Virus record (IMG/VR): IMGVR_UViG_3300045988_174698
From: a virus
Strand: one strand, 5' to 3'
Length of the DNA stretch: 64,000 nt
Shown: positions 1-64,000 of the stretch, piece after piece
Layout: the number at the start of each line of letters is the position of its first letter
How positions within the stretch are numbered: position 1 is the stretch's first letter
Notes under the pieces: model-generated
Seen by the model: only the letters and a program-made list of their open reading frames with translations
Databases searched by the model: none
Told to the model about the DNA's origin: nothing
Translations under genes and position numbers: made by a program

Positions 1-313
1 AGCCTTATATAAATTCAAAGCTAGAGGTTTTACCATTTCCTCTAGAGCAGTAATAGTATCAATCGTTATGTACTTATAAGGCTTCCCTGCATCGATAATT
101 GCTTTACAGACCTCTTTAATTTCTTTAACTGTATTTACTTTAATCTTAAGTGCATCGATGTAATCAGTTCCTGACTCACAATCGATAATTAGATTGTTAT
201 CAAGAGTTGAAAGAGTTGTAGTCTTCCCGCACTTTGGCAATCCATAGAGAATCAAGTACTTAGGGTCTTGTGTAGATGCTGGAATTTTACTTTTTGGTAA
301 TTCAATAGCCATA
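1..313 (-). CDS. RecA-fold ATPase, Sak4-like; C-terminus runs off the window
   Basis: Minus-strand ATG at 311-313. N-terminus MAIELPKSKI...LILYGLPKCGKTTTLSTL has a Walker A (GxxxxGKT) followed by ...IIDCESG, the pattern of phage Sak4/AAA ATPases. Confidence 0.45.
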
Positions 314-395
314 TTTAAAAACTAAATTTATTTTTATTTCTGATATCTTTTACTTCTGTATCTTTTACAGTTGCATCTTTTATTTCTTTTTCTCT

Positions 396-1271
396 TCATG
401 AAAGATAATCTTCATAATTTATTTCATCAGATTTAGGTAAAGGATAGAACATACCAATACTACCTTTGAAAGCAGACATGATAATTCTATTAGAAATACC
501 ATATCTATTTTTAAGAATAATAATAGATCTACAAATATCTTGTAAACCATATCCTTCGTTATCATCCATTATTTTATATCCTCTATAACTTTTTAGTTGG
601 GTTTTAAATGGACTAAATAATGCAATACAAATATCAGCAGCTTGTAATGGTTCACCTGACTGTTGAATTTCATCCGCAGTAGGCTCTTCCATACCAGCTT
701 TTCTCCTATCCATAGTTGTACTATTTCTATTTTCTTGCATTATAATATCAAAACTAGTCTGACATAGTTCTCTAAATCTGACACAATAAGTTGATATAAG
801 ATCCATTTCTTCTTTTTTAGTTCTCCCTTTTTGAGGATTTACTAAAAGTAAATGATCAATAACAACATTAACTATTTGATTAGGATTATTTGGGGTATAT
901 ATAGTTCTTTTTCCATCAGGACTTTTTTGAAAGGTTCCTAAACTTTTGTGGAGTTCCATCATTTCTGCATAAAAAGAATCTGCAGAGAGCTGTTTATCAT
1001 ATATAATAAACTTATGACTTATAGATTCTAATCACTCACGAGCTTCAATTACATACTTATGTATATCATCTGGTAACTTATTAGTAAATGACATTAATTG
1101 CATATATGTAACTTCAATACCATAAGTTTCATATAAATATAAGCTTAATAATTTCGCCAACAATGTATTAGCACTTAGTTCAAGAGAAAAATAAACTATA
1201 ATTATATCTTTATCTGGATAATCTTTTAAAATACGATATATATCTGTATATATAACAAAAGAGCTTTTCAA
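396..1271 (-). CDS. DnaB-family replicative helicase, C-terminal part (second segment of a split gene)
   Basis: ORFs 396..962 and 1032..1271 join in-frame through one TGA (..EAREW LESIS..). DnaB motifs present: IIIVYFSLELS (H1a), SGEPLQAADICIALF (H4, like SGxIEQDADxV) and ILKNRYG. The track's start is a TTG; the Walker A lies in the separate ORF at 2663..2860. Confidence 0.6.
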
Positions 1272-1708
1272 TTTGTTATCTTACTTGCTTTTTATCAAGT
1301 AATTCTTATAGTTTCCTATAAGTTCAGCATATATTTTCATCTCTTTGAGATGTCGGATACTCTTGGGAAAATTATATTCTGTATAACAGGTTCATTTCCT
1401 ATGCGTTACAATATAAAATAACTGTTAAATTACTTTATTATCTCGGGGTTAACATGCTTATATACAAAATTTGGATAATTATTCTGTACATATAGTTTAG
1501 CCTTCTCCGATATTACCCGATCATTATCTCTAAAATCACTTTTAGAGACGGCAAAATTATGATTTTTAAAACACAAATATCTATAATATTTCCTATTTAA
1601 ATAAATTGTAGAATTTTCATAAATTCACTGTAAAAATTTAATACTATTATTTATATTACTTTTTATATCAAATATTAGATCACTTGTTTTATTTGCAACA
1701 TATCATGT

Positions 1709-2122
1709 TCATGAAGTATTTGAATATACTTCTATATTTTGTAAAATATTTTTAGTTCCAACAATACAACATCTTGGTTTAAAAATATTTTTACTACCTC
1801 CATAAGATAAACATCCATCACCATCAAAATATCCTCTAATAAAATGTCTTATTAAATCTTTAGATTTAAAAATATTTTCATCAGGAAATTTTAAGACATA
1901 ACTTTTATTTGGAACACATCCTTTTTCTATTAGAGCATCTTTAATATGTTTACAAGAAATAGCAAATCTACATCGTTGCAATTTATTATCAGTTCTTGGT
2001 AATCTGAAAATATTTAAGGCACTATATAATTTTTCTAGATGTTCAATATCATCAATATGTAAATCACATGAGATATGGTAAGAATTTGTAGAAACATTAC
2101 CATCAGCATATAAAAATCCCAA
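1709..2122 (-). CDS. LAGLIDADG homing endonuclease (double-motif)
   Basis: Two LAGLIDADG-type motifs, GFLYADGNV and GYFDGDGCLS, with the spacing of a single-chain LAGLIDADG enzyme. The apparent start is TTG. The gene sits between the two DnaB helicase segments. Confidence 0.75.
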   Translation of the reverse strand: MGFLYADGNVSTNSYHISCDLHIDDIEHLEKLYSALNIFRLPRTDNKLQRCRFAISCKHIKDALIEKGCVPNKSYVLKFPDENIFKSKDLIRHFIRGYFDGDGCLSYGGSKNIFKPRCCIVGTKNILQNIEVYSNTS

Positions 2123-2195
2123 TCAATATGCTTTTGTTTCTGTGTCTATTACATCAAAAAATGATTCATTTACTGTTTTACGATTTAGGTTGAAA

Positions 2196-2621
2196 TTATG
2201 TTTTTTTTAGAAACTTTGAAATAACACAACCTTGAGTATTATATAATTTACCTATTTCTTTCAGAGACATACCGTTATTAAAACAATCAATCATATTTTT
2301 TAAATCATTTAATTTAAACGTATATGATATCCTATTACTTTTATGTGATAAATAAATTCCGCATCGTTTAAATAAATTACCTAATGCAGCAGATGTACAA
2401 TTGCACAATTTAGAAACAGATTTAAGTGATATTTCAGGATTTTCATGAAATTTACATAAGGCTTCTTTAACTTTTACATCATTTACTTTATGTTTTCTAA
2501 CATTCTTAAAATAAAAATCTAAAAGAATTAAATCTACAGCTTGTTTTGAAATATTTAATTTGTTGGATATTTCAAATGAATTTAAATTTTGTTTTCTTAG
2601 TTCTATTATTTTGTTTATCAT
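2196..2621 (-). CDS. HTH DNA-binding protein (NUMOD/sigma-r4-like), probably the DNA-binding module of the endonuclease cassette
   Basis: Two helix-turn-helix-like segments (ISNKLNISKQAVDLIL; SLKEIGKLYNTQGCVISKFLKK). Offset by +1 from the LAGLIDADG ORF, across an A8/T8 run at 2201-2210. Confidence 0.4.
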   Translation of the reverse strand: MINKIIELRKQNLNSFEISNKLNISKQAVDLILLDFYFKNVRKHKVNDVKVKEALCKFHENPEISLKSVSKLCNCTSAALGNLFKRCGIYLSHKSNRISYTFKLNDLKNMIDCFNNGMSLKEIGKLYNTQGCVISKFLKKT

Positions 2622-2662
2622 AGTAAAAATTATTTTAATTTTTACTACAAAAATAACGCAAT

Positions 2663-2860
2663 TTATTTATATTTACAAATATCTGCGTTGGAAATTATTA
2701 ATGTTTTACCAACACTACTTTTGCTGAATATTAACTTATATACACCCTTTTTAAATCCTCCAGTATAAAAATCCAATTTTAAAAGTCCTGTTTTAAGACC
2801 TATATTTTTACCTTCTCGCCCGTCTTCTATTTTAGAATATAATTCACCTACCAAACTCAT
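2663..2860 (-). CDS. DnaB-family helicase segment with Walker A (first segment of the split gene)
   Basis: GLKTGLLKLDFYTGGFKKGVYKLIFSKSSVGKTLI matches the DnaB linker-to-Walker-A region (GLxTGfxxLD...GKT). Ends at a TAA 13 residues after GKT. The FSLEM motif that should follow is 1.4 kb downstream in 396..1271. Confidence 0.55.
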   Translation of the reverse strand: MSLVGELYSKIEDGREGKNIGLKTGLLKLDFYTGGFKKGVYKLIFSKSSVGKTLIISNADICKYK

Positions 2861-3437
2861 TAAGCAGTTGTATAAACATCATAAGTACTGGTCTTACCTT
2901 GTATTCCCTTTATTTTCATTTCTTCAAATTCGTTTCACTTACAAGAAGCAACAAATTCAATAATAGGAATATGAATAAGATCGTTCATCTTAGCTCATTC
3001 TAATATTTCTAATACTTCTCGATGTTTACTTATACTATGTCCAATAGTTGATGCGTATCAAAAATAAAATTCTTGTAGGTCTCTAAATTTCTTAGAAATA
3101 TTCTTTAAACTTACAATCTTACCATTTAGATACAACGTTGTTGGATATGCATCCATTAACTCTTGTCCTAGTTCTCCAGTTAATTTGAAATACTGTTTAA
3201 TAAAGTTTTGATTAAACTCTATTTCATCAGGATCATAACAATTAGGATTATAATTTTTCTTAATAATACCTTTATCTTTGAGAGAATTAAATAAACTTTT
3301 TAATCGTTTATTACCACCGCCGTCATATCATTTTTTGAAATAAATACGATGCTCTTCGGGATTTCCATTCTCCGTTTGTGCAATAAAAGTTAAATATATT
3401 AACAAAACTTCATCAGCTGTTAACTGATATTTAGTCA
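2858..3437 (-). CDS. hypothetical protein (replication module), TGA-containing
   Basis: Hand translation MTKYQLTADEVLLIYLTF...KKWYDGGGNKRL... continues through several TGAs to a TAA that overlaps the ATG of 2663..2860 (TAATG). No motif recognised. Confidence 0.35.
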
Positions 3438-3513
3438 TAATATTTAAAATCGTATCTAACTTCATATAATACGATTAAAAGTAAACATAACGTATTACGT
3501 TAGATCTTTTAAA

Positions 3514-4740
3514 TTAAAATCTATGCTCTATATCTATTATGCCTTTTTTGGGTCTAGTAGAAATTTCACCACCTTTTAATATAACATCTAACTGATCCTC
3601 AGTAATAGTTATATAAGATTGATTTTTATTAGCATTATTATACCAAGTTTCTTCTATAGAACCTGCAATCACTAATGTAAAAAACTCTGCAACTTTATTT
3701 TCTTCAGCTCTGATCACACGGCCAATACGTTGTAAATCAGTCACTTGAGAAGAATTACAAGTTAAAGCTATACCTACAGATAATCCTCTAACATCGACAC
3801 CAGCATCTAAAGCTTTAGGAGAAACAATATTAGCAATATCTAATTGATTAAATGTTTCAAGAATTATCCTATTCTCCTTTTTCTTTTTCTGACTATGCAA
3901 TACTAAAGCTCTGGATTTAAATAGCTCTGCATCTTTTACAGTAGCAGTAAACAATATACATTTCTTGTCTCGTCTAAAGTCTAGAATTTTATTTGCAACT
4001 TCAAACTTTTTAGGATGAGTCATGACAAAAGTTTTTCTTAGCTTTAAGTATTTCATAAACTGAGCTAAGTAACCTCTTGTAGCATTATCACTTTTCCCAT
4101 ATTTTTGGGCCCAAATTTTCACTTTTTTGGGTGATTTGACTAGCTCCATCACCAGTTTAAAATCGTGATTAAAATAAGCAAATAATTGTTGGAATTTAGC
4201 ATTATACTCTCAATATTTCTCCATATCAACATGTAGAAGAACTTTATATTTTCTGTATGAAGATACTCAGTTATTTTCTAATGCTTCTTGTAATGTAATT
4301 GTATCACAAACGGACATAAACTGTTCAAGATATTTTTCACTTCCGTCTAGACGAGTTCAGGTTGCAGTTAATCCTAAAAGATATTTATATTCTACACAGT
4401 TATAGATATTGATAAACGTTGGACTTGCAGATAAATGACATTCATCTACTACTAATAGGTCAACTTGATATTGCTGTTTAATGATAGTATTAAATATTTC
4501 TACTTTACAGATAGAAAAGAGTTGGTTTTTAGCCAACTCTCTATTTCACTGTTCTTTCAAAACATCTGTTGGAACAGCAACTAATACTACGATGTTAGGA
4601 TTATGCTTATATAACGATTTAATAACCATTATACTACCATTTGTTTTACCTGTGCCAGTAGCCCATTCAAGTACACCTCTACCACCACTATCAATTCAGC
4701 GTCTTATACCTAATTTCTGACGTTCATCTCGGTTCATTAA
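3514..4740 (-). CDS. SF2 DEAD/DEAH-family helicase
   Basis: N-terminus MNRDERQKLGIRRWIDSGGRGVLEWATGTGKT (Walker A), VVDECH (motif II), GLTATWTRLDG (motif III, W from TGA), QRIGRVIRAEE (motif VI). ORF 3514..4152 fuses with upstream sequence through in-frame TGAs. The plus-strand ORF 4481..4720 is its antisense. Confidence 0.75.
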
Positions 4741-4773
4741 AGATACAAAAAATTGATTAGATATAAAAATAAG

Positions 4774-5619
4774 CTACTCTTTACTTGTCTTTTCGAATAT
4801 TGGTAATGAAATATTTCTTGCTTCAGCCACTCGTTGAATATTAGACATTAAAGTATTCCACTTATTTATATGATAATTTAAATCATTATCTAGTAATAAT
4901 AATATTTTATCTCTTAATGTCTTTAGTGCTATAGTTGACAATGATGTTATCTTAGGTAAAGAGGTAAGCTGAACTAATGAACGAAATTCAGAAAAAGATA
5001 ATCCTGTTGGACTAACTCGAAGTTTAATATCAGGATTCAAACATAATCTTTCCTTAATTACTTCCATTCTGTTACGTACTCTACCATTACTATCGACTTC
5101 AGTTAACTCAACTTTTTCATTATCCGTTAACCAGATTCCCTGTGCTAAAATAAACTTATCAGTAATCATTTTCTTATTTAAAATATCAAGTTTATCAAAA
5201 CAAGCATCCATGAGACGACTAACAGTTACCTTTTCAAAAATAGGCTCAAGTCCGTTAAATAGAACTGAAATAGATTCATTAAGTATATCCTCTTCATGGG
5301 AGGATCTTTGACTATTTATATAGTCAAGAATATCTTTCTTTGTTTTTATATCAGTGTCGCAGTCATGTAAAAGATATCTTACAAATAACTCTGTATTACA
5401 AGCATCCCATGTTTTATGAATATTTTCTCGAACGACATATTTGCCAGGGGACCATGGATATGCATTGTATAACATCTCATAACAGTGCTTATATCATTTC
5501 CTAATATCCTCTTCAGGAGCTGTCATAAGTTTTACATCGTTACCACTTTTATCTTTCCACGTTAATGATTCAATAGAATCCATTGCATTTTGCAATTTTT
5601 CACCAAATTCTGTACACAT
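4774..5619 (-). CDS. hypothetical protein
   Basis: ORF 4774..5475 extended upstream through a TGA to ATG at 5617-5619 (MCTEFGEKLQ...RKWYKHCYEMLYNAYPW...). Frame rechecked. Confidence 0.35.
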
Positions 5620-5620
5620 A

Positions 5621-5971
5621 CTATTCAAAATCAAATTTGTCTTGTTTACATATATCTTTTTGTTTAAAGAAATTTATAAAATAATTATTACTATAATTAT
5701 AAACTTCAAAATCTTTTAAATTTTTGTTAAACCATTGAGTAATACCACCTTCTACATATTGAAATTGTAAATAACCAATATCACCAACTTCAAATGTGTC
5801 AGCAGTATCCCAGTTTGGAAGTCTAACTATTGTAACATATTTTAAATCGTCTGTTATATTACGATTTAGGTCTTCAACAACTATTTCAGTATATTGTCCT
5901 TCTTGAATAACTAAGACTTTACAATATATTGTTACTGCTTGAGGGGTCATAATATCTACAGGTTTCTCCAA
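5621..5971 (-). CDS. hypothetical protein
   Basis: 116-aa ORF that overlaps the 3' end of the phosphatase gene in another frame. Confidence 0.25.
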   Translation of the reverse strand: MEKPVDIMTPQAVTIYCKVLVIQEGQYTEIVVEDLNRNITDDLKYVTIVRLPNWDTADTFEVGDIGYLQFQYVEGGITQWFNKNLKDFEVYNYSNNYFINFFKQKDICKQDKFDFE

Positions 5972-6725
5972 TGTTAAGTAATCGAAAACAGATATTATCT
6001 ACAATTTGAGTATTGCTTTGATGGAAATGTCCGTAATACCAATTAGTAATATCATCTTTATAATCATTATAGACCATATCCATAACAGCTCTCTCCTCTT
6101 CTATATCCTTTAATAATTCATTATCGTATTGAGAGTATTCTTGTACAATACTCCCCTTATCTGTTGGAAAACAGAATGAAGGAGCTGTATGAGAACAGAT
6201 AATATCTATTTTCGCGTCAACTTTAGGTCGATATTGAACAATCTCATCTTCCCAATACGTCTTAGGAGCATTTAGTTCTGCTGTTTTATAGTCACAATTG
6301 TGGTATTTCATATATCTAACTATATTAATAGAATCATTTTGCTTCCTAATAATTCTATCTACAGATGTAGCTCCTCCAATACAAAGAATATTAAGATTAC
6401 AAGTATTTATTATAGTATAGTCAGGAACACACTTAACATAATTAGTATTAATAAGTTGATTATTGTAATACTTTGGGTTACTGTGATTTCCTCTAATCCA
6501 AATAAATATATCATTAAACTTTTTTAATACTTTATGTAATTCAGGAATTACATGATCTGTATAATGTTTCAACCGCTCAAATCCTATTCCCACATCTCCG
6601 CAGAAAATAAATACTGAATTTTTTATTTTATATTGTCGAATGTTATGTATAACTGAATTCCATTCTCCATGTACATCTCCAACTATGTAGAGGTCTTTAA
6701 TTGTATCAGGAAGATTAATTGTCAT
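5919..6725 (-). CDS. calcineurin-like metallophosphoesterase (PP-lambda-like Ser/Thr phosphatase)
   Basis: YIVGDVHGE, FCGDVGIGFER and IRGNHS match the DxH(x)nGDxxDRG(x)nGNH(D/E) metallophosphatase signature. Confidence 0.7.
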   Translation of the reverse strand: MTINLPDTIKDLYIVGDVHGEWNSVIHNIRQYKIKNSVFIFCGDVGIGFERLKHYTDHVIPELHKVLKKFNDIFIWIRGNHSNPKYYNNQLINTNYVKCVPDYTIINTCNLNILCIGGATSVDRIIRKQNDSINIVRYMKYHNCDYKTAELNAPKTYWEDEIVQYRPKVDAKIDIICSHTAPSFCFPTDKGSIVQEYSQYDNELLKDIEEERAVMDMVYNDYKDDITNWYYGHFHQSNTQIVDNICFRLLNIGETCRYYDPSSSNNIL

Positions 6726-6731
6726 AACTTT

Positions 6732-7100
6732 TTATATTTTAAACCCTCCGATTGGAAGGGAATAAATATTATATATTTTGTTGTTAATCTCTATATAATA
6801 TCTATAAGAGTTAAAGATATTAATACAATAAAAGAAATCATTCTTATACTTAATATCACTAAGATAAAAACCTGATTCCTCAGGATTACTAAGGAGGTTT
6901 ATATCAAATTTTAGAAGATATGGTGGCAAGATATTCACATTACTAACTCTAAAGACTATTTTTAGTCCAAAACTAGAGTTGAATTTAGTTTTTGGTACAT
7001 ATGCTAAAACCCCCATTCCAATATTTAAACAGGCTTTAATATAATTAGGATCGTTTCTGTAGACAATTATGTTATGCTGTTCGAGCTCCAGTATAGACAT
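6732..7100 (-). CDS. hypothetical protein
   Basis: 122-aa ORF with an ATG at 7098-7100. Confidence 0.3.
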   Translation of the reverse strand: MSILELEQHNIIVYRNDPNYIKACLNIGMGVLAYVPKTKFNSSFGLKIVFRVSNVNILPPYLLKFDINLLSNPEESGFYLSDIKYKNDFFYCINIFNSYRYYIEINNKIYNIYSLPIGGFKI

Positions 7101-7333
7101 ATTAGTCTATGTCCCCCTTATAGGCATTCATAATAGATTTTTCCTTTCTAAGCCAAGAGCCCTCAGTTTCTGCTATATCTAGAACAGTACGGCTAATAGA
7201 TTCTTCTTCTCAATTTTGTTATCGTATAGCTTTTTATCTATACTTCTTATACTTCATTTTGTATAAGCTCAGCATATATTTTCACCTTCAGCATTATCTG
7301 TTAAGGGTAAATCACTCGTGGGTTTATTTTATT

Positions 7334-8089
7334 CTAATCTGTTATTAATATTTTATAATTGTATATAGCGTTGTATACCTGTTTTGGAAGTATATTTTTA
7401 TATTTGTTAGCATATTCCTTTAAACAAGTTTCTTTCTCTTTCTTATATGCTCTAAATGCTTCTTCAATTGTAGAAAAAGTTCCTATATGTTTTTTCTTAT
7501 TCATATAATTAATTTGAGCAATTATTTTATTGTTTTTGATTCTGACTCCTATTGGAGTATTACCTCTACATTGAAATCTTCAAGTAATAGCAGTATTAAT
7601 TTCCTTTGGGATAAAACAACAATAATTTGGAGAATAAATTTTATTCCCCTTTACCAAGAAATCTTTATCTATAACAAATGATTCGTTATAACAATTATTA
7701 TAATATCAATCCGCAAAATTCTGAAAATTTAATCATTCTTTACAAACAGTAACTCCATTTCCTCCATAGTTATTATATTCAGAAACTTTTGGACAATAAC
7801 ATCTTCCAATCATTTCTTTCCAAATTTTATAACATCGAGTTTGTTTACCGTTTTTGTCCCTAGAACTATATTGACCTACTCCAAAATAACCTGTATTGTA
7901 TACAGACGGATAATAAGGATCTTTAACAGAGCCCTTTTTTAGATTACCTAGTTCAGCAGTAATAATAGTACCTGTTTGTAAAAATTTTATTATTACATTA
8001 TATGAATCAATATATTCTAGAATGATAAAATCTCCAGAACTATTTGAAGTCATAATTTTATTTTCATAAATTTGTTTGTTATTTGTCAT
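7334..8089 (-). CDS. HNH-family homing endonuclease with a C-terminal AP2 DNA-binding domain
   Basis: ORF 7733..8089 continues through two TGAs to a TAG at 7334-7336 (frame checked). VIDKDFLVKGNKIYSPNYCCFIPKEIN is HNH_3-like. IGVRIKNNKIIAQINYMNKKKHIGTFSTIEEAFRAYKK is an AP2-type fold typical of phage homing endonucleases. Confidence 0.6.
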
Positions 8090-8264
8090 ATATCATAATA
8101 TTTTAATTAAACATAGTACAAATATACAAATTCTTTTTCAGACTCACAAACAAATTAGGTTCAAAACCTATGCGTTACACTGACTTAATATATTACTATT
8201 AAGTTTAGCACGGTATTAGCATCTCAGCCTTCACCGTTTTTGATTTATTCTATTCTACTTATTT

Positions 8265-8753
8265 CTAAGCAGACAGGCAGAATTCTACCTGCTCGTTCAC
8301 TAACATTCCTGTCTCTTTATCATGCCCGTTCAACCAGTTGAAAGTAGCCCAATCACCCTCATTAGCTGCCTGATCAACAATTTCATTAATCATTTGAGTA
8401 GTTTCAATTTCAAGATCTACGGTAATCTTAAAAGGATCTACCATATCTTCTACTTTCTTATCAAACTGCTCAATAGTAGGATAAATATACTCTGCATCGT
8501 TTTCATTTAAATATTTACGAATCCAGGAATGATGTAAGTATTCTTCATCTGCTCTTTGTTTGTAATACTCTTCAAGAATAACAAATCCTCTAACACCAAA
8601 GTAATTTGCAAAATTCATATACGCATTATGATTTTGCAATTCATGCTTAAGCTGACGAAGAAGTAGTTTTTGAATTTCAGCACTTAAAGTGCATTCACGC
8701 CTACTAACATCCTTTTTTTCTACAGGATCATTTGCCTCATTTTTAATTATCAT
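8265..8753 (-). CDS. ferritin-like (non-haem ferritin/FtnA-type) protein
   Basis: QRADEEYLHHSWIRKYL and INEIVDQAANEGDWATFNWLNGHDKETGMLVNEQVEF align with FtnA ([48 protein letters not shown]). Length of 162 aa fits a ferritin monomer. Confidence 0.6.
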   Translation of the reverse strand: MIIKNEANDPVEKKDVSRRECTLSAEIQKLLLRQLKHELQNHNAYMNFANYFGVRGFVILEEYYKQRADEEYLHHSWIRKYLNENDAEYIYPTIEQFDKKVEDMVDPFKITVDLEIETTQMINEIVDQAANEGDWATFNWLNGHDKETGMLVNEQVEFCLSA

Positions 8754-8790
8754 AAATTAGGTAATTTAAAGTATAAAACATTTCTGCTAT

Positions 8791-9153
8791 CTAGTAAATA
8801 TGGATCCTATAACTCTCCTTATGAAAGTTAAAGTTAAATTGATTTTCTAATAACCAGTAAATATCAGAATATATTGTGAATTCATGATTATTAATTACAA
8901 ATCTAAGATAAAAACTATCATAAGTAGTTAAATACCTAGTAATATCTTGTTCATTAAAATAGATAATATTTATACCCTCAAGTTCAATACCTAGATTCTC
9001 AAACTCTACTGTAAGTTCTTCACTTCCACAAACATCAATGATAGATAAGTACCTGTCAGTTTTTTTGTCAAATCCATCAATATACCCTCTCATGTGATTA
9101 ACACAAGGATACCAATGATTACCAACTCTTTTCAAAGTTAATTTCTTTTCCAT
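8791..9153 (-). CDS. hypothetical protein
   Basis: 120-aa ORF; its start overlaps the RNase H stop. Confidence 0.3.
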   Translation of the reverse strand: MEKKLTLKRVGNHWYPCVNHMRGYIDGFDKKTDRYLSIIDVCGSEELTVEFENLGIELEGINIIYFNEQDITRYLTTYDSFYLRFVINNHEFTIYSDIYWLLENQFNFNFHKESYRIHIY

Positions 9154-9155
9154 AG

Positions 9156-9626
9156 TTAATTCTGTTTAATATCTTCCTTTGGATTGATTACTGTTGCAGC
9201 AATATTAGCATAACAATCTGCAAGTTCATTAAATTTATTATTATTGTGGCCTTTTAATCAAAAGAACTTTACTTTATGAAAGTGTAATAGATTAACTATT
9301 TTAACTCATAGATCCATATTCTTCTTTGAATTATCTTGCTCTGCAATTCATCTATATACATGACCATTGTTAATACTACTAACAATATAACTTGAATCAG
9401 AATATATTTCTAAATTCCTAGGTTCCTTAAAATATTCTAAGGAGTATAGAACTCCCATTAATTCTGCTCTATTGTTAGTAGTATGTATATAACCTTGATA
9501 TAAAATCTTAATTACTTTGTTGTCCTCAGTAATTATAGAGGCATAACCCCCTTGGTCTGTTGTTGGTTTGTAACTTCCATCAGTATAGATTCTAATCATC
9601 AATAATTTCAGCATCGTCAAACTCAA
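9156..9626 (-). CDS. ribonuclease H (RNase HI family)
   Basis: IYTDGSY...GGYA..., TNNRAELMGVLYSLE and EIYSDSSYIV match RNase HI. Past two TGAs the C-terminus reads NMDLWVKIV...VKFFWLKGHNN, like E. coli NVDLWQRL...IKWEWVKGHAG. These alignments put Trp at the TGA positions. Confidence 0.75.
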
Positions 9627-9749
9627 TAACTCTTATAGTTCCCTTAAAGGCAGCCTCTCTAGAAACTAGAAAGTTATTAAAATCTTCTATAAATGCATCT
9701 TTGTTTTTATCTTCTATACTAATATAACCATTAAAAATGATGTCAACCA

Positions 9750-10130
9750 TTACTCAACAAAATAATTGGAATTAAAAAGCTTAGGATTATGTCTTTTTAA
9801 AAGTTTCTTCTCCTTTTCTATCATAATACTCATGACTTCATCAGCATAGTCATTTCTACGACCTCCAAAGTTTTCAATAACATGAAACGGATTCTCTAAA
9901 GCATTACGCTCAGCAATCTTTCGACCAATAGCTTTATTAAAGTTATCTACAGGCTGACATACTGCAAGTCCAAACTTAATAGTATGACTATTATCATCAT
10001 AAACTGCAGCTATAGTATACCTACGACATGGTTTAACATCATAAACAACAGTTTTCTCAATAATAGGATTCACAGAAACAGTGCCTTGATATACAGGAGC
10101 ACTGTAATAATACTTAACTACTCTACTCAT
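9750..10130 (-). CDS. hypothetical protein
   Basis: 126-aa ORF ending at a TAA. Confidence 0.3.
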   Translation of the reverse strand: MSRVVKYYYSAPVYQGTVSVNPIIEKTVVYDVKPCRRYTIAAVYDDNSHTIKFGLAVCQPVDNFNKAIGRKIAERNALENPFHVIENFGGRRNDYADEVMSIMIEKEKKLLKRHNPKLFNSNYFVE

Positions 10131-10167
10131 ATCTTTCTTATTTTTTTATGATTTACATTTTAAATTG

Positions 10168-10416
10168 TTACTTCCTAGAAAGCTTACACCTCCATTTTTC
10201 TAGATTTTTACCAAATCTAGCATCAAATATATAATCACAGTAACTATAATCATTAACTATTGTTCTAGGATTAGGAATATTACAATCAAAGTCTTTATCT
10301 TGAAGTTTAAAAAAATTACTTTTTAAGTAATTCTTTATTCTTCTTTTAACAATTCGATGATAAATATTCTTTATACCTTTATCCTTGTAAACTGGAACCT
10401 TATAACTCTTTGACAT
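10168..10416 (-). CDS. hypothetical basic protein
   Basis: 82-aa K/R-rich ORF. Confidence 0.25.
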   Translation of the reverse strand: MSKSYKVPVYKDKGIKNIYHRIVKRRIKNYLKSNFFKLQDKDFDCNIPNPRTIVNDYSYCDYIFDARFGKNLEKWRCKLSRK

Positions 10417-10438
10417 ATTAAGATAATATTAAATATAA

Positions 10439-10987
10439 TTAAGTTACTATATTTTTCATAAATGATATTCTAGCAATGTTTCGTAAATCACTAGATAATA
10501 CTTTAACAACTATATCTTGTCGGCCATTTCTTTGATAATAAGTATATAAAGACCTAGACTTATCTATACTCTTATTTGTTACCTTAGAATCAATTAGTTT
10601 AATTATGTCAGTTCGTCTACATACAATTCAATCTTTCTCTCCTTCAAATGCTATATAATCAGCCTTTCCAAATAGTCATCCAGGATTTCCTCGAACATTT
10701 TTTAGTTCTACTCAGTTGATATTATAATCTGGAGTATTATCAGCTCTACGATTTTTTTTTGCGCTCTTGATGTCAAATGTAAAAGTTCTATTATTATATG
10801 TTCATATAATATCAATATGATCATACATATCTTGATACTTAGATGGAATCTGAACAGTTCCTCCAACCTGAGATAGTAACAATTCAGAAAACTCAGATTC
10901 TTTTATCTTTCCTAATTTAGAGCAATCTATATATTTATTCATAATTGTGACCCCATTTTTCAGCTTCTTCAAATGTACTAAAAACAA
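10439..10987 (-). CDS. hypothetical protein, TGA-containing
   Basis: ORF 10802..10987 continues through four TGAs to a TAA at 10439-10441 (frame checked). Confidence 0.3.
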
Positions 10988-11198
10988 GATATTCTGGAAT
11001 CATTGTTACTATATCTTCAAAAGCATAAAATATATGAGGACCAGAATCTAAATATGAGACTATAATATCCTTAACTGTTCTAGGAGTAGTATCTACAGTA
11101 TAAGTATCTACAAAAACTCCTGCTTCAAATTGATGGGTCTTTTGACAAATAAATACTGTCTGCCCAATATCAAATTTGGTTTCTATACTAATTTTCAT
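10935..11198 (-). CDS. hypothetical protein
   Basis: 87-aa ORF. Confidence 0.25.
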   Translation of the reverse strand: MKISIETKFDIGQTVFICQKTHQFEAGVFVDTYTVDTTPRTVKDIIVSYLDSGPHIFYAFEDIVTMIPEYLVFSTFEEAEKWGHNYE

Positions 11199-11200
11199 TT

Positions 11201-11809
11201 TAGTTATCTATTATTTCAATATATCTCTGTTTAGGAGTAGTAACGTAAGGATTTTGATCTATAATAATAACTTCTATAACAGTATGTTTTCTAGTAAACC
11301 ATCGTGGTAGAAACCATTTTCGTGGTTTAATAGGTTCTTTATGAGAACTTAGAGTTATATACTTTTCATTATTATACTCATTACTTAAAGCTATTGTTCC
11401 TGGATAGGAAAGGTGTAGACAACTTCTGTTTCATTTATCTACAATACAAGTATCTAACACAAACCCAGGTTCTCTAAATATTGTATCTCTAATAACAATA
11501 GTATCTTTCTTAGAAAAATGTTCTAATTGATATTGTAACGCTTTAATTTTATTATCCTTAACTTTGTTCTCATTAGCTACTTTTTTCATTTTAAGCATTA
11601 AAGAATCGCTAAAGTATTCTAATTGCTCAATTGAAAGCTTAAATACACGATTACTTTCTTTTAATCATGAATTTTCCGCAGCATATGCTTTTTCATTATT
11701 TATAGAATTATCTAACGCAATATTCAGATTTCTAATTTTATTGGTCATAAAAATTATAGCCAATACAAGTAAAGTATAACTTAATATTCTTAAAATTATT
11801 TTTTTCATT
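11201..11809 (-). CDS. hypothetical membrane-anchored protein
   Basis: 203-codon minus-strand ORF (frame checked). N-terminus MKKIILRILSYTLLVLAIIFMT is a signal or transmembrane segment; one TGA. The plus-strand ORF 11564..11779 is its antisense. Confidence 0.35.
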
Positions 11810-12161
11810 ATATTAATTCTCTGTTAAAAGTTGAAACTACAAAACTTCGGAATAGAATTAAATCTTCTAGAGCATTATCTAACGATGCTACTTGTTTTTT
11901 AACTCTTAAATATTTTTCAGTAATAATTTGTATAATATTTTTAATATCTCTAATAGAACAAGGATCGTATTCAAACATACATAATCTTCTATTTAAAACA
12001 CCAATAGGCTCATTTGTTAAAATTATAGGAATTCTCTTGTTAGATTGAATTTTTATAACAAAAGGAATAGATCCAAGGTCTACTAATAATTTTAGATATC
12101 TTATATCTACATTATTTGGAAATATAAATCCTGCCTGTTTAAGATTTCTAGTAATTAACAT
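11809..12161 (-). CDS. hypothetical protein
   Basis: 117-aa ORF; its stop overlaps the next start (TAATG). Confidence 0.3.
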
Positions 12162-12204
12162 AGTATTAAAAAATAAGGCATTAGAAAACTAATGCCTTAA
12201 TATT

Positions 12205-12774
12205 TTATTGTTTATTAACAGTGTATCCATGATGTTCTAAAACTAGTTTACATAAGTTTAAGTACTCTTCTACAGTTAAATCACTTTTAGAATAATTAGC
12301 TGCAGGAGTTGTAATACCTAAATTTGATAAATCATTCGACCCGCCTTTAGAAACTGGTATTATATGATCAAAACAATAATCATCTTTTTCTAAATCAATA
12401 GGAGTGCCTGTTAAATAGCACTTTGTTTTTGTGCCAAATTTATTAATAATATCTAAAGTCTTAATTTTATTTAAACTCTTCATTCCTCTATTTTGAAAAT
12501 GTTCAATATATCTCCTTAAACGTTTACGTCATGTTCTATTAGAGATTCTTCTACATCCATGAGAGATTCTAGCACAAAAAGTACATAGTCTAGATTTAAT
12601 TCTCCCCTTAAGTGTATTACGTCATAATGAAGTAGATTTTCGTTGTTTACTATTAGTTATATCATTACAATAATATCCAACAATACTTTTGCTACATCCA
12701 AGTATCTTAGCAATTTCATTATAACTTTTATTATCACTTCTTAAAATAAGAATTTGTTCCTTTAACTTACTCAT
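12205..12774 (-). CDS. HNH endonuclease with N-terminal HTH (homing-endonuclease-like)
   Basis: C-terminus CYLTGTPIDLEKDDYCFDHIIPVSKGGSNDLSNLGITTPAANYSKSD is a canonical HNH motif. The N-terminal extension reaches ATG at 12772-12774 through two TGAs and has an HTH (SYNEIAKILGCSKSIVGYY). Frame checked. Confidence 0.7.
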
Positions 12775-13295
12775 AATCAACTTATTAGCACGAGCTCTCC
12801 GATTCGAACAGAGACCGTAGGGTTTGGAGCCCTACAATACGGTTTTGCTTACCACTATAGTTTTCACTACCAGTTTTACTGTTTGTAGTCTGGACTATAT
12901 CAGCTTGATATACAAGTGTGGCATTTAGTCTCTACACATTTATAGAGTAAAGTAGGATACATAGAGAAGTGTACGGCTTTAATTTTCGACCTACTAAGCA
13001 CTCCGCCTATTTTACACGGCATAAACAGCCTATGTTCTCTACTGTATTTTACTCTAATTTAGCTCGGTATTATCAGCTATCCATATTTCAGGACCTTAGA
13101 CTTTCTTAGAAAGCTGATTCGCATGATTTTTATCATCTTATTTCGCTTTTACCGAATTTGCCACAATTTTCACGCCAAGCGTGCTCCAATTCGAAGACCG
13201 CTGTGCTACCATTACACTAAGCTCGCATTTATTATCTTTAGTTATACAGCAAAGATAACAAAAATCTGTGAACAATCAAAAATTTAATTAACAAA
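12775..13295 (-). ncRNA. ORF-free 520-nt tract with higher GC; candidate structured RNA with a tRNA-like 3' module
   Basis: No ORF of 60 aa or more on either strand. GC is visibly above flanking DNA. Read on the minus strand, 12817-12835 is a perfect 6-bp stem with a 7-nt loop CUCCAAA (anticodon-like CCA), followed by a T-arm-like CTCTG-TTCGAAT-CGGAG at 12797-12813. No matching 5' acceptor or D-arm was found. Confidence 0.25.
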
Positions 13296-14501
13296 TTATA
13301 AAGAAAATTTGCGAATTTTGGTTAAATAAATCTCTTTACGATATTGGTTAACTCCACCATAGTCACCATAACTCATCTGCACTTTACGAAGATGGTATAG
13401 CTTACCTCCCTCTAATTTTAATTTATCTGCTATATCCTTTGGAAAAGTAAAATCAATAACCTTGTCAACTGTTATTTTTTTATAGTTACTATCCTTTGAA
13501 TTTATAACATATATTAAGAAAGCACTTAATATAAGCAGGTACCACTTAATTTCAGAGTAATCTGTAGTGGGTCTTAAAAATCTGAATTCTACAGTTTTAT
13601 GGGCATCACCTGAAATTAAATGCATTATATTCATATTAAAATATCTACCGTGCACTTCCCACTTACGCTCCTCTGTTGAATCATATGAATTAGGTAAATA
13701 AAAACTTTGGTCATCATTATACTTATTACCAGTGAACCTTTTGTAGAATGTAGGGAGAGATGCAATACTCGGAAAAGGTTTATTGTAAGCTTTACCATTA
13801 CTTTTATAGCGTTCTGTATAGTAACTATATCTTGGTATGTACATACTAATAGACCATTGAAAATGGCACCAGAACTTACACAGACGATTAATATAACTAT
13901 TATTAATTGGAAAGTTACCAAAATGAATATGCAAAGAGCAGTTTTTATCGTAAAACGTGTATCTTTCAAGCAGTTTCAAATGCTGTTTAATAATAGGTAA
14001 ATCTATATGTGTTAATGGAAAAGTTACATATTCATGCCCATTAATTGAACCATCATACAGTGGTACTAGATTTGTATCAATACAACTTAACCAAGGTATG
14101 TTTCCTGCGGATGTTTCATATTCAAGGCCAAAGGTAAAGTCTTCAATATATGTAAATTCTTTATCAGGTATTAATTTAATATACTTAGGTTTTAAAGATA
14201 GTTTTGAAAAATTGTAACATCTATCTATTGGATAATTAAACACATATTTAGAATCTGTAATGATATTATTAGATAGTTTTAAATCTATCGTATAGCAACA
14301 AATATTATTTACCCAATATAATGGTATTTTGCAGTTCTCGCGTCTTTCCAAATAGGTAATTTTCCCTTCTATTACTAGAGGAATATTTAGTGGGTCTATT
14401 TCAAAATAACCATATTCTATATATGCGTAATCAATATAGATCACACCTCTTAGTAAGGTATCTCCAGTTTCCCACCTTTTTTTAGTATTATTGTACAGCA
14501 T
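13296..14501 (-). CDS. glutamine-synthetase-like COOH-NH2 amidoligase (Amidoligase_2-type)
   Basis: FTFGLEYETSAG (GxExE metal-binding strand), NCSLHIHFG (HxH) and TVEFRFL (ExR). These are the conserved residues of the GS-like amidoligase superfamily described in phage operons. Confidence 0.55.
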   Translation of the reverse strand: MLYNNTKKRWETGDTLLRGVIYIDYAYIEYGYFEIDPLNIPLVIEGKITYLERRENCKIPLYWVNNICCYTIDLKLSNNIITDSKYVFNYPIDRCYNFSKLSLKPKYIKLIPDKEFTYIEDFTFGLEYETSAGNIPWLSCIDTNLVPLYDGSINGHEYVTFPLTHIDLPIIKQHLKLLERYTFYDKNCSLHIHFGNFPINNSYINRLCKFWCHFQWSISMYIPRYSYYTERYKSNGKAYNKPFPSIASLPTFYKRFTGNKYNDDQSFYLPNSYDSTEERKWEVHGRYFNMNIMHLISGDAHKTVEFRFLRPTTDYSEIKWYLLILSAFLIYVINSKDSNYKKITVDKVIDFTFPKDIADKLKLEGGKLYHLRKVQMSYGDYGGVNQYRKEIYLTKIRKFSL

Positions 14502-15810
14502 CTAAATTAACAAGTCTATTAGTTATAAACTGTAAAATCTGTGTTTCTAGTACTTCAAAATCGAATGTTGTATTTTCTGCATTATTCTTGAAAATTTCAA
14601 AAGCGCTAGGAGCATAGGTATATGTTGTAGAACTTACTCCATCTTTTACATTAACTTTATCAGGAGCATTAAATAGAGTAACATATGATCCTTCCATGTA
14701 CTTCATATAATTGAAGTCTTTGTCAACAGTAGTTAAGACACCATTAATAATTCGAGGATTATATGCAAAGTAATCAATAACTTCGGGACAATAAACAGAA
14801 AGAACATCATTTGTAAAAAGGTCATCTATATTTTCAAGGAAATCATAACTTTCTTTATTGGGTAACAATCGCCCATAGAAGAAGTAGAAAGTATGTCTAT
14901 ATGCGTTAGAGCTGGCATATGCTTCGGGTACTAAATGCCCAGAAGGATAAGCTAGATACATACCGTGTGCTGGAATTTCATTTAACATATACGTACCTGT
15001 AGTTTGACTGTAATATAAGTTATTAGAGGTATATGCTGGGGAATTATCCTTATAAGAAGCACCATATACTGGTATGCAAAGGGTTCTCCTTAATTTTTCA
15101 CGATTAATATTTCTAATACAGTAAACCTTGTTATCCTTAATTCGGCATAACTTATTTACAGGAAATTCATAGATTGTTTTTTTACAGTTGATGGAATATA
15201 GAGAAGCATACATCGACGAAAAATAAAGTTTACCCTCGTTAATCATATAAACTAAAGGTCGCTCAGATTTTGTTTTGTTTTCATTATAACAAGAGCTCCC
15301 TTTGAACATGAGTACTTCTGGAGTCAAAGATCTATAATCTACCATTATAAGAACAGCACAACCTGTATATTCTTCTAGAACATCATATCCATGTTCATAA
15401 ATAATTTCTGCCAAAATTTGAGAATCAGACATACCAAGAGTATTAGGTTCTGGAAGATATTTATTAGATAATTCTCCAATATTAAGAATAGTACCATTAT
15501 GCATTAGTACAAACTCAATTTTGTTACCACGTCTAATAACAACTGGCTGAGCCTGATCTAAATTCACAGGATATCCAGGAGAGGCCTTTCGACAATGTAA
15601 TAAAGCAATAGAAGCTGACTTTGGATAATTTATACTAGTAGTAAAGTTCCTAAATAATTTTCTGTCACTGACTCCATATTCTACCTTACCATCAATAAAA
15701 ATACCACAACTATCTCCCCCTCTTTCATCGTTTAGGGTTCCAAGTATATTAAAGTGGTTTATGTTAAATTCAGTCTTTTCAGTAGAAATTATTCCAGCTA
15801 GTCCGCACAT
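14488..15810 (-). CDS. class II (Ntn) glutamine amidotransferase-like protein
   Basis: N-terminus MCGLAGII has Cys2 as the predicted nucleophile (AsnB/PurF/GlmS-type). GDSCGIFIDG follows. Confidence 0.55.
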   Translation of the reverse strand: MCGLAGIISTEKTEFNINHFNILGTLNDERGGDSCGIFIDGKVEYGVSDRKLFRNFTTSINYPKSASIALLHCRKASPGYPVNLDQAQPVVIRRGNKIEFVLMHNGTILNIGELSNKYLPEPNTLGMSDSQILAEIIYEHGYDVLEEYTGCAVLIMVDYRSLTPEVLMFKGSSCYNENKTKSERPLVYMINEGKLYFSSMYASLYSINCKKTIYEFPVNKLCRIKDNKVYCIRNINREKLRRTLCIPVYGASYKDNSPAYTSNNLYYSQTTGTYMLNEIPAHGMYLAYPSGHLVPEAYASSNAYRHTFYFFYGRLLPNKESYDFLENIDDLFTNDVLSVYCPEVIDYFAYNPRIINGVLTTVDKDFNYMKYMEGSYVTLFNAPDKVNVKDGVSSTTYTYAPSAFEIFKNNAENTTFDFEVLETQILQFITNRLVNLDAVQ

Positions 15811-16589
15811 ATTCCATAAAGTTTAATTAGATGTTCTGCCAGTACTTTATTAGATGTATTAATACACTTTTGAACTAAATCTCCTTCTGGCAAAGGAAAT
15901 CCTTCATTAAACATATCTACAGCTAACATAGTTTGTTTATAAATCATTGGAAGGTATTTGTCATTAAGCATAAAGCTACTTAGACATCTTGCTTCTACTC
16001 CCCACTCAGGACAACGGAAACTTCCTGCTTGACCATATAGAGTTCTTCTAAAAGTATCTCTATCATATAATACAGAAGGAACTCCACAGCATAGATCAAA
16101 GAACTTAATAAGCTTAACAGATGTATCAAAATTAGGGTTATCATATCCTATGTGAATGTGTGAACCTGCCACTCTTCTATTATCAGGATAACCTTGTGGC
16201 TTATCGTTTTCACACTCTGTATAAGCATCATAATCACTAGAACATCCAATTTCATTTGCTTTAGGATCAAGTAATTGATCTTCAGGCACGGGCATAGATG
16301 CACTACAACAAATATCAAGATTGTTATCGAATTGTTTAACCCAATTACGAATCCAATCTTTCATATATTTAATAGAATCTACAAATTCATTACTAGAAGT
16401 ACAAGGTGGGATATTAAATTCTCCTAAAATACAGTCAATCTCCACACCAAATCCTTTTGGCATGCCTTTAGTATATGGTTTACCTTTTTCTCCTGGAATT
16501 ATTCCAATTGCAGATACTACTTGGTTTGTTTTTGTATTAAAAATAAATAACTCGGGGTCTGCTCCAACTGTAATATTTTTAATTTTCAT
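15798..16589 (-). CDS. second GS-like carboxylate-amine ligase (GCS2/YbdK-like), tentative
   Basis: N-terminal strand ITVGADPELFIF resembles the GxExEF first strand of GCS2/amidoligase enzymes. The rest was not recognised. Confidence 0.35.
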   Translation of the reverse strand: MKIKNITVGADPELFIFNTKTNQVVSAIGIIPGEKGKPYTKGMPKGFGVEIDCILGEFNIPPCTSSNEFVDSIKYMKDWIRNWVKQFDNNLDICCSASMPVPEDQLLDPKANEIGCSSDYDAYTECENDKPQGYPDNRRVAGSHIHIGYDNPNFDTSVKLIKFFDLCCGVPSVLYDRDTFRRTLYGQAGSFRCPEWGVEARCLSSFMLNDKYLPMIYKQTMLAVDMFNEGFPLPEGDLVQKCINTSNKVLAEHLIKLYGICAD

Positions 16590-17226
16590 CTGCTATTAAT
16601 TTATCAATTATTTCATTTATTCTTATAACAATTGGTGATTCAGGTCTCATATATTCAGGATGTCCTTGGATAGCCAAACACTTTGGAAGATTTGGTCTGT
16701 CATACAAAACAATTTCAGGTTCACAAGGAGGAGACATAACATTATCTCCCTCATATATACTTGACCGATGACTAGTTGAATAAAACAAACATGTCCAATA
16801 CTTATATGGTATTATAAATGGATACTGCATTTGATGGTGTGTACTGGTAATTTCATACATTTTATTCGTACTTATCTCTGTAATAGAGTGAGTTATTCGA
16901 ATAGCATGATTTTCCACATTCTGAATAAGTATGCCACCATTCATAATACATAAATATTGACTGCCTCGGCAGATCCCCACAGCTAACTGATCAGGTCTGA
17001 TTTTCTCAAATTCTTTCTTTTCTGCGAGATCCCTTTGTAAATTAGCACAAGTAGTAGGATGAGGTTTACAGTTATACAAAGAAGGGTGTACATCTTCTCC
17101 ACCTGTAAAAATAACAATATCTGCATCGTTAATATCATCTACTAGCTCACGCTTAGTAATAAAATTAGCATAGTGTACTTGATTACCAACGACATATACT
17201 TTTTTTGTTTTTAGCATAGTATTCAT
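16579..17226 (-). CDS. class I glutamine amidotransferase / C26 gamma-glutamyl-hydrolase-like protein
   Basis: IVIFTGGEDVHPSLY and LAVGICRGSQYLCIMNGG (GxCxGxQ nucleophile elbow) and GHPEY (His of the triad). Confidence 0.55.
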   Translation of the reverse strand: MNTMLKTKKVYVVGNQVHYANFITKRELVDDINDADIVIFTGGEDVHPSLYNCKPHPTTCANLQRDLAEKKEFEKIRPDQLAVGICRGSQYLCIMNGGILIQNVENHAIRITHSITEISTNKMYEITSTHHQMQYPFIIPYKYWTCLFYSTSHRSSIYEGDNVMSPPCEPEIVLYDRPNLPKCLAIQGHPEYMRPESPIVIRINEIIDKLIADEN

Positions 17227-17881
17227 TCGCTATAAAATTAATTCCCTTGACAATTTGAGGTAATTGCTTCGAGTTAAATACTCGAAGCAAATGGCACAAA
17301 CTATTATGTTCAGCCATAATCCTACAAAAACTTTCACTATAGTTAAAGTCCCTTCTAATTAAATTAAACTGGCACTTAGGATTAATGTTATAAAATGTTA
17401 GGTTATCTAATCCTGGGCAATGACATCTTCTTCCATCATGAAACAATGTAATATAAAGTTGCATAATTTGAGTAATATCCAATTCTGGAAAGTTTGCTCT
17501 ATTTTGCCATGCAGAGTATAATAATAACCAAAACGGATTTTCGTATACATATCTAATATACATAGCACTATAGACAAAGAATCTATTGTCAGGAGCACAC
17601 CTAATTTGTAATTTGTATGAATGTGTACTCTTTACAAGTGATATTAATGTAAACCCCAGTAGTCTTGAGATTTCCTTAAAGTACTCAATTAATGTTTTCG
17701 TATCAAATGTACAGTAGTTAAGCTGAACTTGTCTACTTCGAGGCCATATAATAGTAGCATAATAATAACCATTAAATTCACCTTGAGAACATCCCCTACT
17801 AAAACAAGCCATATTTTCATAAAAGTAATTACCAGCATAGTAATTACATTTATATTCTTTTCCTCTAAAATCTAGTATCAT
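17183..17881 (-). CDS. hypothetical Cys-rich protein
   Basis: 232-aa ORF. Overlaps the GATase-I gene start by about 44 nt. Confidence 0.3.
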   Translation of the reverse strand: MILDFRGKEYKCNYYAGNYFYENMACFSRGCSQGEFNGYYYATIIWPRSRQVQLNYCTFDTKTLIEYFKEISRLLGFTLISLVKSTHSYKLQIRCAPDNRFFVYSAMYIRYVYENPFWLLLYSAWQNRANFPELDITQIMQLYITLFHDGRRCHCPGLDNLTFYNINPKCQFNLIRRDFNYSESFCRIMAEHNSLCHLLRVFNSKQLPQIVKGINFIANEYYAKNKKSICRW

Positions 17882-18608
17882 AGTACTTTTTTAAATGATT
17901 CCCATAATAAGTTATCCCAAAAGAAGCCAGAGAAGGAGCTGTATTACTTTCAACAATGATATAACTATTATCACTACACAATATATCAAAGCAGGCAATT
18001 GTGAGGTCCATTTGTTTTAATGCCTTAATACAATCACTAATTATATTTTCCCAACATACAGGTAATTTGTGTTCCTCTGTTACTAAAACAAATATTGAAT
18101 TATCAGCATGTTTATGCCATTGTACTTCAGCGTCTTGTTTCAGCACTTTTTTACAAGCATAAAAACAACCATGATGAACATCAATATGTACTCTATATTC
18201 ATTTGGGAAGAAGTAATACTTTTCAAACACGAAATCCCTTATATTAACATTATTACATAGATCGTCTAAAGATTTGGGATTATCAATATAATAAATATTC
18301 TTCCCTTTCGATGAATGTTTATGTTTTGCTATAAGAATTTTGTGCTGCATAAAAAACTTATAAATGCTTGCTTTGTTAGAAGAACTAATCCATTCACTAT
18401 GAGATACACCCGCTTTGTCAAAGGCACGCTTCATTAATATTTTATTCCCAGAAGTTTTAACTCCCTCTATAGTATTAATTTCCAAATATTTATATTTAGA
18501 AATTAAAGGAGTTGTGCTCCCTAAACGTAGTAGTACTCTTTGATTAAAAGGTATACTACGTAAAGGAGCACAACTTGTATTTGGACTGAAAACTCGAAGT
18601 TTTAACAT
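17865..18608 (-). CDS. ATP-grasp ligase (RimK/glutathione-synthetase-like)
   Basis: ILIAKHKHSSKGKNIYYI (ATP-binding lysine strand) and IIVESNTAPSL (the E-N pair of the ATP-grasp C-domain). Confidence 0.5.
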   Translation of the reverse strand: MLKLRVFSPNTSCAPLRSIPFNQRVLLRLGSTTPLISKYKYLEINTIEGVKTSGNKILMKRAFDKAGVSHSEWISSSNKASIYKFFMQHKILIAKHKHSSKGKNIYYIDNPKSLDDLCNNVNIRDFVFEKYYFFPNEYRVHIDVHHGCFYACKKVLKQDAEVQWHKHADNSIFVLVTEEHKLPVCWENIISDCIKALKQMDLTIACFDILCSDNSYIIVESNTAPSLASFGITYYGNHLKKYYDTRF

Positions 18609-18609
18609 A

Positions 18610-19152
18610 CTATAGTTCTAATGCCTTATTATAGCAGTACACAGCCAGTTCCTTCTGGGTTAACTTATTATAATCAGCAAATTCAGCCCCATGGTCCTGT
18701 AAAAGCTTTGCAATATACTGTAGTTCGTGTTTTTTTAGTTTGCTAAATTGAGTGGCCGAGAATTCTGCGACCTTCTTATCAAGAGCAATTAATTTGAGGA
18801 ATACTTTTCCAAATGGTTTATTATTAAATTTATTAATATATACCTTTTGGTCAATATTATCCTCTACTGGGATAGCTTTAGGTTCAGGGTTAGGAACAAC
18901 CTCGTCATATGGGATAATCATAAATTCAGGTACCCATATGCCTATAGATAGAAAATATGGAATATCTGGGTCATTCTTATCTACATCCTCAATAACAGCA
19001 ACATTACCAAAATAGGGAAAATCAGAAAATAAGACATATTTCATGTCTTTGTTACAATAAACACCTTCTAAGTCAGGTGCTTCCTTGAGTAGATTATCCT
19101 TAAGTAAACAATCAAGATTTTTAATGATAACTTTGTCTCCTTGTTCAAACAT
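18610..19152 (-). CDS. hypothetical protein
   Basis: 180-aa ORF. Confidence 0.3.
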   Translation of the reverse strand: MFEQGDKVIIKNLDCLLKDNLLKEAPDLEGVYCNKDMKYVLFSDFPYFGNVAVIEDVDKNDPDIPYFLSIGIWVPEFMIIPYDEVVPNPEPKAIPVEDNIDQKVYINKFNNKPFGKVFLKLIALDKKVAEFSATQFSKLKKHELQYIAKLLQDHGAEFADYNKLTQKELAVYCYNKALEL

Positions 19153-19166
19153 AACTATTTTTATTT

Positions 19167-20243
19167 TTATTTGAAAAATGATAAATATTCTAATGGACTA
19201 ACAATTCTATATTTAGTCTTTCTAAACTCTAAAAGGTCAAAAGAATCTGAATAACTCATCATTGACCTTAAGTAGTCAACGAAATTTTCACACCAATCTT
19301 GTAACTTATACAAAACTGGAACTGTGGTTTCAATACCCTCAGCAGTTTTGAGTTTTTGGTTTCCTATTTCTATCTGTGCTTTTTTAGTAGACATACCATA
19401 GTATTTACGTCTGAGTCCTAGATTTGGATCTGTAACAGGTAGTAACTCTCCACAGGCTTCTTGAGATTGTGCAAAGAGTTTTCCAACCATTACATAATCA
19501 GCTCCAAGAGCTAGTGCTTTAATAATCTTATCATAATTATCAAATCCTCCGTCCGCAATAATAAATGGAACACTTTTGTATGGATGAGTTATTGAGTTAC
19601 AACCCAAGTAAAAACCAGAGTCACCCGCTATATTAACTACTTTTGTTTCTTCAATACATTTTTCTATAGCCCGCTTTTTATCAACAACTTCCTTAATTAA
19701 GGAAGCCATTGCATAGTGTATTCCACCATTAGCAGAAGTAGTACATACAGAACCTCCCCCTACACCTATCCGTACAAAATCAATTCCTGCTAGTGAATAA
19801 TCAGCATAAGTATCAGGGTTAGCAATATTGCCCGCCATTAATGACAATCGACCTCCAAATATAGACTTTGCTTGTGAGCATAAATCAATTAACTTTAACA
19901 TGTGGCCATTAGCAATATCAACACACACATAACGAATATCATTGGTGGTATCATATATATTTTCAAAATCTGTAATAAATCTTTCAAACTCAGATAAGCC
20001 AAGTGCAACAAACGTACTTGTAGACAACTCCCATCGTTTATCATAATCTACTCCTCTTGGAATAATTGTATTGATCTTATTTCTAAGAAAAACTTCATAA
20101 TTATTCTCATTAATAACAGAATTCATAGGAGCAGTAAATAACGGCAGCATACCATCAAAGTTATATGGATTACAGTCTGCACGATGTTCTATTCTACTGG
20201 TTCTAGCTGGTACTAAACAAATATCATTTAACCCATATGTCAT
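19167..20243 (-). CDS. GMP reductase / IMP dehydrogenase family protein (GuaC-like, no CBS domains)
   Basis: RIGVGGGSVCTTSANGG matches the IMPDH/GMPR catalytic Cys loop G(I/V)GxGSxCTT. IIADGGFDNYDKIIKALALGADYVMVGKLFAQSQEACGE matches GuaC SDGGC...GADFVMLGGMLAGHEESGG. Length of 358 aa. Confidence 0.7.
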   Translation of the reverse strand: MTYGLNDICLVPARTSRIEHRADCNPYNFDGMLPLFTAPMNSVINENNYEVFLRNKINTIIPRGVDYDKRWELSTSTFVALGLSEFERFITDFENIYDTTNDIRYVCVDIANGHMLKLIDLCSQAKSIFGGRLSLMAGNIANPDTYADYSLAGIDFVRIGVGGGSVCTTSANGGIHYAMASLIKEVVDKKRAIEKCIEETKVVNIAGDSGFYLGCNSITHPYKSVPFIIADGGFDNYDKIIKALALGADYVMVGKLFAQSQEACGELLPVTDPNLGLRRKYYGMSTKKAQIEIGNQKLKTAEGIETTVPVLYKLQDWCENFVDYLRSMMSYSDSFDLLEFRKTKYRIVSPLEYLSFFK

Positions 20244-20416
20244 TTTTAATCTCTCTTAATTAGTTTATTTTTCTGTTCCTCAGTATCCCTAAATTTTTTT
20301 ATTTTTCTTTTCTTATTTAGACGAGCAATCTCTTCCTCGTACCTATTATATTTATCCAATTGATTACCTCGAATAAATTTACCCATGATAAAAAACAGAA
20401 TTTCAATTTTGATTTA

Positions 20417-21199
20417 CTATTGAATCTCTAAAGTACCTGGTTCCAGTCCAAGTTCTTTCTCGACTTCTGCGATTGTTTTCTTTACAACCTTATTCTTTAC
20501 TTTTGGCCAAGCAACATCCATTTTTGTGTAATCACTAAGTTTAAAACAGTGTGGTGTTGGAACAAAAATCTTCTTAACTTGGTAGAAACTCCCATTTTTA
20601 GGGGAATTAAAGCATCCACTTAAATAACCCTTAATTTCTCCTTTATTGTTAACATAAACAATAGCTTTAGAAGAAATAATAAATCCAAAATACTCTTGAT
20701 CTTTAACTATTAACTGTACTATTCGCCCAGGTAAAAACTCAGACTTAAAATCATTATTAAGATTAGAATCTACCTTATTATCCTCAACCTTATTTTTTTC
20801 TTTACCTAGAATCTTTTCAAACTGGTCTATAATAGATATGTCATTTGATTTTAATTCAGGTGATTCAAGTAATTTTAATAGATTCTTTTCTGATTTTAAA
20901 ATAATATCACTATATAGAGCAAGTTTATTCTCTTCTATATCATTAATACCTAACTCTTTAAGGATAGTGTTGTCATCATCTGAACAGAAGATATCACTAT
21001 CTCCAGTAAGGTAATGAATATTCTGATTATATGTAACAACATAATAAGATCTTTTATCTGTATCAATTAAGATCTTATAAGGGTGTCCTGAAAGTAATAA
21101 AGATATACTTACCTTAGGATAGTTTAATGTATATCCGTATCTACTTAAGATAAACAAAATGGTATTTAAACTGTTACCATTATATAATAAATAACGCAT
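20417..21199 (-). CDS. hypothetical protein
   Basis: 260-aa ORF. Confidence 0.3.
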   Translation of the reverse strand: MRYLLYNGNSLNTILFILSRYGYTLNYPKVSISLLLSGHPYKILIDTDKRSYYVVTYNQNIHYLTGDSDIFCSDDDNTILKELGINDIEENKLALYSDIILKSEKNLLKLLESPELKSNDISIIDQFEKILGKEKNKVEDNKVDSNLNNDFKSEFLPGRIVQLIVKDQEYFGFIISSKAIVYVNNKGEIKGYLSGCFNSPKNGSFYQVKKIFVPTPHCFKLSDYTKMDVAWPKVKNKVVKKTIAEVEKELGLEPGTLEIQ

Positions 21200-21252
21200 A
21201 ATTTGATTTTTTTGTTCTTTTTAGTTAAAAAACAGTAACAAGTGAAGGCTCA

Positions 21253-22185
21253 CTATTCTTTTACTTCTATAATTTTATATACAGAATTTTGAGTATGAAA
21301 ATGATTTTTATCTACGATTTTAGTTACAGGTGAGGTTGAGAAGCGAAATCCAAGACAAGCTCGAAACCCTACAGTTATAGGTAGACTTAAATATCCTTGA
21401 GTAAGGTACCCTTTATTGATTCCATTTGGATGATGACCTGGCTTATAATTACAAGTATCAGTATCTTCTAACTTTTCAATCTGAACTTTAGTTTGTGCAG
21501 GATAACTACACACCTCATAATATAATTCACGTACACTCCTCAAAGTTTCCTCATGGTGATCATCTGATTCAGGTATTGATCCTTCACAATCACATTTCTT
21601 TAATAGTAGTAATGCTTCGAAGTCAATACACTCTAGATTATTAGCTAACCTTAGAATAGCCGACTTGATATCTCTTTGTTTTAAAATATAAAGAGGTTGC
21701 ATGTGACACCTTACCAAAGAAAGAATAGCTCTTTTGTACTGAGGTTTAATATCAGAAATATATGTATCTAAAATATGTTCAGCAATTGGAACTCCTTTAA
21801 TTGCATGGTCCTTACAGTGGTAAAGTCCATCTTCTCCCTTTTTTGTAGTAACTGGTTTACCTATATCATGTAATAGAGCAGCAAAGATTAGAATATTTCG
21901 ATAGTCCATGTCTTGAAAAAGTACTTCATTACTGTTTTCAATATGCTTCAACATACATTTTGTAACCATACAAGTATGGGTGAAAGCGTCTCCCTCTTTA
22001 TGCCAAAGTATATTCTGAGGAGTTTCTGACAACGCTTTAAATTCAGGAATTTTTAAAAGTTCATCCCAAAAGACAATATTAGTTTTTGGATCATAAATCA
22101 TATTATATAATAAGATTATAAGAGATAATAGTAGTAACAAATAAAATAGCTGAAGATTTTGCAAAATGTATAAAAGTTGAATCAT
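21253..22185 (-). CDS. HD-domain phosphohydrolase
   Basis: IFAALLHDIGKPVTT is the HD motif; downstream His and Asp residues are present. The N-terminus is a hydrophobic segment. Confidence 0.55.
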   Translation of the reverse strand: MIQLLYILQNLQLFYLLLLLSLIILLYNMIYDPKTNIVFWDELLKIPEFKALSETPQNILWHKEGDAFTHTCMVTKCMLKHIENSNEVLFQDMDYRNILIFAALLHDIGKPVTTKKGEDGLYHCKDHAIKGVPIAEHILDTYISDIKPQYKRAILSLVRCHMQPLYILKQRDIKSAILRLANNLECIDFEALLLLKKCDCEGSIPESDDHHEETLRSVRELYYEVCSYPAQTKVQIEKLEDTDTCNYKPGHHPNGINKGYLTQGYLSLPITVGFRACLGFRFSTSPVTKIVDKNHFHTQNSVYKIIEVKE

Positions 22186-22582
22186 AATCCGACATTATTA
22201 GAGATCCTATAGTAATTGCAAATAAAAGGGCAATTGACACTATAAAAATATCTCTATACACTTTGTATGTTTTGTTATTAGATACTACCCACCCTTTAAG
22301 TTTATATGTTAATATAACACCAGGTTTGTTATGGTATATATGGTAATCTTCTGGAGTAGCCTCAAAACTAAGTATTTTATTAGTTTTTATATCTTTTGCA
22401 ATAAGATACATCTTACCATTAGTTTTATAGCCTCCAGATATCTTTTCTCCTCCTATAATCTCACATTGATATGGATTAGTATTTACATAGTTACTAAATT
22501 CAGAGTAATGTAGATTCAAACTTATAAGTATAACTACTATAGAAGGAACCCAATAAGCTAAAATTTTAGAAGGTATATCCAT
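22103..22582 (-). CDS. hypothetical membrane protein
   Basis: 159-aa ORF with two hydrophobic segments. Confidence 0.25.
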   Translation of the reverse strand: MDIPSKILAYWVPSIVVILISLNLHYSEFSNYVNTNPYQCEIIGGEKISGGYKTNGKMYLIAKDIKTNKILSFEATPEDYHIYHNKPGVILTYKLKGWVVSNNKTYKVYRDIFIVSIALLFAITIGSLIMSDYDSTFIHFAKSSAILFVTTIISYNLII

Positions 22583-22583
22583 T

Positions 22584-23006
22584 TTATATCCATGTCTTTA
22601 AAGCTTCCAAAAAAGCTGATTCTAAAGCTTCTTCATATGTATTATAATCTACTCCACTTGCATCTATACTATGAGGAGGTCTTACAATTTTCTTAGAAGG
22701 ATCTATCTGAATATCAACGATTTTATATGTCCAATATCCATGAATAGTGGGAACTATTATAATATGTATCTTATGAATATCTCTTAACCATTTTTGAAGT
22801 TTAGATTGAGTTGGAGCTAAATAATAATTATCTGTAGGATCATAAAACTTACAATTCCAAAGCACTCCTTTTTCATCATAACAAGGGCTACAATTTACAT
22901 ATCCTAATTTTGGAAATAGTTTAGATATTCTATTTCCATCCATATAATGTTTTTCCTTTGCAAGTTTAGCAGTATCAAAAGTAATATGTGATTCCATTAT
23001 TCCCAA
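22584..23006 (-). CDS. hypothetical protein, family A (paralog of 40687..41055)
   Basis: Shares N-terminus M..HxxFDTAKLAKEKHY and APTQSKLQKWLRDIHKIHIII...EEALESAFLEAL with 40687..41055. Confidence 0.4.
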   Translation of the reverse strand: MGIMESHITFDTAKLAKEKHYMDGNRISKLFPKLGYVNCSPCYDEKGVLWNCKFYDPTDNYYLAPTQSKLQKWLRDIHKIHIIIVPTIHGYWTYKIVDIQIDPSKKIVRPPHSIDASGVDYNTYEEALESAFLEALKTWI

Positions 23007-23342
23007 GGTAAAATTTTCTGAGTTATTCTTTTATAGTTATTTAATATTCCTAAGATGTTTGCTCGACCTACAGGATTTGCAGATTGACTTGCAAACTGTG
23101 GAAGGACATATCCTTCATCTATACATTTATCTACAATATACTTGGCTATATCGTATCCAGATTTTTCCTCTCCTAAATCATGATCGAGACAAATTGCATA
23201 AGGTCATTCTTTTTCAAGGAAGTCAATAGCTTCTTGATAAGACTGAGCCCATACAACTTTACAATTTCTGCCAATTGGACTAAAATTCATCCAATCATCT
23301 TCCATTGGATTACGAGCATCATCTATCCAAAAAAGTGTTTTC
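22999..23342 (-). CDS. CheY-like receiver-domain protein (stand-alone)
   Basis: Hand translation MKTLFWIDDARNP...VVWAQSYQEAIDFLEKEWPYAICLDHDLGEEKSGYDIAKYI has the acidic pocket (DD, and D in ICLDHD) and spacing of a REC domain. One TGA. Confidence 0.35.
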
Positions 23343-23346
23343 ATAA

Positions 23347-23592
23347 TCATCTAATTCTTAAATGAGAAAGTAAATTAAAAACTATTAATATAATACAAGC
23401 CATAGTTGGAATAAAGTTTAAAGGAGTCCAAATGAGTATTATAAAGACAAAGCTACTAATATATTTATCCTCAGTATAGTATAAATACATATCTCCTAGA
23501 GTAGTTCCTTCTTTAGATTTTATCCTCCAATAAACGTAGAGAATAATATGATTAATAATTATACATACAAACCAGCAATATACAAATTCCAT
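23347..23592 (-). CDS. hypothetical membrane protein
   Basis: 81-aa hydrophobic ORF. Confidence 0.25.
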   Translation of the reverse strand: MEFVYCWFVCIIINHIILYVYWRIKSKEGTTLGDMYLYYTEDKYISSFVFIILIWTPLNFIPTMACIILIVFNLLSHLRIR

Positions 23593-23642
23593 AATTATAT
23601 TTTATTTAAATGAAATTTTCACTACCTAATTATTTATAAAAG

Positions 23643-23715
23643 TATCCCCACCTTGATTCGAACAAGGACCTTTCGGGTAGAAGCCGAAGATTCTCTCCAT
23701 TGAACTATGGGGACT
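23643..23715 (-). tRNA. tRNA-Arg (anticodon TCT)
   Basis: Hand-folded cloverleaf. Anticodon stem TTCGG/CCGAA, loop CTTCTAC. T-arm CCTTG-TTCGAAT-CAAGG. The acceptor stem pairs. Confidence 0.7.
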
Positions 23716-23755
23716 AAATAAATAGTTTATCTTACTATTTATATAAATATTATTA

Positions 23756-24085
23756 TTAAAGTTTTTGAATATTCTTCATAAAAACTCTAGTAATAATATC
23801 TATATTCATCTTACATTGCTCAAATATATCTATTTTATAAGAATCTTTCAGTGGGCTATCCTCTTTGTATGGCCAATGTGCAATTATAAATTCATATTCA
23901 CATCTAGCCCAGTATTGATACATTAATTTTCTCGTTACAAAATCCTTACACTGCTCAAAATTTTCTTTAGAAGGTTTATCTGCTTTATAAGCATCATTAT
24001 ACTTTCTAACTAGGTAAGGCATTATATCATAATAGGTTGGTTTATTTTTATTATATTCTAACCATAATACTTTGAATGGTATCAT
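23756..24085 (-). CDS. hypothetical protein
   Basis: 109-aa ORF. Confidence 0.25.
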   Translation of the reverse strand: MIPFKVLWLEYNKNKPTYYDIMPYLVRKYNDAYKADKPSKENFEQCKDFVTRKLMYQYWARCEYEFIIAHWPYKEDSPLKDSYKIDIFEQCKMNIDIITRVFMKNIQKL

Positions 24086-24096
24086 AAATTTTACTA

Positions 24097-24294
24097 TTAC
24101 AATTTTTCACCTAAATAATTAACTTCTATAACATTTAAATAGTTAACTTTAAATGGATAATCATCAACTATAGTATTATACTGTATACAAACACTTCTTT
24201 TATCTGTATCATGAAAGCAAGATACAACATGATTGAAATTGATATTACAGTTATATCCTTCACCTATAATATTAATAATATTTATCTTTTTCAT
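24097..24294 (-). CDS. hypothetical protein
   Basis: 65-aa ORF. Confidence 0.2.
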   Translation of the reverse strand: MKKINIINIIGEGYNCNINFNHVVSCFHDTDKRSVCIQYNTIVDDYPFKVNYLNVIEVNYLGEKL

Positions 24295-24334
24295 ATTGTA
24301 TTTATGTAAAAGCTCTTAGTAATAAAATCTTAAC

Positions 24335-24619
24335 TTAAAATTCTAAGTGGTTTTTATACTTGGCAGCACATCGAAGAAACCTATATGGATCCTTTATAAA
24401 AATGCGTTTTATATTAGGATTTAAATGGCTAAGATCTGGGTAAAAACAAAAAAAGCCAAACTTACCTGTATCATCTAAAACAACAACAGAGCTCTGGATT
24501 TTATTACCTTTCATGTATATCTGAACGTCGAAATATGGCCTATACCCAAGTTTAACTAGACTGCTGTAAAATAAAAGGAATTGTTTAGATAATATTATAG
24601 TATATGGATATTCTTTCAT
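24335..24619 (-). CDS. hypothetical protein
   Basis: 94-aa ORF. Confidence 0.25.
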   Translation of the reverse strand: MKEYPYTIILSKQFLLFYSSLVKLGYRPYFDVQIYMKGNKIQSSVVVLDDTGKFGFFCFYPDLSHLNPNIKRIFIKDPYRFLRCAAKYKNHLEF

Positions 24620-24802
24620 TATAGTAGTGAATTAATTATTAAGATAGCTTTTTTACTGTCATAACGACCCTTGTAATCAGATTTAGGTATAATATTCAAT
24701 ACCTTATTGACAATATTCTCACCACTAGTAGCATATAATGCTCCACTTGGATGATAAAAATCATGTCGTAAATCTACAACAATTAATGTACGCTTCATAT
24801 AG

Positions 24803-25120
24803 TTAAATTAAGCATAATAAAATTTGAATAAAGTGTAGACTTTGATCAATATAATATGAAGTAAAATCCTTCATATACTTTTTATAAAGTCCTCTACACT
24901 TCCAGTAATCAATAGCATAATGTCCAACTAGTAACATTATTAATTTCCAAATTGCAGCTAATCCCAAAAAGTGTAATGCAATATAAATACCTAACGCCCA
25001 AATTGCACAATGTACAAACAAGACATAATTATTTTCACATTTATACTTCTTACAAAACTCATCTTGCAACGGATAGTCTAAAACTAAATTTAGAAAGTAA
25101 AGTATAATAAAATTTATCAT
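24803..25120 (-). CDS. hypothetical membrane protein
   Basis: 105-aa polytopic hydrophobic ORF. Confidence 0.25.
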   Translation of the reverse strand: MINFIILYFLNLVLDYPLQDEFCKKYKCENNYVLFVHCAIWALGIYIALHFLGLAAIWKLIMLLVGHYAIDYWKCRGLYKKYMKDFTSYYIDQSLHFIQILLCLI

Positions 25121-25527
25121 TATCTAATCTTTATTTTTGAGAACAAACTTCCAATATCTAAGAAGATTTGTATTATCAATACAATAGTATTTACTACAGG
25201 AACCCATATTAAAAGGAAGATCCAATCATTATCTTGATCTACATAAAAAGAATAAAGATCACCTATTGTGCTTCCACACTTGTCTTCTTCAATCCAATCA
25301 AAATACAGGGAAACGTGTAAATAAACAACTCCTATTAGATAAATACCTAAAATAATTAAAAATGTATACATATTAATCCAGTTTTTCCCAGCATTCTTGA
25401 TCAAAATTCCAATGTCTAATATCACAAATATTAAACTCGAAACATAATCCAAGAATGCCGATATTAAAACAAAAGCCTGCATGATCCCCTTTATTATTAT
25501 AACTAATATGGAAATCAAGCAAGCCAA
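25120..25527 (-). CDS. hypothetical membrane protein
   Basis: 135-aa polytopic hydrophobic ORF. ORF 25373..25699 overlaps it in another frame. Confidence 0.25.
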   Translation of the reverse strand: MACLISILVIIIKGIMQAFVLISAFLDYVSSLIFVILDIGILIKNAGKNWINMYTFLIILGIYLIGVVYLHVSLYFDWIEEDKCGSTIGDLYSFYVDQDNDWIFLLIWVPVVNTIVLIIQIFLDIGSLFSKIKIR

Positions 25528-25926
25528 ATGTATTGATGTTTATAAACAAATAATAACAAATACCAAATAGTTGAATATCAAAGTCAAAAAATTTTGATAA
25601 CTTAAAGATTTTAAATCTAATAGACATTTCTAATGATTTAAACTCTCCTATAGGGTGCACAAACACCCACCACAAAAAATCTAATTTACAAAGCTTCATA
25701 TTTTTCTTAAATTAGAGTAATAAGCGGTTATAGACTATACTTCTAATTTGGGTTAATAACTAATATTATTGTAATACTTTATATCTTCAATATAAGTTTT
25801 CTGTGTATCTCCAGTAGGCCCTATCATAATATTAGGTTTTATTGTTCCGCATGATATATTAAGTATTACTAAGACTATTATAACTATTTTTACTATTGTT
25901 TTCATCTTTATGTTATTAATGTTTAG

Positions 25927-25999
25927 AGTAGGTAACAGGATTCGAACCTGTGATATAGCTTTTGCAGAGCTGGGCCTTAACCAACTTGGCGATACCTAC
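25927..25999 (-). tRNA. tRNA-Cys (anticodon GCA), one C:A mismatch in the anticodon stem
   Basis: Acceptor GTAGGTA/TACCTAC. T-arm ACAGG-TTCGAAT-CCTGT. Anticodon loop CTGCAAA. Confidence 0.55.
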
Positions 26000-26004
26000 A
26001 TGTG

Positions 26005-26095
26005 CGGTAAGGGTGGGATTCCAACCCACGCAGCGATTTCTATACGCTCTAATGCATTTCAAGTGCATCCTCTTAAAGCTCTTGAGTACCTTACC
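26005..26095 (-). tRNA. tRNA-Ser (anticodon TGA), class II with long variable arm
   Basis: Acceptor GGTAAGG/CCTTACC. Anticodon stem ATGCA/TGCAT, loop CTTGAAA. About 20-nt variable arm. T-arm GTGGG-TTGGAAT-CCCAC. Length 91 nt. Confidence 0.7.
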
Positions 26096-26133
26096 AAATT
26101 TATCTATCTATAAACTTTCTAGTAAGTTATTTG

Positions 26134-26206
26134 CTGGACCGATAGGATTCGAACCCACGTTACCCAAATTAACAGTTTGGTGCTTAAACCACTCAGCCAC
26201 AGTCCA
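26134..26206 (-). tRNA. tRNA-Asn (anticodon GTT)
   Basis: Anticodon stem CCAAA/TTTGG, loop CTGTTAA. T-loop TTCGAAT. The acceptor stem has one G-U pair. Confidence 0.6.
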
Positions 26207-26358
26207 GTACATTTTATATATTTATTACAGATAACTCTGCAAAAGTATTTGCAGAAATATTATAAATTAATTAGTCGAGAATGATAGTAATGCTCTATCC
26301 CCTAGAAATCCCAAATTTCTCGTGCTACTTCCACACCCCATTCTCGATAAACTATCCT

Positions 26359-26592
26359 TTATTCAAGGATAGCGTTTAATTTTGCAAGAACACCTTCGTT
26401 TTTCTTACGAATGTTTTCAAGAGCTTCTTTTTCAGCTTGAGCTGCTTTGATTTCCTCGTCTCTTGCTGCAATTTCTAATTCTGCAGAAGCATTTACTTCT
26501 TTAAGACCATCAATTGCAGTTTTGAAAGCATTTAAAACATTGTCTACTTTCTTAGACAGATCTACAGATGTTTTACTTTTTGAATTAAACAT
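26359..26592 (-). CDS. hypothetical coiled-coil protein
   Basis: 77-aa ORF, Ala/Glu/Lys-rich (EIAARDEEIKAAQAEKEALE). Sits inside the tRNA cluster. Confidence 0.3.
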   Translation of the reverse strand: MFNSKSKTSVDLSKKVDNVLNAFKTAIDGLKEVNASAELEIAARDEEIKAAQAEKEALENIRKKNEGVLAKLNAILE

Positions 26593-26649
26593 GTTTAATA
26601 GTTTTTTAAATTAATGCTGTGAGGAGATTTTTGGGACCCCCAATAATAG

Positions 26650-26721
26650 TGAACCATATGAGACTCGAACCCCTCTATTTCCTTGCAAAGGAAATGTGCT
26701 CGCCTTTACACTACATGGCCC
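26650..26721 (-). tRNA. tRNA-Ala (anticodon TGC) with a G3:U70 pair
   Basis: Acceptor GGGCCAT pairs with ATGGTTC, which gives the Ala identity element G3:U70. Anticodon stem TTTCC/GGAAA, loop TTTGCAA. T-arm GGGGTTCGAGTCTC. Confidence 0.65.
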
Positions 26722-26728
26722 AAAATAC

Positions 26729-26914
26729 TTAAAGTTTAATACGAAATTGTCTTATTTTATTACATATTTTACAACGCTGTATATAAACTTTTTCAACTTT
26801 AACTGGGCGACTTTGATAGTCATTTTCAAACACCTTTTTTAATTTTTCTTCAACTGTCTCCCAATCATGTACATGAAATTTCAATTCAAACCATTTCTTT
26901 ATAAGTTCTAACAT
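26729..26914 (-). CDS. hypothetical zinc-ribbon protein
   Basis: 61-aa ORF with a C-terminal CKICNKI. Confidence 0.25.
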   Translation of the reverse strand: MLELIKKWFELKFHVHDWETVEEKLKKVFENDYQSRPVKVEKVYIQRCKICNKIRQFRIKL

Positions 26915-26941
26915 ATTATAAAGTTTTTAATAAAATTTTAG

Positions 26942-27023
26942 AGCCTCCTGTCGGACTCGAACCGACGCGTTCAAATGAAGACGGATTACAAAACCGTTGC
27001 AGTCGCCGCTGTGCCAAGGAGGC
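26942..27023 (-). tRNA. tRNA of uncertain identity (possibly Thr-TGT) with atypical 14-nt extra region
   Basis: Acceptor GCCTCCT/AGGAGGC is perfect. T-arm GTCGG-TTCGAGT-CCGAC is perfect. Best anticodon fold is ACGGT/TCCGT with loop TTTGTAA (TGT). The 82-nt length and long variable region are unusual for tRNA-Thr. Confidence 0.4.
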
Positions 27024-27139
27024 TTATAAACACTATCGTAGTTTGCACGTCTGATTTTTATTGCCACAGAAACTCCATACAAATGATCAATTTATATGTT
27101 AAGAGTTGTTACGCCGCTAATGTCAAATTTAGAAATAAC

Positions 27140-28018
27140 TTATAATGACATAAATTGGTTATAGTTATCCTTGTATCCTATAGAAGTATTCACAAGAAGC
27201 TCGCCATGCATGCTTCTACCAGGCATTGGCACCATAAAGTCATTTCCATATATGTTAGTTAAAACACTTAAATATACTTCTGGAGCAGGAAACATTCCTC
27301 ACTCAAATTTAAGGTAAACCTTATTGTTATAGTCTCTAGCGTTTCTAAGACTTTGTATCTTATTTGGAAATGTAAGATTACCAAATGACTCTGTGGAGAG
27401 TACATTATATCGTTGTCGTAGCTCTTGATATTTTTCTCTAAGATATAAAAGTCTAGATGTGTTTTCCTTAGAAGAATCATAACATTGTATTCTTGTTTTT
27501 ACAGCCAGTGCTTCTAGTTTAATTAAGTGAAGCTGGTGCATAAACTTTTGTCTCTCAACTAGATCATCTGGAACATTATCAAAAGGACATATATCTATAA
27601 AGATCCCTTGGTTAAAGGTAAAATGACCTTCTAAATCCTTTTTGTGAATACATGTTGTGTCACTTCTTCTTAACTTCGTACAGCAATAAAAGGTACTGTC
27701 TGTTCAGTCATTTTGAACAAAATATGGATAATTCAACTCTTTAACTGCACACTCTAAAAATCTATCATAGTCTGTTCTAGGCATAGCAATATCAATATCA
27801 TCGTCCCATGGAATAAATCCACCATGTCTGACAGCACCAAGTAATGTTCCTCCATCTAAATAGTGCTTCAAATGATATTTATCACAGATATTTTTAAACT
27901 GTCATAGCAAATCTAGCTCAACTCCTCAAAGTTCTTTTCTTTCTTTAGACACCAAGAATCCATTTTTTACTTCTGCTTCAAAAAAGTTATCTGGTAATTT
28001 AATATTTAAGTTTACCAT
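27140..28018 (-). CDS. LicD-family phosphotransferase (LicD/FKTN/FKRP nucleotidyltransferase-fold)
   Basis: Reconstructed through at least five TGAs (frame checked). [40 protein letters not shown] is the LicD signature including the DxD motif. The two standard-code ORFs 27268..27480 and 27299..27541 are fragments of it. Confidence 0.6.
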
Positions 28019-28679
28019 TAAATAAAAATTTAGCCAACTCTAAATCATCAGGACTTGTAATTTTAAAATTCATAAGTTCTCCCGAGATATATAAGCATTT
28101 ATTTCCATTATGCTCATATAAGTCAGGTAAAGTCTGATAATTATCTATATTTTTAATCTTTGTAATTATATTATAAAGGCTTCTAAGCATAAAAGTTTCA
28201 GGAGTCTGTAAGATAGCAATTGGCTCCGTTCTTACTCCAGGAACATGTAACGAACTAAGATCTTTTAAAGTGCTAACTGTTGGAATGTATGGAACAACAG
28301 CCGAATTATTAGAATCACAAGAAGACAAACATCTTGTAATTAAATTTGAAGTGAAAAAAGGTCTAACAGAATCATGAAACATAATTTTTTCAATAGAAGG
28401 ATAGTAAGTCATTATGTATTCAAGACCAGCAATTCTAGATCTTAAGCATGAGTACCCTCCTTCTATAATTTTGATATAAGAAAATGGAAAAAGCTTTCGA
28501 AGAATAGGAATATATTCAGGTAGAGTAACTATAACAATTATGTTAAACAGTCTTAACCTAACAAACTTTTCAACAGTCAAATATACTATAGGATGTCCAT
28601 TAATATCTATAAACTGCTTAGGAATATTCATTCCTACCCTAGTTCCTTTTCCAGCAGCATTAATAACTAAGGCATTCAT
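27999..28679 (-). CDS. IspD/TarI/LicC-like cytidylyltransferase (CDP-alcohol synthase family)
   Basis: N-terminus MNALVINAAGKGTRVGMNIPKQFIDINGHPI matches the MobA-like nucleotidyltransferase motif of IspD/TarI/LicC (AAGxGxRxG...PKQ). Its 3' end overlaps the LicD-like start by about 20 nt. Confidence 0.6.
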   Translation of the reverse strand: MNALVINAAGKGTRVGMNIPKQFIDINGHPIVYLTVEKFVRLRLFNIIVIVTLPEYIPILRKLFPFSYIKIIEGGYSCLRSRIAGLEYIMTYYPSIEKIMFHDSVRPFFTSNLITRCLSSCDSNNSAVVPYIPTVSTLKDLSSLHVPGVRTEPIAILQTPETFMLRSLYNIITKIKNIDNYQTLPDLYEHNGNKCLYISGELMNFKITSPDDLELAKFLFNGKLKY

Positions 28680-28723
28680 ACACTTAATCTTATACTCTTT
28701 TTCTTTTAATACTAGTTAATACA

Positions 28724-28975
28724 CTAAAATAAAGATTCATTTCTATTCCTAAAGTAAAGGATAGTACATAGTACTATTACCACAAACCAGATAAAAAGAA
28801 ATAGTAATATTAGACAGTTAATTAGTACTGTTGCCATAGTATTATTTATTATATGTGAGAAATATTTATTTAATTTTAATAGTTGCTCGTTAAAGATTCG
28901 AACTTTAACTTTCACGTTCAAAGCGTGACGTGCACAAACCAAGTACACCAACGAGCAGAAGCAAATCCGCAGCAA
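28724..28975 (-). CDS. hypothetical membrane protein
   Basis: 83-aa hydrophobic ORF. Confidence 0.25.
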   Translation of the reverse strand: MLRICFCSLVYLVCARHALNVKVKVRIFNEQLLKLNKYFSHIINNTMATVLINCLILLFLFIWFVVIVLCTILYFRNRNESLF

Positions 28976-29085
28976 GAATCCACCACAAATATAAAGATAA
29001 AAGTCAATATAACCAAATATTTGTACACTTATTTCTATAATTTGTACAAATTTTTGAGATTACTATTCAGTATAATAACTAACAC

Positions 29086-29445
29086 TTACTTTTGCTTCTC
29101 TTTTAAATAAGTATAGATAATAATGATCATTAAAGTGATAACAATCATCACGAAGAAATATGTTAATACTGTAACAAAGAAGTTTATCCCTAATATGTTA
29201 TTAACAAAGTGTAATAAATAGCACACTAGAACACAATACAACAAAATTCTATGATAAATACAAAATTTGAATGTAAGAGATAAAACAATGAGACCTATTA
29301 GTACTACCATAACTGTTACCAAATCTACACAACTAATAATTACTGTAGAAATTGTATAGTAACGTAGTAGTATTTTAAATAATATGTTTAGTGCTAGTAA
29401 GAAAGGTGCAAAACGAATGAATATTAAACTAAGTTTCTTTAACAT
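29086..29445 (-). CDS. hypothetical polytopic membrane protein
   Basis: 119-aa ORF with about four hydrophobic helices. Confidence 0.3.
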   Translation of the reverse strand: MLKKLSLIFIRFAPFLLALNILFKILLRYYTISTVIISCVDLVTVMVVLIGLIVLSLTFKFCIYHRILLYCVLVCYLLHFVNNILGINFFVTVLTYFFVMIVITLMIIIIYTYLKEKQK

Positions 29446-29563
29446 TCTATAAAATAAAATATCAAATTAATAATTAATATAATAATCACCCAGCTAATTA
29501 TTGTTAATAATCTCGATAAACACCCTAATCTAGTAAGAATATCATGTGATGTAAGTTTCATTA

Positions 29564-29824
29564 TTAAAATTCAGGTTCAAACATACTAGACGCCCATGAC
29601 CAATAGCCACCATCTTCTTCTATAGAATACAAATAGCCATCATCAGGAAGTCTACCGTCTTGCATTTTATGCCAATATTTAGCTTTACTAATAGTGCATA
29701 CTCTTCCTCCATATTCTGTAAGCATATTTTCTGCAAACCAGTACGAATAATCGAGATCCTTACATCCTGGATCATACTTTTCCTTTATTAAAACATTATC
29801 TCCAATTTTGTATAATGATTCCAT
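29564..29824 (-). CDS. hypothetical protein
   Basis: 86-aa ORF rich in Trp and Tyr. Confidence 0.3.
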   Translation of the reverse strand: MESLYKIGDNVLIKEKYDPGCKDLDYSYWFAENMLTEYGGRVCTISKAKYWHKMQDGRLPDDGYLYSIEEDGGYWSWASSMFEPEF

Positions 29825-29842
29825 AAGTTAAAAAGATTTTTG

Positions 29843-29875
29843 TGTGGCTGATGAGAATTGAACTCATGTCCATTC
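29843..29875 (-). other. isolated tRNA 3'-end-like fragment (T-arm plus acceptor 3' strand)
   Basis: The minus strand reads ATGAG-TTCAATT-CTCAT followed by CAGCCAC. No upstream D-arm or anticodon arm, and the flank is AT-rich. Confidence 0.25.
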
Positions 29876-30580
29876 AACTATTAATAATAATTTTATTTAC
29901 ATGCTAGGTTATTTTATTCTCCTATTCCGAAAAATAACAAAACGTATCAGATAGTTTTTATCTTATCTCCTACAACTTATCTGAAATAACTCGGTTCTAT
30001 AATAGTAGTTAGTAATGATTAACTTACATCATCTGCATTAATCTATACAGAAAATCTTTGTCTATTATTTCTCCAGACTTGGATAGCTTAAGCTGCAAAA
30101 GCTACTTGAGCACGCATAGGAGTTGCAAGAGGCATAACCTTGTTAGCCATCTTACGTACAGTGTTCTTAGCGTTTATTTTTTGGTCCAGTTGTTAAAGAA
30201 GTTATACCAGCTCCTGCATGAATTGTTATCAACTATCTTGAATGTCAAAAACCTGGCAGGCCCAAAGACAGGGCAGTTTATACTTATACCCTAGAAGTGG
30301 TCCATAATAGCTAAAGTGTTTAATGCTCTAATTATATAGCAGCGACTAGTATACTGTTATACTTTTCTTGTAACTTCAAGAACTATTACTAAAACTTCAA
30401 TGTGAAGTTCCTAAAAGCCACTTGAGTATTTTTTGGGTTCACTCAAGAATACCGTGTTTTATTGTCGGGATCAAACAACCAAACTACCACCTTTCTATAT
30501 ACAAAGGCAAACTCATACTATCTGGCGTAACCCGTTACTATTATTTATATACCGCTAAGTAACCTAATGCGGTTTACTTT

Positions 30581-31171
30581 TTATCCTTTAAAGTATAATA
30601 ATGTTGGATTATTCTTATGCACATCAATATTCGGATATCGTTTTGCAAAAGTTGACATATCAAAAGGAGTTGTAATTAAATGAAAACCATTTTTAGTAGG
30701 AATCAAAGCCTTAAACTTTGAACCAATAGGTTGACATTCTCGTTCAATAAACAGTAAGATATTATTTACCGCACGATTATCTGTAGGTCCATCAATATCA
30801 ACAACCCATGTTTTATCGTCTTTATTACATGTTGATCCACAAGCATGATCATAACAACGATAAACTTCTTCCATCTGATCATATCGTATTCGTTCAGCAA
30901 GATTCTCTAAACAAACTAACGCTACATCTTTATAGCTTCGCTTGTTTAAATGAATATAAGCACGTGCTTTAAATATAGAACACATTTGCTTAATTTCCTT
31001 TTTCTTGCCTTCGAAATATTCAAGAGAACGTATACAATAGGAACGAACTAAACGGTTATTTACTCCTATATCGGGATTATCCTTTGATCTTTGTATAATC
31101 TGAAGATAATAAAAATCATCTTTAGATTCAAATTTCAAAAGACTTTTAATTAAGTCAAAATTATCTACCAT
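30581..31171 (-). CDS. hypothetical protein
   Basis: 196-aa ORF; no secure family match by eye. Confidence 0.3.
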   Translation of the reverse strand: MVDNFDLIKSLLKFESKDDFYYLQIIQRSKDNPDIGVNNRLVRSYCIRSLEYFEGKKKEIKQMCSIFKARAYIHLNKRSYKDVALVCLENLAERIRYDQMEEVYRCYDHACGSTCNKDDKTWVVDIDGPTDNRAVNNILLFIERECQPIGSKFKALIPTKNGFHLITTPFDMSTFAKRYPNIDVHKNNPTLLYFKG

Positions 31172-31250
31172 TTTCTTTAATAAGTAAATTTAATTTGCAT
31201 ATACAAAATATTTTTATTATATTTGATTTAATTATTAAATCAAATAAATC

Positions 31251-31628
31251 ATGAATATATTAATAAAAACATGTACGGTTTGTAAAGAATCAAAAGCCTT
31301 AGATGAGTTTCCAAAGCATCCACAGCATAAAGATGGATACAATAGTGTTTGTAAAAAATGTATGCAAAAAAGCAATAAAAAATGTAGATCAAATAAAAAG
31401 ATTCATTTTATAAAGAAAATAGGAGGAGAATGTACAAATTGTAAAATAAAATTGACTGAAAATAATTGACCAATATTTGATTTTCATCATATAGATCCTT
31501 CCCAAAAAGAAGTTTCTTGATCAACATTAAGAAATTGAAGTAATGATAAAATTGAAAAAGAATTAAACAAATGCACTTTACTATGTGCTAATTGTCATAG
31601 ACTTTTACACGCAAAGACTAAAGATTAA
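31251..31628 (+). CDS. HNH endonuclease (zinc-finger plus HNH), free-standing
   Basis: ORF 31251..31469 continues through four TGAs to a TAA at 31626-31628 (frame checked). CTVCKES...CKKC Zn knuckle, then FDFHHIDP...LLCANCHRLLH HNH motif. It is the only plus-strand gene inside the minus-strand block. Confidence 0.65.
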
Positions 31629-31681
31629 CTTTAGTCTTTTATTTTTATCTATTACTATTATTCTAGTCAATAAAAAATAGA

Positions 31682-31725
31682 GCCTACACCTCCGATCAAG
31701 GAGATGTAGGCAATGTTTATCGTCT
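31682..31725. terminator. hairpin terminator between convergent genes
   Basis: GCCTACACCTCC-gatcaa-GGAGATGTAGGC (12-bp stem, one mismatch) followed by a T-rich run. It sits between the 3' ends of the plus-strand HNH and the minus-strand small ORF. Confidence 0.45.
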
Positions 31726-31839
31726 TTTAAGAGCTTCATAATTTTTATATGGGCCCCTCCTCTTAGTAAAGGTTTTTCCTTTACCGTGTTAGAGGAAACT
31801 ATAGTGTTCTACTATAGAGACTACACCTTTGATTTAGCA

Positions 31840-32017
31840 GGTAGGCTTTTCTGCTTTGTAATTAGGTAAGTATAGAGCATTATGCCTTACTCTACGGTAA
31901 ACAGTTCTATACGAAAGTTCTCCTGTCTTTTTATCAAAAACAGGGTTGCCTTCTTCATCTACTTTAACTTCTTTAAAGGGCATTGTAATAGCCTTCATTT
32001 TAGGATGTGCCATCTGT
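31840..32017 (-). CDS. small hypothetical protein (59 aa)
   Basis: MAHPKMKAITMPFKEVKVDEEGNPVFDKKTGELSYRTVYRRVRHNALYLPNYKAEKPTC. Below the track's length cut-off. Local GC is higher than the flanks. Confidence 0.2.
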
Positions 32018-32022
32018 GTTAT

Positions 32023-33216
32023 TTAATTATTTTTACCTTGTTTTTTAGCAATATCAAGGAGCATATTCAGTCCTACAGCATCCATAGGATTAGCAGATGC
32101 TCCTTCTTTACCTCCAATAATCATTACTTCAGGAACCCAACGAACATTTGAGTTTGCTAATGCCTGAGCTACACCAATTGTGGTTTCTTTATCAATTGTT
32201 GCTCTTTGCAATGGGTCCAATCCAGCAAGTACTTTAGCTCGTGCTGCTGCAGCTTCTGCCATGCCCTGAGCTTCAATACGTTTTGCATCTTCCTTTGCCT
32301 TTAAAGCAGAAAGACGAGCTACTTCATATTCCTGTTCAGCCTTAGTAACCTCTACAGCCTTAATTTTCTCCTGTTCCCACTTAGCCTTCATAGCAAGTGC
32401 CTTACCCTCCTCTTCAGCACGAATTGCCTCTTGAGCAGCAGCAGCTGACTTCGCACGACTAGTTTGAATAAGCATATTTGCTTCCTGTTGCTGAGCAATC
32501 TGCCTATTTACTTTATCAGAATATGCAATCTTTGATACAGCTACCTGACCAATCTCTAGTCCATAATAAGCAAATGGGGAGGATTCACTACGCTTGTAAC
32601 CTCCTGCTGCTAATGAGTCAGGAATTAGTGTAGCTACATTAATAACTTTCTTTTCTCCAGTAATTGCATCAAGTACTTCGCTACGCTTGATTGCAGTTTT
32701 GTAGACACCATTATTTAACTGATCAGTAATATATTCAATCAAGTCATTCTTCTTCTCTGCATACGATTCAAAAGCAGACATCAGAGGACCTGAAGCATAA
32801 ATTACCTTAGTAACAGTCGGACGAACAAGATCATTCATTAGACGATCCATACCATTATAATCAGTCTGAATACGAGCGAGGTATTTAGGGTCAGTAGGAA
32901 GTTTTACACGAAGTGATCCATAAATCATACCATCTGAAGCATCATTGAAGATTACAGGAATAGGTTTTCCCTGCTGATCGCCAGCCTCAGAGTCAGATCC
33001 GAACCACAACTGTTGAGTTTTATAGTAAGTAGTGGTTTTGCCCCACCACTGCCAGTGAAAACCAGGACTAGTCCAGTATTCCATGTTACCAGTAAACGGA
33101 TACTGATTGACTACAATCGTCTCATTCTTTACATCTTCCCCGATTTTACCCAGAGAAACAACACAGAAAATAGCAAATACTACTACAAGAGCAGCAACAA
33201 TTTTTTTGAAATTCAT
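32023..33216 (-). CDS. SPFH/band-7 (stomatin/prohibitin/HflKC-like) membrane protein
   Basis: N-terminal membrane anchor, then an SPFH core and a long Ala/Glu/Lys-rich coiled coil (AVEVTKAEQEYEVARLSALKAKEDAKRIEAQGMAEAAAARAK). Confidence 0.7.
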   Translation of the reverse strand: MNFKKIVAALVVVFAIFCVVSLGKIGEDVKNETIVVNQYPFTGNMEYWTSPGFHWQWWGKTTTYYKTQQLWFGSDSEAGDQQGKPIPVIFNDASDGMIYGSLRVKLPTDPKYLARIQTDYNGMDRLMNDLVRPTVTKVIYASGPLMSAFESYAEKKNDLIEYITDQLNNGVYKTAIKRSEVLDAITGEKKVINVATLIPDSLAAGGYKRSESSPFAYYGLEIGQVAVSKIAYSDKVNRQIAQQQEANMLIQTSRAKSAAAAQEAIRAEEEGKALAMKAKWEQEKIKAVEVTKAEQEYEVARLSALKAKEDAKRIEAQGMAEAAAARAKVLAGLDPLQRATIDKETTIGVAQALANSNVRWVPEVMIIGGKEGASANPMDAVGLNMLLDIAKKQGKNN

Positions 33217-33394
33217 CTTTAGATTTTTAAATTACACAATTACCTTTTAAAAAAATAATAAAATGGAATTATTACCTTCCATGTAATTTTACGATTAGTA
33301 ATTTTACATGTATCTAATAACTGAAGAGTCATTAGAGTATAGTAAAGAATAAAGGAAATACTAACTAATAGTATAACAAAACGATAAAACCACA

Positions 33395-33676
33395 TTACTT
33401 TAAATTACTTTTAATGTTATCTCTTGTATCACAGTAGATTTTAATTTCTTGGGGGAAAACATGAATGATAGTAGTATCTTTCATTTCCTTAAATGTAGAA
33501 TTAATAATCCTCTCTAGGGAGTCTATCTGTAAAACTAGAGATTTTATATTCTCTTGGTTCTGTCTAAAAAAGGTTTCACTGCGTGTATTATCTATACAAA
33601 AAAATGCAAAACTTATTAGGAAAGAAGTTCCAAGAAGAAGTAAGACAACTCCAATTTTTATAGATTTATCTGTCAT
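33395..33676 (-). CDS. small membrane protein, possible SPFH partner (NfeD-like position)
   Basis: 93-aa ORF with one transmembrane helix, immediately 5' of the SPFH gene. Confidence 0.25.
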   Translation of the reverse strand: MTDKSIKIGVVLLLLGTSFLISFAFFCIDNTRSETFFRQNQENIKSLVLQIDSLERIINSTFKEMKDTTIIHVFPQEIKIYCDTRDNIKSNLK

Positions 33677-34328
33677 AACTAAGAATTAGCATATTAACTA
33701 TTTAAGTTAAGATAAGGATTAGATTTTTATTACAAAAATATATACCAGCTGTGTAACACAATTTTTGCCTGATTGGTACTAGCATTTACCATACACTTCC
33801 TTAACCAATATCAGAAACTATATGTACAGGTATATAAACAATAAATAGCTTCTGTAAGTGTACAACCTATTGCACAGATACTTTCACTATCTTATTATTG
33901 TGATTGGATAGGATTCAAACCTAATGTTTCCCTATTGTACAACAAGGCGAGTTTCATCACATTCTCCTCTCAATCAACCCCCAATCTTATTGAAAACAAT
34001 AAGACGCCCTTGTCTTGTCTGGGAGACTTTCATAAGGGTACTTTTTAAATAAAAAGAGGTAATCCCATAAGTATTATTCTACCTCCGCCTCATCTATAAA
34101 ATCATAGATTATCAGCAGCCTCTGCCAAGGCATCCCTGTTTTTCTATGAACTGGCAGATTCATAAATTATCAGGATAAACAGATTATTAAATTTCTTTAA
34201 TATTTCCGTTTTTATATTTCTTCTGAGTAGCAATCTTTATTATTCCATCCTCGTTTACTAGTTTCTCTTTTCATTCTTAGCTATAACTTTATTAGTATAT
34301 TACTAATATAATGCAGAAAGTAGTGTCA

Positions 34329-34622
34329 TTACTTCTCTAATCCAAATTCATTAATAAAATCAATATTCCTCTTACATAAACTTTTTACAGTAGCAACTTT
34401 ATGAGTTACATTTCCCGCGGTAACCTCAGAAGCTATCTCTGCAATATGCGTAAGATTATTGTATGCCATGATCTCACCATATTGTTTCTTTATTTTATCT
34501 GTATAATTAAATGCTAATGCTTTAATTAGAGCAACATTATGAGAGTAATTTTCAGTAGTTACTCTATCACATTTATTATTTATACGTGTAAACCATAATA
34601 TAACATCCTCTTTTGTTATCAT
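34329..34622 (-). CDS. hypothetical protein
   Basis: 97-aa ORF. Confidence 0.25.
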   Translation of the reverse strand: MITKEDVILWFTRINNKCDRVTTENYSHNVALIKALAFNYTDKIKKQYGEIMAYNNLTHIAEIASEVTAGNVTHKVATVKSLCKRNIDFINEFGLEK

Positions 34623-34648
34623 AGTGTTATGTGCTTATTGTTAGGTTT

Positions 34649-34906
34649 CTAAGAATGAATTTGTTTCCCTTTATATATAGACCAGCCTTTATCTTCTGCT
34701 ATTCTAACACAACGAGACTCCATTTGGCTATGTATTGTTTGAATGTTTTGATTTAAGGAGTACGTTATAGTATCTTCTTTACCATTAATAAGAATTTTGC
34801 CATTTTCATAGTCAAAAAGAATCTTATCTTTAAAGATTTCTATAACTAACAAATAAAGGGTTTCCGCATAGCAAGTTGTATAAATAGGATGAATAGCAAA
34901 GTACAT
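34649..34906 (-). CDS. hypothetical protein
   Basis: 85-aa ORF. Confidence 0.25.
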   Translation of the reverse strand: MYFAIHPIYTTCYAETLYLLVIEIFKDKILFDYENGKILINGKEDTITYSLNQNIQTIHSQMESRCVRIAEDKGWSIYKGKQIHS

Positions 34907-35820
34907 ATTGGGTTTGAATCTAATTATAAAAAAATACTCCTCTGTAACGCATGCCCTTGCAGGAGTATCAATTCACTATAATAATACTGGCTCCCTATAA
35001 TAGTTTCTGAACTCAAGACTACAGAATCTCAAAAGTAAAGTTATTCAATCAGAAACTTCTTGTTGTACCTATCGTATCTAACACATTCACAAATCTGGGG
35101 ATATTGTTTATGCTGACTAAATACTCCTGGCCTGGACTCAAGTTTTTCTACTCCTTCCCTCTAAACTTATAACGAGTGAACTCCCTTAGTAGACAAAGGA
35201 CTCATTGACAGTTTAACTACTACTATCAACCTGCAGTTTAACTCCCCGAATTTACGGAGTAATCCATGCAACTGTACATAGAACTTGCTCTTTTGTTACA
35301 CAACACAAGTTATTGTGAAAGATTTACGACTTCCTTAAACGATTTACCTTAGAACATTGCAGAACTTATTCCTTTAACATATGATTATTTCTACTAATAC
35401 GCATAATAATCTAGAATAAAAACCTCTGTTAAAGTTAAGATACACTAGGTTAATATTATCCTCTAATCCCCGCTATTAGAGTATTCTTTTTTTAGTTTAA
35501 CTCCCCTTCTACTATTGGGGTTTATCTACAATGCTTAAGTTTATATTAGAATTCTTTTTATCTGCGTTTGAATTCTGTAATATCCTCTTCATCATAGCCA
35601 ATTAAGGCTTCAAGAGGAACATCATCAACCATCTCGTCAATAATAGATGTATCTTCAATTTCCATACCCCCCCCTCTTTAAGTTTATAGGCTACTATAAA
35701 TAGTATAGTTGAGACTAAGATAATTAATATAAAAAATGATACTTTTTTAGTTTTGCTTGAGGTAAGTATCTAGATGAAACGTTATAATCTAATCAGTCAT
35801 TTCCTACTCATCTATTTTTA

Positions 35821-36486
35821 TTATATTCCTAAAGGTTTATCCTTTAGCAAGTTTAATGCTGTTTGTAAACCATCTTCTAAACAAGCAGAATAGTGTCTCT
35901 GCCGTACTTTACCAGGTCCAGAATATTCCTCAAGTGTAACTCCCAAGTTTAATTTTGTGATTGTCCAAAAATAGGATAGTGTTTGATCTAAGTGAACTAG
36001 TACAACTGTTCCACACTCGTTTCTGAGCCAGTATTGTAATTCTGTTTGATAGAGAGCTGGGATTAAATTGTCATACAGTTCACAGGTTCTTTTTGAATAA
36101 TGATAACTAATATTGTTCTCTGAACTTAAACTGTATTGTGACATATAATACTGTTGCTGACAGGTAGGATATCCTTTTCTAACAGCTATTTTAACAGTTT
36201 CAAAACTAATTCTTTTCATAAAAGTGATTCAATGAGCAGAAAGATAAATTACAGAGTCATCAGATAGAATTACTTTAGCTTTCGTATTCCTAGGTACATC
36301 CCACTTTTGAAGTTTTCTAACTAATGCTTTTAGAGATCCACACTTTCCTCTATAACAAGAGGAATATTCTGGATAATTAGGACATTCCTTAAACGGTACC
36401 CATGAGTCAATACTACTAACATACCAAAGGGACTTACCAGAGTAACTTAAATAAATTAAAATATTATGAGGTTTAGGAAAATACAT
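35821..36486 (-). CDS. hypothetical protein, TGA-containing
   Basis: ORFs 36229..36486 and 35821..36219 are in one frame (both codon phases 0 mod 3) and join through a single TGA (..YLSAH W ITFMKRISF..). 221 aa. Confidence 0.35.
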
Positions 36487-36497
36487 ACATTTAATTA

Positions 36498-36746
36498 TTA
36501 TTTATAGTAAATCCATTTATATGTTGTATCTTGCTCTACAATTGTATACTCTTTTTTTATTTTTCCTTGTTCATACTTATTCATTATATAATTAACAGTA
36601 AAGTCCCCGACTAGACAATTAATAGATAAAAGAACTATTATTATAGAGAGTAAAACTCTTGATCCTAAAAGTACAAGATTGTCATCATCATAACTTATTA
36701 CGTTGATTAAAAATAATGATGTAACAATGAGTATAACAGATAACAT
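36498..36746 (-). CDS. hypothetical membrane protein
   Basis: 82-aa hydrophobic ORF. Confidence 0.25.
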   Translation of the reverse strand: MLSVILIVTSLFLINVISYDDDNLVLLGSRVLLSIIIVLLSINCLVGDFTVNYIMNKYEQGKIKKEYTIVEQDTTYKWIYYK

Positions 36747-36756
36747 AGTTTATCGA

Positions 36757-37053
36757 TTAGTTGCTGACAGTGTTTAAATACTTAATAAAAGTCTTATTCT
36801 TGATATTGTTTAAAAACCCACTGAAGTTTTTATTAAAAGATATACTATCATAAGTAAACTCAGATTCCCATACATCTGGATAACTAAGTTTAGTAATATA
36901 CTTACGTTTTATCTCGTCTGAGAACCATGATTTATATTCTTTTCGAAAGATGTATACAAATATACTAATATCTTTACCAAAAATAGGATCACAATAAGTA
37001 TATTCTTTATGATATACTATCTTATCACTAATAGTTTTAGGAAATATATTCAT
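36757..37053 (-). CDS. hypothetical protein
   Basis: 98-aa ORF. Confidence 0.25.
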   Translation of the reverse strand: MNIFPKTISDKIVYHKEYTYCDPIFGKDISIFVYIFRKEYKSWFSDEIKRKYITKLSYPDVWESEFTYDSISFNKNFSGFLNNIKNKTFIKYLNTVSN

Positions 37054-37530
37054 AGAAGATAGATTAAAAATTCTAGGATTTGGGCGTTAAGCAGTCCATA
37101 TGCTCGGTTACATGACCACACTTTCAACTTCCGTATGTTTCAGCTATTAAGTTAGTTCCCCTCATTTAAAGATATACGAGCCTAATCGAATATCTTCCTA
37201 GAATAAATAGAAACTTTCTTGTAAATGAAAGCTGTAATGGGCTGAGATAGTGACCCTTACTCAGTCTGCGTTCATAATAGATTCTGAGATCATGGCAATA
37301 CATTAAGTGCTCGCTCCCTACAAATTCTATTTAATCACACGAATAAAAACTCGTAGCAGACATAGAATAATTATATTCTATTAACTTTTGAAACTTTAAA
37401 TTAAAATGAAGGTTACTTCATTCTCTTAAGGTTTCAGGTAAATAATACTAAGCTGTAGCTGTGCTGCTTGTTAACAGTATCCTTCCTCTACTATTAGTTT
37501 AACAGAATTAACAATCCTATATCACTAAGC

Positions 37531-38247
37531 TCAGTATTCAGTGAAATTATTATAACAGAGTCTATAGGCTTTTAACCATTCTGTTTTTGTATGTTTGTGA
37601 GGCATTTGAAAATTACGAAGAGACTTATAAAAACGAGGTGCATCATTAACCTCATCACATATTACATAGAAAGCTTGTATAATATCTCTCTTAAATACCT
37701 CTGATGTTTTTAGAATTTTACTAACTCTACGAAGAGCTTTGAGTCTCTCAAGAGCATACGCTATTAGTATACCATCAACATGAAGCTTACCACTCTGAAA
37801 ATCCTCAGTATTATACCTACCCAAAATTAACTGTATCGCAGATCTAATTTCAAGTTCTGGATTGTCTTTTAAAAAGTCCCTTAAAAGACAGTAGGAATTT
37901 TTACCTGTTTCACAGTAAGCATAAAGGTAATCCTTAGTTAACCATCTTTTATGTCCTGAATTAAACCTAATAGCTAAGCTAATTGGGTCTTCTTTTGAGT
38001 TTATTTTTAACATTCCTAACTCATAATGACGACTAGTATCAATGGAACATAATGTACAGAACGCTTTATAACGATGCTGTCCGTCTACTATATAATTATC
38101 CTTTACAAAGATTGGTGGAATCCAATCTCCCCTTTTCATAGACTGCATAATCTCCCTCACATGAGCAGGATTAGTTAGTCTGTTTGCAGATAAAAATTCG
38201 AGTGAAGGACTAGGTTTGTCCAAAATAATAATTTCTTCGGTTTTCAT
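37531..38247 (-). CDS. ParB-like nuclease domain protein
   Basis: IILDKPSPSLEFLSANRLTNPAHVREI...IFVKDNYIVDGQHRYKAF has the DGxHR core of the ParB/Srx fold. Confidence 0.55.
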   Translation of the reverse strand: MKTEEIIILDKPSPSLEFLSANRLTNPAHVREIMQSMKRGDWIPPIFVKDNYIVDGQHRYKAFCTLCSIDTSRHYELGMLKINSKEDPISLAIRFNSGHKRWLTKDYLYAYCETGKNSYCLLRDFLKDNPELEIRSAIQLILGRYNTEDFQSGKLHVDGILIAYALERLKALRRVSKILKTSEVFKRDIIQAFYVICDEVNDAPRFYKSLRNFQMPHKHTKTEWLKAYRLCYNNFTEY

Positions 38248-38248
38248 A

Positions 38249-38821
38249 TCAATTCCATATTATAAGACCTGAAAGCATTTGAGAACTGTCTTTATAACAA
38301 TAAAGCTTAGAGATTGTATATAAGGACTGAGTATGTTGTATAAATTGAACATATCTAGACCCTATTCCAATTTCTTCAGTAGATAACTTCTCAGCTTTTA
38401 AAGTATTTTTATAAAGAGTCTTGTTAAGAGTATCAATTGTTTTCTCCCTACCTCTAGAACCCCGAGTAGATACAGTAAAAAGTAAAGCCTTAGTACCTGA
38501 CAGCATAGTATTCATTCTGTAGAATACATTCATTATAGAATACTGACCATATAAAATAGTCTCTTCAAGATCAACGTCCATAACATGAGTAGGGAAAACA
38601 TCATCAATATAAGCTCTAACAATCCAGTTTTCAACTGGATGAATATCAACTAAAGTAATATTGTCTGGTAAAAAATACTTCTGATATTGCTGTAAAGCTA
38701 CTTTAGGACTATTTCCAGCTAAAGCTGTTAACTTTTTATTTTCAAATTTCTTAAGACAACCAAATAATTTGTTTTGGACATATCTCTTTGCTTGAGTAGA
38801 ATCTAAATCGTAGCTTTTCAT
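38249..38821 (-). CDS. hypothetical protein (co-directional with the ParB-like gene)
   Basis: 190-aa ORF immediately downstream of 37531..38247. Confidence 0.3.
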   Translation of the reverse strand: MKSYDLDSTQAKRYVQNKLFGCLKKFENKKLTALAGNSPKVALQQYQKYFLPDNITLVDIHPVENWIVRAYIDDVFPTHVMDVDLEETILYGQYSIMNVFYRMNTMLSGTKALLFTVSTRGSRGREKTIDTLNKTLYKNTLKAEKLSTEEIGIGSRYVQFIQHTQSLYTISKLYCYKDSSQMLSGLIIWN

Positions 38822-38845
38822 CTGTATTAGTATTTTTTAATTATG

Positions 38846-38918
38846 TGGGCCCTACAGGACTTGAACCTGTAATCTCTTGATTATGAGTCAATTGCTTCAA
38901 CCATTAAGCTAAGGGCCC
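38846..38918 (-). tRNA. tRNA with anticodon CAT (Met, fMet or Ile2)
   Basis: Acceptor GGGCCCT/AGGGCCC. D-arm GCTT-AATGGTTG-AAGC. Anticodon loop CTCATAA. T-arm ACAGG-TTCAAGT-CCTGT. Confidence 0.65.
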
Positions 38919-40259
38919 TTGCGGATATTTAATAGTGCTTACAGCAAACGTCTTTACACACTAATAGTAAGCTCCCCTTTCGGTATATTTGCCACTAATA
39001 ATTAAATATCCTTAAAAAAGACTATAACATTTTCTTATTGGGAGGCCAGGATCTATAATATACCTCCAGTTATCCAAATATATTGCGCAATAGTTGGTCC
39101 TTAGAGTTGTATCCCTTCATTCAGGCCAAGTGAAACATCTTGGGAAATGTGTACTGTTCTATGATCACTCAAACAGTCGCTTATAGTCTTTTGAAAACAT
39201 AAATTCTATATAAGTAGATAGTCTACTAACTTCCACTTATCAGCAGATAAAACTGGTAAATTATTTTATTTGGTAATGAATGTATATTAGTGACTATAAG
39301 AGTGGTCAAACTCTTATAGTCTAGATATTACTAAAGCGTGTTGTTACACCTAAAGAAGTACTATAAGTATTGCTAGTTATAGTACCGTAAGTCATTAACT
39401 TACCTTCATTGTAGGGAATCCAGCTGCGGCTTTTCAGGTTCTTAACTTGACTTCACTAGCTACTTACTCTTATATTTCAGATTCCTGACTTCGAGTCTAG
39501 TCTTTCACCATTATTTAAGTATACCTACAGTTTTTATTTGAGGAGTAAACTGTGAAACTTATACCTCACCACATACTGCTACTCATCTACTCATTAAAGA
39601 TAGCTACCTCCAAGCTCACTACTTTAGTAATAAAAATCTCCTCTCTTACCAAGTCATTGAGGAGATGAAAAATATGACTCTTGATTTGGGCAAGTACTTA
39701 ATGATCCAGGTTATATCATTACAATTCGTAGCATCATCTGTTGTAGGAATTTCACCTAACTCACCTGGTAGCATCGTTACTCATTTAATGCTTTGGCTGA
39801 GCTGCTTTGTAATAATCATTACTCACTAAGATTCACTTGGTCTTTTACTTAAGCCTAAAAGCCTCTCTATATAAGAAAACATATAGATGTTTTTGTAGAT
39901 AATCTCTATCTACCGAGACAGCCTTTATTTATACTCCCTGCTTATACTGGAGTATAATAATAAACTAAGAAGAGGTTTTACCGAGTTCCGCGGTTTTTTA
40001 TTTAGAGCGCCCTGAAGTCGTTACCTTCACCTTGGGGTCCCTCTAAGCTATAGCAAAGTATAGCAAATAGGTATCATTTAGTTTTCCTAACTACATTTCC
40101 TATTGATACATCTTATAGTATCCTACCTCTCTATACCTTTCTATGTATATCCTTAATTAGTCATGTAACCATTAAGATCTTAGTTTATAAAGGTTATCTG
40201 CTTTTGTTATATCTATACATTGGAGTCCTAATAACAGGTTACAGCCCGTGTATTAAAAA

Positions 40260-40628
40260 CTAGTTTCCTTCTTTTTTATCTTCCGAAGCAATAGAATCTA
40301 AAAGTCTATTAATAACTTCAAAAGACTTTTCAGGGAGCTCCTGTAATGCCTCAGAATTTTTAATTACTTCTGTTGCAATTGTAACTCCAAAAATTTGGTA
40401 ACAGGTAGATCTTGAAGGAACCAAAATAGTTAACACCATGGAAATTATCCCAGCGATACCAGTATATTTCCACCATCTCTTGGCTGTCTTCAATTCACAT
40501 TCATCACAATAATACGCAGTAGATACGATCATAAAAATACTCAGGCATACAATAAAAGTTGCTAATGCAATGATATATACTCCTCCAAAAACAGAACATA
40601 AATATAACCACCAAGCTAGATTTTCCAT
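40260..40628 (-). CDS. hypothetical membrane protein
   Basis: 122-aa ORF with two or three hydrophobic segments. Confidence 0.25.
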   Translation of the reverse strand: MENLAWWLYLCSVFGGVYIIALATFIVCLSIFMIVSTAYYCDECELKTAKRWWKYTGIAGIISMVLTILVPSRSTCYQIFGVTIATEVIKNSEALQELPEKSFEVINRLLDSIASEDKKEGN

Positions 40629-40686
40629 TATTTATTAATTATGTTGATTATTATTAAAGTTTCGGATTTCTAAGGCATTTGAATTT

Positions 40687-41055
40687 TTATTCTAGTAAAT
40701 TTAACGCTATTATTAAAGCTTCTCCCAAAGCATTTTCATACAACATGAAAAGCTCTTCCGTAAGTTTAGTGTCACTATTGATTACTGAATTTGGAGTATA
40801 AATGATATAGGCATAGTATCTGATTTGGTCTTTATAAACAGCAATAATAGAGATATGAATCCCTTTATCATCTCTTAACCACTCACTAAGTTCTTCCTGT
40901 AAAGGAGCATAGCAGCTAAAATTGGGAATGTACCCAATACCTTCACTATAAGTTTGGGTATATAAACTGCCCGTAGTATCATAGTAAACTCTGCTTGTTC
41001 CATTATAGCCTTTTTCCTTCGCAAGTTTGGCAGTGTTATAATGTACAAATTCCAT
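40687..41055 (-). CDS. hypothetical protein, family A (paralog of 22584..23006)
   Basis: MEFVHYNTAKLAKEKGY and APLQEELSEWLRDDKGIHISII...ENALGEALIIALNLLE are shared with 22584..23006. Confidence 0.4.
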   Translation of the reverse strand: MEFVHYNTAKLAKEKGYNGTSRVYYDTTGSLYTQTYSEGIGYIPNFSCYAPLQEELSEWLRDDKGIHISIIAVYKDQIRYYAYIIYTPNSVINSDTKLTEELFMLYENALGEALIIALNLLE

Positions 41056-41142
41056 AAGATGTATTTTTTAATTTTAAAAGTCCTCAGCTTAAAAATGAAT
41101 ATGAGTTACCACCCTGTGTTGTAGTGAAAACCACATATAGTC

Positions 41143-41334
41143 TTAATTGTTGTTGAACTTGAACTTAGCTAGTGTGTTAACAACAACACGTACTGCTACT
41201 ACAGTATTGATAACAGGGATCATTATTAGTACAAAAGCTGTTGTTGCATCTATATCTTCCCGCTCGACTAAATATACACCTGTTACTAAAGCACTAAATC
41301 CATAAATAATGGTGAAAAGTATCAAAAAAATCAT
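41143..41334 (-). CDS. hypothetical membrane protein
   Basis: 63-aa hydrophobic ORF. Confidence 0.2.
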   Translation of the reverse strand: MIFLILFTIIYGFSALVTGVYLVEREDIDATTAFVLIMIPVINTVVAVRVVVNTLAKFKFNNN

Positions 41335-41357
41335 TGGTTTAATATATTAGTTGAATG

Positions 41358-41440
41358 TGCAGGTAGAGGGACTCGAACCCCCACTTCTTTCGAAATATCG
41401 TCCTAAGCGATACGTGGCTGCCTAATTTCACCATACCTGC
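41358..41440 (-). tRNA. tRNA-Leu (anticodon TAG), class II
   Basis: Acceptor GCAGGTA/TACCTGC. Anticodon stem TATCG/CGATA, loop CTTAGGA. 13-nt variable arm. T-arm GGGGG-TTCGAGT-CCCTC. Confidence 0.7.
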
Positions 41441-41523
41441 AAAATATAATAACTAAGTTGCAACGTATATTCTATTATTTCTTTTTGTTGTTGAATCGAA
41501 CTTTCATATTTTGTATTATATGT

Positions 41524-41727
41524 TTAAACGAGGCTAACTAAGCTCCCACAAATACCACAATATCTTAGATACCAACCACAGTAACTAGATTCATCATAAA
41601 TGTAAATACAATCACATTCACCTGTCTTAGCATACTTTTCTTTAGCAGCTTTGACTTCTTCCTCAGAAACTTCTATAAGTTTAGTTCCTACACCATCATT
41701 TACTTCTCTATACAATTGTTGTTTCAT
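41524..41727 (-). CDS. hypothetical Cys-rich protein
   Basis: 67-aa ORF. Confidence 0.25.
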   Translation of the reverse strand: MKQQLYREVNDGVGTKLIEVSEEEVKAAKEKYAKTGECDCIYIYDESSYCGWYLRYCGICGSLVSLV

Positions 41728-41924
41728 TATGAAATTCCTTTAATAAATATTTCTCCTATAGCATTAGGTTTATAGATAGGTTTAGCATTAGGCCATGTTC
41801 CTACAAATATTACACGAACTAAAACTCTCCAATCTGATTCCCATACAGATCCTCTTGATATTTCTTTTACCTTATTGTATATCTTAATACAATCTTCAGC
41901 TTCCTTCTTATGCTCAGTCTTCAA
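41727..41924 (-). CDS. hypothetical protein
   Basis: 65-aa ORF. Confidence 0.2.
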   Translation of the reverse strand: MKTEHKKEAEDCIKIYNKVKEISRGSVWESDWRVLVRVIFVGTWPNAKPIYKPNAIGEIFIKGIS

Positions 41925-42207
41925 CCGATTTTGAAGGACATCGTATAACTTGCTCGTAGATTAAATCTTTTTATGATATCTTCCCAGATAGTGAATGCAA
42001 TTATGACAATACATGATATCTACATGAGAACATGACAAACATGGATAGTCATACCTTATTTTTGAAAAATTTATCTTCATAATATTATTTAGCTAAAAAT
42101 TACTCACTCTAGCATTTTCTAACTAGTAATATAAGATAGCCTGTATGCCTACAGGAAGAGTACCTAACTAGTAGTCTCTTCCTTAGTTGATGTGTACACC
42201 ATCAGAG

Positions 42208-42426
42208 CTAAAGTTTTCTGCCGCACATTGGACAATATCTTATTTCCATTGAAAAAGACTCATCTTCTGATTCATAATCTAATGTAAATTCCCCGTTATC
42301 ATATTTACTAATTGTAAATTTCCGATAAATTCCTATATAATCGGTTTCACAAATAATATTTTCTATATATGATTTGTTTATTTCTTTTAAATCAGTATTC
42401 ACTATTTTATTACAATGTATACACAT
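42208..42426 (-). CDS. hypothetical zinc-ribbon protein
   Basis: 72-aa ORF with CxxC...CxxC (MCIHCNK...YCPMCGRKL). Confidence 0.25.
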   Translation of the reverse strand: MCIHCNKIVNTDLKEINKSYIENIICETDYIGIYRKFTISKYDNGEFTLDYESEDESFSMEIRYCPMCGRKL

Positions 42427-42464
42427 AATAATATAATATTACTTATTCTTCTATTAAATAATTG

Positions 42465-42550
42465 TACTCGGAGCGGGAATCGAACCCGCACGGCCATTAC
42501 TGGCCAAGGGATTTTAAGTCCCTCGTGTCTACCTATTCCACCATCCGAGC
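42465..42550 (-). tRNA. tRNA-Leu (anticodon TAA), class II
   Basis: Anticodon stem AGGGA/TCCCT, loop CTTAAAA. Variable arm with a GGCC/GGCC stem. T-arm GCGGG-TTCGATT-CCCGC. The acceptor has a G1-U72 pair. Confidence 0.65.
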
Positions 42551-42572
42551 AAATCAAATAAAATGATTAATG

Positions 42573-42646
42573 TGGACCCTACAGGGCTTGAACCTGTAAC
42601 CTACTGATTATGAGTCAGTTGCTCTAACCAACTGAGCTAAGGGTCC
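42573..42646 (-). tRNA. second tRNA with anticodon CAT (Met, fMet or Ile2)
   Basis: Acceptor GGACCCT/AGGGTCC. D-arm GCTC-AGTTGGTTAG-AGC. Anticodon stem ACTGA/TCAGT, loop CTCATAA. T-arm ACAGG-TTCAAGC-CCTGT. Confidence 0.7.
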
Positions 42647-42660
42647 GTAAAATAAATTTG

Positions 42661-42789
42661 TCTAATTGACAGGATTCGAACCTGCAGATGTTTTGATTAA
42701 CACCACATATTGTTTCAATACAGCCAAATTAGTTTTCATTTGACGAAGGGATATTAGTCCCTAGCGTATACCAATTCCGCCACAATTAA
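42661..42789 (-). ncRNA. atypical 129-nt tRNA-like RNA
   Basis: The ends pair as an acceptor stem (TTAATTG / CAATTAG, six Watson-Crick pairs plus one G-U). 3' T-arm GCAGG-TTCGAAT-CCTGT. 5' D-arm-like GCG...CGC. Anticodon-like hairpin AGGGA-CTAATA-TCCCT (6-nt loop, or 8-nt if the closing pair opens). These flank a roughly 60-nt insertion before the T-arm. Confidence 0.3.
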
Positions 42790-42925
42790 ACAAACTTATC
42801 TTTAACTTTAAAATGAAGGAGTGGGTGACTGTCACTCTAACAGTTACTAATACTAGTATAATGGCCTAGCAGCTCAGTGCCACAGTCTTCCGACACATTA
42901 GTAATGTATTTTTACTTCATCTTGC

Positions 42926-43028
42926 AGGTGTAACGGGATTCGAACCAGACATACGATTCCCTCAAGAGTTCTCTCTTAGCGTATCTCCGAAGTTGCCACC
43001 TCGGTGTTTTACCATTAAACTATACACC
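42926..43028 (-). ncRNA. atypical 103-nt tRNA-like element
   Basis: Acceptor GGTGTAT / TTACACC (6 bp). D-arm GTTT-AATGGTA-AAAC. Anticodon-like stem CCGAG/TTCGG with an 8-nt loop GTGGCAAC. A roughly 40-nt hairpin insertion (ATACG...AAGAG-AGAA-CTCTT...CGTAT) sits before a weak TTCGAAT T-arm. Confidence 0.25.
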
Positions 43029-43072
43029 TAAAACAAGTTGCAAATATAGCACTTAATTATTGAATATGCAAA

Positions 43073-43402
43073 TTATTTACAACTATGATAAACATGAAAA
43101 GGTCCACAATGAATTTTACCATTTACAGAAGTTTCTCTTCTATAAATAATTTGAAAAACATTTGGATGATCCTTTATATAGTCTTCGACTTGCTGAACTG
43201 AAGAGAATGTTGCCAATATTTCCCATTTGTTAGAAATCGCATAATATTTACAATCTTTAGCAAATTTCAACAAACTTTTAGTCACTTCTTTATCAAGAAA
43301 TGCTTTACACTCTTCAGCACTTTTACTTGACTGACACTGATCAAAATGAGGGCAATGATGACAATTATCTCGCCAATTTTCTTTCTTAGGAATCATAATC
43401 AA
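43073..43402 (-). CDS. hypothetical Cys/His-rich protein
   Basis: 109-aa ORF (NCHHCPHFDQC...HCGPFHVYHSC). Confidence 0.3.
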   Translation of the reverse strand: MIMIPKKENWRDNCHHCPHFDQCQSSKSAEECKAFLDKEVTKSLLKFAKDCKYYAISNKWEILATFSSVQQVEDYIKDHPNVFQIIYRRETSVNGKIHCGPFHVYHSCK

Positions 43403-43595
43403 GGATTTTTAACTCTACAGGTTCGTCTTCCCACTTTAATTCTCTTCCAATCAGCTTTTTAGCAGATCCTTTAGGTAAAGGAAGAGTCATACTATATGAA
43501 TACAAAGGAAGAAACCTTTCTAAAATTTCTGATCTAACTGGACGAAATTGAAAAATAGCTTCCATCCCATTCTTATCTACTGCTATCCATGGCAT
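43386..43595 (-). CDS. hypothetical protein
   Basis: 69-aa ORF. Confidence 0.2.
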   Translation of the reverse strand: MPWIAVDKNGMEAIFQFRPVRSEILERFLPLYSYSMTLPLPKGSAKKLIGRELKWEDEPVELKILDYDS

Positions 43596-43611
43596 ATCTT
43601 TATATTTTTAG

Positions 43612-43685
43612 TGATCCCAGAGAGGTTCGAACTCTCGACCCCTACATTAAAAGTGTAGTGCTCTAACCAACTGAGCTACGGGATC
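43612..43685 (-). tRNA. tRNA-Lys (anticodon TTT)
   Basis: D-arm GCTC-AGTTGGTTAG-AGC. Anticodon stem CTACA/TGTAG, loop CTTTTAA. T-arm GAGAG-TTCGAAC-CTCTC. The acceptor has one G-U pair. Confidence 0.7.
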
Positions 43686-43691
43686 TATTTT

Positions 43692-43925
43692 TTATAACTT
43701 TTCTTCTTTTAAAATTTTATTTGATGCTTTGTCGACTAGTTGAACAGAAGAATATTTCTTTGAAAAACTTTTAAATATTCCCAAACCATTATCTTCTCTA
43801 CACATACACACAGAAGATTCAAATTCTTTGTGCATCATATTTTTGAATTTAATAGGAAATACTAAATTGTATTGTTTTGTAACTCCTATAATTCTGATTT
43901 CATATCGTATATTATTATTTTTCAT
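43692..43925 (-). CDS. hypothetical protein
   Basis: 77-aa ORF. Confidence 0.2.
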   Translation of the reverse strand: MKNNNIRYEIRIIGVTKQYNLVFPIKFKNMMHKEFESSVCMCREDNGLGIFKSFSKKYSSVQLVDKASNKILKEEKL

Positions 43926-44306
43926 ACTTAAATTTGTGTTTTACACCTAAAACTTATTACCAGATTTTGACGCTATAAAATAGGTACTCATGCTGTGATA
44001 TAAGAAACTGGTGCCCTCAACATCTTGGGAAGTTATTGAGTTTTTTAAACCTATCCAGCATTTTCCAACTGGTAAAGATTTGGCCCATATGCCTATGGGA
44101 TTATACCACAACTCAATGCGGCAGTGAAAGGTTCAACATATCCTGTACTCTTTAATCTACAATACTTAACAACTGTGGAATCAGTTTTACAATGTCACAT
44201 ACTTATAGTCATTTCAACTCCTTCCTGTCCGTCCTTAGCAGAAGTACGTTACTTCTCCCCCATTATATAACATTGTATAAGTATCTTCGAAATAGGTAAT
44301 ATAGTG

Positions 44307-44549
44307 TTAGAGATCTACAAATTTCACGTAATAGGCTCTTAAATCTCTGTCTAAATATCGGTTATTTAATGTATCTTCAAAATCTTTTAAAGATTTAAAG
44401 ATATGAGCCGATTCTTTATCAGCAATTATAAGCTCTTTTGCAAATTCATATAATTCTTTGTCTGTTTTTGATTCAATTTCATCATAGAAATTATCTATAC
44501 TGAAAATTGAAATTAAAAGTACTTTCATAGGAAATATTAATCTGTCCAA
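44307..44549 (-). CDS. hypothetical protein
   Basis: 80-aa ORF. Confidence 0.25.
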   Translation of the reverse strand: MDRLIFPMKVLLISIFSIDNFYDEIESKTDKELYEFAKELIIADKESAHIFKSLKDFEDTLNNRYLDRDLRAYYVKFVDL

Positions 44550-45641
44550 TCAATACAGGCTACTGCAAATTCTTCAGAAAGTTGACACAACCAATCGTTG
44601 TACTCTTCATCTGTTGAATTTTTACGTTTATTTTCTGCAGCTTTTGTCATTACATCGCCGAATGTTTCTTCCATATTATATTAATGTTAGAATTCTAAAA
44701 GAAAATTTTTCTCTTGCCCACACAACTTATTCGACCTTTATATCTAACTATACAAAGGAACTAAATTACGAACACAACTGGTTTTCGTCTGTGGGTAAAT
44801 TTCGACCCTATTGAGAAAAATTCTTGACAATTCTGCCATTTGCCTTTGCTCCATGTTGACGTACATGAACTCACGCTATCCCGCAAAATCTTTATATTAC
44901 TATAAAGCTTTATCCTTAAAAGACCGCTAGGTAGATCGACGCCTAATAAGTATTCACCTTCCTTTGCTCACTTTCTTAAGGACGTTAGGTTCCTAATTAT
45001 ACTCTTAAAAGTGGAAGAGTTTATTTAAAAAAAGATAAACGAGCTTATTTAGTTCATAATGATAGTATACTTCCATTATTTATCAGAATCTAGTATAAAG
45101 GGTCTACTGATTCTATATTTTGCTCTAATTATGGTATACCCTTTACTTATACTATAATGTTCATATCTTTGTATATAAGAAATGTGTAGTCAAAAATAGA
45201 GGAGGTACTATACTTCACTCCTCTATCTTACGATTTCCAGTTTTCGGCTCTTATTTATACTCGTTTAAGCCTACTTACATTAGATAAAACTAATCATAGT
45301 AAATCCAGACATTAATTTCTGGTAATCGTCAGGCACGATTTCGAGTTTTAAAAACAAATATACCTACTATCATGATATTCCTCAGTTACATAATCCTATC
45401 ATGAGGTGCCTCCACGATAAGTGACTAACTAAAGAGAACTGAGAGTCTTTAAGTTAGTATTATTTCTCCTCCTCGGTATATTTGAAAATACACAACCATA
45501 CTTAGTGCTATGAGCTTCCCAAAAACTACTCGCGCGTTTTCATTTAAGAGATTCTAAACTAAGTGATCCTACTCTATGGTAGATTAATTATGGCTGCTAC
45601 TTAATAGCAGAATTTAACCCTTAGGTTTTATGTGTATCTTT

Positions 45642-45926
45642 TTAAAGTATTGTATATACTACAATGATACTGTATTCATTTTCTACTTCTATGAAGTATA
45701 ACTCTATTATTTCATCATCAAATTTAAATAGACAGTAGTCACCACTCTCTTCTGTTGGTATTCCCAAAAGGAGAGAGTAGATTTCCTTGAACCGTCGGAA
45801 AGACTCTTTCCCCAATTCTTTATCGGTATAAACACCAAAAGACCCGATAATACCACATATGTTAGAATTGCTCGAATTTGTATCATTATATAAAATGTTT
45901 ATGTATGCTGGAAATAATTTGTCCAC
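45642..45926 (-). CDS. hypothetical protein
   Basis: 94-aa ORF. Confidence 0.25.
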   Translation of the reverse strand: MDKLFPAYINILYNDTNSSNSNICGIIGSFGVYTDKELGKESFRRFKEIYSLLLGIPTEESGDYCLFKFDDEIIELYFIEVENEYSIIVVYTIL

Positions 45927-46361
45927 TCTCTTCTGTTGGTATAAATCAATAAAATCTTATCAAACGCTTACTCAAACTTTAAATTATTAATTTATAAATT
46001 ATTAATTAAAGAGTAACTCGCTGAGTGTGAGAAGTTTATTGATTATAATATGTGAAAATTGTTTCTGAATTTTTTAAAAAATAAAAGAATAGAGTGTGGT
46101 TTAGAGATTGATAATCAAGCACTTAGCATCATTTATAAAAATATTTAATAATATATATTAAAAATATTTATAAATAATATTAAAAAAGAGACTGCCTCTG
46201 CTCAGTCTCTATCAATCACAGACAAAGGCACTTAATGTGCAGAGGGAGGGCTCTGCTTCACAGCAGTGCAAATTCAATTATTAACTATTAACCCTTGTTA
46301 ATTCTGTTTCAGAACAGTATTTAGTGTTTGTAGGGAAGTTTATTTTCCTACAAACAGAGTA

Positions 46362-46529
46362 GTTATTCAAGGAATGATGCTCCAGCAGCGATAGCATAAG
46401 ATATTACAGTACTTACTACAGGTGAATATCCTAATACTTCTGCACCACCGAATGCAAAAGCAGCGAGGAGAGTACCCCAGAAGATAGTACTAAATAGTCT
46501 TTCAGAAAAAGAACCTTTATTTTCCATTT
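46362..46529 (-). CDS. small membrane protein (55 aa)
   Basis: MENKGSFSERLFSTIFWGTLLAAFAFGGAEVLGYSPVVSTVISYAIAAGASFLE. Below the track's cut-off. Confidence 0.2.
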
Positions 46530-46713
46530 AGTTGAATAACTTTTTGGATATAGAATTCGTTGTTTTTAGTTGCTTTGATTACGTAGAAAGCGAGTTTATT
46601 GTGTATTCAGCCTCTTCAGTTGTATACTACATAATCGCCGCAATTGGTAGTTAAGATGTTAAAAGGGAGTTTTCACTCCCCTTTAACAGTTAACTGGCCG
46701 TTACGAGCAGGTT

Positions 46714-47196
46714 TTAGGCTTTCCATACGAGGTTAGCCGTTTCCTTCTCGGTGGTGGTATCGAGAGGCAGCCCGTTGTCGAAGTCCCGTTGCTTGAACTT
46801 GACGGTTCCCTGAGCTACGATCGTCTTACCGAGGCAAGCTTCGAGGCGATCATAGTCGGTTTCGAGATTGCAGAGGTCAGCAGATACAGGATGAACGGGC
46901 TGCATATCTGCGTCACGACGGCGGAGGTTTGCCAACGAGAAGTTAGCCAGCTTGCCGTTCTTGAGGCCCATGACGAGCACTTCGACGTTCTTGGAGTCTT
47001 TCCGCACCTGACGGGTAGTGATTACGGCGTCTTCAAGAGTGTCAGGGAATTCAAAGACATCGCCATTGGAAAGGCCATAGCTGACGAGGCCGATACCAGT
47101 GCTCTTCAGAAAGTCTACTGCGACCTGCTTTACTTCGAGGCCGTTTCGAGTAGGAATAATAGGAAACTCTTCCTTCTTGAATTGATTAATCTTCAT
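46714..47196 (-). CDS. hypothetical protein encoded by a compositionally foreign, GC-rich (about 50%) gene
   Basis: 160-aa ORF with GC-rich codon usage (GGC, CTG, GAC, GCC, CGG) unlike any other gene in the window. It uses TGG for Trp and has no in-frame TGA. The plus-strand ORF 46789..47211 is its antisense. Confidence 0.5.
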   Translation of the reverse strand: MKINQFKKEEFPIIPTRNGLEVKQVAVDFLKSTGIGLVSYGLSNGDVFEFPDTLEDAVITTRQVRKDSKNVEVLVMGLKNGKLANFSLANLRRRDADMQPVHPVSADLCNLETDYDRLEACLGKTIVAQGTVKFKQRDFDNGLPLDTTTEKETANLVWKA

Positions 47197-47417
47197 AGTA
47201 TAAATATTTAATTAATTGTTATAAATCTCGACATTTGTTGTCGTAATAATTTGTTGGAAGCTTTTGTTTATGTTCTTCCTAGTTATTAGTTGGAAGCTTT
47301 GGTAAATGTTAGTTGTTTTGGTTTACATTGATTTCAAATAAAAACAGTTTGAGGGCAGTTCGAAGAACTGGGCTATTAAGTATAGTTCTTTAAGTATAGG
47401 TATTAAGTATAGTTAGG

Positions 47418-47500
47418 GTTTAAAAATGCAATTGATCGGTTTAAAAATACAACACCTTATAGTTTAAAAATACAATTGATTAGTTTAAAAATACAATCGT
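47418..47500. repeat. four tandem 21-23-bp direct repeats (GGTTTAAAAATACAAT core), upstream of initiator-like gene 1
   Basis: Copies start at about 47418, 47439, 47462 and 47483 (gggtttaaaaatgcaattgat / cggtttaaaaatacaacacc / agtttaaaaatacaattgat / tagtttaaaaatacaatcgt). They end about 100 bp before the ATG at 47597. Confidence 0.6.
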
Positions 47501-47596
47501 TATTAAATTTTATGGTAAAAAATTACCAATTATTTGCACAATTAAAGTTAATTATGTATCTTTGTGTTTAGATAATTAATTTAATATAAGAATAAG

Positions 47597-48358
47597 ATGA
47601 ATCAGTATGTAATATTACCGAAAAAAGAGAATGGGGAGCTACTCCAAAAGTATGAGATTCTAATATATGTGTGTATACGTAGGTATATGAATAAGGATAC
47701 TATGGAGGCATTTCCATCCTTAGATAGAATTGCTAAGGATTCTGGGTGTAGTAAGCCCACCGTTATAAAAACACTAAAAGAGATTAGAAGAAAAGGCTAT
47801 ATTACCTGGAAGTCTTGTGGTAGAGCTACGGTGTATACTTTTAATAATGAGAAATCTTTTGAGCCGTTCAGTTATGAGTTTTTAGATAAGAAAGACTTAT
47901 CTAAATCTGAGAAGCTTCAGATACTCTGTACCCAGCAATATATGTATAAAGATAATGGTATCGGAAAGATGTCATTTTCAGATAGAGAGTTATGTGAAAT
48001 GACAGGTCTTAATTGGAGAACTCTTAATAAAAACACACAGTCATTAATACAAAAAAATTATGTAAATCAAGTTTCTCTTCAGATTCGTGATAAAGAATCA
48101 GGTTGTTTTAAAAAAGAAACTATTTATAATCTTAATGATCTGGGTCAGGCTATTGTATTTGCATTTCAAAATCATGAAAATAGAATACAACGAAATGAGG
48201 ATTCTATTGAAGAATTAAGAAATCAGGTTCAAAAACTTGAAGAGAGAGATCAGAAGAGATCAAAGGATGTTGAGTTGTTATTAAGTGAAGTAAGAAGACT
48301 TCAGAAGGAGAACAGTCAACTTAAGAACGGAGAAATTCCAGAAGTATTTGAGATGTAA
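47597..48358 (+). CDS. winged-helix DNA-binding initiator-like protein, paralog 1
   Basis: 253 aa. N-terminal wHTH-like region (FPSLDRIAKDSGCSKPTVIKTLKEIRRKGYI). Conserved block FEPFSYEFLDKKDL...QQYMYKDNGIGKMSFSDRELCEMTGLNWRTL shared with 50906..51688. C-terminal coiled coil. Confidence 0.5.
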   Translation: MNQYVILPKKENGELLQKYEILIYVCIRRYMNKDTMEAFPSLDRIAKDSGCSKPTVIKTLKEIRRKGYITWKSCGRATVYTFNNEKSFEPFSYEFLDKKDLSKSEKLQILCTQQYMYKDNGIGKMSFSDRELCEMTGLNWRTLNKNTQSLIQKNYVNQVSLQIRDKESGCFKKETIYNLNDLGQAIVFAFQNHENRIQRNEDSIEELRNQVQKLEERDQKRSKDVELLLSEVRRLQKENSQLKNGEIPEVFEM

Positions 48359-48379
48359 ATAAAAGGAGTAGCCACAAAC

Positions 48380-48535
48380 TACTCCTTTACTTGTTCCATA
48401 TCTATTCCTGTTTCTTCTTTGATGTAGTTGGTTAGTACATAAACAGGAATATTAGTGAATTGGATAGATCTCTGAGTATTCTCAAGAGCTTCCATCAGAT
48501 GTTCGATCTTCTTGTTGAGTTCTTCTCGTGTCATA
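48380..48535 (-). CDS. small hypothetical protein (51 aa)
   Basis: MTREELNKKIEHLMEALENTQRSIQFTNIPVYVLTNYIKEETGIDMEQVKE. GC-richer codon usage. Confidence 0.2.
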
Positions 48536-48560
48536 GCAGATAATAATAAGAAGGGAGATA

Positions 48561-48893
48561 TTACTCTCCCTTCATTTGTTTGATAGCTTCTCTGACGATA
48601 TCTGTGATAATATCATCTTCCTTCAGAGATTTGCACTTCTTCCTAGGATAAACAACTCTGTGTCGTCTAACCTCTACTTGCATGTGAATCTCTGTAACCG
48701 TTTCGACCTCTACAAGGAGACCATTAACAACGATATACACCATACTCGAAGAAATTTTCAAGGGCTCTGGAAACTCCACAGCCCAGATTTTGGGTACTAG
48801 AGATAGATGATTGAAAATGATATTCATTTTCCTCAAACTTAGGAACGTTACGTTTCTCTCGTAATTCCTTGAATGCTTGAGAGTTGGTAACAC
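48561..48893 (-). CDS. hypothetical protein (overlaps 48724..48999 in another frame)
   Basis: 110-aa ORF ending at a TAA. Confidence 0.25.
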   Translation of the reverse strand: MLPTLKHSRNYERNVTFLSLRKMNIIFNHLSLVPKIWAVEFPEPLKISSSMVYIVVNGLLVEVETVTEIHMQVEVRRHRVVYPRKKCKSLKEDDIITDIVREAIKQMKGE

Positions 48894-48999
48894 GACTTAC
48901 AAGAATAGGATCTTTCTCTTCTAAGAAAGCTTGTAATGCAAGAGCAGTCATATAGCAGAATTTTAAATTTAAATAAACTACTGTATCTTTGGTATCCAT
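48724..48999 (-). CDS. hypothetical protein (overlaps 48561..48893)
   Basis: 91-aa ORF ending at a TAA. At most one of the two overlapping frames is likely real, unless there is a frameshift. Confidence 0.2.
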   Translation of the reverse strand: MDTKDTVVYLNLKFCYMTALALQAFLEEKDPILVSRVTNSQAFKELREKRNVPKFEENEYHFQSSISSTQNLGCGVSRALENFFEYGVYRC

Positions 49000-49157
49000 A
49001 TGGGAGTAAAACTACTCCCCATCAATATATCTGACAATCCTTCCAAGATACAAATAATTGTACACTATAAAAGGAATCCAGCATATAATTAATGGCAAGT
49101 AGTCCACCCCAACAACAAGAAACAAGATCACAAAGATCTCACCAACGATGAGCTTTT

Positions 49158-49367
49158 TCATTGCATAATCTTAAATGAATAGATAGTTCCTTTGAAGATA
49201 TGTTCTTGCTCATCAGTTTTAAATCCGATAAGGTTCTCCGTATCATAAATAGGAGAAATCTTACGAGTGTCTTTAATGGACACTGTAATTCTTTTACCCT
49301 CTACTAATAAATAAACACGAAGAGTCATAACATTACCAGTCTGTGCTGTTTCTACGAACCCAAGCAC
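49158..49367 (-). CDS. hypothetical protein
   Basis: 69-aa ORF. Confidence 0.2.
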   Translation of the reverse strand: MLGFVETAQTGNVMTLRVYLLVEGKRITVSIKDTRKISPIYDTENLIGFKTDEQEHIFKGTIYSFKIMQ

Positions 49368-49500
49368 CAGTGATAGTGCTGATCTTTGCTATAGCAATAA
49401 CTGCTACGATAAGAATAATAACTTCCATAATAGTATAGAGTTAAAGTTAAACTTAACAACCTTTTGTAAGTTTTAGTTACCTATAAAAAGAGATAGAGGA

Positions 49501-49944
49501 TTACTCCTCTATCTCAATGAGGCTATACTCTTCACTAACCCTCTTATAACCAGAAGATTTCTTGAGTATAACCATATCCCAACCCTGTTTCTTAAGGGCT
49601 AGTAATGCTAACTCGAAGGAAGGCAGACGTTGTACCTTCTTTTCAACCTTAACTCTGCTCTTAACGTCTTTCGTGTAAGTACGATATACTTCGGTTAGCA
49701 ATGCAGGGTTAGGTGCACATTTTGACGTATTCCAGTAGCACTTCTGCTGAGCACGTTCTCCTTCAATAATAATCTGTTGCATTTCTGCAAGAATATTACG
49801 AACTTTCATGAGAACGTTGGCAGATGTGTTGCAATCTGCAGCAAGTTTATTGACATTTTTCTGGTCAATTTTAGCCTTGCTATAGTTACGGTAGATACCG
49901 TCAATGATAATGCCAATCTCAGGCATTGTGTAAATCTTAGCCAT
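49501..49944 (-). CDS. hypothetical protein
   Basis: 147-aa ORF, GC about 40%. Confidence 0.3.
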   Translation of the reverse strand: MAKIYTMPEIGIIIDGIYRNYSKAKIDQKNVNKLAADCNTSANVLMKVRNILAEMQQIIIEGERAQQKCYWNTSKCAPNPALLTEVYRTYTKDVKSRVKVEKKVQRLPSFELALLALKKQGWDMVILKKSSGYKRVSEEYSLIEIEE

Positions 49945-50576
49945 GGATATATGAGTTAAGGTAAATAGATTGCAAAAAAAAACAACAGCCTAACTTATAA
50001 ACCATCTACGCATCGGTAGGCCACACTGGTATAGTACTGTTGTTAAATTAAAGATCCTATTTTTGAAACCAAGAATCAACGTAACTGTCCAATTGCTCTT
50101 CAGCAATATCTTCTTGATAACATATCTCATTCAGCTCCTCAGGAGTATAGTCAGTAATATCAAGGTTAATCATGACTCCACGTTTTTTGAAATTATCCTA
50201 CAGATATGTTTAAAGCTTTGATTACTAGAGAATAAAGTTATCCCTACTTAGTAGGGATAATTGTAAGTGCTCCAGTAATCAGCAGCATGGTAGCTGCATA
50301 TGAAAATGCTTCGTGATGAGAAACTGAGTAGAACAGTAAACCAATAGCTATTATGGCAGCAACAGCTATTAGAACATTAACGGTTCGTTTCATAGTAAAC
50401 AGTGTTAAGGTTATGAAAAGGTTATATGCTTTGGTAAATTTAATTCAATTTTTTATGGGAATTTTTGTCTTAAAATAAATCGTTTTCCCATTGGTGGTGG
50501 GAGGGGGCTAAAATACTATGTAACCGTATTTGTGCATTATATACCCACATTTTATTTAGAGAATTGAAAATTTTTA

Positions 50577-50597
50577 GGAACCTATGAATTAGGTTCC
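50577..50597. other. perfect hairpin next to G-rich patches
   Basis: GGAACCTA-tgaat-TAGGTTCC. Two G-runs (GGTGGTGGGAGGGGGC at about 50492-50507 and GGAGGGGGGGGC at about 50610-50621) are unusual in this AT-rich sequence. Confidence 0.3.
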
Positions 50598-50715
50598 ATT
50601 TCGTTTAAAGGAGGGGGGGGCTTTTAGTGCTCAGCCTTAAATCTAGTTCCATCCGAGCGCCTCCGCGAAGCGAGGATGCATATAGTATATAGATAGATAT
50701 CAAATTAACATCACT

Positions 50716-50789
50716 TATGTATTAACCTAACATCAGTATGTATCGTGTCAATGTATCAATCTGACATCGGTATGTATCAATCTGACATC
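50716..50789. repeat. direct repeats (ATGTATCAATCTGACATC core, two perfect 18-bp copies plus degenerate copies), upstream of initiator-like gene 2
   Basis: Perfect copies at 50751-50768 and 50772-50789. Related copies start at 50716 and 50737. About 115 bp before the ATG at 50906. A near-palindromic TACAAAtatTTTGTA lies at about 50843. Confidence 0.55.
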
Positions 50790-50905
50790 ACATGCTGTAT
50801 TACAATATTAATAATTATTTATACAAATTATATAAAATAATATACAAATATTTTGTATATTGTAATATTATTCATATTTTTGTACTATAATTAAAATAAC
50901 TAATT

Positions 50906-51688
50906 ATGGAAGAGAAAAAAATATCAAAACAACATATTCAAGTTCCACATAATCTAGGAGAAAGAAATGAGGAAATAAAAATAAAAATGAATCCAACAGA
51001 TTATCTTGTATATGGTTATTTACGTAAATTTATGAATAAAGATACTTATCAAACGCTTGTGTCTTTAAGAAAGTTAGCCAATTTAGTAGATGTATCTATT
51101 AACACTGTACAAGCTAGTATTAAAAAGTTAAAAGAAGCAGGAGAGATTAAGGTTTTGGAAGAAAAAAATGGTAGAAGTAATATATATGAAATACAGAAAG
51201 GCAGTAAATATTTTGAACGATTTACTTTTGAATTTTTAGATTTAGATGATAATATTCTTAAACCTGAAGATAAGGGAGTTCTGTTAGCGATGCAACAATA
51301 TAGTGATACTTCTAGCGGAACATTTGCCATTAATACTAGTTCTAATAGAGAGTTATCTAAAAAGTTACATATTGGGACTAGAGCCTTATCAAGTGTATTT
51401 CAGAGACTTGAAGATAGAGGCATTTTAACTACAAAACCTCTTACTACCAGAGATTCTATCACAGGATTAAATAAAACTGCTAAATATATAGATTTATCTA
51501 TTATTTGCCAAGCTATATTATTTATCAATAAAAAAGTAGATGAACAAGGTGAACAGATTAATGAGCATGATAAGAGGCTACATACTGTAGATAAAAATAT
51601 TCTTAAAATGCAAGAAGAGATAAACAGACTAAAAGAAATTATTGAAAAGAGTAATTTAAAAGAGTCATCAGGCTTTAAATTTGAATAA
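50906..51688 (+). CDS. winged-helix DNA-binding initiator-like protein, paralog 2
   Basis: 260 aa. FERFTFEFLDLDDN...QQYSDTSSGTFAINTSSNRELSKKLHIGTRAL aligns with paralog 1. C-terminal coiled coil. The minus-strand ORFs 51049..51330 and 51400..51717 are antisense. Confidence 0.5.
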   Translation: MEEKKISKQHIQVPHNLGERNEEIKIKMNPTDYLVYGYLRKFMNKDTYQTLVSLRKLANLVDVSINTVQASIKKLKEAGEIKVLEEKNGRSNIYEIQKGSKYFERFTFEFLDLDDNILKPEDKGVLLAMQQYSDTSSGTFAINTSSNRELSKKLHIGTRALSSVFQRLEDRGILTTKPLTTRDSITGLNKTAKYIDLSIICQAILFINKKVDEQGEQINEHDKRLHTVDKNILKMQEEINRLKEIIEKSNLKESSGFKFE

Positions 51689-51692
51689 AAAT

Positions 51693-51902
51693 ATGGATCA
51701 ACAGAAAAACTTACCATTTAGTTTTAATCCTATTAGTTTAGAAGGTATAGGAGACGATTACAGTATTATCATAGATACAGGTAGAGATCATTTAGATAGA
51801 TTTAAAACAAGGGAAGAGGAGAGATTAGATGAGCTCTACGATAGAGTAGAGAAGTTAGAATATAGGATTGTAGAACTAGAAAACAGGTTAAGGAATAGAT
51901 AA
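51693..51902 (+). CDS. small coiled-coil protein
   Basis: The track ORF starts at a TTG (51681); the first ATG is at 51693. C-terminus EERLDELYDRVEKLEYRIVELENRLRNR. Confidence 0.3.
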   Translation: MDQQKNLPFSFNPISLEGIGDDYSIIIDTGRDHLDRFKTREEERLDELYDRVEKLEYRIVELENRLRNR

Positions 51903-51987
51903 GTTATTATTACTGAATAGTAGAATATTATTTGTTTTTGTTAAAAAAAAATGTTATATTTGCGAAATAAAAAGTAAATATACTAAT

Positions 51988-54240
51988 ATGGATATAACCT
52001 ACAAACCGTATATTAGAGATTCTTCATTTAAAGAATTATCTATTAAAAGTCCTACTATTAATATTAAAGGATACAAACCTAAATATACTATTAAACAAGA
52101 TAAAGAGGAGACAATTACTCCAGTAGAGTCTCCAATAGAAGAGATACAAATGCATAAGAAACCTAAGATTAAAGAGGCAACTGCAAAAGCCATAAGATTT
52201 GAATCTAAAGAGGAGTTTAAGGATACTATGATTCCAATATATGAGTCTCTCTTAGTTAAGAGGGGTTTAAATCCAGTATTTGCCAAAGCTTTAGTAGCTC
52301 AGGATGGATTAGAGTCTGCTTGAGGGTCTAAACCATCTGGAAATTTTAATTTTGGGGGGATTAAAGGTAAAGGGGCTATTAAAAGAACTAGAGAGGTTAT
52401 TAATGGTAAAGATGTCTATATAAATGATAGTTTTAGAGATTTTAATTCTCTAGAAGACTATGCTAATTTTAAGATTGACCTACTTAATAGTAATCGTTAT
52501 AATGCTTTCTCAGGGAATATTTCAGAGTTTGCAGATAGGGTTCAAAAAGGAGGATATGCCACAGATCCAAACTATTCTAGGACTTTAAACAAGGTAATTG
52601 CTACTGCTAAGTATGGTGGTACTCTTAAACTTCAACTAGGAGGTGTTGTTCAAGGCAAACAATGAGTTAAAAATTGATATAAAAATCGTACATTTCAGAT
52701 AAAAAGAAATATACAACAACATCAATTAATACCTATACCAGTTACAGGTGCCTTAGGGTATAATATTCTTGCGCATAATATAGATCTTACTACTGCCTCC
52801 ATAGATCCTTCTAGAGTTCCTACGGATTCTAAAGGTGTATATTCCTATGGAGGTCGTAAAATATATCTAAGAGATGACTCTCCTTCTACTGCTGTTCATG
52901 AATGAGTGCATAGTAGCAGGCCTGATCCTCAAGTTAAAGAGATAGCTAGAATTAAGAATTTACTAGGGGATGCTTTTTATGACCAAAACTCAGTTATACC
53001 TGATGATTATCTAGATGATCCACAAGAGATATATGCAAGATTAATGCAGTTTAGGTATGCCTTAGGAGTAGATCCGAATCATAAGTTCACTAATGAAGAA
53101 ATTGAAGACCTTAAAAAGAAGCATGTAAAACAAATAACTCTAACAAATAGACTTAAAGGGAAAGATCATAATAGTTTTTCTACTACGGTGTTTGATAATG
53201 AAGGTAATGTTATCAGTACAGAGCCTTATCAACCTGAGTATAAGTATATTCCAGAAGAATCTACTGTTCATAGAGAATATGATACAAATAATACTTTTCA
53301 GTTCTTAGATAGATATAGTACTGATAGTATTCGTAGGATGTTAAATGATGTTGCACAAGTTCCTAATAAAAAGAAAAATTCTACTTTATATATAAAATTA
53401 GGATTAAAGATACCTAAATATCAACATTCTGGAGTTTTAAGAAATGCTTATAATGACCCAGAACATTATTATGATTATTCTAAAGGATCATATGATCCTG
53501 ATACAGAACATTGATCAGGTAGAGATCCTGTAACTGGAATGGAATTAAAAAATCCAAACCATCCTACTGCATTTATGCACCATGAAGTAGAACAACAATT
53601 AGGGAATAAAAGATATCAAGATAGTAATGGTAGATACTATACATTTCCAAATGGTGAAGCTCCGATCTGAAGAAACGTATATGGCCCACTTTCTGAGACT
53701 CCAGGACTCAAAGAGGTAAAATATCCGAGTTATGGAAAAGGAAAAGCCAGTGTGGAAGAAGCTATAAAAGACAATCTCCCAAGAGTACAATGAATTTGAG
53801 ATCAATTAATTAGTGCAGGAGCATCTAAAGAGCAAGCAGCTGCTATATTGGGAAATTTCTGAAAAGAAAATCAAATTCAACCTTACGGTAAACCTTCAAG
53901 TAAAGGTGCTATGGGGCTTGCGCAACTTAAAGAAGGCAGATACGATAGATATATAGAATTTTTAAATAAAAATAAATTAATAGATAGTACTGAGTCTCAA
54001 ATAAAATATTTGTTACCTATTATTTTTACAGATGAAGTAAATCCTCATAATTTAGATAATTATAACTCTTTTTGAAATGATTGAACAAAATCACAAAGAG
54101 AGGCTTTTAGAACTGCGAAAGGTCTAGATGATCTTACAGTATCGTTTGCAGATAACTTTGAAAGAATGGGTAAAAAGGAAGCAGATTATGAGACTCGTAT
54201 AAATGCCGCGAGATATATTTACAACTTAATGGTAAAATAA
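51988..54240 (+). CDS. large multidomain peptidoglycan hydrolase (glucosaminidase/FlgJ-like plus phage tail-lysozyme-like domain), probably virion-associated
   Basis: One 750-codon frame with nine or more TGAs (frame checked; no TAA or TAG). It fuses track ORFs 51988..52323 and 52906..53514. ...LVAQDGLESA-W-GSKPSGNFNFGGIKG...ADRVQKGGYATDPNYSRTLNKV matches glucosaminidase (ESGWG...NLFGIK). ...AAAILGNFWKENQIQPYGKPSSKGAMGLAQL matches the phage tail-lysozyme domain. Confidence 0.65.
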
Positions 54241-54266
54241 TTATAAATAAATTTAATAAATACATA

Positions 54267-54518
54267 TATGTTTGCATTAAGAAAAATTACAAATGACGGT
54301 TTAGAAATGAATTTTAGTTTAGGAGACTCTTATACTTTAGTTATAAAAGAACGTTCTCCGAAAGAATTTGAAGATAAGATGAAAGATCATCCTTTTTATG
54401 ATAAAACTTATGCTTTTATTTATTGAAAAGATGAGATATTACCGTTATATAAAAATCAAAAAAACTATATTGTTTCTGAAAATGGGACAACTTATAGTAA
54501 CTTAACATATAAATAATA
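54267..54518 (+). CDS. hypothetical protein
   Basis: 83 codons with one TGA. Confidence 0.3.
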
Positions 54519-54709
54519 TGACAACAATGACTTGGAAAACAAAATTAATTATTGCCACAATCGTAATTGCTTTAGTATTAGCAGGTTGTGGCATTGTGTC
54601 AGCTATGAGCTTTGGAAGTTTGTTGCTTGCATTAGTAAGTTTAGCAGTAGGAGCGGGTTGTGGTTGGTATGCTAAGCATATCTATGATAAATATTTTAAA
54701 GGTAAGTAA
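54518..54709 (+). CDS. small two-TM membrane protein (holin-like)
   Basis: MTTMTWKTKLIIATIVIALVLAGCGIVSAMSFGSLLLALVSLAVGAGCGWYAKHIYDKYFKGK: two hydrophobic helices and a charged C-terminus. Confidence 0.35.
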   Translation: MTTMTWKTKLIIATIVIALVLAGCGIVSAMSFGSLLLALVSLAVGAGCGWYAKHIYDKYFKGK

Positions 54710-54712
54710 TAA

Positions 54713-55762
54713 ATGAATACAATATTTTTTGGGCAGAATGTTCCTATACAATCAGCAACAAAGGTTAAAATATATTATATCAATAAAACTAAACTTCCTA
54801 TTAAAGTCAGTATTCGTTGAAGAGATAGAGATGTTCTAAATTATACTACTGAAACTTTAAATCTACTAGCTGCGGGAATAGTTGAACAAACAGTAGCATT
54901 AAAAGAATTTGAATCAACCTCTGGAAAGGGTCTAGTAGTTGAGCCAATAACGAATGCAATTATCCAGTCTAGTACAACCTATCCTAATTTATTTATTAAA
55001 GCTACAGTAAAAGAGGTAGCAACAGGAGATACTATAGGGACATTTAACAAGGGAGGAACTATTAGTCCTATAATGGCTACAAAAGAGTATCAAGCAACTG
55101 TTACTTTTGAATATAATTCTGGAATTTATATCAATAGTACTGCTGCTAGTTATGTTCCTTCTGTTACCAGCAATCGCCCTACAATAACTGTATTTAGTGA
55201 TGCTGATTCATATGGTATTACTGGAATATTTACACAAGACACAGCAGTAACTTATGCTGATATAGAAGGAGATGGTTATACTCATTATATTAAAGTAAAT
55301 AACTGTAAGAATATTGCATTAGATAGATATATTAGTGGAACTAATTCTGGATCTAACTCTAGTATTAGTTATTCAGATTTATATCCAACGGATATAGGAA
55401 CAATAGATATCGGCAAAACTTTATTTTTATGAGTAAAATCATTTACATATGAAAAAGAATCTACTCCTACTCCTGATCCTTCAATTAGTTGTGATGTTTA
55501 TGTATGTAGTCGCAATAATTTAAATAACACAGAATGTAGTATAGATATATATGAGGGGTATGGAACAACAGGAGTTCGTTTAGCCAATCTATCACTGGCC
55601 CCTGGGGAAGGAAATTGAGTTTCATATCAAGGTGGATATAGAACATTCAGTTCCATACGTTTAAATTCGATTTTAAAGGGAACCCAGATAACTATCGCAT
55701 TAAATGGGTCTCAAGTAAGTGATTGAGTAAATGAAACAACTAAATATGTTTGAATTAATTAA
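54713..55762 (+). CDS. tail fibre / receptor-binding-like structural protein
   Basis: 349 codons with five TGAs (frame checked); includes track ORF 55073..55432. Ser/Thr/Gly/Asn-rich beta-like sequence (TITVFSDADSYGITGIFTQDTAVTYADIEGDGYTHYIKVNNCKNIAL). Confidence 0.4.
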
Positions 55763-55770
55763 AAATAAAA

Positions 55771-55799
55771 AGGGAGCTACTTAGCTCCCTTTTTATTTT
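55771..55799 (+). terminator. rho-independent terminator (usable on either strand)
   Basis: AGGGAGCT-actt-AGCTCCCT followed by TTTTTATTTT. Lies between the plus-strand structural gene and the minus-strand lysis cassette. Confidence 0.6.
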
Positions 55800-56168
55800 C
55801 ATATTGTTTTGCGCTTATAATAAAGCATACTAGACTTAGTAATATATATATAGGTTGCAGTACTTTAGTACTTGTTATAAAAAATATTCCCATAAATATC
55901 AATCCTATAACATATCAAAATTTATACATTTCCAAATTTTTTTAAAAAATCTCATAATGTGAGATTTGAATTTTTTATTGCATTTTGTTTTAAAGCATCC
56001 ATACTATCTTTTAGGTACACCTCCAAGTTTATCAGCTCATCTCTCTGAGAAAAACGAGTAATAAGATCTTTTAGACTTTGGGGTATGGACAGCTGCTCAA
56101 ATAATACTAGGCAGTCCTATAATTAGTAAATAGAGGGGGCCTAAATATAAAGATTGTCGAGTATGTCC

Positions 56169-56390
56169 TCATTCATGTTCTTTTGTGTAATTTCTGTTAT
56201 ATTTCCAACTTGATTCTCCCATTAAGATATATAATCCTAATGAAATACCTCCAGGAAAGTCTCCCGCATAAATTGGAATTTCCCTAAAAGTTTCTTTGTA
56301 CTCTACATTATAGCACCAAGTTAAAATAAGACCGAGAAGACACTGTGGAAATTCCCATATCCATCTCAGTATTTTAATATACCATTTCAT
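56169..56390 (-). CDS. hypothetical protein
   Basis: 73-aa ORF with a hydrophobic core. Confidence 0.25.
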   Translation of the reverse strand: MKWYIKILRWIWEFPQCLLGLILTWCYNVEYKETFREIPIYAGDFPGGISLGLYILMGESSWKYNRNYTKEHE

Positions 56391-56519
56391 ATAATATTTA
56401 ATTTATTATTTATAGTAAATTTGTTTAAATTGTTTTCAAAGTGAGTATTGAGCATCTATTGCTTCTTGTTCTCAAGGTCTTAACATATAATCCAATGAAG
56501 AATCAAACTGCTGTCCCTT

Positions 56520-56885
56520 TCATAAGAATACTAGTTTAGAGTCTTTTTTCACAAGTTCAAGATCTCTCCTTTCGTATTGATCAAAATGTTGCATTTCATG
56601 ACATATAATAGTACTAAGACTATCAGATAACTTAGTTTTTAATAATAGATTATATGTATGAGGCACTGGTGTTTTATCTAATAGAGCTTGTAGTTCACAT
56701 TCCTCAGTTGAAAATTTATTTAAGATTTTATCATTATATTGTACTAAGATATTTGCATTAGTATAGTCAAATATTTTAGTTCCTATGACTTTAATTAATT
56801 CCTCCACATCATATTGTTTTGGAGATTCAATTAATGAGGTTACTTTAAATGTCTCAGGGAACTCTAATTTAGATCTTTCCTTCAT
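56520..56885 (-). CDS. hypothetical protein with HExxH motif
   Basis: 121-aa ORF; IICHEMQHFDQYE contains HEMQH. Confidence 0.3.
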   Translation of the reverse strand: MKERSKLEFPETFKVTSLIESPKQYDVEELIKVIGTKIFDYTNANILVQYNDKILNKFSTEECELQALLDKTPVPHTYNLLLKTKLSDSLSTIICHEMQHFDQYERRDLELVKKDSKLVFL

Positions 56886-56916
56886 ATTATTTAAAAACTA
56901 GTTATTATAACCTCTA

Positions 56917-57354
56917 TTAAACTCGTAGTTCTCCATATTGGTTTCTCATTCTTGGAGATATTCCTAAATGTACCCATGTAGTAGACCCACTTTTTTCAAT
57001 AAAGCATTGATCTATAATGACTTTATTTCTAGTAAAATAATCTTTAATAAAGTTAAAGAAGTTTTCTACTCCTTTAACAGAAGTATCTTCAGGTTGTAAA
57101 TCTACTGCTTCATAGTATTGATGAGAGCTATTACTTACGCCCCCCACAGCTTTATTAAGGCTTGGCGATCTATATCCAGAAGTAATAGTAATAGCAGAGC
57201 CTCATGCTTCTCTTAATGGATCTAAATATTCTATAGCTAGTTTACTTAGTTTTTCTATTCCCTCTCATGTAGGTAGATTTTCTATTTTTTTACTAATAGC
57301 TGTATCACTTCTTAAAAGTTCACTTAATTCAAAATATTTAGGGGTATTTATCAT
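56917..57354 (-). CDS. peptidase M15 family lysin (L-alanyl-D-glutamate / D-Ala-D-Ala peptidase type)
   Basis: ORF 56917..57147 extends through two TGAs to ATG at 57352-57354 (frame checked). ...PLREAWGSAITITSGYRSPSLNKAVGGVSNSSHQYYEAVDL...TTWVHLG carries the M15 Zn-ligand pattern SGYR...H...D...H. Confidence 0.7.
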
Positions 57355-57455
57355 AATTTAATCTATAATATATAATTTACCAAATTTCTCTAAAATCATA
57401 TAAATATTTATTTGCGCTTTGATTTTCTTCCATGTCGTCATTTTTATACACCTCC

Positions 57456-57734
57456 TTACTTCTTATTTCATTTACGGCTATTGGCAGCAAATGTTGCTCG
57501 TTTTCTAATTGCTGGATCGGGGGATCTTTTGCCTTTAGCTATACACTCACTAGTTACTTTCCCACCACAATATTCTGTAAACTTACCTCTATTTTTCTTT
57601 TTAATATGAATCTTAGAACCTTTTTTCATCATTTCTATGTACCCACTTGTAATATTATCTAGTCCGAGATTGTTATGATACTCTGTACTATATACCTCTA
57701 CAATTTTGTTTAAAATGTCATTGTTATATTTCAT
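57456..57734 (-). CDS. hypothetical basic protein
   Basis: Track ORF 57468..57734 continues through one TGA (..ANSRKWNKK) to a TAA. Confidence 0.25.
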
Positions 57735-57902
57735 ACTTTATAAAATAATTAATAGGATTATTATCTAGTAATATATGTTTTTGCAAAAATAATTATTTAT
57801 TTAGATATTTGCAAGTATTTGGATAAATTATTTGGATATCAGAAAGATTTATTATATATTTGCATCATTCAAGTAAAATTATAAAGAGTTATATATATAA
57901 AT

Positions 57903-58595
57903 ATGGCAAAAACAAAACCTGATATAGATTCTGGACTTTCATGACTAGAAAGAATCCTACAATTATGTAAAGAGTATGGAGTATTTAATATTTTGAAGGG
58001 GTTATTTATTCTAATTATGTTAAGTTTAACACTTAGGATTTGTTACAATCCTAGTTTTTTATTTGACAAATATACTGACTACATGACTCAAAGACATGCG
58101 AAAGAGTTACATAAAAGGACAGAATATGATCAACAAATAAAAAGTCTCCTGCCTGTATATTTATATAAATATCATGCAGATAGGATATGAATTATTCAGT
58201 ACCATAATGGTATTATGGACTGACAACATGGAACTATGAGATTTGAATTATGTAATGATGAAGTTGAATCAATTAAAAATCAATATAATGATTTTAATCT
58301 AACCTGGATTAATCTTCCTTATTATTTAAAGACGAACGAAGTATTTATAGGGGATATGGTTAAATTAGATAGTATTGATTCAACTCTTTATACACAACTC
58401 AAAAAAAATAATGTACAATATTTAGCCTGTACAATTATAAAAGATAATAGTGGTTATCCAATTGGTATTTTAGGAGTGACTTGGAAAAATATTCCACCAA
58501 ATATTGATAGATTACAAAATAAAATACATAACTATCTTATAGATGATAGAGCAGATATTAAAACTCTTATCCAATCTAATTATAATAAAGAATAA
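57903..58595 (+). CDS. hypothetical membrane-anchored protein
   Basis: 230 codons with three TGAs; fuses track ORFs 57993..58190 and 58236..58595 (all in frame 0). Transmembrane helix LFILIMLSLTLRICY. Confidence 0.35.
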
Positions 58596-58604
58596 AAGTA
58601 TAAT

Positions 58605-59543
58605 ATGCCTAAACTTAGAGGGAGTAAATTAAAATATGTTAATGGGTATGCAGTAGATAAAGAAAATGATAATATTATATACTCTGATGAAAAGCATATT
58701 TATATGGATAAGACCGATAATTCGAAATATGAATCTGTAACGACAATAATAGGACAGTACTGTCAAAAATTTGATTCAGACTTTTGGTCATCATATAAAG
58801 CTTGTGAGGCGTTATTAGACCCCACAGTGTTTTACCCATTAAAATCAAAACTTCTTTCTTCTAAAAAATGAAAGGAGTCTTATATTGAAGAATATGGATT
58901 AGATCCTGTTGAATTTCTAAATAAGAAATCTGAAATCCTACAAAGTTATGAAGATAAGAGGAATGCTAGTACGGAACGTGGTACTAAAATTCATGCTATG
59001 ATGGAAGATCTATTTTATCAAGGGGATAAAAAGGCAATAAGCAAATATGCAGGAGGAGGAACTTTTGAGGTAAAGAAGGGATATTATAAACTAGATATTG
59101 ACAGGGCAATTTATCCTGAGTTTCTTATAAGTTATGAATTTGACGAATACTTAAAGATTGCTGGTCAAATAGATTATTTACAGATAAGTGATAATGAGAT
59201 AGTTTTGTTAGATTGAAAGACTAACGGTAAGATTGATAAAGAGTCTTATTTTGATAGAACTACTAAGAAAAGACAGATGATGCTCTCACCATTAGAAAAT
59301 ATTATGGATTGTAATCTATGTCACTATCAGTTACAACTTAGTATGTACGCATATCTTCTTCAGAAGATTAATCCTAAATTCAAAATAAAAAAGCTAGCAA
59401 TTGTTCATTTTGATCACGACGGTAATGAAACTGAATATGAAGTAAAATATTTAAAAGATGATATTGCCAGACTTCTTTTATATCATAGGAAGAAGAATAA
59501 AATAAAAGCAGAACTTGATAGAGACAAACCAATAGTATTTTAA
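58605..59543 (+). CDS. PD-(D/E)XK nuclease (RecB/YqaJ/Cas4-like fold)
   Basis: 312 codons with two TGAs; fuses three track ORFs in frame 0. ERGTKIHAMMEDLF...GQIDYLQISDNEIVLLDWKTNGK gives the D...(D/E)xK core, with W from TGA in the usual DYKT position. Confidence 0.5.
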
Positions 59544-59549
59544 AATATA

Positions 59550-59789
59550 ATGATTATGGAAAATGTAGATGATTTATATGAAAATAGAATGAAGATTTGC
59601 AAAGAATGTCCTCTATATCTAGATAGTCCTATGGGAGCTAGATGTAATTCTAGGCTATATTTATCCGAAGCTGATAAAAAGACAGTAAGTGATAGACCCA
59701 AATTAGGATATAAAAGAGGTTGTAACTGCATGTTACAGAGAAAATTACGTATGCCCGCTGCAAAATGTGTTGTAGGGAAATGATAAGAT
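59550..59789 (+). CDS. small Cys-rich (zinc-ribbon-like) protein, paralog 1
   Basis: CKECPLY...ARCNS...GCNCMLQ. Ends W(TGA)-TAA. Confidence 0.3.
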
Positions 59790-59791
59790 TT

Positions 59792-60010
59792 ATGAGAAAA
59801 ATATTACATACAATTAAAAATATTATAATAGGGTGATATCGTAGATTCTTTAAACCTATCCCTGATTGAGCTGAAAGAAGATATAAGGTATGTTTAAACT
59901 GTCCTCATAAAGAAAAATTATTTGGAGAATACTGATGTACTTTATGTGGATGTAATTGCTATAGTAAATCATTAGTAGAAGATGAACAATGTTATGATAA
60001 TAGATGATAA
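59792..60010 (+). CDS. small Cys-rich (zinc-ribbon-like) protein, paralog 2
   Basis: 72 codons, five of them TGA: MRKILHTIKNIIIGWYRRFFKPIPDWAERRYKVCLNCPHKEKLFGEYWCTLCGCNCYSKSLVEDEQCYDNRW. The ORF track misses it entirely. Confidence 0.3.
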
Positions 60011-60037
60011 TGTATAATTTTAAAATAATAATGAATT

Positions 60038-60562
60038 ATGAGTAAAGAAAAGTATCTAGGAACTGATTACTATCAGTTAACAGGAAAACATTTAATGGGC
60101 AATAATATTAAACGTGAAATTGATCCTGAAGCACTTAAAAGGGCACAAGAAAAATCAGAAAGAGATCAAATGGAGTATGTAGCTAATTTAATGGCAAAAG
60201 ATAAAGATTGCAAACCATATGAGAATAAGAAAATTGTTCCTACGGCAGGTAGAGTAGTTGTATTACCTTACGAAAAGAATCCTTATCGTTTACCATTACA
60301 TGAAACCACCTCTGGACTTATCTTAGGTGATTTTGAAACATCTGCAACATATAAATCACAGGAAACTGGAGAACAAGAAGCCTCACAGCGTGGTATTTGG
60401 TGTTGTAAAGTTATTGCTGTTGGTAATGAATGTAAAAGTGTATTAGAAGGGGAAGATGTATATATTAATTTTACATTAGCTGCGCCACTCCCCTTTGGTG
60501 GAAAAGGATACTATACAATCAGTGAAAATAATATTATTTGTAGTATAAGAGATAATGAATAA
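60038..60562 (+). CDS. GroES/Hsp10-like co-chaperonin fold protein
   Basis: KIVPTAGRVVVLPYEK...TTSGLILGD...CKVIAVGNECKSVLEGEDVYINF follows the GroES pattern (KPLxDRVLV...TxSGIVLP...GxVVAVG...VKxGDxVLF) after an N-terminal extension. Confidence 0.45.
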   Translation: MSKEKYLGTDYYQLTGKHLMGNNIKREIDPEALKRAQEKSERDQMEYVANLMAKDKDCKPYENKKIVPTAGRVVVLPYEKNPYRLPLHETTSGLILGDFETSATYKSQETGEQEASQRGIWCCKVIAVGNECKSVLEGEDVYINFTLAAPLPFGGKGYYTISENNIICSIRDNE

Positions 60563-60590
60563 GATGCACTAAAGGTGAATATAAAAAGTT

Positions 60591-60842
60591 ATGGATATGA
60601 ATGAAAATTTGAATAAAGAAGGTAACTCATACCTATTTTACACCCCTGGTCAGCTTGTAACCTTAAAACATAAGGAGCTAAATTCTCCAATAATGCTTAT
60701 TCAAGAGAAAGTTACAAGGCAGTTTAAACAGGGAGATCAGATGTATAATATCTTCAAGGGTATGAAATGTATTTGATTTGATAAAAATAATGTGCTGCAA
60801 GAAGCAGTATTTTCAACAAAAGATTTGGAATTATATAAATAA
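60591..60842 (+). CDS. hypothetical protein
   Basis: Track ORF 60591..60776 extended through one TGA. Confidence 0.25.
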
Positions 60843-60850
60843 ACAATCAT

Positions 60851-61076
60851 ATGACTTTACAAATTGATGGATTTATAGTTACAGGGACGCCTGATGAGGT
60901 AAATACTTTTATTAAACTGTATCAGGTAAAACAATATACCATTGTTAATTCCCAACAACCAATTATACCATTATATTATTCCCCTGATACTGATATTAAA
61001 AAGTGAGAGATAACTTGTAAAGATAGTAGTAATATTAGTAGTAATATTAATGGTAGTGTAGTTAAACCAGAATAAG
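60851..61076 (+). CDS. hypothetical protein
   Basis: 75 codons with one TGA. Confidence 0.25.
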
Positions 61077-61077
61077 T

Positions 61078-61938
61078 ATGAATAAAGAAGACTTAACTCA
61101 GTTTATAGAGTGACTCCCAGTTAATATTAATGAGTTTAAAGATAAAACTCCTGATGAAGTAGTCACTATTCTAAATAAATTAGCCCAAACAGAAGAGGGG
61201 TTAAATGAAATATCTGGTCTTATTAGTCAATTTAAACAAAAACAGATGTTTAAATTTGGGGGTAAATTAGGGCAACTTATTAATAAATTTCAACAAGGAG
61301 GAAAATCTGATCAGAGAAAATCTGATAAAGTAAGAAAAAATTTTCATGGAGTTAGTTTATTTGAATATGGTCCTAATAAATATAAAACTGCAAGAGGCAC
61401 TTTAGTTAGAGATTTAAAACCAGGAGTTCATCAAGAAACTCTTCCTAATGGTATAGGTCTAAGACAGATTACTAGAAATAATACTACAACATCAGAATTA
61501 GTATCTCCAGATAAAAGGGATACATTATATATTAATAATGCAGATGCTGGAAGAATTGACAGTAATATTAATGATGCTGGTATATTAGGTAAATTAGGAT
61601 TACGGACACCAACCCCTGTAAGTTCTAATTTTAGAAGATTACAAGGTATTTTTAATGCCAAAAAATTTAATACAGGAGGAGAGGTAACTAAAGATGGATA
61701 CAAGTCTAGTTCTGTAACAAATCCTGATGGTTCTATAAAACAAACTTTAAGATATCCTTCTGGGAAAGAAGAATATAGAACTATAAGTAGAGACAAACAA
61801 GATACTATATATACTAATAGTGTCAATGGTATTACTAGAAGAAATAATCCTAAATGATACCACTTTGTTGACAAAGAAGCTAATAAAAAAGGCTATGCAG
61901 AAAGACAAAGACGATTTAATGAACATTACAAAGAATAA
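61078..61938 (+). CDS. hypothetical virion/late protein
   Basis: 287 codons with two TGAs; includes track ORF 61246..61857 (frame 1). Ends at a TAA at 61936-61938. Confidence 0.35.
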
Positions 61939-62522
61939 TGACAGATATATTCCTTTATAATAATACTACAGGATCTCTTGAACTTAATGTTCATGAGATC
62001 CTACTTGTAAAGGAGTTTGAGGCATTATGAGACTTAGATAGAAATAAATGTAGTGAAGATCCTACAGGTAAAAAGAGACTACGAGCATGAAAAGAATTTA
62101 AATATATTTGATTATTTGCTGATTGGAAGAGTCCATATCAACAATATTTAGAGATGGAAAAACACAAAGCAGCTATGGAAGATTCAGGACTATCTGATGA
62201 AGAATGAAATGATCCCACTTTTAGAGCTGCCGTTAGAAAATATATTGAAATTAAAGATTCTTCTCGTATTCTAAGTCTTATAAAAACTGCCTTCAGAACT
62301 CTTGAAAAGATGAGAGTATCATTAGACAATATTGACCTTGAAGAAAGAGATCCTGTAAATAACAAACCAATCTGAAAAGCTAAAGATATTCTTGATAGTA
62401 TTGGTTCTATCGGCACTATGACTGATAAGTTAAAGGAACTAGAACTAAACTATAAGAAAGATCAAATTGAAAGTAGTTCTAAAGTTAGAGGTGGTTTGGA
62501 GCGAGGATTTATGGATGAGTAA
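61938..62522 (+). CDS. hypothetical protein; small-terminase candidate by position
   Basis: 195 codons with five TGAs (frame 0). Lies immediately upstream of the large terminase. Confidence 0.3.
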
Positions 62523-62528
62523 TGAACT

Positions 62529-64000
62529 ATGGCGAAAAAACTAAGTATTGAAGCTGAAATGAGAGCTGCTCAGAGAGATATGAAGAAGAAGTTGAGTGGT
62601 GAAGATAAGGAAGAGGTAAAGAAGGTTAAAAAGAAAGCTAAACCAGTAAAAGAACAATATAAGGAAATAAAAGAATCTCTTAAAGAAAAAGAGGCTCCTA
62701 AGGAAATTGCTTTTAAAGATAATTATGAAGAGGAATTAATTAGGGAATTATTTAAAGGTGATATTACTGTTTCCCAAGCTCTGGGTAAAGAAGATGAGCC
62801 TGAACAACCTAAAAGAGAGAAAAGTGGATTGTGGGATTATGTTCTCGAAGATGAAATAGAATTCTTTGACCCTGAATGTAGTTATGAATTGACTGGTTAT
62901 AGACCTATAGATGAAACTCATGGATTAGATTTTGATCCAGCACCTTTTTGTGAAGCGGGAAGAGTCTATACTGAAACTGGTCACTATACTGAATATCCGT
63001 CTGGATCTAAACCATATGCTGATTTCTGACAAGAACAATTAGATAGATGCATTAATGGTTATACGATTGGTAAGTATAGAATTACTGGAGATAATTATTT
63101 CTTCCTTAATTTTTATAGGATGCCTGTTGTAGACGATTCTAAAAAACTGGCGGAAGCTTCTGGAGAAGGATTTCCAAAATTTGTAGCAGAGCAATATAAA
63201 TTCTTTCATTATTTTGAAATGTGCGAACTACTTAAAAAAGACTGCGTTGCACTAAAAAGCCGAGGCATAGGCTGAAGTGAGATAGGAGCTTGTTTAGGAG
63301 TTCGTCCATTTATAACAGGAAGAAATTTTAATTCAACATATATTACTTCTTCACTAAACTATCTGGAGCCGACATTAAATAAATGTTGAGCCCAGCTTCA
63401 TTTTTTAAATGGAAACACCAACGGTGGATTTAGAAGACCTATGATGAAGATTAACAATGCTCTTCATAAAAGAACTTCTCTTACTGATAATGAAAATCGC
63501 GAATGAGGCAGATTAAATAATATAGAAGGAATTGTAGCAGATAATATTAACAAAGTCCGTGGTATTCGTTCTAATAGACTTTTCTGAGAGGAGGGAGGGT
63601 CCTTCAAAAATCTAGAGACTGCTTGAATTAAAGGAGAGGCATTAGTAACAGTTGCGGGTGCTAGAAAAGGCATTATGAGTGTCTGAGGTACAGGAGGTGA
63701 TTCAGATGCTTCTGCACTAGAGGGTCTATCTAAAATGTTTAATAGTCCAAAAGAATACAATGTACTTCCATATAAAAATAATTACTCTGAGGATGGTGAA
63801 GTTCAATATACTGGTTATTTTATACCCGCTTTTAATATTATGCTTAAAAAAGGTTTCTATGATAATAGAGGAGTTACAGATAGGAAAAAAGCAAGAGAAC
63901 ATTATGAAACTGAAAGAAAAAAGAAGTCTGGGCAAAATTTATTAGATTATTGTGCAGAATTTTGTTTCACCCCTAGTGAGGCATTATTAAAACAAGGTGA
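62529..64000 (+). CDS. terminase large subunit (ATPase domain), runs past the window end
   Basis: At least 490 codons in frame 0 with nine or more TGAs, no TAA or TAG. Walker A-like CVALKSRGIGWSEIGACLG. No other ATPase was seen in the late module. The antisense track ORFs 63464..63760 and 63726..63935 are artefacts. Confidence 0.55.

Follow-up and report, generated by a model that had tools for sequence, protein, structure and literature searches.

The locus described here raises the question of whether a phage gene block that combines amide-bond ligases, glutamine amidotransferases (GATases) and a nucleotide enzyme encodes a single pathway, or two sets of genes that merely lie side by side. 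The window, that is, the whole 64,000-nucleotide stretch of DNA that was analysed, belongs to a TGA-recoded crAss-like phage with a GC content of ~30%. Eight tightly packed ORFs occupy positions 13296–20243, all on the minus strand, with an HD-domain gene in addition at 21253–22185. A previous reading made from the sequence alone (the sequence-only reading) took the tight pairing of the ligases with a GMP reductase (GMPR)/IMPDH-type enzyme and an HD hydrolase to indicate a joint purine-modifying pathway. Our analysis instead favors, with a probability of roughly 0.55, an amidoligase cassette and separate nucleotide/RNA-metabolism genes, two independent things next to each other.

Gene content and predicted folds

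The features of the block are:

p1, 13296..14501, minus strand: GS-like amidoligase (Amidoligase_2, PF12224); core cassette gene
p2, 14488..15810, minus strand: class II (Ntn) GATase/amidohydrolase domain plus a C-terminal domain; core cassette gene
p3, 15798..16589, minus strand: phiEco32-like COOH-NH2 ligase type 2 (GCS2/YbdK superfamily); core cassette gene
p4, 16579..17226, minus strand: class I GATase/peptidase C26 (gamma-glutamyl hydrolase type); core cassette gene
p5, 17183..17881, minus strand: Cys-rich protein of an unnamed family; near-constant cassette partner in crAss-like and large gut phages
p6, 17865..18608, minus strand: RimK-like ATP-grasp ligase; frequent but non-universal cassette member
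p7, 18610..19152, minus strand: two-domain protein with no assigned family; C-terminal helical domain of ~70 aa
p8, 19167..20243, minus strand: divergent IMPDH/GMPR-family TIM barrel, GMP-reductase-like; lineage-specific neighbour, outside the cassette
p9, 20417..21199, minus strand: neighbour with no assigned family; conservation limited to close relatives
p10, 21253..22185, minus strand: HD/HDIG-domain phosphohydrolase; lineage-specific neighbour
TGA-free island, 13296..22997, minus strand: 12 consecutive genes with zero in-frame TGA

The ORFs of the sequence-only reading were all present on the minus strand, and the operon-like packing was borne out: successive genes overlap by 14 nt (p1/p2), 13 nt (p2/p3), 11 nt (p3/p4), 44 nt (p4/p5) and 17 nt (p5/p6), or are separated by 1 nt (p6/p7) and 14 nt (p7/p8). 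Compared with close relatives, all ten block genes are under purifying selection (dN/dS 0.09–0.74). Translation table 4 was the right choice for the window overall; the block itself contains no in-frame TGA. The window also holds a LicD and IspD-like cytidylyltransferase pair, typical surface-glycan modification genes.

Profile searches upheld the proposed folds (amidoligase, GATases, ATP-grasp, IMPDH/GMPR and HD), and all of the quoted motifs were found in the translations. p1, with the motifs GLEYE, HIH and EFR, scored 24.2 bits against the Pfam Amidoligase_2 cut-off of 22 and matched phrog_2443 (1.5e-8); it also has an uncharacterised N-terminal extension of ~115 aa. In p2 (GATase_6, 4e-12; MCGLAGI motif), an Ntn domain with an N-terminal Cys2 (residues 1–240) is accompanied by a novel C-terminal domain (262–440) with weak little-finger-like similarity. 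p3 carries VGADPELF and reached 30.8 bits with COOH-NH2_lig (PF14395; cut-off 25) and 8.9e-55 with phrog_3815, its match to the YbdK family being weak. p4 matched Peptidase_C26 (1e-12) and phrog_7218 (6.2e-29), and its catalytic residues are the Cys in GICRGSQ and the His-Glu in QGHPE. In relatives, the p3 gene is interrupted by an insertion immediately 5' of the SHIHIGY motif, and the p4 gene directly after GICRG by an insertion that holds an HNH-like ORF; homing-endonuclease-bearing insertions exactly at these catalytic motifs mark the codons concerned as strongly conserved. p6 matched phrog_2599 (6.2e-21) and the NCBIfam models rimK_fam (1.2e-7), MptN (5e-7) and CofF (8.5e-3), but Pfam RimK, at 18.5 bits, fell short of its cut-off of 21. 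Neither p5 nor p7 had a library match in the profile searches. The C-terminal domain of p7 nevertheless recurs in other crAss-like phages as a short separate ORF immediately 5' of the ATP-grasp gene (domain HMM matches at 6553–6765 of contig L020 and 4627–4869 of contig L027); no p7 counterpart was found beside the Aeromonas or Pseudomonas phage cassettes. A reduction of the locus to ordinary purine salvage genes without ligases was rejected because, by profile searches, the ligases are real.

p8 matched the IMPDH/GMPR family (PF00478) at 5e-35, and its best PDB matches were 3r2g and human GMPR2. Like GuaC and GMPR2, it is a TIM barrel that lacks the CBS subdomain and the longer IMPDH flap, having a short flap of GMPR length, and it retains the GSVCTT Cys loop (within GVGGGSVCTT) and the TAEG Glu. 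Unlike them, it is divergent: identity to cellular GMPRs is 23–27%, and the top NCBIfam model, GMP reductase, has an equivalog cut-off of 397 bits, of which p8 reached 112, hence its substrate could be other than GMP. p10 matched HD (1.7e-8), HDIG (1.7e-7), two tRNA_CCA models (2e-7 and 1e-6) and phrog_2244; its nearest similarity is to the HD domain found in CCA-adding enzymes and GlnD, not to dNTPases. Its true start is likely near Met29; the alignment with a relative in locus L006 begins at residue 25. Family searches with p9 gave no significant match.

Distribution of the cassette and its neighbours

Deposited phage genomes with a relative of the p3 ligase number 313, and many gut metagenome contigs carry one as well. 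Neighbourhoods were counted within ±10 kb of the ligase in 80 viral loci bearing a COOH-NH2 ligase, a phylogenetically dependent set with numerous near-duplicates, in which Amidoligase_2 (p1) and the Ntn GATase (p2) were present in 80/80 loci, the C26 GATase (p4) in 79/80, the p5 family in 74/80, the ATP-grasp ligase (p6) in 47/80 and p7 in 18/80. The constant core in this phage group thus comprises the p5 family, the C26/class I GATase, the COOH-NH2 ligase type 2, the Ntn GATase and Amidoligase_2, with the RimK-like ATP-grasp ligase as a common extra. Positions 13296–18608 are a phiEco32-type phage amidoligase cassette, and p7 is a lineage-specific add-on. As a block the cassette is not new: it is widespread in phages and was already described computationally in 2009.

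The neighbours are distributed differently. An IMPDH/GMPR-like gene occurred in ten of the 80 loci, an HD gene also in ten and p9 in eight; nine of the ten IMPDH-bearing loci come from the window's own clade, their COOH-NH2 ligases sharing 63% identity or more with the window's. Looking for the neighbourhood in other phages, as the sequence-only reading had proposed for recoded ones, showed that the full set of ligases, GMPR-like gene and HD gene is essentially limited to one crAss-like sublineage. The cassette stands without IMPDH or HD in crAss-like contigs (L020, L022, L026 and L027), in Aeromonas phage BUCT695 and Pseudomonas phage PA11, and in the LUZ24-like phage UFV-P2 (PMC3890496). Two loci from close relatives (L026 and L078) retain the cassette together with p7 and ATP-grasp, but have no reductase, and cr108_1 has the same gene set, likewise without IMPDH or HD, its reductase lying 15 kb away beside a thymidylate synthase.

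Conversely, a p8-like gene was found in 60 phage records, mostly from Lak megaphages and Listeria, Thermus and Staphylococcus phages, and also in phage G; p8 falls in a phage clade together with relatives from Lak megaphages, cr108_1 and further huge gut phages. Among the matches listed (40 of each), cr108_1 was the only record common to ligase and reductase, and the organism tallies of the 313 ligase and 60 reductase-like records did not overlap apart from cr108_1; neither the Lak megaphages nor phage G nor the Listeria, Thermus and Staphylococcus phages appeared in the ligase tally. Three loci carrying a reductase-like gene (L015–L017) had no ligase genes within ±10 kb. The restriction of the GMPR-like and HD neighbours to a small lineage makes a joint purine-modifying pathway unlikely, and the claim drawn from their tight pairing is unsupported. 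A lineage-specific functional coupling may nonetheless exist, given that the adjacency is conserved down to ~45% p2 identity (L028) and that the genes share one TGA-free island.

Expression timing and candidate roles

In-frame TGA was absent from the 3202 codons of the island, compared with 93 occurrences among the 11,550 codons of predicted genes outside it (~25 expected in the island; Poisson P ~9e-12). This pattern fits the report that recoding is found mostly in late genes (Yutin et al., 2021, PMC7886860). With no in-frame TGA, the cassette is translatable with the host's standard code, and we infer that it is expressed early, ahead of the late code switch. The block could alternatively have been acquired recently from a standard-code phage.

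The nearest functional relatives are RimK, MptN and CofF for p6, YbdK/GCS2 for p3, C26 gamma-glutamyl hydrolases for p4, and EgtC and the GlmS glutaminase for p2. All of these act on glutamyl carboxylates or amides, which supports a similar chemistry for the cassette. By this family resemblance, two or three ATP-dependent carboxylate-amine ligases would join glutamate-type carboxylates to amines successively, and the two GATase-fold proteins would either provide glutamine-derived ammonia for amidation of a carboxylate or trim gamma-glutamyl bonds in the manner of PuuD and EgtC. The product might be a small glutamyl- or amide-linked compound, or a short tail on some acceptor. p8 probably shifts purine pools toward A: it would convert GMP to IMP and ammonia, tilting the pool to adenine nucleotides for a genome with 30% GC. 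The IMPDH/GMPR-like and HD genes would then be neighbours by chance within one sublineage. The sequence-only reading was correct that phage operons of ligases, GATases and ATP-grasp enzymes had been predicted computationally with no known product: the literature retrieved cites only Iyer et al. (2009), and an experimental product was not found in the literature searched.

As relayed in PMC10580990 and PMC11706807, Iyer et al. (2009) made the only published functional proposal: modification of the host envelope (a peptidoglycan-like peptide or surface polymer), or a secreted or secondary metabolite, leading to superinfection exclusion. The LicD and IspD-like pair elsewhere in the window would suit an envelope target. 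In bacteria, moreover, the amide-forming ligase and GATase pair MurT/GatD amidates peptidoglycan stem peptides. We nevertheless regard this role as unlikely, as signal peptides or membrane segments were not apparent in the cassette translations, a Mur-ligase-like component is absent, and several unrelated phages embed the cassette in replication/nucleotide modules, not lysis/envelope ones. Equally doubtful is a tailing activity, in which the ligases would add glutamates to a protein C-terminus (RimK-like) or to a cofactor tail such as that of folate (CofF/MptN-like), with the C26 enzyme, from the gamma-glutamyl hydrolase family, remodelling the latter. RimK, MptN and CofF are alpha-L-glutamate ligases acting on glutamate-terminated substrates, p5 has weak structural similarity to the Pup ligase PafA and the depupylase Dop, and the small, conserved p7 C-terminal domain or ORF that always precedes ATP-grasp in crAss-like versions could be a substrate or adaptor. 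However, with ATP-grasp lacking in 33 of the 80 loci, the central step must lie elsewhere; an acidic C-terminus is not conserved among p7-like proteins, which the proteobacterial phage versions lack, and no folate-metabolism genes were seen adjoining the cassette in the loci inspected.

The integrated pathway fares poorly. Here, the GMPR/IMPDH-like enzyme would activate C2/C6 of a purine nucleotide, the ligases and GATases would link it to an amino acid or peptide, and phosphates would be trimmed by the HD protein; the product would be a hypermodified DNA base, a signalling molecule or the modified nucleotide itself. The genes are indeed adjacent, co-directional and nearly contiguous, they all fall within the single TGA-free island, and the order HD-IMPDH-p7-cassette is retained in relatives L013, L018 and L028. 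Other crAss-like phages place the cassette amid replication genes, between primase and UDG; uncharacterised amidoligase/GATase-domain genes are co-associated with thymidine-hypermodification clusters (Lee et al., 2021, PMC8989533); and the little-finger-like similarity of p2 would agree with such a role. Yet the reductase is missing from 70 of the 80 cassette loci, L026 and L078 with their p7 and ATP-grasp genes included, and from the inspected deposited phage genomes outside cr108_1, where it is distant; it occurs without the cassette in Lak megaphages and others, the HD protein is not dNTPase-like, and DNA-modification hallmark genes were not found in the block. Least probable is auxiliary metabolism that boosts host glutamine, glutamate or glutathione-type pathways during infection: amidoligase, GATase, GGCT and glutathione-synthase-like genes of a Planctomycetes phage were read as nitrogen-assimilation AMGs (PMC10945688) and every enzyme family here touches glutamine or glutamate, but similarity to housekeeping orthologues is remote (tens of bits for NCBIfam equivalogs whose cut-offs are 140–600), phage-only families are present (PF14395 and the p5 family), the GATase has its novel C-terminal domain instead of any known synthase domain, and conserved multi-gene synteny favors one dedicated pathway.

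Relation to known systems

The nearest known system to the cassette, in the two-module arrangement that we prefer, is the phiEco32-type neighbourhood (PF14395 plus PF12224) described by Iyer, Abhiman, Burroughs and Aravind (2009) and carried by LUZ24-like, PA11-like, phiEco32-like and N4-like phages and by crAss-like cr108_1. Both are phage-borne, lie in the early/replication region and encode, in a single co-directional run of genes, the COOH-NH2 ligase type 2, Amidoligase_2, the Ntn GATase, the C26/GATase I protein and the RimK-like ATP-grasp enzyme, five shared families; the order of genes in the window's cassette is that of cr108_1 gp028–gp034. LUZ24-like versions also encode a GGCT/AIG2 cyclotransferase, and none was detected in the block here, whereas crAss-like versions add the p5 family and the p7-type small domain. 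What sets the window's sublineage apart is that GMPR-like and HD genes adjoin the cassette, which lies in a TGA-free stretch within a recoded genome.

Thymidine-hypermodification clusters (5-HMUDK, aGPT-Pplase, PLP and radical-SAM enzymes) are likewise multi-enzyme, phage-encoded and situated in the replication region. Their kinase/pyrophosphorylase families were not matched by the ten block genes or by 20 other window ORFs scanned, and, unlike those clusters, the cassette stands alone. The bacterial pathways closest in chemistry are PuuA/PuuD (a GS-like gamma-glutamylputrescine synthetase and a C26 hydrolase), glutathione synthesis (GCL and an ATP-grasp synthetase) and EgtA/EgtC of ergothioneine synthesis, in all of which gamma-glutamyl amide bonds are made or broken, as the cassette is predicted to do. 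The cassette differs from them in lacking orthology, with scores far below the family cut-offs, and in bringing together three ligases, two GATase-fold proteins and phage-only families in one operon.

A widespread ligase and amidotransferase cassette

Eight ORFs on the minus strand fill 13296-20243 in the translations of the window, and six of the seven junctions between them (p1-p8) overlap or are no more than 1 nt apart, the remaining one being a 14-nt gap. Two more ORFs follow on the same strand, the second of which is the HD gene. Every motif named in the sequence-only reading was recovered in the translations, and profile searches confirmed its fold assignments (p1, p2, p3, p4, p6, p8 and p10).

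Genes of the block, the evidence for each assignment and the occurrence of relatives among 80 viral loci. Each locus encodes a relative of the COOH-NH2 ligase and was taken with 10 kb of flank on either side; every window protein was scored.
13296-14501, minus: p1, Amidoligase_2 (PF12224), a GS-like second amidoligase (24.2 bits against a cut-off of 22; phrog_2443, 1.5e-8); relative in 80/80 loci
14488-15810, minus: p2, Ntn class II GATase with its N-terminal nucleophile Cys present, plus a C-terminal domain; 80/80
15798-16589, minus: p3, phage phiEco32-like COOH-NH2 ligase type 2 (PF14395; 30.8 bits against a cut-off of 25; phrog_3815, 8.9e-55, full length covered); defines the sample
16579-17226, minus: p4, class I GATase/C26 thiol hydrolase (Peptidase_C26, 1e-12; GICRGSQ and QGHPE motifs, Cys-His-Glu triad); 79/80
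17183-17881, minus: p5, Cys-rich protein; 74/80, with at least two copies in 20
17865-18608, minus: p6, RimK-like ATP-grasp (phrog_2599, 6.2e-21; rimK_fam, 1.2e-7; Pfam RimK, 18.5 bits, below the cut-off of 21); 47/80
18610-19152, minus: p7; 18/80
19167-20243, minus: p8, IMPDH/GMPR barrel, the "reductase" (PF00478, 5e-35); 10/80
20417-21199, minus: p9; 8/80
21253-22185, minus: p10, HD/HDIG domain; 10/80

Since the Pfam RimK score falls below its cut-off, the ATP-grasp call rests on the PHROG and NCBIfam models. The protein also scores below the subfamily and equivalog cut-offs (rimK_fam, 31 bits against 143; MptN, 29 against 350; CofF, 15 against 300), and, as judged from these profiles, its resemblance to the RimK/CofF/MptN alpha-L-glutamate ligases is one of fold and subfamily level only. 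Neither p5 nor p7 had any match in Pfam, PHROGs, NCBIfam or PADLOC, and a PADLOC search of the block matched no defence system, save for generic HD matches of p10. Profiles of p3 and of the C-terminal domain of p2 found no match among PDB sequences. In a comparison with close relatives, dN/dS was below 1 in all ten genes. A scan for sigma-70 promoters and terminators gave no enrichment over shuffled sequences and was uninformative for a Bacteroidota phage. The block is real and its annotation is correct.

Relatives of the COOH-NH2 ligase are present in 313 of 50,697 deposited phage records, mainly of Pseudomonas, Escherichia, Vibrio, Aeromonas and Proteus phages; gut metagenomes add hundreds of protein clusters. 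In the window the cassette is a single co-directional block of abutting or overlapping genes, and the closest deposited genome, crAss-like phage cr108_1 (Steigviridae; protein identity 45-46%), has the same order: gp034 (Amidoligase_2-like), gp033 (GATase II), gp032 (COOH-NH2 ligase), gp031 (GATase I), gp030 and gp029 (two unknowns) and gp028 (ATP-grasp), lying between UDG and primase. Aeromonas phage BUCT695 and Pseudomonas phage PA11 carry the same enzyme set adjoining replication genes, as does the LUZ24-like phage UFV-P2, which has a GGCT-like gene in addition (PMC3890496). Across the 80 viral loci the constant core consists of the p5 family, the C26 GATase, the COOH-NH2 ligase, the Ntn GATase and Amidoligase_2. 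The ATP-grasp enzyme, which has no relative in 33 of the 80 loci, is therefore dispensable for the function of this core.

The ligase block is thus a further example of the widespread phiEco32-type phage cassette, known computationally since 2009; the name of the PF14395 family itself derives from the phiEco32-like phage context. In the available text of the citing papers, the functional ideas for the cassette (cell-wall modification or superinfection exclusion, secondary metabolites, and peptide tags) are all credited to computational work by Iyer et al. (2009). The sequence-only reading, which held that such operons had been predicted computationally and that their product was unreported, agrees with the literature that we found: it cites only the 2009 prediction, and the searchable literature contains genome descriptions and AMG speculation with no experimental product of the cassette.

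We also noted insertions in two cassette genes of the relatives. The C26 GATase gene is interrupted immediately 3' of GICRG by 0.26-1 kb, and the COOH-NH2 ligase gene immediately 5' of SHIHIGY by 0.34-1.1 kb. In metagenomic locus L002, the insertion in the C26 gene (8636-9627) holds a reverse-strand HNH-like ORF (8734-9468) and that in the ligase gene (10454-11553) a LAGLIDADG-like ORF (10557-11072). Such splits are also found in L003, L004, L009-L011, L018, L020 and L027; the window copies are intact. These insertions look like homing-endonuclease introns at catalytic motifs. The term intron is drawn from the endonuclease ORFs, because Rfam returned no group I or II intron model on the two L002 insertions. 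In the window, a ferritin-like gene appears to lie in two pieces (8229-8753 and 7120-7209), and the ~1 kb between them holds a 251-aa ORF (7334-8089), probably another mobile insertion.

The reductase and HD genes beside the cassette

The reductase is a protein of 358 aa that has no CBS subdomain. Its catalytic Cys loop, GVGGGSVCTT (G-S-x-C-T-T), aligned with the loop of GMPR2, a Glu lies within TAEG, and the flap is short, of GMPR length, lacking the extra length seen in IMPDH; aligned with its best solved relatives, human GMPR2 and 3r2g, the protein reads unbroken through the flap (YYGMSTKKAQIEIGNQKLKTAEG). The best NCBIfam models are GMP reductases, yet the top score is 112 bits against an equivalog cut-off of 397 (NF003470), so the protein is GMPR-like and cannot be filed as an orthologue; IMPDH models scored 69-89 bits against cut-offs of 480-780. 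Its clade is common to crAss-like, Lak and other huge gut phages at 33-40% identity (LR745206, LR756500-LR756504, MK250015-MK250029). Identity to cellular GMP reductases is only 23-27%, which makes the protein a gut-phage-specific branch of the IMPDH/GMPR family. By its similarity to these enzymes it would most likely reduce GMP to IMP, an activity that would make sense alone in a phage of 30% GC because it moves guanine nucleotides toward the adenine pool.

The sequence-only reading had proposed a joint purine-modifying pathway, because an HD hydrolase and an enzyme of GMPR/IMPDH type are so tightly paired with the cassette. The co-occurrence on which this depended is not conserved: the IMPDH-like gene and the HD gene each have a relative in only 10 of the 80 cassette loci, and all but one of the ten loci with the IMPDH-like gene come from the clade of the window itself, with a ligase of 63% identity or more. 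The reductase is missing from two loci in or close to that clade, L026 and L078, which still have p7, the ATP-grasp gene and the cassette. Conversely, contigs found via the reductase at 47-60% identity (L015-L017) are without ligase genes within 10 kb, and in cr108_1 the reductase lies 15 kb from the cassette, adjoining thymidylate synthase. A reductase-like gene is present in 60 deposited records (Lak megaphages, other huge gut phages, phage G, and Listeria, Thermus and Staphylococcus phages). Against the 313 ligase records, cr108_1 is the sole common one among the records listed, and the organism tallies of the two sets do not otherwise overlap. Adjacency of reductase and cassette is retained down to ~45% p2 identity (L028), which points to an old arrangement inside one lineage. 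Collectively, the cassette and the reductase clearly exist without each other, and each presumably works alone. While looking for the neighbourhood in other phages thus bore out a widespread cassette, adjacency to the reductase and HD genes proved to be confined to one lineage, and the pairing is a lineage-specific neighborhood rather than a conserved functional unit.

The HD protein is most like the HD domain of CCA-adding enzymes and GlnD, and 12 tRNA genes lie in its minus-strand block; nothing that we found ties it to purine dNTPs. In L018 (1-2085) and L028 (1-2047), an NAD-salvage set (NAPRTase, NadE/NAD synthase, NMNAT-like, YqeY and NUDIX) lies directly upstream of the HD-IMPDH-cassette genes. 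The same genes were sought in the window, where only a 20-aa YqeY-like remnant was found (24622-24681); the set has been lost there. NAD-salvage genes beside HD and IMPDH genes fit a general "nucleotide and cofactor" neighborhood.

The idea of purine modification, which had made the block look special, is not supported. An integrated pathway of this kind in the present sublineage is very unlikely, with at best about one chance in ten. We regard as highly improbable the fuller proposal that the sublineage recruited the reductase, the HD protein and the cassette into one pathway yielding a purine nucleotide or DNA base substituted with an amino acid or a glutamyl group, and that the cassette in general, with its p5 family and novel p2 C-terminal domain, serves to modify nucleic acids or nucleotides, its product having gone undetected since 2009.

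A TGA-free island in a recoded genome

The window has a GC content of ~30%, and its closer relatives, contigs of 100-170 kb from IMG/VR and Logan, show 83-100% identity. TGA is required as a sense codon by many window genes, for example with 11 in-frame TGAs in 51988-54240, in agreement with the earlier proposal of table 4 recoding; such recoding is already known in crAss-like phages (PMC7886860, PMC12386605). The 12 consecutive genes of 13296-22997, including the whole cassette and p8-p10, comprise 3202 codons, none of them TGA. At the frequency seen elsewhere in the window, where the other predicted genes hold 93, one would expect about 25 (P ~9e-12). Recoding is reported to be mostly restricted to late genes (Yutin et al., PMC7886860), so that the simplest reading of the island is a set of early or middle genes that can be translated with the host code. 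The alternative is that the block was recently acquired from a standard-code phage, which would also leave it free of TGA. On the simpler reading of host-code translation, the island is probably expressed early.

Between 23642 and 43685 on the minus strand, long ORFs are sparse and the 12 tRNA genes (Arg, Cys, Ser, Asn, Ala, Thr, Gln, Met x2, Leu x2 and Lys) are found; none of these 12 has the anticodon TCA of a suppressor tRNA. Further genes were noted elsewhere in the window:
27140-28018, minus: LicD-family phosphotransferase (Pfam, 2e-39), with four TGA to be read as Trp
27999-28679, minus: IspD-like cytidylyltransferase (4e-27), overlapping the LicD gene
32023-33216, minus: 397-aa SPFH/Band 7 protein (Pfam, 7e-11; phrog_11908) with a hydrophobic N-terminal segment
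47597-48358 and 50906-51688, plus: DnaD/replication-initiator-like genes, flanking a switch in strand bias and GC skew at ~46-47 kb

The LicD and IspD-like genes form a pair for activating and transferring a CDP-alcohol, of the type usually seen in the decoration of teichoic acid, capsule or LPS; such cargo is unusual in a crAss-like phage.

Predicted chemistry and comparison with known systems

The nearest characterised relatives of the cassette enzymes are RimK/MptN/CofF, YbdK/GCS2, GS-like ligases, C26 gamma-glutamyl hydrolases, and the EgtC and GlmS glutaminases. All of them form or cleave amide bonds at glutamate or glutamine, and hence the best inference is a glutamyl or amide-linked product. 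Two or three ATP-dependent carboxylate-amine ligations would build such a product, with the GATase-fold proteins either supplying ammonia or trimming gamma-glutamyl bonds, and these reactions probably take place early in infection. The candidate acceptors, which we treat as rivals, are a small molecule, a cofactor tail, a protein, an envelope precursor and a nucleic acid. A conserved small acidic substrate protein encoded upstream of the ATP-grasp gene was sought across phage groups and rejected: the C-terminal domain of p7 is found only in the crAss-like group, and an acidic tail is not conserved in it.

The p5 protein, the "Cys-rich unknown" of the sequence-only reading, belongs to an unnamed family; among 1.84 billion proteins it has 88 representative clusters. 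This family is a near-constant partner of the C26 GATase, COOH-NH2 ligase, GATase II and Amidoligase_2 genes of crAss-like and large gut phages, and it is often duplicated along with the C26 gene, for example at 865-2224 and 8619-10014 of L022.

Few multi-enzyme modules of tailed phages that lack an assigned product are as widespread as the cassette. Identifying its product would explain a function common to therapeutic Pseudomonas and E. coli phages and to abundant gut crAss-like phages, a question no more testable via the window than via cassette-bearing phages already in culture. What is added here is modest: the commonness of the cassette in crAss-like and large gut phages, the unnamed p5 core family, the dispensable ATP-grasp enzyme and the TGA-free island.

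Among known systems, thymidine hypermodification clusters include kinase and pyrophosphorylase genes (Lee et al., 2021, PMC8989533); by contrast, neither a 5-hmdU DNA kinase nor an aGPT-pyrophosphorylase is encoded by the ten block genes or by the 20 further window ORFs scanned. The reductase shares with GMP reductase (GuaC/GMPR) the barrel, the Cys loop, the short flap and the lack of CBS, but falls short of the equivalog score. The phiEco32-type cassette is matched by the window in both ligases, both GATases and the ATP-grasp enzyme, all in one block in a tailed phage.

Follow-up and report, generated by a model that had tools for sequence, protein, structure and literature searches.

Suppressor tRNAs with the anticodon UCA (Sup-TCA) of crAss-like phages, which read TGA as tryptophan and serve recoding found chiefly in late genes and in genes for structure and packaging, are among the closest described counterparts of the locus considered here (PMC7886860; 10.1101/2021.08.26.457843; PMC12386605). 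The present system has in common with them the UCA anticodon, the use of TGA as Trp and the types of gene that are recoded. Opal-recoded zeta crAss-like phages without a detectable suppressor have been reported (PMC7886860, PMC12386605), whereas here a suppressor is present, but its gene is split by an intron.

The Hirsh UGA suppressor, E. coli tRNA-Trp G24A, likewise inserts Trp at UGA while a CCA anticodon loop is still available to tryptophanyl-tRNA synthetase (TrpRS); it decodes via CCA with a changed D arm, whereas in the tRNA described here UCA would decode and CCA lies on a separate arm. The major identity elements for bacterial TrpRS are G73 and the CCA anticodon (PMC9976931, PMC2965240), and those for seryl-tRNA synthetase (SerRS) include a long variable arm and G73 (PMC5389517). 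Anticodon-loop mimics that synthetases bind outside tRNA are known from the E. coli thrS operator and yeast AspRS mRNA (PMC9976931). Like these, the arm described below is a hairpin copying an anticodon loop, proposed to be read by the cognate synthetase via tRNA identity rules; theirs, however, lie in mRNA and regulate translation, whereas the proposed mimic lies within a tRNA and would serve aminoacylation.

UGA decoding and the split tRNA gene

The window is the whole 64-kb stretch of DNA analysed, out of a genome that probably measures about 165 kb. Its source is a zeta-type crAss-like phage, in many genes of which UGA is read as Trp. The premise of an earlier note on this DNA, that UGA is a sense codon, is borne out: in-frame TGA occurs in many ORFs of the segments 1-12.8 kb and 51.9-64 kb, and TGG is nearly absent from the recoded ORFs. 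The large terminase gene (62529-63998, plus strand, cut by the window end; seven in-frame TGA and one TGG) served as the test case, and its alignment with crAss-like terminases places TGA at Trp positions, the columns reading WWWW, WWWK, WWWY or other aromatics. TGA-bearing and TGG-using genes are not strictly separated (e.g. 27140-28039), so the position of the suppressor gene at a 'boundary' between them is only suggestive.

The earlier note had found no identifiable tRNA(UCA). One is located outside the range that it flagged, split by a 346-nt intron, and was missed by ARAGORN in default mode and by Rfam at the gathering threshold. Its parts are as follows.

12789-13226, minus strand: opal suppressor tRNA(UCA), whole gene, made up of 5' exon, group I intron and 3' exon, with boundaries from intron-less relatives
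13194-13226, minus strand: 5' exon, with acceptor 5' strand GCGAGCU, D arm GUGU/AAUGGUA/GCAC, A26, arm-1 5' strand GCGGU and C32 U33 U34
12848-13193, minus strand: group I intron, 346 nt, between U34 and C35, no ORF, 3' end ..GGUAAG
12789-12847, minus strand: 3' exon, with C35 A36 A37 A38, arm-1 3' strand ACCGU, linker AUUG, arm 2, linker CGGU, T arm CUCUG/UUCGAAU/CGGAG, acceptor 3' strand AGCUCGU and G73
12818-12834, minus strand: arm 2, UAGGG CUCCAAA CCCUA, a variable-region hairpin copying the tRNA-Trp anticodon loop
13250-13280, minus strand: promoter-like motif of the Bacteroidota type, TTTG-N19-TAtcTTTG, with 23 nt between it and the suppressor tRNA downstream

Arm 2 had been remarked on before as a 'CCA-loop module at 12817'; it does matter, not as a separate decoder but as the variable-region arm of the intron-split tRNA(UCA). 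A search with the D-arm 19-mer alone recovered intron-less relatives of the form ..GCGGU CUUCAAA ACCGU-linker-NNNNN CUCCAAA NNNNN-NGGU-T arm. The 5' exon is conserved through U34 in all relatives, with divergence starting right after U34, and the window exons joined in silico reproduce the relatives' architecture at 92 nt (relatives, 92-95 nt). Comparison with these genes establishes the predicted gene structure and the exact exon junction. The mature tRNA of 92 nt, whose CCA end is not encoded, is Trp-like in having G73 and G1.U72, with the anticodon loop CUUCAAA; ARAGORN folds the spliced sequence as a 93-nt UCA tRNA in which arm 2 is drawn as the variable arm.

We consider it likely that this gene is the UGA decoder of the window, an intron-split UCA tRNA whose arm 2 would give the host TrpRS its CCA identity element. 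The precursor is probably transcribed from its own Bacteroidota-type promoter. The promoter-like motif, the consensus of which we take to be that of Bacteroides promoters, has 11 occurrences in the window where 2.4 would be expected, a count reached by none of 100 shuffles, and the copy at the suppressor tRNA is kept in two other contigs (L001 and L007). The intron would have to self-splice before the tRNA could decode, so UGA reading would depend on splicing. In the mature tRNA, arm 1 (anticodon UCA) would work on the ribosome, and arm 2, a 5-bp hairpin with the 7-nt wild-type tRNA-Trp anticodon loop CUCCAAA in place of the 5-nt variable loop, would offer the synthetase the C34-C35-A36 identity element lost from arm 1; charging identity and decoding would then be split between two different arms. 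Splicing in vivo, charging with Trp and this role of arm 2 are what we infer from sequence comparison. The CCA mimic is not strictly required, because, according to published work, plain UCA suppressors can be charged with tryptophan in E. coli and also by the TrpRS of B. subtilis. The intron split and the extra arm may explain undetected UGA suppressors in recoded gut phages.

The group I intron

Among the tRNAs with group I introns in the anticodon loop are cyanobacterial tRNA-Leu(UAA), Synechocystis tRNA-fMet, with the PD-(D/E)XK endonuclease I-Ssp6803I, and Azoarcus tRNA-Ile; the window intron, after U34, is at what we take to be the position of the tRNA-Leu(UAA) intron. Its match to the Rfam family Intron_gpI is full-length and below threshold (18.5 bits, E=0.021, against a gathering score of 50 bits), with the P/Q/R/S cores aligned. 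In P1 the last exon base, U34, is paired with G, and among three related introns P3, P6 and P6a hold two compensatory double changes each, six in total. The predicted fold and its covariation establish the group I architecture of the intron, which shares with the bacterial and plastid tRNA introns the site in the anticodon loop, the U.G pair at the 5' splice site, the terminal G and the P/Q/R/S cores.

Matching intron cores were found by blastn in other phages. Three unrelated types of intron, all ending in G, occupy the same site between U34 and C35, namely ORF-less introns of 341-360 nt, introns of 527-707 nt with PD-(D/E)XK or HNH-like ORFs, and one of 186 nt. The sharing of one site by three unrelated introns differs from the situation in bacterial and plastid tRNAs, as does the host gene, which here is a phage nonsense-suppressor tRNA. 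The PD-(D/E)XK (PF11645) endonuclease ORF of some relatives' introns is a further likeness to the known introns; its resemblance to I-Ssp6803I is our assumption, no sequence match to solved structures having been found. Unlike those of the bacterial and plastid introns, the endonuclease ORFs in the relatives' introns carry in-frame TGA, and would thus need the very tRNA that they interrupt.

The variable-region arm and its possible readers

The arm-2 loop UCCAAA is invariant in all 18 sequences collected with the loop left unspecified; this first set is the evidence for loop conservation, as a larger second census had loop sequences in its pattern. In the two-arm tRNA comparison pairing holds in 98.1% of cells and double changes occur at 16 of 26 pairs, values reached by none of 500 shuffles, with four of the five pairs of arm 2 and two of the five of arm 1 covarying. 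Covariation of the arms, together with the invariant loop of arm 2, establishes at the level of alignment that both are under selection. In the set of intron-less tRNAs that share this D arm, arm 2 is exclusively associated with UCA anticodons, being present in 10 of 11 UCA tRNAs and in none of 26 with other anticodons, eight of them CCA. A looser pattern recovered at least 60 distinct two-arm tRNAs in phage contigs, with many different bodies and with G73 in all.

Class II tRNAs (Leu, Ser, Tyr, Sec) also have an extra hairpin in the stretch from the anticodon arm to the T arm; their variable arms are joined more tightly and have short loops that are free in sequence. In contrast, the body here is of the Trp type, and the arm ends in a complete anticodon-like loop, 7 nt long and fixed in sequence, and is set on linkers of 2-7 nt on the 5' side and 3-5 nt on the 3' side. 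No description of a CCA-loop arm was found in the literature searched on opal suppressor tRNAs and recoded phages.

An invariant loop on a freely covarying stem points to sequence-specific recognition and does not itself indicate the recogniser. It is possible, though unlikely, that arm 2 is bound by a partner other than TrpRS, such as a phage protein, an enzyme that modifies loops with A36-A37-A38, or, with the arm serving as bait or shield, an anticodon nuclease or defence factor of the host. Interactions of phage tRNAs with defences that target tRNA are known. The loop is, however, exactly that of the Trp anticodon and occurs only on UCA tRNAs with the Trp-type G73, a pattern most simply explained by TrpRS, the reader of that loop.

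We regard it as improbable that arm 2 is a functional anticodon arm, whether in a tRNA that switches between two conformers, with one or the other arm stacked on the D arm, and so reads UGG (CCA) and UGA (UCA), or in a tRNA-Trp(CCA) with an inserted UCA hairpin. Each arm does have one canonical junction, arm 1 directly following A26 and arm 2 preceding 4 nt, the size of a variable loop, and the two loops, with U33 and A37, both have the perfect 7-nt form of an anticodon loop. Yet the arm-1 stem GCGGU/ACCGY also occurs in single-arm Trp(CCA) and UCA relatives (L083, L049 and L092, the last a single-arm UCA tRNA within the same family), which argues that arm 2 is the added part. Moreover, in several phages a normal tRNA-Trp(CCA) adjoins the two-arm tRNA (e.g. 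in L036, at 391-464), so arm 2 is not needed for UGG reading; UGG, too, can usually be read by an anticodon with U34; and it is the arm-1 loop that homing introns target.

The tRNA array and elements A and B

The tRNA array that the earlier note had folded by hand is real, ARAGORN in default mode finding 12 minus-strand tRNAs in the window, which are a normal phage tRNA set. Each hand-folded tRNA was called by ARAGORN and Rfam to within 1 nt of the coordinates given. The range proposed for the array, 25927-43685, holds for most of them and leaves out tRNA-Arg(TCT); the list itself is right in every entry but overlooked tRNA-Gln(TTG) and a tmRNA. The array comprises the following, the tRNAs being called by both programs.

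23642-23714, minus strand: tRNA-Arg(TCT)
25926-25999, minus strand: tRNA-Cys(GCA), clustered with Ser and Asn at 25926-26206
26004-26095, minus strand: tRNA-Ser(TGA), same cluster
26133-26206, minus strand: tRNA-Asn(GTT), same cluster
26649-26721, minus strand: tRNA-Ala(TGC), Rfam match weak at 35.7 bits
26941-27023, minus strand: tRNA-Thr(TGT), 83 nt, with G1-C72, C2-G71, U73 and a 14-nt variable region
28882-28957, minus strand: tRNA-Gln(TTG)
29842-30263: tmRNA
38845-38918, minus strand: tRNA with anticodon CAT, elongator or Ile2-like, not initiator
41357-41440, minus strand: tRNA-Leu(TAG)
42464-42550, minus strand: tRNA-Leu(TAA)
42572-42646, minus strand: second CAT tRNA
43611-43685, minus strand: tRNA-Lys(TTT)

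The tRNA-Thr(TGT) is the 82-nt tRNA that had been counted among three aberrant tRNA-like elements. The other two are as follows.

42661-42789, minus strand: element A, a 129-nt tRNA-like RNA, tRNA-Leu-derived, with acceptor stem, D arm and T arm
42925-43029, minus strand: element B, a 105-nt tRNA-like element that looks degenerate

Both match the full Rfam tRNA model, at 32.8 bits (A) and 34.7 bits (B) against a gathering score of 29, and the variable-region insertions (about 57 nt in A, about 38 nt in B) and anticodon-type loops of 6 or 8 nt described for them are present. In element A the anticodon-type hairpin has a loop of 6 nt, the variable region holds three more hairpins (57 nt) and the fold z-score is -3.0; its three known variants show three compensatory double changes, with one of 120 cells broken. 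The loop of the anticodon-type hairpin (hairpin 1) varies among them in sequence and length (CUAAUA, CUAACA and UAAAAUAG), and because it is unconstrained, A is probably not a decoder; it is a conserved, structured RNA derived from tRNA-Leu. Element B, which ARAGORN did not find even in intron mode, has a perfect acceptor stem and D arm; its loop is of 6/8 nt, its variable arm is bipartite and 38 nt long, and its T stem carries a bulge of 3 nt. It is identical in one contig (L124), and its 5' stump alone is present in close relatives (L125 and L126); B looks like a tRNA gene in decay, standing first in the likely transcription unit that also holds A, tRNA(CAU) and tRNA-Leu.

Of the roles envisaged earlier for these elements, that of pseudogene fits B but not A, the helices of which are kept by compensatory changes. 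As the UGA decoder both were rejected, since neither has UCA in a 7-nt loop, the loop of A varies and B decays in relatives; the idea of frameshift suppression, raised by the 8-nt loops, found no support.

It is very doubtful that the split gene is a dead tRNA wrecked by a mobile intron, UGA decoding then falling to a host factor, to A or B, or to a suppressor elsewhere in the genome. In favour of this reading, the window covers only part of the genome, so that a further UCA tRNA could exist elsewhere; the Rfam score of the intron is sub-threshold; and the phage also encodes the two aberrant tRNA-like RNAs A and B. Against it, the exons are as well conserved as intron-less genes, with every helix kept, the intron helices show compensatory changes, the three intron types share an identical site and a terminal G, and A and B fail as decoders on the grounds given above. 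Scarcely credible is charging of the suppressor tRNA by SerRS, or its being a selenocysteine tRNA, with UGA as Ser or Sec: a long variable arm and G73 do count among the determinants for SerRS, and ARAGORN gives the label 'tRNA-SeC(tca)', but TGA stands at conserved Trp or aromatic columns and replaces TGG throughout, the fold (7/5 acceptor/T, 4-bp D stem, 7-nt loop) differs from that of bacterial tRNA-Sec in having neither the 8/5 arrangement nor a 6-bp D stem, and arm 2 is set off on both sides by linkers of about 4 nt, which we take to be looser than in tRNA-Ser.

Another copy of the Bacteroidota-type promoter-like motif (43041-43072, minus strand) lies 11 nt upstream of element B, is kept in L125, and is the likely start of the B-A-tRNA(CAU)-tRNA-Leu transcript.

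Structure of the suppressor gene and its intron

A hairpin with the loop CUCCAAA, which the earlier note had listed as a 'CCA-loop module' and a candidate decoder, proves to be part of a larger gene. In this region, nucleotides 13226-13194 make up the first (5') third of a tRNA, and ~350 nt away, at 12834-12789, the hairpin is joined by a T arm and an acceptor strand that matches the 5' piece. In close relatives the 5' tRNA piece is common up to ..GCGGUCUU, after which the sequences diverge, some having an endonuclease ORF at this position. Searching viral contigs with the D-arm 19-mer alone identified intron-less relatives, which have the order A26-GCGGU-CUUCAAA-ACCGU-linker-stem-CUCCAAA-stem-NGGU-T arm; their architecture implies a three-part suppressor gene at 12789-13226 (minus strand), as follows.

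13194-13226, minus strand: 5' exon, 33 nt, ending C32 U33 U34
13193-12848, minus strand: intron, 346 nt, between U34 and C35
12789-12847, minus strand: 3' exon, 59 nt, beginning C35 A36 A37 A38

The joined exons are folded by ARAGORN as a 93-nt UCA cloverleaf with the CCA hairpin as its variable arm. With the intron removed in silico, the acceptor stem has 7 bp, D and T arms are present, the latter with a UUCRA loop, and the anticodon stem of 5 bp carries a 7-nt loop that contains U33. The unspliced gene is detected neither by default ARAGORN nor by Rfam at its gathering threshold. Thus, the view in the earlier note that there is no identifiable UGA suppressor tRNA does not hold, since an intron-split tRNA(UCA) is present; the CCA-loop hairpin does belong to a UGA suppressor, but in the ARAGORN fold it is the variable arm and not the decoding one. 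A splice site at 26/27, with the CCA hairpin as anticodon arm, was rejected, as it leaves CGGUCUU over and the intron-less relatives give U34|C35.

The Rfam Intron_gpI model aligns with the intron over its full length, including the P, Q, R and S cores, at 18.5 bits (E=0.021, 501-nt search; gathering score 50), and the match is absent from larger Rfam searches. A reading of UCCAGACUACAAAC as R and AACUAUAGUGG as S is rejected, since the Rfam alignment assigns these elements to GUAGAGACUAAAUGCCAC (R) and GAUAUAGUCC (S). Independent support for a putative group I intron comes from its ends and helices. P1 is a 4-bp helix in which U34, at the end of the 5' exon, forms a U.G pair beside C-G, U-A and C-G pairs, and the intron ends in G (..GGUAAG), i.e. 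both the 5' splice-site U.G pair and the terminal G of group I introns are present. Comparison of three related ORF-less introns (that of the window and those of contigs L009 and L012) reveals two compensatory G-C to A-U changes in the long-range helix P3 and two compensatory changes each in P6 and P6a, six double changes overall. The joined exons have the exact sequence of intron-less homologues, which is indirect evidence that the intron may self-splice with guanosine.

Two further intron types occupy the identical site in other phages, one of 186 nt and one of 527-707 nt with an endonuclease ORF, either PD-(D/E)XK (PF11645; contigs L001, L007 and L016) or HNH-like (L003, L031 and L094). Both kinds of ORF hold in-frame TGA (MSDW.., MKCEW.., ..NTW..), so that translation of the endonuclease would need the spliced, charged host tRNA, which closes a loop of dependency between the tRNA and its selfish insertion. 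A PDB sequence search with the intron endonuclease gave no match. Among GenBank phage records, blastn with the suppressor locus found no homologues of the locus and matched only short group I core segments in unrelated phages.

UGA recoding and the second arm

The window has a G+C content of ~30%, and its sole nucleotide matches among GenBank phages are weak ones to crAss-like phages; the large terminase encoded at 62529-63998 is of crAss-like type. Given that its relatives in IMG/VR are 100-176 kb in length and that introns are many, the phage fits the 'zeta' crAss-like group as described by Yutin et al. (PMC7886860). In-frame TGA is plentiful and TGG nearly absent in the minus-strand ORFs of the first 12.8 kb and the plus-strand ORFs from 51.9 to 64 kb, whereas most genes between 13.3 and 45 kb, with exceptions, use TGG. 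One gene inside this block and adjoining tRNAs, 27140-28039 (minus strand), has four in-frame TGA codons, hence recoding is not cleanly split by genome block; its product appears LicD-like by eye, from one sequence motif. The genes just upstream of the suppressor gene (13299-17229, minus strand) form a cluster for an amidoligase, a glutamine amidotransferase, a phiEco32-like COOH-NH2 ligase and a peptidase C26, followed by an IMPDH/GMP-reductase-like gene and an HD-domain gene.

On alignment with four standard-code crAss-like terminases, the terminase TGA codons fall on columns WWWW, WWWK, WWWY or other aromatics, from which UGA is predicted to be read as tryptophan in this phage. Along with the TGG-poor nature of the TGA-rich ORFs, the loop CUUCAAA, G73 and G1.U72 of the window tRNA (A1-U72 in 15/18 relatives, G73 in all 18) are those of an opal suppressor tRNA-Trp(UCA), for which tryptophan charging and UGA suppression activity are predicted. 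ARAGORN labels the joined exons, as well as the intron-less two-arm forms, 'tRNA-SeC(tca)'; the fold is 7/5 with a 4-bp D stem and a 7-nt D loop, not the 8/5 acceptor/T arrangement, 6-bp D stem and 4-nt loop of tRNA-Sec, so neither form is a tRNA-Sec; in addition, TGA replaces Trp codons genome-wide.

Our first comparison set comprised 18 distinct two-arm tRNAs gathered with the D arm alone specified, in which arm 1 is the anticodon arm (UCA) and arm 2 is the variable-region hairpin. Across these, 98.1% of cells are paired and two-sided changes occur in 16 of 26 pairs, values reached by none of 500 shuffles. The arm-2 stem covaries at four of its five pairs around an invariant UCCAAA loop, and the arm-1 stem at two of five. 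Single-arm Trp(CCA) and UCA relatives share the arm-1 stem, which marks arm 2 as the addition. Arm 2 is present in 10 of 11 distinct intron-less UCA tRNAs with the suppressor D arm and in none of the 26 with other anticodons, including eight with CCA. A looser pattern recovers 60 distinct two-arm tRNAs with varied acceptor stems and D arms, all with G73. Six more versions come from contigs filed under bacterial genomes (Bacteroides, Parabacteroides, Gemmiger and others), probably as prophages or mis-binned phage DNA; the contigs with UCA/CCA two-arm tRNAs, which could provide a clue to hosts, include the following.

L268: filed as Bacteroides neonati
L231: filed as Parabacteroides goldsteinii
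L273: filed as Gemmiger formicilis
L223: filed as a Phoenicibacter MAG

The main identity elements for bacterial tryptophanyl-tRNA synthetase (TrpRS) are G73 and the CCA anticodon (PMC9976931; PMC2965240), and with a UCA anticodon C34 is lost from this set. The simplest explanation of arm 2 is that it duplicates the lost element and would present it to the host TrpRS, with arm 1 reading the codon; its invariant Trp anticodon loop, its free-to-vary stem and its restriction to Trp-type UCA tRNAs all argue for this role, in a geometry that would have to let arm 2 reach TrpRS. Against it, published work indicates that plain UCA suppressors are chargeable with Trp in some systems, and a single-arm UCA relative exists (L092). 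A rival explanation is that arm 2 is bound by a ligand other than TrpRS. A tRNA that switches between two decoding arms is a weakened alternative, since a normal tRNA-Trp(CCA) adjoins the two-arm tRNA in several phages, and charging with Ser or Sec is contradicted by the terminase columns and by the ARAGORN fold.

Returning to arm 2 as an identity copy, we tentatively propose, at a little short of even chances, that UGA-reassigning phages have split the two jobs of the anticodon, with arm 1 decoding and a portable Trp loop acting as a natural 'identity decoy' for the unmodified host TrpRS, the zeta crAss-like version being also gated by a self-splicing intron whose homing endonuclease needs the working tRNA. 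The invariant CCA loop would then allow a phage to change its code on the host's own synthetase and, if correct, this would constitute a new tRNA identity principle and a ready design for orthogonal or suppressor tRNAs. A group I intron in the anticodon loop would place a splicing step ahead of code switching, with possible timing control.

Many genomes of crAss-like and other recoded phages are reported to have clear TGA or TAG reassignment and no detectable suppressor tRNA. Some opal-recoded zeta crAss-like phages are among these, and a divergent, undetected tRNA has been suggested (PMC7886860, PMC12386605); another paper reports suppressors in only 35-40% of recoded phages. An intron-split suppressor, missed by default ARAGORN and Rfam, offers a concrete explanation, at least in the lineage of the window, and such genes are searchable with split-gene models. 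Phage suppressor tRNAs, anticodon-loop group I introns and long variable arms are known kinds; their combination, together with an anticodon-loop copy, appears to be undescribed, in that full-text literature searches, with most subscription journals outside their scope and a prior description thus possible, found neither an intron-split suppressor nor a CCA-loop arm.

The same D arm occurs in other odd phage tRNA families (L043, L066, L067, L079, L030, L075, L017; L022, L103; L085, L117). In one, a further hairpin (..CACC GAGA GGUG..) separates the D arm from the anticodon arm, one apparently has two T arms, and some members have long variable arms with UAU-like loops.

The tRNA array and elements A and B

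ARAGORN finds 12 tRNAs in the window, all on the minus strand (Arg-TCT, Cys-GCA, Ser-TGA, Asn-GTT, Ala-TGC, Thr-TGT, Gln-TTG, two with CAT, Leu-TAG, Leu-TAA and Lys-TTT), and Rfam finds every one of them. The members named in the earlier note are borne out by both programs, but it had missed Gln-TTG, and Arg-TCT lies outside the range it had assigned to the array. In the tRNA-Thr(TGT) (26941-27023, minus strand) the variable region is 14 nt long (C UUC AUUU GAA CGC), positions 31 and 39 form a U.U mismatch and the discriminator is U73. This is odd for a class I isoacceptor, yet its tRNA score is good (48.8 bits).

Rfam also identifies a tmRNA, which ARAGORN misses:

29842-30263, minus strand: tmRNA, 52.3 bits (gathering score 47)

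Its tag frame, read by hand from the Rfam alignment, ends ...AQVAFAA and then a stop. The 618-nt version in a related contig (L127, 3714-4331) may hold an insertion.

The two CAT tRNAs (38845-38918 and 42572-42646, both minus strand) are paralogues with G1-C72 and an anticodon stem without GGG/CCC, and hence are not initiators. Their antisense strands match the plastid ycf2-leader family of Rfam; if, as we assume, that leader lies opposite trnI-CAU, both may be lysidine-type tRNA-Ile.

The motif TTTG-N18-21-TAnnTTTG, the Bacteroidota promoter consensus, occurs 11 times in the window vs 2.4 expected. Its enrichment suggests that the host belongs to the Bacteroidota and that the host enzyme carries out transcription. 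Three copies, all on the minus strand, adjoin RNA genes.

13250-13280, minus strand: promoter-like motif, 23 nt upstream of the suppressor gene, conserved in relatives
28986-29017, minus strand: promoter-like motif, directly upstream of tRNA-Gln
43041-43072, minus strand: promoter-like motif, directly upstream of element B

Two aberrant tRNA-like elements, A (42661-42789, minus strand) and B (42925-43029, minus strand), are additional Rfam matches just over threshold (32.8 and 34.7 bits, respectively). The Rfam alignments agree with their earlier description, both having well-formed acceptor, D and T elements and an anticodon hairpin with a loop of 6 or 8 nt, and place ~57 nt (A) and ~38 nt (B) of extra sequence in the variable region. 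The suggestion that either is a UGA suppressor is rejected, as neither has UCA in a 7-nt loop and the loop of A is not conserved. Searches for further copies gave three variants of A and one other copy of B only, hence the power to detect covariation is low.

The variants of A are those of the window, of L127 (identical to L342) and of L133. Their helices have three compensatory double changes and one broken cell in 120, and column identity is 92%, compared with ~80% in blastn matches between this stretch of the window and L127. The acceptor, D and T arms are in place, and the anticodon-type loop, CUAAUA or CUAACA (6 nt) or UAAAAUAG (8 nt), is in no variant a 7-nt U33 loop with a conserved anticodon; this variation argues against a conventional decoder. 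In its D arm, discriminator A73 and anticodon stem A resembles the neighbouring tRNA-Leu(UAA), and from these comparisons we conclude that it is probably a selected, non-decoding tRNA-Leu derivative. The ARAGORN intron-mode reading of A as 'tRNA-Ile(aat) with a 41-nt intron' was rejected, as the anticodon-type loop is not conserved; we know of no phage mechanism for such an intron. A small ORF in A (25 codons in the window) was likewise dismissed, its frame being shifted by a 2-nt indel in L127.

One relative has an identical copy of element B, and two others retain no more than a 5' stump. In place of a regular 5-bp T stem and 7-nt anticodon loop B has a 3-nt T-stem bulge and a loop of 8 nt, or of 6 nt with an extra pair, and ARAGORN calls it in no mode. 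B is best read as a putative decaying tRNA gene heading a B-A-tRNA(CAU)-tRNA-Leu unit, and decaying tRNA copies seem common in these phage tRNA arrays. In L127, the A homologue is directly preceded by another of these, a weakly scoring and degenerate tRNA-like sequence at 4551-4620 (30.6 bits).

Mobile endonuclease genes appear to be remodelling the tRNA array, as seen in a close relative, L124. There, at 3096-3830, a tRNA-Ile(TAT) and an endonuclease-like ORF stand in place of element A and of the CAT tRNA's 5' half, with only the 3' half of that tRNA left; the ORF is HNH-like by eye and seems to hold an in-frame TGA. Further structured RNAs in related contigs include a Pistol ribozyme (L124 829-898, 61 bits), a ROOL RNA (L115 7618-8177, 190 bits) and additional group I introns that pass the Rfam threshold (L012 3660-3925 and L003 899-1130).

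Follow-up and report, generated by a model that had tools for sequence, protein, structure and literature searches.

A stretch of viral DNA of 64,000 nt, referred to below as the window, carries on its minus strand (27140..28679) an overlapping pair of phage genes coding for a cytidylyltransferase of the IspD/TarI family (CT) and a phosphotransferase of the LicD family. Both proteins retain their catalytic motifs, both genes are under purifying selection, and licD is read with TGA as a tryptophan codon. The tightly linked pair has an accessory distribution: CT and licD form a horizontally mobile two-gene cassette of gut phages, and the window is a further case of the published insertion of ispD and licD into such genomes. 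With a confidence only a little above even, we propose that the two enzymes serve as a CDP-alcohol synthase and an alcohol-phosphate transferase decorating a glycoconjugate, most likely a glycan of the host envelope.

Gene layout and decoding of TGA

In accordance with the preliminary description of this DNA, made from the sequence alone, the two genes are co-directional and overlap each other (Table 1). The start codon of licD is an ATG within the CT gene, and its choice is supported by the MV.L..LP N-terminus, which is kept in LicD homologues. An identical 20-nt overlap was found in the 174-kb relative L001, as well as in L002 and L003. Judging by this arrangement, which implies co-transcription of the two genes, their translation is possibly coupled as well.

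Table 1. Coordinates of the cassette, of the in-frame TGA codons and of neighbouring small ORFs in the window
Feature	Position	Strand	Remark
IspD/TarI-family cytidylyltransferase (CT) gene	27999..28679	-	226 aa; Pfam IspD match
LicD-family phosphotransferase gene (licD)	27140..28018	-	292 aa under code 4; Pfam LicD match
Overlap of CT stop and licD start, 20 nt	27999..28018	-	ATGGTAAACTTAAATATTAA
In-frame TGA, licD codon 31 (Trp)	27926..27928	-	Aligns with invariant W
In-frame TGA, licD codon 39	27902..27904	-	TGG there in L001, L015, L016
In-frame TGA, licD codon 105	27704..27706	-	W in several non-recoded phage homologues; TGG in L008, L087
In-frame TGA, licD codon 240	27299..27301	-	Code-4 reading
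Credible ORF in the 28724..28975 region	28724..28837		37-aa single-pass peptide
ORF of 119 aa	29086..29445		Four hydrophobic peaks

The number of TGA codons within licD is four, and not five or more as had been supposed. Codon 31 falls into a column where tryptophan is invariant in 34 homologues, bacterial ones included, and each of the eight licD genes compared within the TGA-recoded clade has TGA at this position (the window, L001, L009, L010, L013, L015 and L016 among them). In the sister phages L010 and L013 the catalytic W71 of the PWDDD motif is also encoded by TGA. Since TGA occupies the position of invariant W31 and, in sister phages, that of the PWDDD tryptophan, the window phage decodes TGA as tryptophan. 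ORFs cover 57.5 kb of the window under code 4 versus 38.5 kb under code 11. A search for a suppressor tRNA(UCA) in the window, with introns allowed, revealed none. The CT gene has no tryptophan codons at all, neither TGA nor TGG, and licD uses TGA four times and TGG once; the remaining minus-strand genes of the block that houses licD contain in sum about 60 TGG and 3 TGA. Like licD, the late-looking genes at 51988..62522 are rich in TGA. If decoding of TGA is a late event, LicD would be made late.

Family assignment of the two proteins

CT begins with MNALVINAAGKGTRVGMNIPKQF and matches the Pfam family IspD (PF01128) with 96 bits at a cut-off of 27, residues 4–220 being aligned to positions 3–219 of the 221 in the profile. 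It contains the P-loop AAGKGTR (R14), PKQ (K21), HDSVRP (D103, R106), QTPE (T159) and FKIT (K206), and the motifs AAGKGTR, PKQF, HDSVRP, QTPE and FKIT align with those of E. coli IspD and of four TarI structures. Thus, the full-length match and the conserved motifs bear out the earlier assignment of the first gene to cytidylyltransferases of the IspD type. The best sequence matches of CT in PDB are TarI (4jis, 3f1c, 6xhp) and IspD (1vpa), all of full length with E from 1e-22 to 1e-18, and the structural model, which is of low confidence (pLDDT 61.5, shallow alignment) and too weak for a look at the pocket, matches TarI and IspD chains alike (probability 1.0, TM ~0.65). The best NCBIfam score, 122.4 bits, was registered for the ispD equivalog TIGR00453 and is under its cut-off of 181.3, and the score for the ribitol-5-phosphate cytidylyltransferase subfamily NF001183 (98.2 bits) is under the cut-off of 166. 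In the neighbour-joining tree phage CTs form a separate clade with a moderate bootstrap of 62; they are excluded from the TarI clade (bootstrap 91) and from the pair of E. coli and T. maritima IspD, the only two IspD references in the tree. Based on these comparisons one can assume, with moderate support, that CT stands outside both the isoprenoid IspD and the TarI groups, and the affinity to bona fide IspD that would have spoken against a role in CDP-alcohol synthesis was not seen. Motifs were also compared in an alignment of phage CTs, E. coli and T. maritima IspD, four TarI, Bcs1-like fusions and bacterial LicD-linked CTs. The phage clade retains the conserved motifs, has its T-D-(D/E/A) motif replaced and the arginine after the GG motif shifted, and no substrate could be mapped from this alignment on the basis of these changes. 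The dN/dS ratio of about 0.2 (versus L010 and L013) indicates purifying selection.

For the second protein the Pfam family LicD (PF04991) gave 136.3 bits at a cut-off of 22.6, with residues 45–258 spanning the whole profile (1–227 of 227). The conserved residues are W31, G57, R64, H65, PWDDDID (D72, D74, D76), NQGIFID (D142), D147 and H271; G57, R64, H65, W71, D72, D74, D76 and D142 are invariant across 34 homologues, and all of them are present in the window LicD. The expected membership in the LicD family is thus upheld by the full-length match, and once TGA is read as tryptophan all conserved acidic residues prove to be intact, so that no catalytic residue is lost upon correct translation. 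A protein identical over all 292 aa occurs in a public collection (P0001). The AF2 model has a pLDDT of 91.5, and its sole relative of solved fold is the catalytic domain of FKRP, including the complex with CDP-ribitol 6kam (Foldseek probability 1.0, 234–244 columns), the sequence-level match between the two spanning the GG..PWD.D.D motif. The only NCBIfam match of any strength is to the Mf1 equivalog (71 bits at a cut-off of 225). The gene evolves under purifying selection with dN/dS of 0.06–0.09. A hydrophobic segment is lacking (the top 19-aa hydropathy is 0.69), which suggests that LicD is probably soluble.

Distribution of the cassette and its proposed chemistry

CT and LicD genes are immediate neighbours in no fewer than five separate groups of gut phages. 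An IspD-like gene directly precedes licD in 32 of 32 distinct IMG/VR loci with LicD of at least 40% identity, and the pair is adjacent, too, in L006 and L007 (in reversed order) and in L008, L089 and MT121964. LicD without CT was registered in two phage contigs, within the flanking DNA examined. Among 80 bacterial LicD loci a match to the CT query was present within 8 kb in 17 only. Two of the 17 (L121 and L134, MAGs of Bacteroidales) cover just the N-terminal half; they were considered as hints to a prophage or a host and discarded, being probably other nucleotidyltransferases. The cassette belongs to a variable hotspot: of 34 loci from related phages 6 carry it and 28 lack it, and in L186 other genes are situated between the same conserved flanks, part of this alternative set occurring in L177. 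In L006 and L008 the pair adjoins tail-fibre-like genes (Peptidase_S74, Big_1), and in the L089 phage and in Flandersviridae it is housed by the replication module. The PHROGs search gave weak and unannotated matches only for both proteins, which means that catalogues of phage families contain little that resembles them. A megablast search of phage records with 20 kb returned just a 66-nt match to crAss-like phages.

An insertion of ispD and licD in the ‘Flandersviridae’ gut phages was described by Benler 2021 (PMC8008677) and read as isoprenoid synthesis plus addition of phosphocholine to teichoic acid. The same two families are adjacent there as in the window, in some members only. These loci, placed beside replication genes with PolA, show 45–47% identity to the window in LicD and 33–35% in CT, whereas the window phage belongs to a different lineage, having contigs of about 167 kb, TGA as tryptophan codon, many tRNAs and one tmRNA.

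That CT and LicD act as a coupled pair for CDP-alcohol synthesis and phosphotransfer, as suggested from the beginning, is strongly supported by adjacency or overlap of their genes across many phage groups and by the precedent of ISPD with FKTN and FKRP. Mammalian ISPD (CRPPA), a cytidylyltransferase of the IspD family, makes CDP-ribitol for the LicD-domain proteins FKTN and FKRP, which transfer the polyol phosphate onto a glycan, and bacterial ISPD-LicD fusions exist (PMC4873967). The families are the same as in the window, and the preliminary description had named this precedent. The phage LicD differs from FKRP in having only ~13% identity to it and no stem domain; it is predicted to be soluble, whereas FKRP is anchored in the Golgi. 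The other example named there, TarI/TarL, does not illustrate the pairing, since TarL is a TagF-type polymerase and not a LicD protein. Bacteria offer a parallel in CDP-ribitol synthesis of the TarI/TarJ or Bcs1 type. The case that can be cited instead is the EPA of E. faecalis, in which LicD-family transferases that work on Und-linked sugar are proposed to be supplied by a TarI homologue (PMC7188991). Transfer of Rbo-P to Und-linked sugar by a LicD enzyme resembles the chemistry that we propose for the phage, and TarI provides the best PDB matches of CT, though the phage CT forms a clade apart from TarI and scores under the ribitol cytidylyltransferase cut-off.

S. aureus TarJ, two SDRs and the C-terminus of a Bcs1-like protein served as tblastn queries for a reductase. 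No ribitol-5-phosphate reductase was found in the window, among the phage loci of this LicD group (1.84 Mb) or in the complete MT121964 record of 75.5 kb, whereas nearly all bacterial loci having LicD beside a full-length IspD-like gene also contain a reductase, either an SDR or one fused to the CT. The claim that the two enzymes are sufficient to activate and transfer ribitol phosphate, glycerol phosphate or phosphocholine is therefore doubtful for ribitol. Phosphocholine, in turn, is unlikely to be accepted by an enzyme of the IspD type; LicC represents another nucleotidyltransferase family. By its IspD-type CT and the 71 bits for Mf1 the pair appears to fit neither the Lic1 phosphocholine pathway nor Mf1.

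In the scheme that we favour, CT would combine CTP with an alcohol phosphate supplied by the host, probably a polyol phosphate, for example ribitol-5-phosphate or glycerol-3-phosphate, and release CDP-alcohol. The soluble LicD/FKRP-type enzyme would then transfer the alcohol-phosphate from the CDP donor to a hydroxyl of a glycoconjugate, producing a phosphodiester and CMP. The likeliest acceptor would be a host envelope glycan under assembly on the cytoplasmic side of the membrane (precursors of capsule, LPS/LOS or general O-glycans), and infected cells would display an altered surface. The phage might profit from receptor masking, from superinfection exclusion, or from preventing re-adsorption of its progeny to infected cells and debris. 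If LicD is indeed made late, early superinfection exclusion would fit poorly, and a late change of the surface or modification of virions would fit better. Surface glycans, chiefly phase-variable capsules, determine which phages infect gut Bacteroidota. Serotype-conversion morons (gtrABC, oac) are small accessory cassettes altering the receptor glycan; like other receptor-modifying morons they often adjoin tail-fibre genes, work through membrane proteins to transfer glucosyl or acetyl groups, and usually reside in temperate phages. The pair described here would add a phosphodiester-linked alcohol by means of two soluble enzymes, and among the scanned proteins of the window neither an integrase nor a gene of lysogeny was recognised. 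If the proposal is true, a cassette exchanged among many unrelated gut phages would be a new way in which phages convert surfaces in the gut, and glycoengineering could draw on it for CDP-alcohol enzymes that need no reductase; two recombinant proteins would be enough for a direct test. A more specific scenario, which we think quite unlikely, is that the reductase-less CT may activate a ubiquitous host metabolite (glycerol-3-phosphate, MEP or pentulose-5-phosphate) rather than ribitol-5-phosphate, that LicD may place a phospho-alcohol foreign to the host on the capsule, LPS or O-glycoproteins of Bacteroidota, and that the four TGA codons of licD, next to a CT gene free of tryptophan codons, may gate the transfer, marking cells or virions only late.

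The same chemistry might instead be directed at the phage, the decoration falling, for example, on a glycosylated protein of the tail fibre or capsid, or on a hydroxylated base of the DNA. We regard this as unlikely. The characterised acceptors of the LicD family named in PMC4873967 and PMC7188991 are all cellular glycans. The cassette is dispensable, as 28 of the 34 related loci do without it, and a modification of virion or DNA on which the rest of the genome relies would seldom be so; its place in the replication module of the L089 phage and Flandersviridae also speaks against a phage target. Nevertheless, TGA-rich licD is isolated within a TGG-using block and resembles in this respect the late-looking genes, which suggests its expression with structural genes; the tail-fibre-like neighbours in L006 and L008 and the lack of a membrane segment in LicD are in line with a phage target, as are a cluster of amidoligase, glutamine amidotransferase and COOH-NH2 ligase in the window, of the kind found in phage modification systems, and an IspD-like gene in the distantly related Yersinia phage YerA41. 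Remodelling of the host membrane during infection, with a glycolipid or another non-polysaccharide as the acceptor, seems improbable. This reading is prompted by the Mycoplasma fermentans enzyme Mf1, a diacylglycerol cholinephosphotransferase, but the score is far under the cut-off, and the closest cellular LicDs come from loci of Bacteroidales and Firmicutes, four of which, upon examination, contained Wzx-like flippases and glycosyltransferases and so are polysaccharide loci.

Two unrelated functions, when the IspD homologue raises the MEP isoprenoid flux of the host and LicD separately puts phosphocholine on a cell-wall polymer, are highly improbable in our opinion, although this corresponds to the published reading of the Flandersviridae insertion (PMC8008677), the ispD equivalog is the best NCBIfam score of CT, and phages with LicD only do exist. 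Phage CT shares the conserved motifs and, judging by the low-confidence model, probably the fold with housekeeping IspD; it is nevertheless under the cut-off for this enzyme and outside the E. coli/Thermotoga pair in the tree, and it is always paired with LicD. Conversely, in all phage groups with LicD of at least 40% identity, save the two LicD-only contigs, the genes are adjacent and often overlapping. Further genes of the MEP pathway, ispF included, and LicA, LicB or LicC-type genes of the choline route were not recognised among the window proteins scanned, which are a subset of the ORFs. Co-occurrence and the tree both argue for one coupled pathway, and the separate-function reading probably mis-assigns the pair. 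Finally, the idea of functionless passenger genes in decay, suggested by the splitting of licD into five pieces under the standard code with TGAs as true stops, is effectively refuted: TGA stands at W31 throughout the clade relatives and at W71 in L010 and L013, and the low dN/dS of licD, its full-length Pfam match, the confident model and the gain in ORF coverage under code 4 all contradict it. licD was rejected as a pseudogene on the TGA positions and dN/dS.

Neighbouring genes and probable host

The two membrane proteins that had been described as following the pair lie upstream of it with respect to the coding strand. The 83-aa ORF at 28724..28975 overlaps a tRNA-Gln gene (28882..28957), and a shorter peptide is credible there (Table 1). 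Both small ORFs are kept only in the closest relatives and do not accompany the cassette in other phages; they have no Pfam matches and were rejected as flippase candidates and as parts of the module. Genes for glycosyltransferases and flippases, which the preliminary description proposed to look for, as well as ligase genes, were absent among about 30 window proteins scanned.

The host of the window phage is probably a member of Bacteroidota, as suggested by the relatives of its helicase in phages of Flavobacterium, Cellulophaga and Bacteroides. The scan for sigma-70 promoters and terminators gave background level, and the fixed-spacing −33/−7 promoter pattern was not above chance. The −7 motif of Bacteroidota, TAnnTTTG, was weakly enriched upstream of genes (19 versus 10 in the opposite-strand control).

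Families of the two genes and their flanks

Both genes lie on one strand of the AT-rich window (GC ~30%) and overlap by 20 nt, and the coordinates and motifs quoted for them in the preliminary description proved correct. Under the standard code licD is fragmented. Its in-frame TGAs number four, instead of the five or more counted initially, and the protein read through them is identical to P0001 from a public protein collection, which has W at these positions. The AF2 model of LicD (pLDDT 91.5) has a sole relative among solved structures, the catalytic domain of FKRP, a CDP-ribitol-dependent ribitol-phosphate transferase (probability 1.0, 234–244 aligned columns), while the match to PDB at the sequence level spans the GG..PWD.D.D motif. 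Every conserved acidic and His residue is present, and no hydrophobic segment was found in the protein. The nearest cellular homologues (identity at most ~40%) belong to gut and rumen Bacteroidales and Firmicutes; Wzx-like flippases and glycosyltransferases were also encoded in all four such loci inspected.

The cytidylyltransferase (CT) keeps the P-loop and the PKQ, HDSVRP, QTP and KIT motifs. Its best sequence matches in PDB are the TarI ribitol-5-phosphate cytidylyltransferases 4jis, 3f1c, 6xhp and 2vsh, interleaved with IspD of T. maritima, and its NCBIfam scores stay below cut-off for IspD (122 vs 181 bits) as well as for ribitol-5-phosphate CT (98 vs 166 bits). In a neighbour-joining tree LicD-linked phage CTs form a single clade (bootstrap 62), which includes neither the IspD of E. 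coli and T. maritima nor TarI (bootstrap 91); Bcs1-like CT-reductase fusions and two bacterial LicD-linked CT clades also fall outside it. The robust grouping with isoprenoid IspD, considered earlier as an argument against the paired reading, was therefore not observed, and membership in the TarI subfamily is supported neither by this tree nor by the NCBIfam score.

Two membrane proteins had been described as following the pair; they are in fact upstream of it, and one of them overlaps a tRNA-Gln, so that a 37-aa ORF is the credible one left there. Neither this ORF nor the 119-aa one has a family match, and their conservation is confined to the closest relatives (L009–L014). Further upstream, ~1.2 kb from the cassette, is what looks like a phage-encoded tmRNA, missed by ARAGORN at defaults; at relaxed settings the program proposes an unusually long tag for it, AKNTVRKMANKVMPLATPMRAQVAFAA.

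Coordinates of features in the window and in related loci
Sequence	Coordinates	Strand	Feature
Window	315..12774		Replication genes, rich in TGA
Window	13296..34906	−	Genes of ~20-kb block (~13.3–35 kb); ~60 TGG vs 3 TGA, licD excepted
Window	13296..17226	−	Cluster: amidoligase, class-II glutamine amidotransferase-like, COOH-NH2 ligase, Peptidase_C26 gamma-glutamyl hydrolase-like
Window	21253..22185	−	HD-domain protein
Window	22997..23350	−	cREC_REC (cyclic-phosphate processing receiver) protein
Window	27140..28018	−	LicD, 292 aa; full-length Pfam LicD match, 136 bits; 4 in-frame TGAs read through
Window	27999..28679	−	CT, 226 aa; full-length Pfam IspD match, 96 bits
Window	28724..28837	−	37-aa single-pass ORF, between tmRNA and cassette
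Window	29086..29445	−	119-aa ORF, four hydrophobic peaks, between tmRNA and cassette
Window	29842..30263	−	tmRNA-like; Rfam 52.3 bits vs gathering score 47
Window	39631..39696		66 nt shared with crAss-like phage
Window	42661..42789	−	Over-long tRNA-like Rfam match, 129 nt; no ARAGORN default call
Window	42925..43029	−	Over-long tRNA-like Rfam match, 105 nt; no ARAGORN default call
Window	51988..62522	+	Late-looking genes (lysin/tail-like), TGA-rich
L001	742..4711		Ion_trans channel and complete ABC importer
L177	15120..16358		PF01467 gene, truncated 709-aa gene
L186	16564..19639		709-aa protein and 140-aa PF01467 protein

Distribution of the cassette

An IspD-like gene stands directly upstream of LicD in 32/32 distinct IMG/VR loci with LicD at least 40% identical. 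They span several unrelated groups, including the window lineage (LicD identity 95–98% and 72%), contigs of 42–85 kb (47%) and 16–78 kb (41–46%), and one contig of 345 kb. The surroundings vary: in L006 the pair is in reversed order and has a Big_1 protein beside it, in L008 it follows a 1054-aa Peptidase_S74 tail-fibre protein, and in L089 its neighbour is PolA, within a replication module. The two genes are also adjacent in the GenBank phage MT121964, and in two metagenomic phage contigs LicD stands without CT over the extent of the flanks covered. With dN/dS of 0.06–0.09 for licD and ~0.2 for the CT gene, both are under purifying selection.

Within the window lineage the cassette is accessory, being present in 6 of the 34 loci recovered via the neighbouring Band_7 gene. 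In L186 it is replaced, between the same flanks (tmRNA/119-aa gene on one side, tRNA-Thr on the other), by a 709-aa protein with no Pfam match and a cytidylyltransferase-like protein of the TagD/CoaD-type family; the same 140-aa gene occurs in L177, where the upstream flank alone matches the window.

Insertion of ispD and licD into some “Flandersviridae” gut phages was described in 2021, its authors knowing of no earlier phage report (PMC8008677), and no experimental follow-up was found in the literature. The window pair adds a case from another lineage, one with recoded TGA. New here are the wide spread of the cassette among phage groups, a CT clade specific to phages, the lack of a reductase, the position at a hotspot and the codon-use contrast between the two genes.

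Alcohol supply and probable target

A match to the CT queries lies within 8 kb in only 17 of 80 bacterial LicD loci (in two of them covering the N-terminal half only), and where it is full-length an SDR or fused reductase is nearly always nearby; it was directly adjacent in all four loci looked at in detail. Searches with S. aureus TarJ among the queries gave no reductase for the window, for 1.84 Mb of phage loci or for the entire 75.5-kb MT121964, and the alcohol phosphate must therefore be supplied by the host. Ribitol-5-phosphate is a possible substrate only where the host makes it. As alternative candidates, glycerol-3-phosphate, MEP or a pentulose phosphate would be available in any host. 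In two viral-labelled IMG/VR contigs (L049, L056) a more distant LicD (32–42% identity) stands beside a Bcs1-like protein in which IspD-type CT and SDR reductase are fused, a “complete” bacterial-style CDP-polyol route, in contrast to the reductase-less cassette of the window type.

The predicted role of the pair is that CT would convert CTP and a host alcohol-phosphate to CDP-alcohol, from which LicD would transfer alcohol-phosphate to a hydroxyl of a glycoconjugate, releasing CMP. Such logic was demonstrated for ISPD with FKTN/FKRP, in a work mentioning bacterial ISPD-LicD fusions (PMC4873967), and proposed for the EPA of E. faecalis, for a TarI homologue together with LicD-family transferases whose acceptors are Und-linked sugars (PMC7188991). 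The strict pairing of the genes and the CT tree are difficult to square with the published reading, by which ispD and licD serve two unrelated functions (PMC8008677). The target is most likely a host envelope glycan precursor, since the cassette is patchy, moron-like and in some phages located beside tail-fibre genes; its modification would alter the surface of the infected cell and thereby phage adsorption. The chief competing reading, modification of a phage component, is favoured by the TGA content of licD, which resembles that of late genes. As to the envelope, phospho-alcohol decoration is known in Bacteroidota, where the O-glycan of P. gingivalis carries glycerol-phosphate (PMC8729774).

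Codon use, host and other features of the genome

Counting TGA as sense extends ORF coverage of the window from 38.5 to 57.5 kb. In the window clade TGA encodes Trp, because codon 31 of licD (TGA) aligns with a Trp invariant in 34 homologues, bacterial ones included, and the invariant Trp of catalytic PWDDDID is a TGA codon in two sister phages (L010, L013). Trp codon use is bimodal, with replication and late plus-strand genes rich in TGA (11 TGA and 0 TGG in a 750-aa lysin-like protein). With 4 TGA and 1 TGG, licD stands alone as a TGA-rich gene among the TGG-using genes of its block, and Trp codons are absent from the CT gene throughout the clade. This patchiness fits a phage switching code in the course of infection of a standard-code host, not a code-4 host. 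Such a switch has been proposed for recoded gut phages. Stop-codon reassignment of this kind is reviewed in PMC11210395. The window contains 12–14 tRNAs and no suppressor tRNA; the two over-long matches are not TCA suppressors either, since ARAGORN, when introns are allowed, reads the 129-nt one as tRNA-Ile(aat) interrupted by 41 nt and the 105-nt one as tRNA-Ala(ggc) interrupted by 26 nt.

Near-identical loci occur in a 174-kb human-gut contig and in IMG/VR contigs, the longest of which has 167.6 kb. Helicase relatives come from human-faecal phage contigs and from phages of Flavobacterium, Cellulophaga and Bacteroides, which points to, and does not prove, a host among Bacteroidota. Besides helicase, PHROGs and Pfam recognized exonuclease, glucosaminidase/lysin, IMPDH/GMP-reductase-like, HD and Band_7 proteins. 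The amidoligase cluster suggests a phage pathway modifying peptides or metabolites, and the cREC_REC and HD-domain proteins are encoded beside several small membrane proteins. In L001, a 174-kb relative, the importer (NMT1/phosphonate-binding substrate-binding protein with OmpA domain, permease and ATPase) lies with the channel ~5 kb upstream of the IspD/LicD pair, and NAMPT and isochorismatase genes are downstream. The 66-nt segment, which is not a tRNA and lies in a 1.4-kb gap without ORF, is 97% identical to crAss-like phage cr108_1, and 36 nt match cr111_1 at 100% identity, in both cases in unannotated regions.

Follow-up and report, generated by a model that had tools for sequence, protein, structure and literature searches.

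Phage T4 carries two stable RNAs that are not tRNAs among its tRNA genes, species 1 and 2 (rnaC, rnaD; ~120-140 nt), which are matured together with the tRNAs and for which we know of no function. Other RNAs contain tRNA-like 3'-end processing signals or tRNA mimics, such as mascRNA of MALAT1 and the tRNA-like domain of tmRNA, and scaffold RNAs such as Y RNAs, vault RNAs and guide-RNA scaffolds combine conserved ends with an exchangeable internal domain. GOLLD and ROOL are large ornate RNAs of prophages and bacteria that often lie next to tRNA genes, with a mean size of 581 nt for ROOL (PMC5737381, PMC12286853).

The DNA analysed here, a 64,000-nucleotide stretch of virus record IMGVR_UViG_3300045988_174698 (the window), comes from a crAss-like phage of the Zeta group (zeta_12), in whose late genes TGA encodes Trp, and carries 12 tRNAs, a tmRNA and two tRNA-like genes. 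About 40% of its 17-kb tRNA/tmRNA island, which also contains a ParB-like gene, is free of protein genes. Judged from sequence comparison, the ORF-free tracts of this island are probably minus-strand genes for structured, tRNA-linked non-coding RNAs.

Extent and composition of the ORF-free tracts

The initial annotation had described five tracts, exceeding 3 kb in total and slightly richer in GC than the coding DNA; all lie where claimed, and the GC content is 0.331 in the tracts vs 0.301 in the ORFs between them.

33700-34330, 34910-35820, 37060-37530, 38930-40260 and 44700-45640: ORF-free tracts, 4285 bp in total

Inside them the ORF list holds only scattered frames of 40-66 aa, with no gene-like ORF whether the standard code is used or TGA, TAG or TAA is taken as sense; reading TAG as sense still does not fill the tracts. 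Coverage by stop-to-stop ORFs of at least 80 codons amounts to 45% of 33700-45640 in the standard code; counting TGA as sense raises it to 49%, compared with 94% in 1-23000 and 91% in 47000-64000. The statement that no frame is open anywhere was slightly overstated, since random stop-to-stop frames reach 95-108 codons, and the second tract (34910-35820) is not wholly non-coding, as it holds a real, conserved micro-ORF of 35 aa at 35665-35558. Among the smaller features described earlier, the T-arm-like fragment near 33906-33925 was found (GGATTCAAACC at 33911), as was the hairpin at 45197-45230, a 9-bp stem followed by T5 on the minus strand. The hairpin AACTTCAATGTGAAGTT exists but lies at 30393, not 30399, and the repeated word TTTAACTCCCC occurs at 35496 and at 35237 rather than 35211, with a third variant, TTAACTAC, at 35213.

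Further stretches without a protein gene lie beyond the tracts, at 31172-32022, 41925-42207, 42647-43072, 43926-44306 and 45927-46713. The gap at 42647-43072 is accounted for by two atypical tRNA-like genes, both above the gathering score of 29 of the Rfam tRNA model; the second has a conserved counterpart in the related contig L028.

42789-42661, minus strand: atypical tRNA-like gene, 32.8 bits, 59-nt insert in the variable-arm region
43029-42925, minus strand: atypical tRNA-like gene, 34.7 bits, 32-nt insert in the variable-arm region

The tracts sit in an accessory region, and their proposed strand, minus, is also that of the tRNA, tmRNA and small protein genes around them. Within the tracts lie at least six unrelated putative RNA modules (T2, T4a, T4b with the handle RNA, T7a, T7b and T1), to which G31 is added.

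31670-32020, minus strand: G31, structured segment outside the range first claimed (synteny with the SPFH gene, covariation)
33745-33899, minus strand: T1 3' module (alignment; covariation of T1)
33900-33981, minus strand: tRNA-like element in T1 (T arm alignment, compensatory differences)
34047-34273, minus strand: T1 5' module (alignment; covariation of T1)
35546-34928, minus strand: T2 RNA, ~620 nt (conservation, covariation, intrinsic terminator)
35558-35665, minus strand: acidic micro-ORF, 35 aa, MEIEDTSIIDEMVDDVPLEALIGYDEEDITEFKRR, conserved directly upstream of T2
37054-37530, minus strand: T3, conserved ORF-less tract after the ParB-like gene (alignment)
38919-39326, minus strand: T4a RNA, ~400 nt (conservation, covariation)
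39327-39630, minus strand: ~300-nt segment lying between the handle RNA and T4a (alignment to L014 and L025, the nearest relatives, only)
39631-39864, minus strand: handle-variable-handle RNA (5' handle 39864-39832, variable domain 39831-39697, 3' handle 39696-39631)
39631-40200, minus strand: T4b, composite RNA region (RAGATH-33-like motif, several hairpins, then the handle-variable-handle RNA)
40179-40070, minus strand: RAGATH-33-like motif (Rfam RF03102, 31.7 bits over the full model, conserved loops)
44680-44955, minus strand: T7b, conserved structured module (conservation, covariation)
45191-45641, minus strand: T7a RNA, ~450 nt; starts at the stop codon of orf94, closes with the hairpin ATAGAGGAG...CTCCTCTAT plus T5 (45226-45191)

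Conservation and covariation

Alignment to related genomes, which had been proposed as a check, reveals conservation at the nucleotide level: across 30+ related contigs the five tracts are conserved as well as or better than the flanking proteins. Among six close relatives, identity is 94.6% for T2 (vs 74-87% for its neighbouring ORFs), 96.3% for T4a, 92% for T3 and 89% for T1, with neighbouring ORFs overall at 74-89%. Mismatches are spread evenly over codon phases in the tracts, T2 and T3 included, and fall strongly on third positions in the ORFs (113/44/596 for the SPFH gene). Where the orf190 and ParB proteins of relatives are only 36-58% identical, identity is still 57-78% for T2, 80-84% for T4b and 63-89% for T7a. 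Intact protein genes were looked for at these positions in the relatives examined, even those with 36-58% identical proteins, and no ORF was found at the homologous places; independent gene calls on the contigs of diverged relatives leave the same places empty, and frameshifting indels occur within conserved blocks. Many conserved G-U pairs, and the hairpin-plus-T-run terminators, appear on the minus strand only.

Each alignment is shallow, with 3-24 sequences drawn from a few clades, and the data behind the covariation counts are also those to which the RNAalifold and hand-built structures were fitted. On that footing, compensatory pairs number 21/100 and 26/87 in T2, 22/97 in T7a (vs 2-3), 13/33 in T7b (vs 0-2) and 11/151 in T4b (vs 0 in controls); the T2 3' domain has 19/74 vs 0-5 in controls, a value reached by 0/500 shuffles, and the T4a model of 112 pairs, with 98.9% of cells paired, has 6 vs 0-1 in slid controls. 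An unbiased test took the structure from the window's own MFE fold only and used slid structures as controls. Here T2 (27 compensatory pairs vs 8-15), T1 with its 3' module included (25 vs 4-9), G31 (19 vs 5-10), T7b (12 vs 2-6), T4a (6 vs 0-2) and T7a (5 vs 0-2) exceed every slid control, T3 gives no signal (3 vs 2-5), and T4b enters with n=3. Seven coding controls in the same test have compensatory counts within or only just above those of slid controls, and broken-pair counts that match them. The MFE z-score is -5.9 for G31, and the MFE of T2 is not unusually low (z = -0.8).

The RNA reading builds on features seen in the sequences: conservation without a coding signal, strand, covarying secondary structure, terminators and synteny. 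Of the origins suggested at the outset, large non-coding RNAs like those known beside tRNA clusters in phages held up in kind, with nucleotide conservation free of codon periodicity, terminator or tRNA ends and covariation, but the RNAs are not known families: a recommended Rfam scan of the tracts gave no GOLLD, ROOL or intron match at E up to 10. The suggestions of degraded introns and of decayed genes were not borne out.

The proposed T2 RNA and its micro-ORF

T2 is modelled as a multi-helix RNA with a dozen or more predicted helices. It was found in five clades and ends in a hairpin plus T7 (34969-34928); its invariant stretches are TGATTGAATAACTTTACTT (35051-35033), CTCGTTATAAGTTTAGAG (35176-35159) and GAGTTAA in two or three copies. 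Just before it, in all five clades, lies a micro-ORF of 27-39 aa with the motif SQxLVDEFLDDNAIEAL, in which 4/5 differences between L044 and L041 are synonymous; no PHROG family matched it. T2 is separated by ~12 nt from the stop of the micro-ORF and, at its terminator, by 22 nt from the start of orf85.

T2 resembles GOLLD and ROOL in being a phage-encoded RNA of many helices, with predicted long-range helices and invariant loop sequences, located in a tRNA/tmRNA-rich region, ended by a terminator and without known function, and its ~620 nt match the ROOL mean of 581 nt. It differs in having no sequence or structure similarity to them detectable with Rfam (no match of any kind at E up to 10), in its lineage, crAss-like phages of the human gut, and in always being preceded by the conserved acidic micro-ORF.

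The T4 region and the proposed handle RNA

T4a opens with a conserved hairpin, GACTATAAGAG...CTCTTATAGTC (39321-39292), and ends 4 nt short of the 5' end of tRNA-Met (38918-38845). This junction, and the T7a-like RNA that precedes a tRNA in L028, recall rnaC and rnaD of phage T4, although the RNAs here are larger (270-620 nt), more numerous and unrelated in sequence, and their processing is presumed.

T4b is 80-84% identical to positions 3250-3787 of L033, whose proteins are ~56% identical. Its RAGATH-33-like motif aligns over the whole 113-position model with all three hairpins kept, and the loops CAUAGAAAGG and GGAAAAC..AAUGAUAC are identical in the window. The scores, 31.7 bits in the window and 35.1 bits at the homologous place in L033, are nevertheless well below the gathering score of 120.4, and the motif makes up no more than the 5' portion of a conserved unit of ~570 nt.

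The handle-variable-handle RNA ends in the hairpin ATCTCCTC...GAGGAGAT plus T5. About 25-30 IMG/VR contigs (14-178 kb), as well as GenBank cr108_1 and cr111_1 (Steigviridae), carry its handles at 90-100% identity; such near-identity in unrelated crAss families suggests horizontal transfer. The variable domain has at least 6 unrelated types of 45-190 nt. A plus-strand ORF at this RNA is read in different frames across variants and is therefore not coding. In the helix GGCUUUC:GAGAGUC the window has U-A where a C-G pair stands otherwise, a compensatory change. The two handles pair with each other around a replaceable central domain, an arrangement like that of scaffold RNAs. Unlike these, the handle RNA has no linked partner protein gene and no sequence relation to them, and its variable domains are discrete allelic types rather than short guides.

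T1, T3, T7 and G31

The T1 5' module ends in the hairpin GGAGGTA...TACCTC plus a T-run (34086-34047), and in the L044 clade a homologous segment directly follows T2. The tRNA-like element of T1 combines an acceptor-like stem (GGGGTTG/CAATCAC) with an intact T arm (AGGTTTGAATCCT) and has a tetraloop hairpin where the anticodon arm would lie. Aligned by its T arm with tRNA-Thr of L028 and L035, it occupies the position of their true tRNA-Thr, and compensatory differences separate two haplotype groups; neither ARAGORN nor the Rfam tRNA model calls it. With its canonical T arm and no anticodon loop it looks like a tRNA mimic, but could be no more than a drifted tRNA gene whose fold has been kept. 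After the T1 3' module, TATTTTTG (33740) is a host-type -7 promoter motif 56 nt ahead of orf93. The search for promoters gave none that could be assigned, and the host-type motif TAnnTTTG is not enriched (17 found vs 13 expected).

T3 is a candidate RNA gene in which a T-run follows a hairpin at 37423-37398; relatives differ within T3 by an indel of ~130 bp. T7a is 82% identical to its counterpart in L034, where it lies upstream of the orf190 homologue, and 63-70% to that in L028, where orf94 is missing upstream and a tRNA (5116-5179, Rfam scan) and the orf190 homologue follow directly. T7b shares 88-90% identity with L028-L030 and ~65% with other clades. G31 begins at the SPFH stop, remains syntenic with the SPFH gene across several clades and is closed by a strong terminator at 31711-31672.

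Alternative explanations

The tracts might instead be long cis-acting UTRs, either 3' UTRs of the preceding small genes or leaders and attenuators of the next, controlling mRNA stability, termination or translation rather than acting as independent RNAs. T2, T7a and G31 all start right after the stop of a protein gene, so a long 3' UTR role is conceivable for them; T2 also ends close to orf85, and each of the three closes with a terminator, which fits a 3' UTR or attenuator. Yet the gene downstream of T2 changes with clade (orf85, a 47-aa ORF, a 207-aa ORF or none), T7a occurs without orf94 in L028, T4a and the handle RNA adjoin no protein gene, and a ~620-nt RNA more conserved than most proteins is out of proportion to the regulation of a 35-aa peptide. 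We consider this reading unlikely. Remnants of selfish elements, such as ORF-less or degraded group I or II introns or homing-endonuclease footprints, are very unlikely, despite up to 14 introns per genome in the Zeta group, the mosaic shuffling of modules between phages, the spread of the handle RNA, a Pistol ribozyme in a relative and the RAGATH-33-like motif in T4b: neither the window nor its sub-regions, the latter searched to E up to 10, gave an Rfam intron or ribozyme match, the tracts lie between genes and interrupt no recognisable one, endonuclease remnants are absent, and the RNAs end at terminators or tRNAs, not exon junctions.

A function in the DNA itself, as replication or packaging sites, recombination hot spots or templates of diversity-generating retroelements, is harder still to credit. 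The ParB-like gene, the retroelements that Zeta phages carry and the conserved blocks around variable inserts, which could be homology arms for cassette exchange, speak for it; strand-specific compensatory pairs with G-U are an RNA signature, however, the tracts contain no direct or inverted repeat arrays, and no tract is similar to another part of the window, so that there is no template/variable-repeat pair. Decayed protein genes, or genes hidden by an unusual code or recoding, are largely refuted and retain hardly any probability. Zeta-group phages do recode TGA and have fragmented genes, and random frames in the tracts extend to 108 codons, but ORFs do not open under any genetic-code variant, codon periodicity is absent from the substitutions, relatives of every clade lack an ORF at the homologous place, frameshifting indels interrupt conserved blocks, and the T4b plus-strand ORF changes frame between variants; conservation at or above that of real genes is the opposite of decay.

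Implications

In the reading we favour, minus-strand genes for structured RNAs, each unit would end in its own hairpin-plus-U-run terminator or directly at a tRNA 5' end; at such a tRNA junction, RNase P would generate the 3' end of the preceding RNA. The modules behave as cassettes, shuffled among related phages relative to protein genes, and the RNAs would build up as stable molecules that act in trans and mature along with the tRNAs. Their targets may be host translation, RNA metabolism or defence, roles also suspected for GOLLD and ROOL. On this reading, a virus abundant in the human gut would carry a battery of previously undescribed folded RNAs.

Extent and conservation of the ORF-free tracts

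The five ORF-free tracts that the initial annotation had marked between 33700 and 45640 are real: they total 4285 bp and hold only scattered ORFs of 40-66 aa. Long ORFs cover 45% of this region in the standard code and 49% when TGA is read as sense, and further gaps lie at 31172-32022, 41925-42207, 42647-43072, 43926-44306 and 45927-46713. The slightly higher GC ascribed to the tracts is borne out (0.331 vs 0.301 in the intervening ORFs), and the small features described there, hairpins and repeats among them, are all present at slightly shifted coordinates. Overall GC is about 30%, and the genes between approximately 23 and 46 kb lie on the minus strand. The elements considered below are as follows.

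33700-34330: tract T1, made up of a 5' module with its own terminator, a tRNA-like element (33981-33900) and a 3' module
34910-35820, minus: tract T2, in which a conserved stretch of about 155 nt is followed by an acidic ORF of 35 aa (35665-35558) and then by an ORF-less part of about 620 nt (35546-34928)
37060-37530: tract T3
38930-40260: tract T4, with modules T4a (39326-38919) and T4b (40200-39631), the latter RAGATH-33-like in its 5' part and a handle-variable-handle RNA in its 3' part
39864-39832 and 39696-39631: 33-nt 5' handle and 66-nt 3' handle of that RNA, the latter ending in a hairpin and U5
44700-45640: tract T7, with modules T7a (45641-45191, from the orf94 stop to a hairpin and U5) and T7b
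31172-32022, minus: ORF-poor tract of 851 bp that follows the SPFH gene and opens with the 350-nt structured segment G31
29842-30263, minus: phage-encoded tmRNA (Rfam 52.3 bits vs a gathering score of 47)
42661-42789 and 42925-43029, minus: two atypical tRNA-like genes (Rfam tRNA model, 32.8 and 34.7 bits)

Across six close relatives, identity reaches 94.6% in T2 (34910-35820), 96.3% in T4a (38930-39326), 92% in T3 and 89% in T1, compared with 74-89% in neighbouring ORFs. The least conserved ORF of the island is orf132, at 74% nucleotide identity in close relatives. ORF mismatches accumulate at third codon positions (113/44/596 in the SPFH gene); those in the tracts are spread evenly over the phases, and conserved blocks there also contain 1- and 2-nt indels. 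More distant relatives were found via homologues of the 190-aa protein (orf190; 56-58% identity), and independent gene calls in their contigs (L028-L034) leave gene-free gaps of 0.9-1.6 kb. L034 matches T2 at 80.6% over 547 nt and T7a at 82% over 500 nt, and L033 matches T4b at 79.8% over 579 nt; the orf190 and ParB genes of these relatives, at about 61% nucleotide identity, fall below the tracts. Alignment to related genomes thus reveals conservation of the tracts at the nucleotide level and no corresponding intact genes.

Phage identity and the tRNA/tmRNA island

Close relatives come from IMG/VR and human-gut metagenomes, as contigs of 100-171 kb. Among them is OLVX01000015 (168,412 bp), a crAss-like genome assigned to the Zeta group as zeta_12, with the code 'TGA|w' (supplement of Yutin et al. 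2021); recoding, introns and inteins are described for this group, without mention of non-coding regions or RNA (Yutin et al. 2021). With TGA read as sense, long ORFs cover 94% of 1-23000 instead of 82%, and 91% of 47000-64000 instead of 63%. TGA is a sense codon in late-type genes (1-12800 and 51900-64000), 11 in-frame TGA occurring in the late gene at 51892-54240, and none of the 12 tRNAs that ARAGORN calls in the window is a suppressor tRNA(UCA).

The island carries 12 tRNA genes, one tmRNA and the two atypical tRNA-like genes. The tmRNA was missed by ARAGORN and detected solely by Rfam; in relatives ARAGORN does call tmRNAs (L035 9995-10425, L036 240-646, L046 9797-10175), with tag peptides such as AKKTFRKMTNKVMSLVPQTRLMAIAA. 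The atypical genes have 59- and 32-nt inserts at the variable-arm position, one of them being called by ARAGORN as tRNA-Ile(aat) with a 41-nt intron, and together they account for the gap at 42647-43072. With introns allowed, ARAGORN also reports a tRNA-Ala(cgc) with a 344-nt intron at 12788-13226 (minus), which may be spurious or may be a tRNA with an intron in a phage group that is rich in them; relaxed searches with long introns gave implausible calls only. A Pistol self-cleaving ribozyme lies in L028 at 7155-7224 (+), between a 110-aa ORF and tRNA-Glu (61.9 bits vs a gathering score of 34.5), and Rfam found none in the window.

The order tRNA-Met, micro-ORF, T2, T1, orf93, SPFH, G31, orf196, tmRNA is kept in several clades, and modules outside it are shuffled among clades. 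Paralogous small proteins at 35821-36219 and 40687-41055 (minus), both phrog_12005 (unknown function), flank RNA modules.

The putative T2 RNA and its micro-ORF

Copies of T2, collected by two exact-motif scans of IMG/VR and an nhmmer profile, fall into five clades: the window group, L034 (78%), an eight-contig clade (74%), L028/L035/L036 (63%) and L033 (57%). Every copy is about 600 nt long and closes in a like terminator, which in the window is the hairpin GATACTCCT...AGGAGTAT followed by seven T residues. The micro-ORF precedes T2 in all clades, and its product of 27-39 aa carries the motif SQxLVDEFLDDNAIEAL. Close variants differ in the motif region mainly by synonymous changes, which marks the micro-ORF as a real gene.

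A dozen or more helices in two domains are predicted for T2. RNAalifold finds compensatory changes in 21 of 100 pairs for the 3' half and in 26 of 87 for the full length. A hand-built nested model of the 3' domain (383 columns; searches used nhmmer profiles) contains 13 helices, including a long-range closing helix with covariation (ACUGC:GCCAGU, C-G to U-A in two clades), a hairpin with four covarying positions (AGUUUCUGA/UCAGAAACU) and a terminator stem with compensatory changes at 3 positions across clades. In this model 19 of 74 pairs are compensatory, compared with 0-5 in slid controls, and none of 500 shuffles reaches 19. The many conserved G-U pairs assign T2 to the minus strand. Several invariant loops are mutually complementary (AGUUA with UAACU; CUGCAGG with UUCUGUAG), making pseudoknots or loop-loop contacts likely.

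T2 has no Rfam match at E up to 10 and no nucleotide match among GenBank phages, where the ParB-like protein of the island has weak matches in Enterococcus phages only. A motif scan of 185,579 bacterial genomes returned four chance matches, none confirmed by nhmmer, and the sole match of a gapped GGGAGTTAAAC pattern with the wrong spacing, in a giant-virus contig, is likewise due to chance.

T4a and the putative handle-variable-handle RNA

T4a, which ends 4 nt before tRNA-Met, forms 17 helices with 98.9% of cells paired and six compensatory pairs vs 0-1 in controls. At 39292-39321 (minus) lies a 12-bp hairpin, GACTATAAGAG-tttgac-CACTCTTATAGTC, with the compensatory variants GACTACAAGAG/CTCTTGTAGTC and GACTATAGGAG/CTCCTATAGTC. 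The same hairpin occurs in L002/L007 (8784-8838) and L034 (6426-6465), and contigs of about 100 kb have it downstream of their handle RNA; it recurs at module boundaries, also in relatives without the remainder of T4a, and may be a processing or recombination signal.

The 5' part of T4b scores 31.7 bits against RAGATH-33 (RF03102), an RNA family of unknown function, and the homologous place in L033 scores 35.1 bits, neither reaching the gathering score of 120.4 bits. In the window the alignment spans the full model (1-113), with three hairpins and conserved loops (CAUAGAAAGG and GGAAAAC..AAUGAUAC), and in the stems the pairs of the model are replaced by other pairs. RAGATH-33 and this 110-nt piece are probably distantly related.

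The handles of the following RNA are 90-100% identical in about 25-30 IMG/VR contigs, including crAss-like genomes of about 100 kb, and in GenBank cr108_1 and cr111_1 (Steigviridae), which are otherwise without nucleotide similarity to the window. Base pairing joins the 5' handle to the 3' handle, one pair having changed in compensatory fashion from C-G to U-A in the window, and a second stem closes the variable domain, which spans 45-190 nt and belongs to at least 6 unrelated types. A small plus-strand ORF over this RNA (39665-39829) was rejected as a gene because its frame differs among variants; its start is not conserved either.

T1, T3, T7a and G31

The tRNA-like element of T1 keeps an acceptor-like stem and a canonical T arm, the anticodon arm being replaced by a tetraloop hairpin. 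It has no ARAGORN call and no Rfam match at E<=1, shows compensatory differences between haplotypes, and occupies the position of a true tRNA-Thr in L028 and L035. T3 includes a segment of about 130 bp (37078-37209) that is missing from several close relatives (L004, L006, L007, L018, L020-L022); the tract is conserved as a whole, without an RNA-structure signal. Immediately downstream of the T7a homologue in L028 come a tRNA and the orf190 homologue; in L034 the T7a homologue lies upstream of the orf190 homologue, and it is the place of these homologues that T4 takes in the window. An exact 20-nt direct repeat, CCACTCTCTTCTGTTGGTAT, occurs at 45742-45761 and 45923-45942 (spacing 181 nt), one copy within orf94 and the other overlapping its annotated GTG start.

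G31 is conserved and syntenic in several clades, shows covariation and ends in a strong terminator (31711-31672); the remainder (31172-31669) aligns in some relatives only. A GC-containing hairpin with a U run right behind it on the transcribed strand, as expected of a Rho-independent terminator, is found at the ends of the T1 5' module, T2, the handle RNA, T7a and G31.

Covariation on the fold of the window sequence

The count was repeated on structures derived from the window sequence alone because the RNAalifold and hand-built structures had been fitted to alignments.

Table. Compensatory pairs on the window's own fold, with the range in slid controls.
T2: 27 (8-15)
T4a: 6 (0-2)
T7a: 5 (0-2)
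T7b: 12 (2-6)
T1: 25 (4-9)
G31: 19 (5-10)
T3: 3 (2-5), no covariation signal

Broken pairs are fewer than in slid controls for the first six segments of the table; T4b entered with three sequences only. Seven protein-coding segments from the same loci, treated identically, gave compensatory counts inside or only just above the slid-control range and broken-pair counts equal to the controls. Folding-energy (MFE) z-scores, from an approximate shuffle, are modest: -3.2 for T4b, -2.7 for T1, -2.3 for T4a, -1.8 for T7a, -0.8 for T2 and -5.9 for G31, vs -0.9 to +0.7 for coding controls.

Interpretation and alternatives

The tracts are conserved, terminated, syntenic and exchanged as modules between phages, with a defined strand and no coding signal, and outside T3 they show structure covariation. 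On the best-supported reading, the tracts encode structured non-coding RNAs, share the orientation of the tRNA and tmRNA genes and are probably co-expressed with these; each RNA would end at its own intrinsic terminator or at a tRNA, and at tRNA junctions RNase P would free the RNA upstream.

The main rival would make some units (T2, T7a and G31) long 3' UTRs or attenuators with structure. Clades differ in the gene that follows T2, which argues against T2 serving as leader to any one gene. Enrichment was seen for neither the sigma-70 consensus nor TAnnTTTG, and no promoters were therefore assigned. Pseudogenes, hidden coding, introns and DNA-level elements are all poorly supported. The decayed genes proposed initially do not fit homologous places that lack an ORF in every clade and are conserved as well as genes or better. 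As for hidden coding, reading TGA, TAG or TAA as sense opens no gene-like ORFs in the tracts, the TAA reading being uninformative because in AT-rich DNA everything is filled. Degraded introns or endonuclease footprints, also suggested at first, find no group I or II match in Rfam, and the tracts lie between genes rather than inside them. Self-BLAST of 33600-46800 against the whole window recovered two tRNA-Met genes only, and a repeat search of the window tRNA similarity only; no tract resembles other parts of the window, so the tracts are neither paralogues nor template/variable repeats of a DGR.

The Rfam scan recommended by the initial annotation leaves the tracts without any family at threshold; in the window it returned tRNAs, the tmRNA, the weak RAGATH-33 match and nothing more. 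GOLLD and ROOL, large prophage RNAs found near tRNAs (PMC5737381) that form RNA-only cages (PMC12286853), were absent at gathering score in the whole window, at E<=1 in 33000-46500 and at E<=10 in the T2 and T4 regions. The suggestion of large RNAs of the tRNA-cluster kind therefore stands for size, conserved structure and tRNA context, but not for family membership: GOLLD and ROOL measure about 580-800 nt, are complex in structure and lie near tRNAs in phages and prophages, as T2 (about 620 nt) lies in a tRNA/tmRNA island, whereas their covariance models do not match T2.

Taking the tracts as RNA genes, we infer that the products are stable and trans-acting. The tRNA/tmRNA context and the parallel to GOLLD and ROOL make manipulation of host translation or RNA metabolism, or counter-defense, reasonable guesses at function. 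A more ambitious joint reading, which we hold to be rather improbable, would have the island encode a whole set of phage RNAs that belong to new classes and act in trans. T2, which always comes with the acidic micro-protein, would then be a new GOLLD/ROOL-like ornate RNA, possibly self-assembling via its invariant loops. The handle RNA would serve as a scaffold that owes its specificity (as decoy, sponge or guide) to the exchangeable central domain; its alleles would pass between crAss-like families and help the phages to manipulate host translation or to escape RNA-targeting defenses.

Significance for crAss-like phages

Large phage RNAs adjoining tRNAs are a kind already known. What is new are the RNA classes, how many of them share one island, the micro-ORF that invariably goes with T2 and the handle RNA's allelic variable domain, and our literature search found no report of non-coding RNAs in crAss-like phages. 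T2 would be third on a very short list, with GOLLD and ROOL, of very large non-ribosomal, non-intron RNAs of bacteria and phages, and gives structural and functional studies a defined target of about 620 nt along with a partner micro-protein. The results also provide concrete models for annotating 'empty' regions of the gut virome. crAss-like phages are the most abundant human-gut viruses, and their annotation is protein-centered; the island RNAs, if real, have so far been invisible to it. The handle RNA, almost unchanged across crAss families otherwise lacking nucleotide similarity, points to horizontally exchanged RNA modules, and if about 40% of a 17-kb accessory island consists of conserved folded RNAs, these phages would be investing heavily in RNA-based functions.
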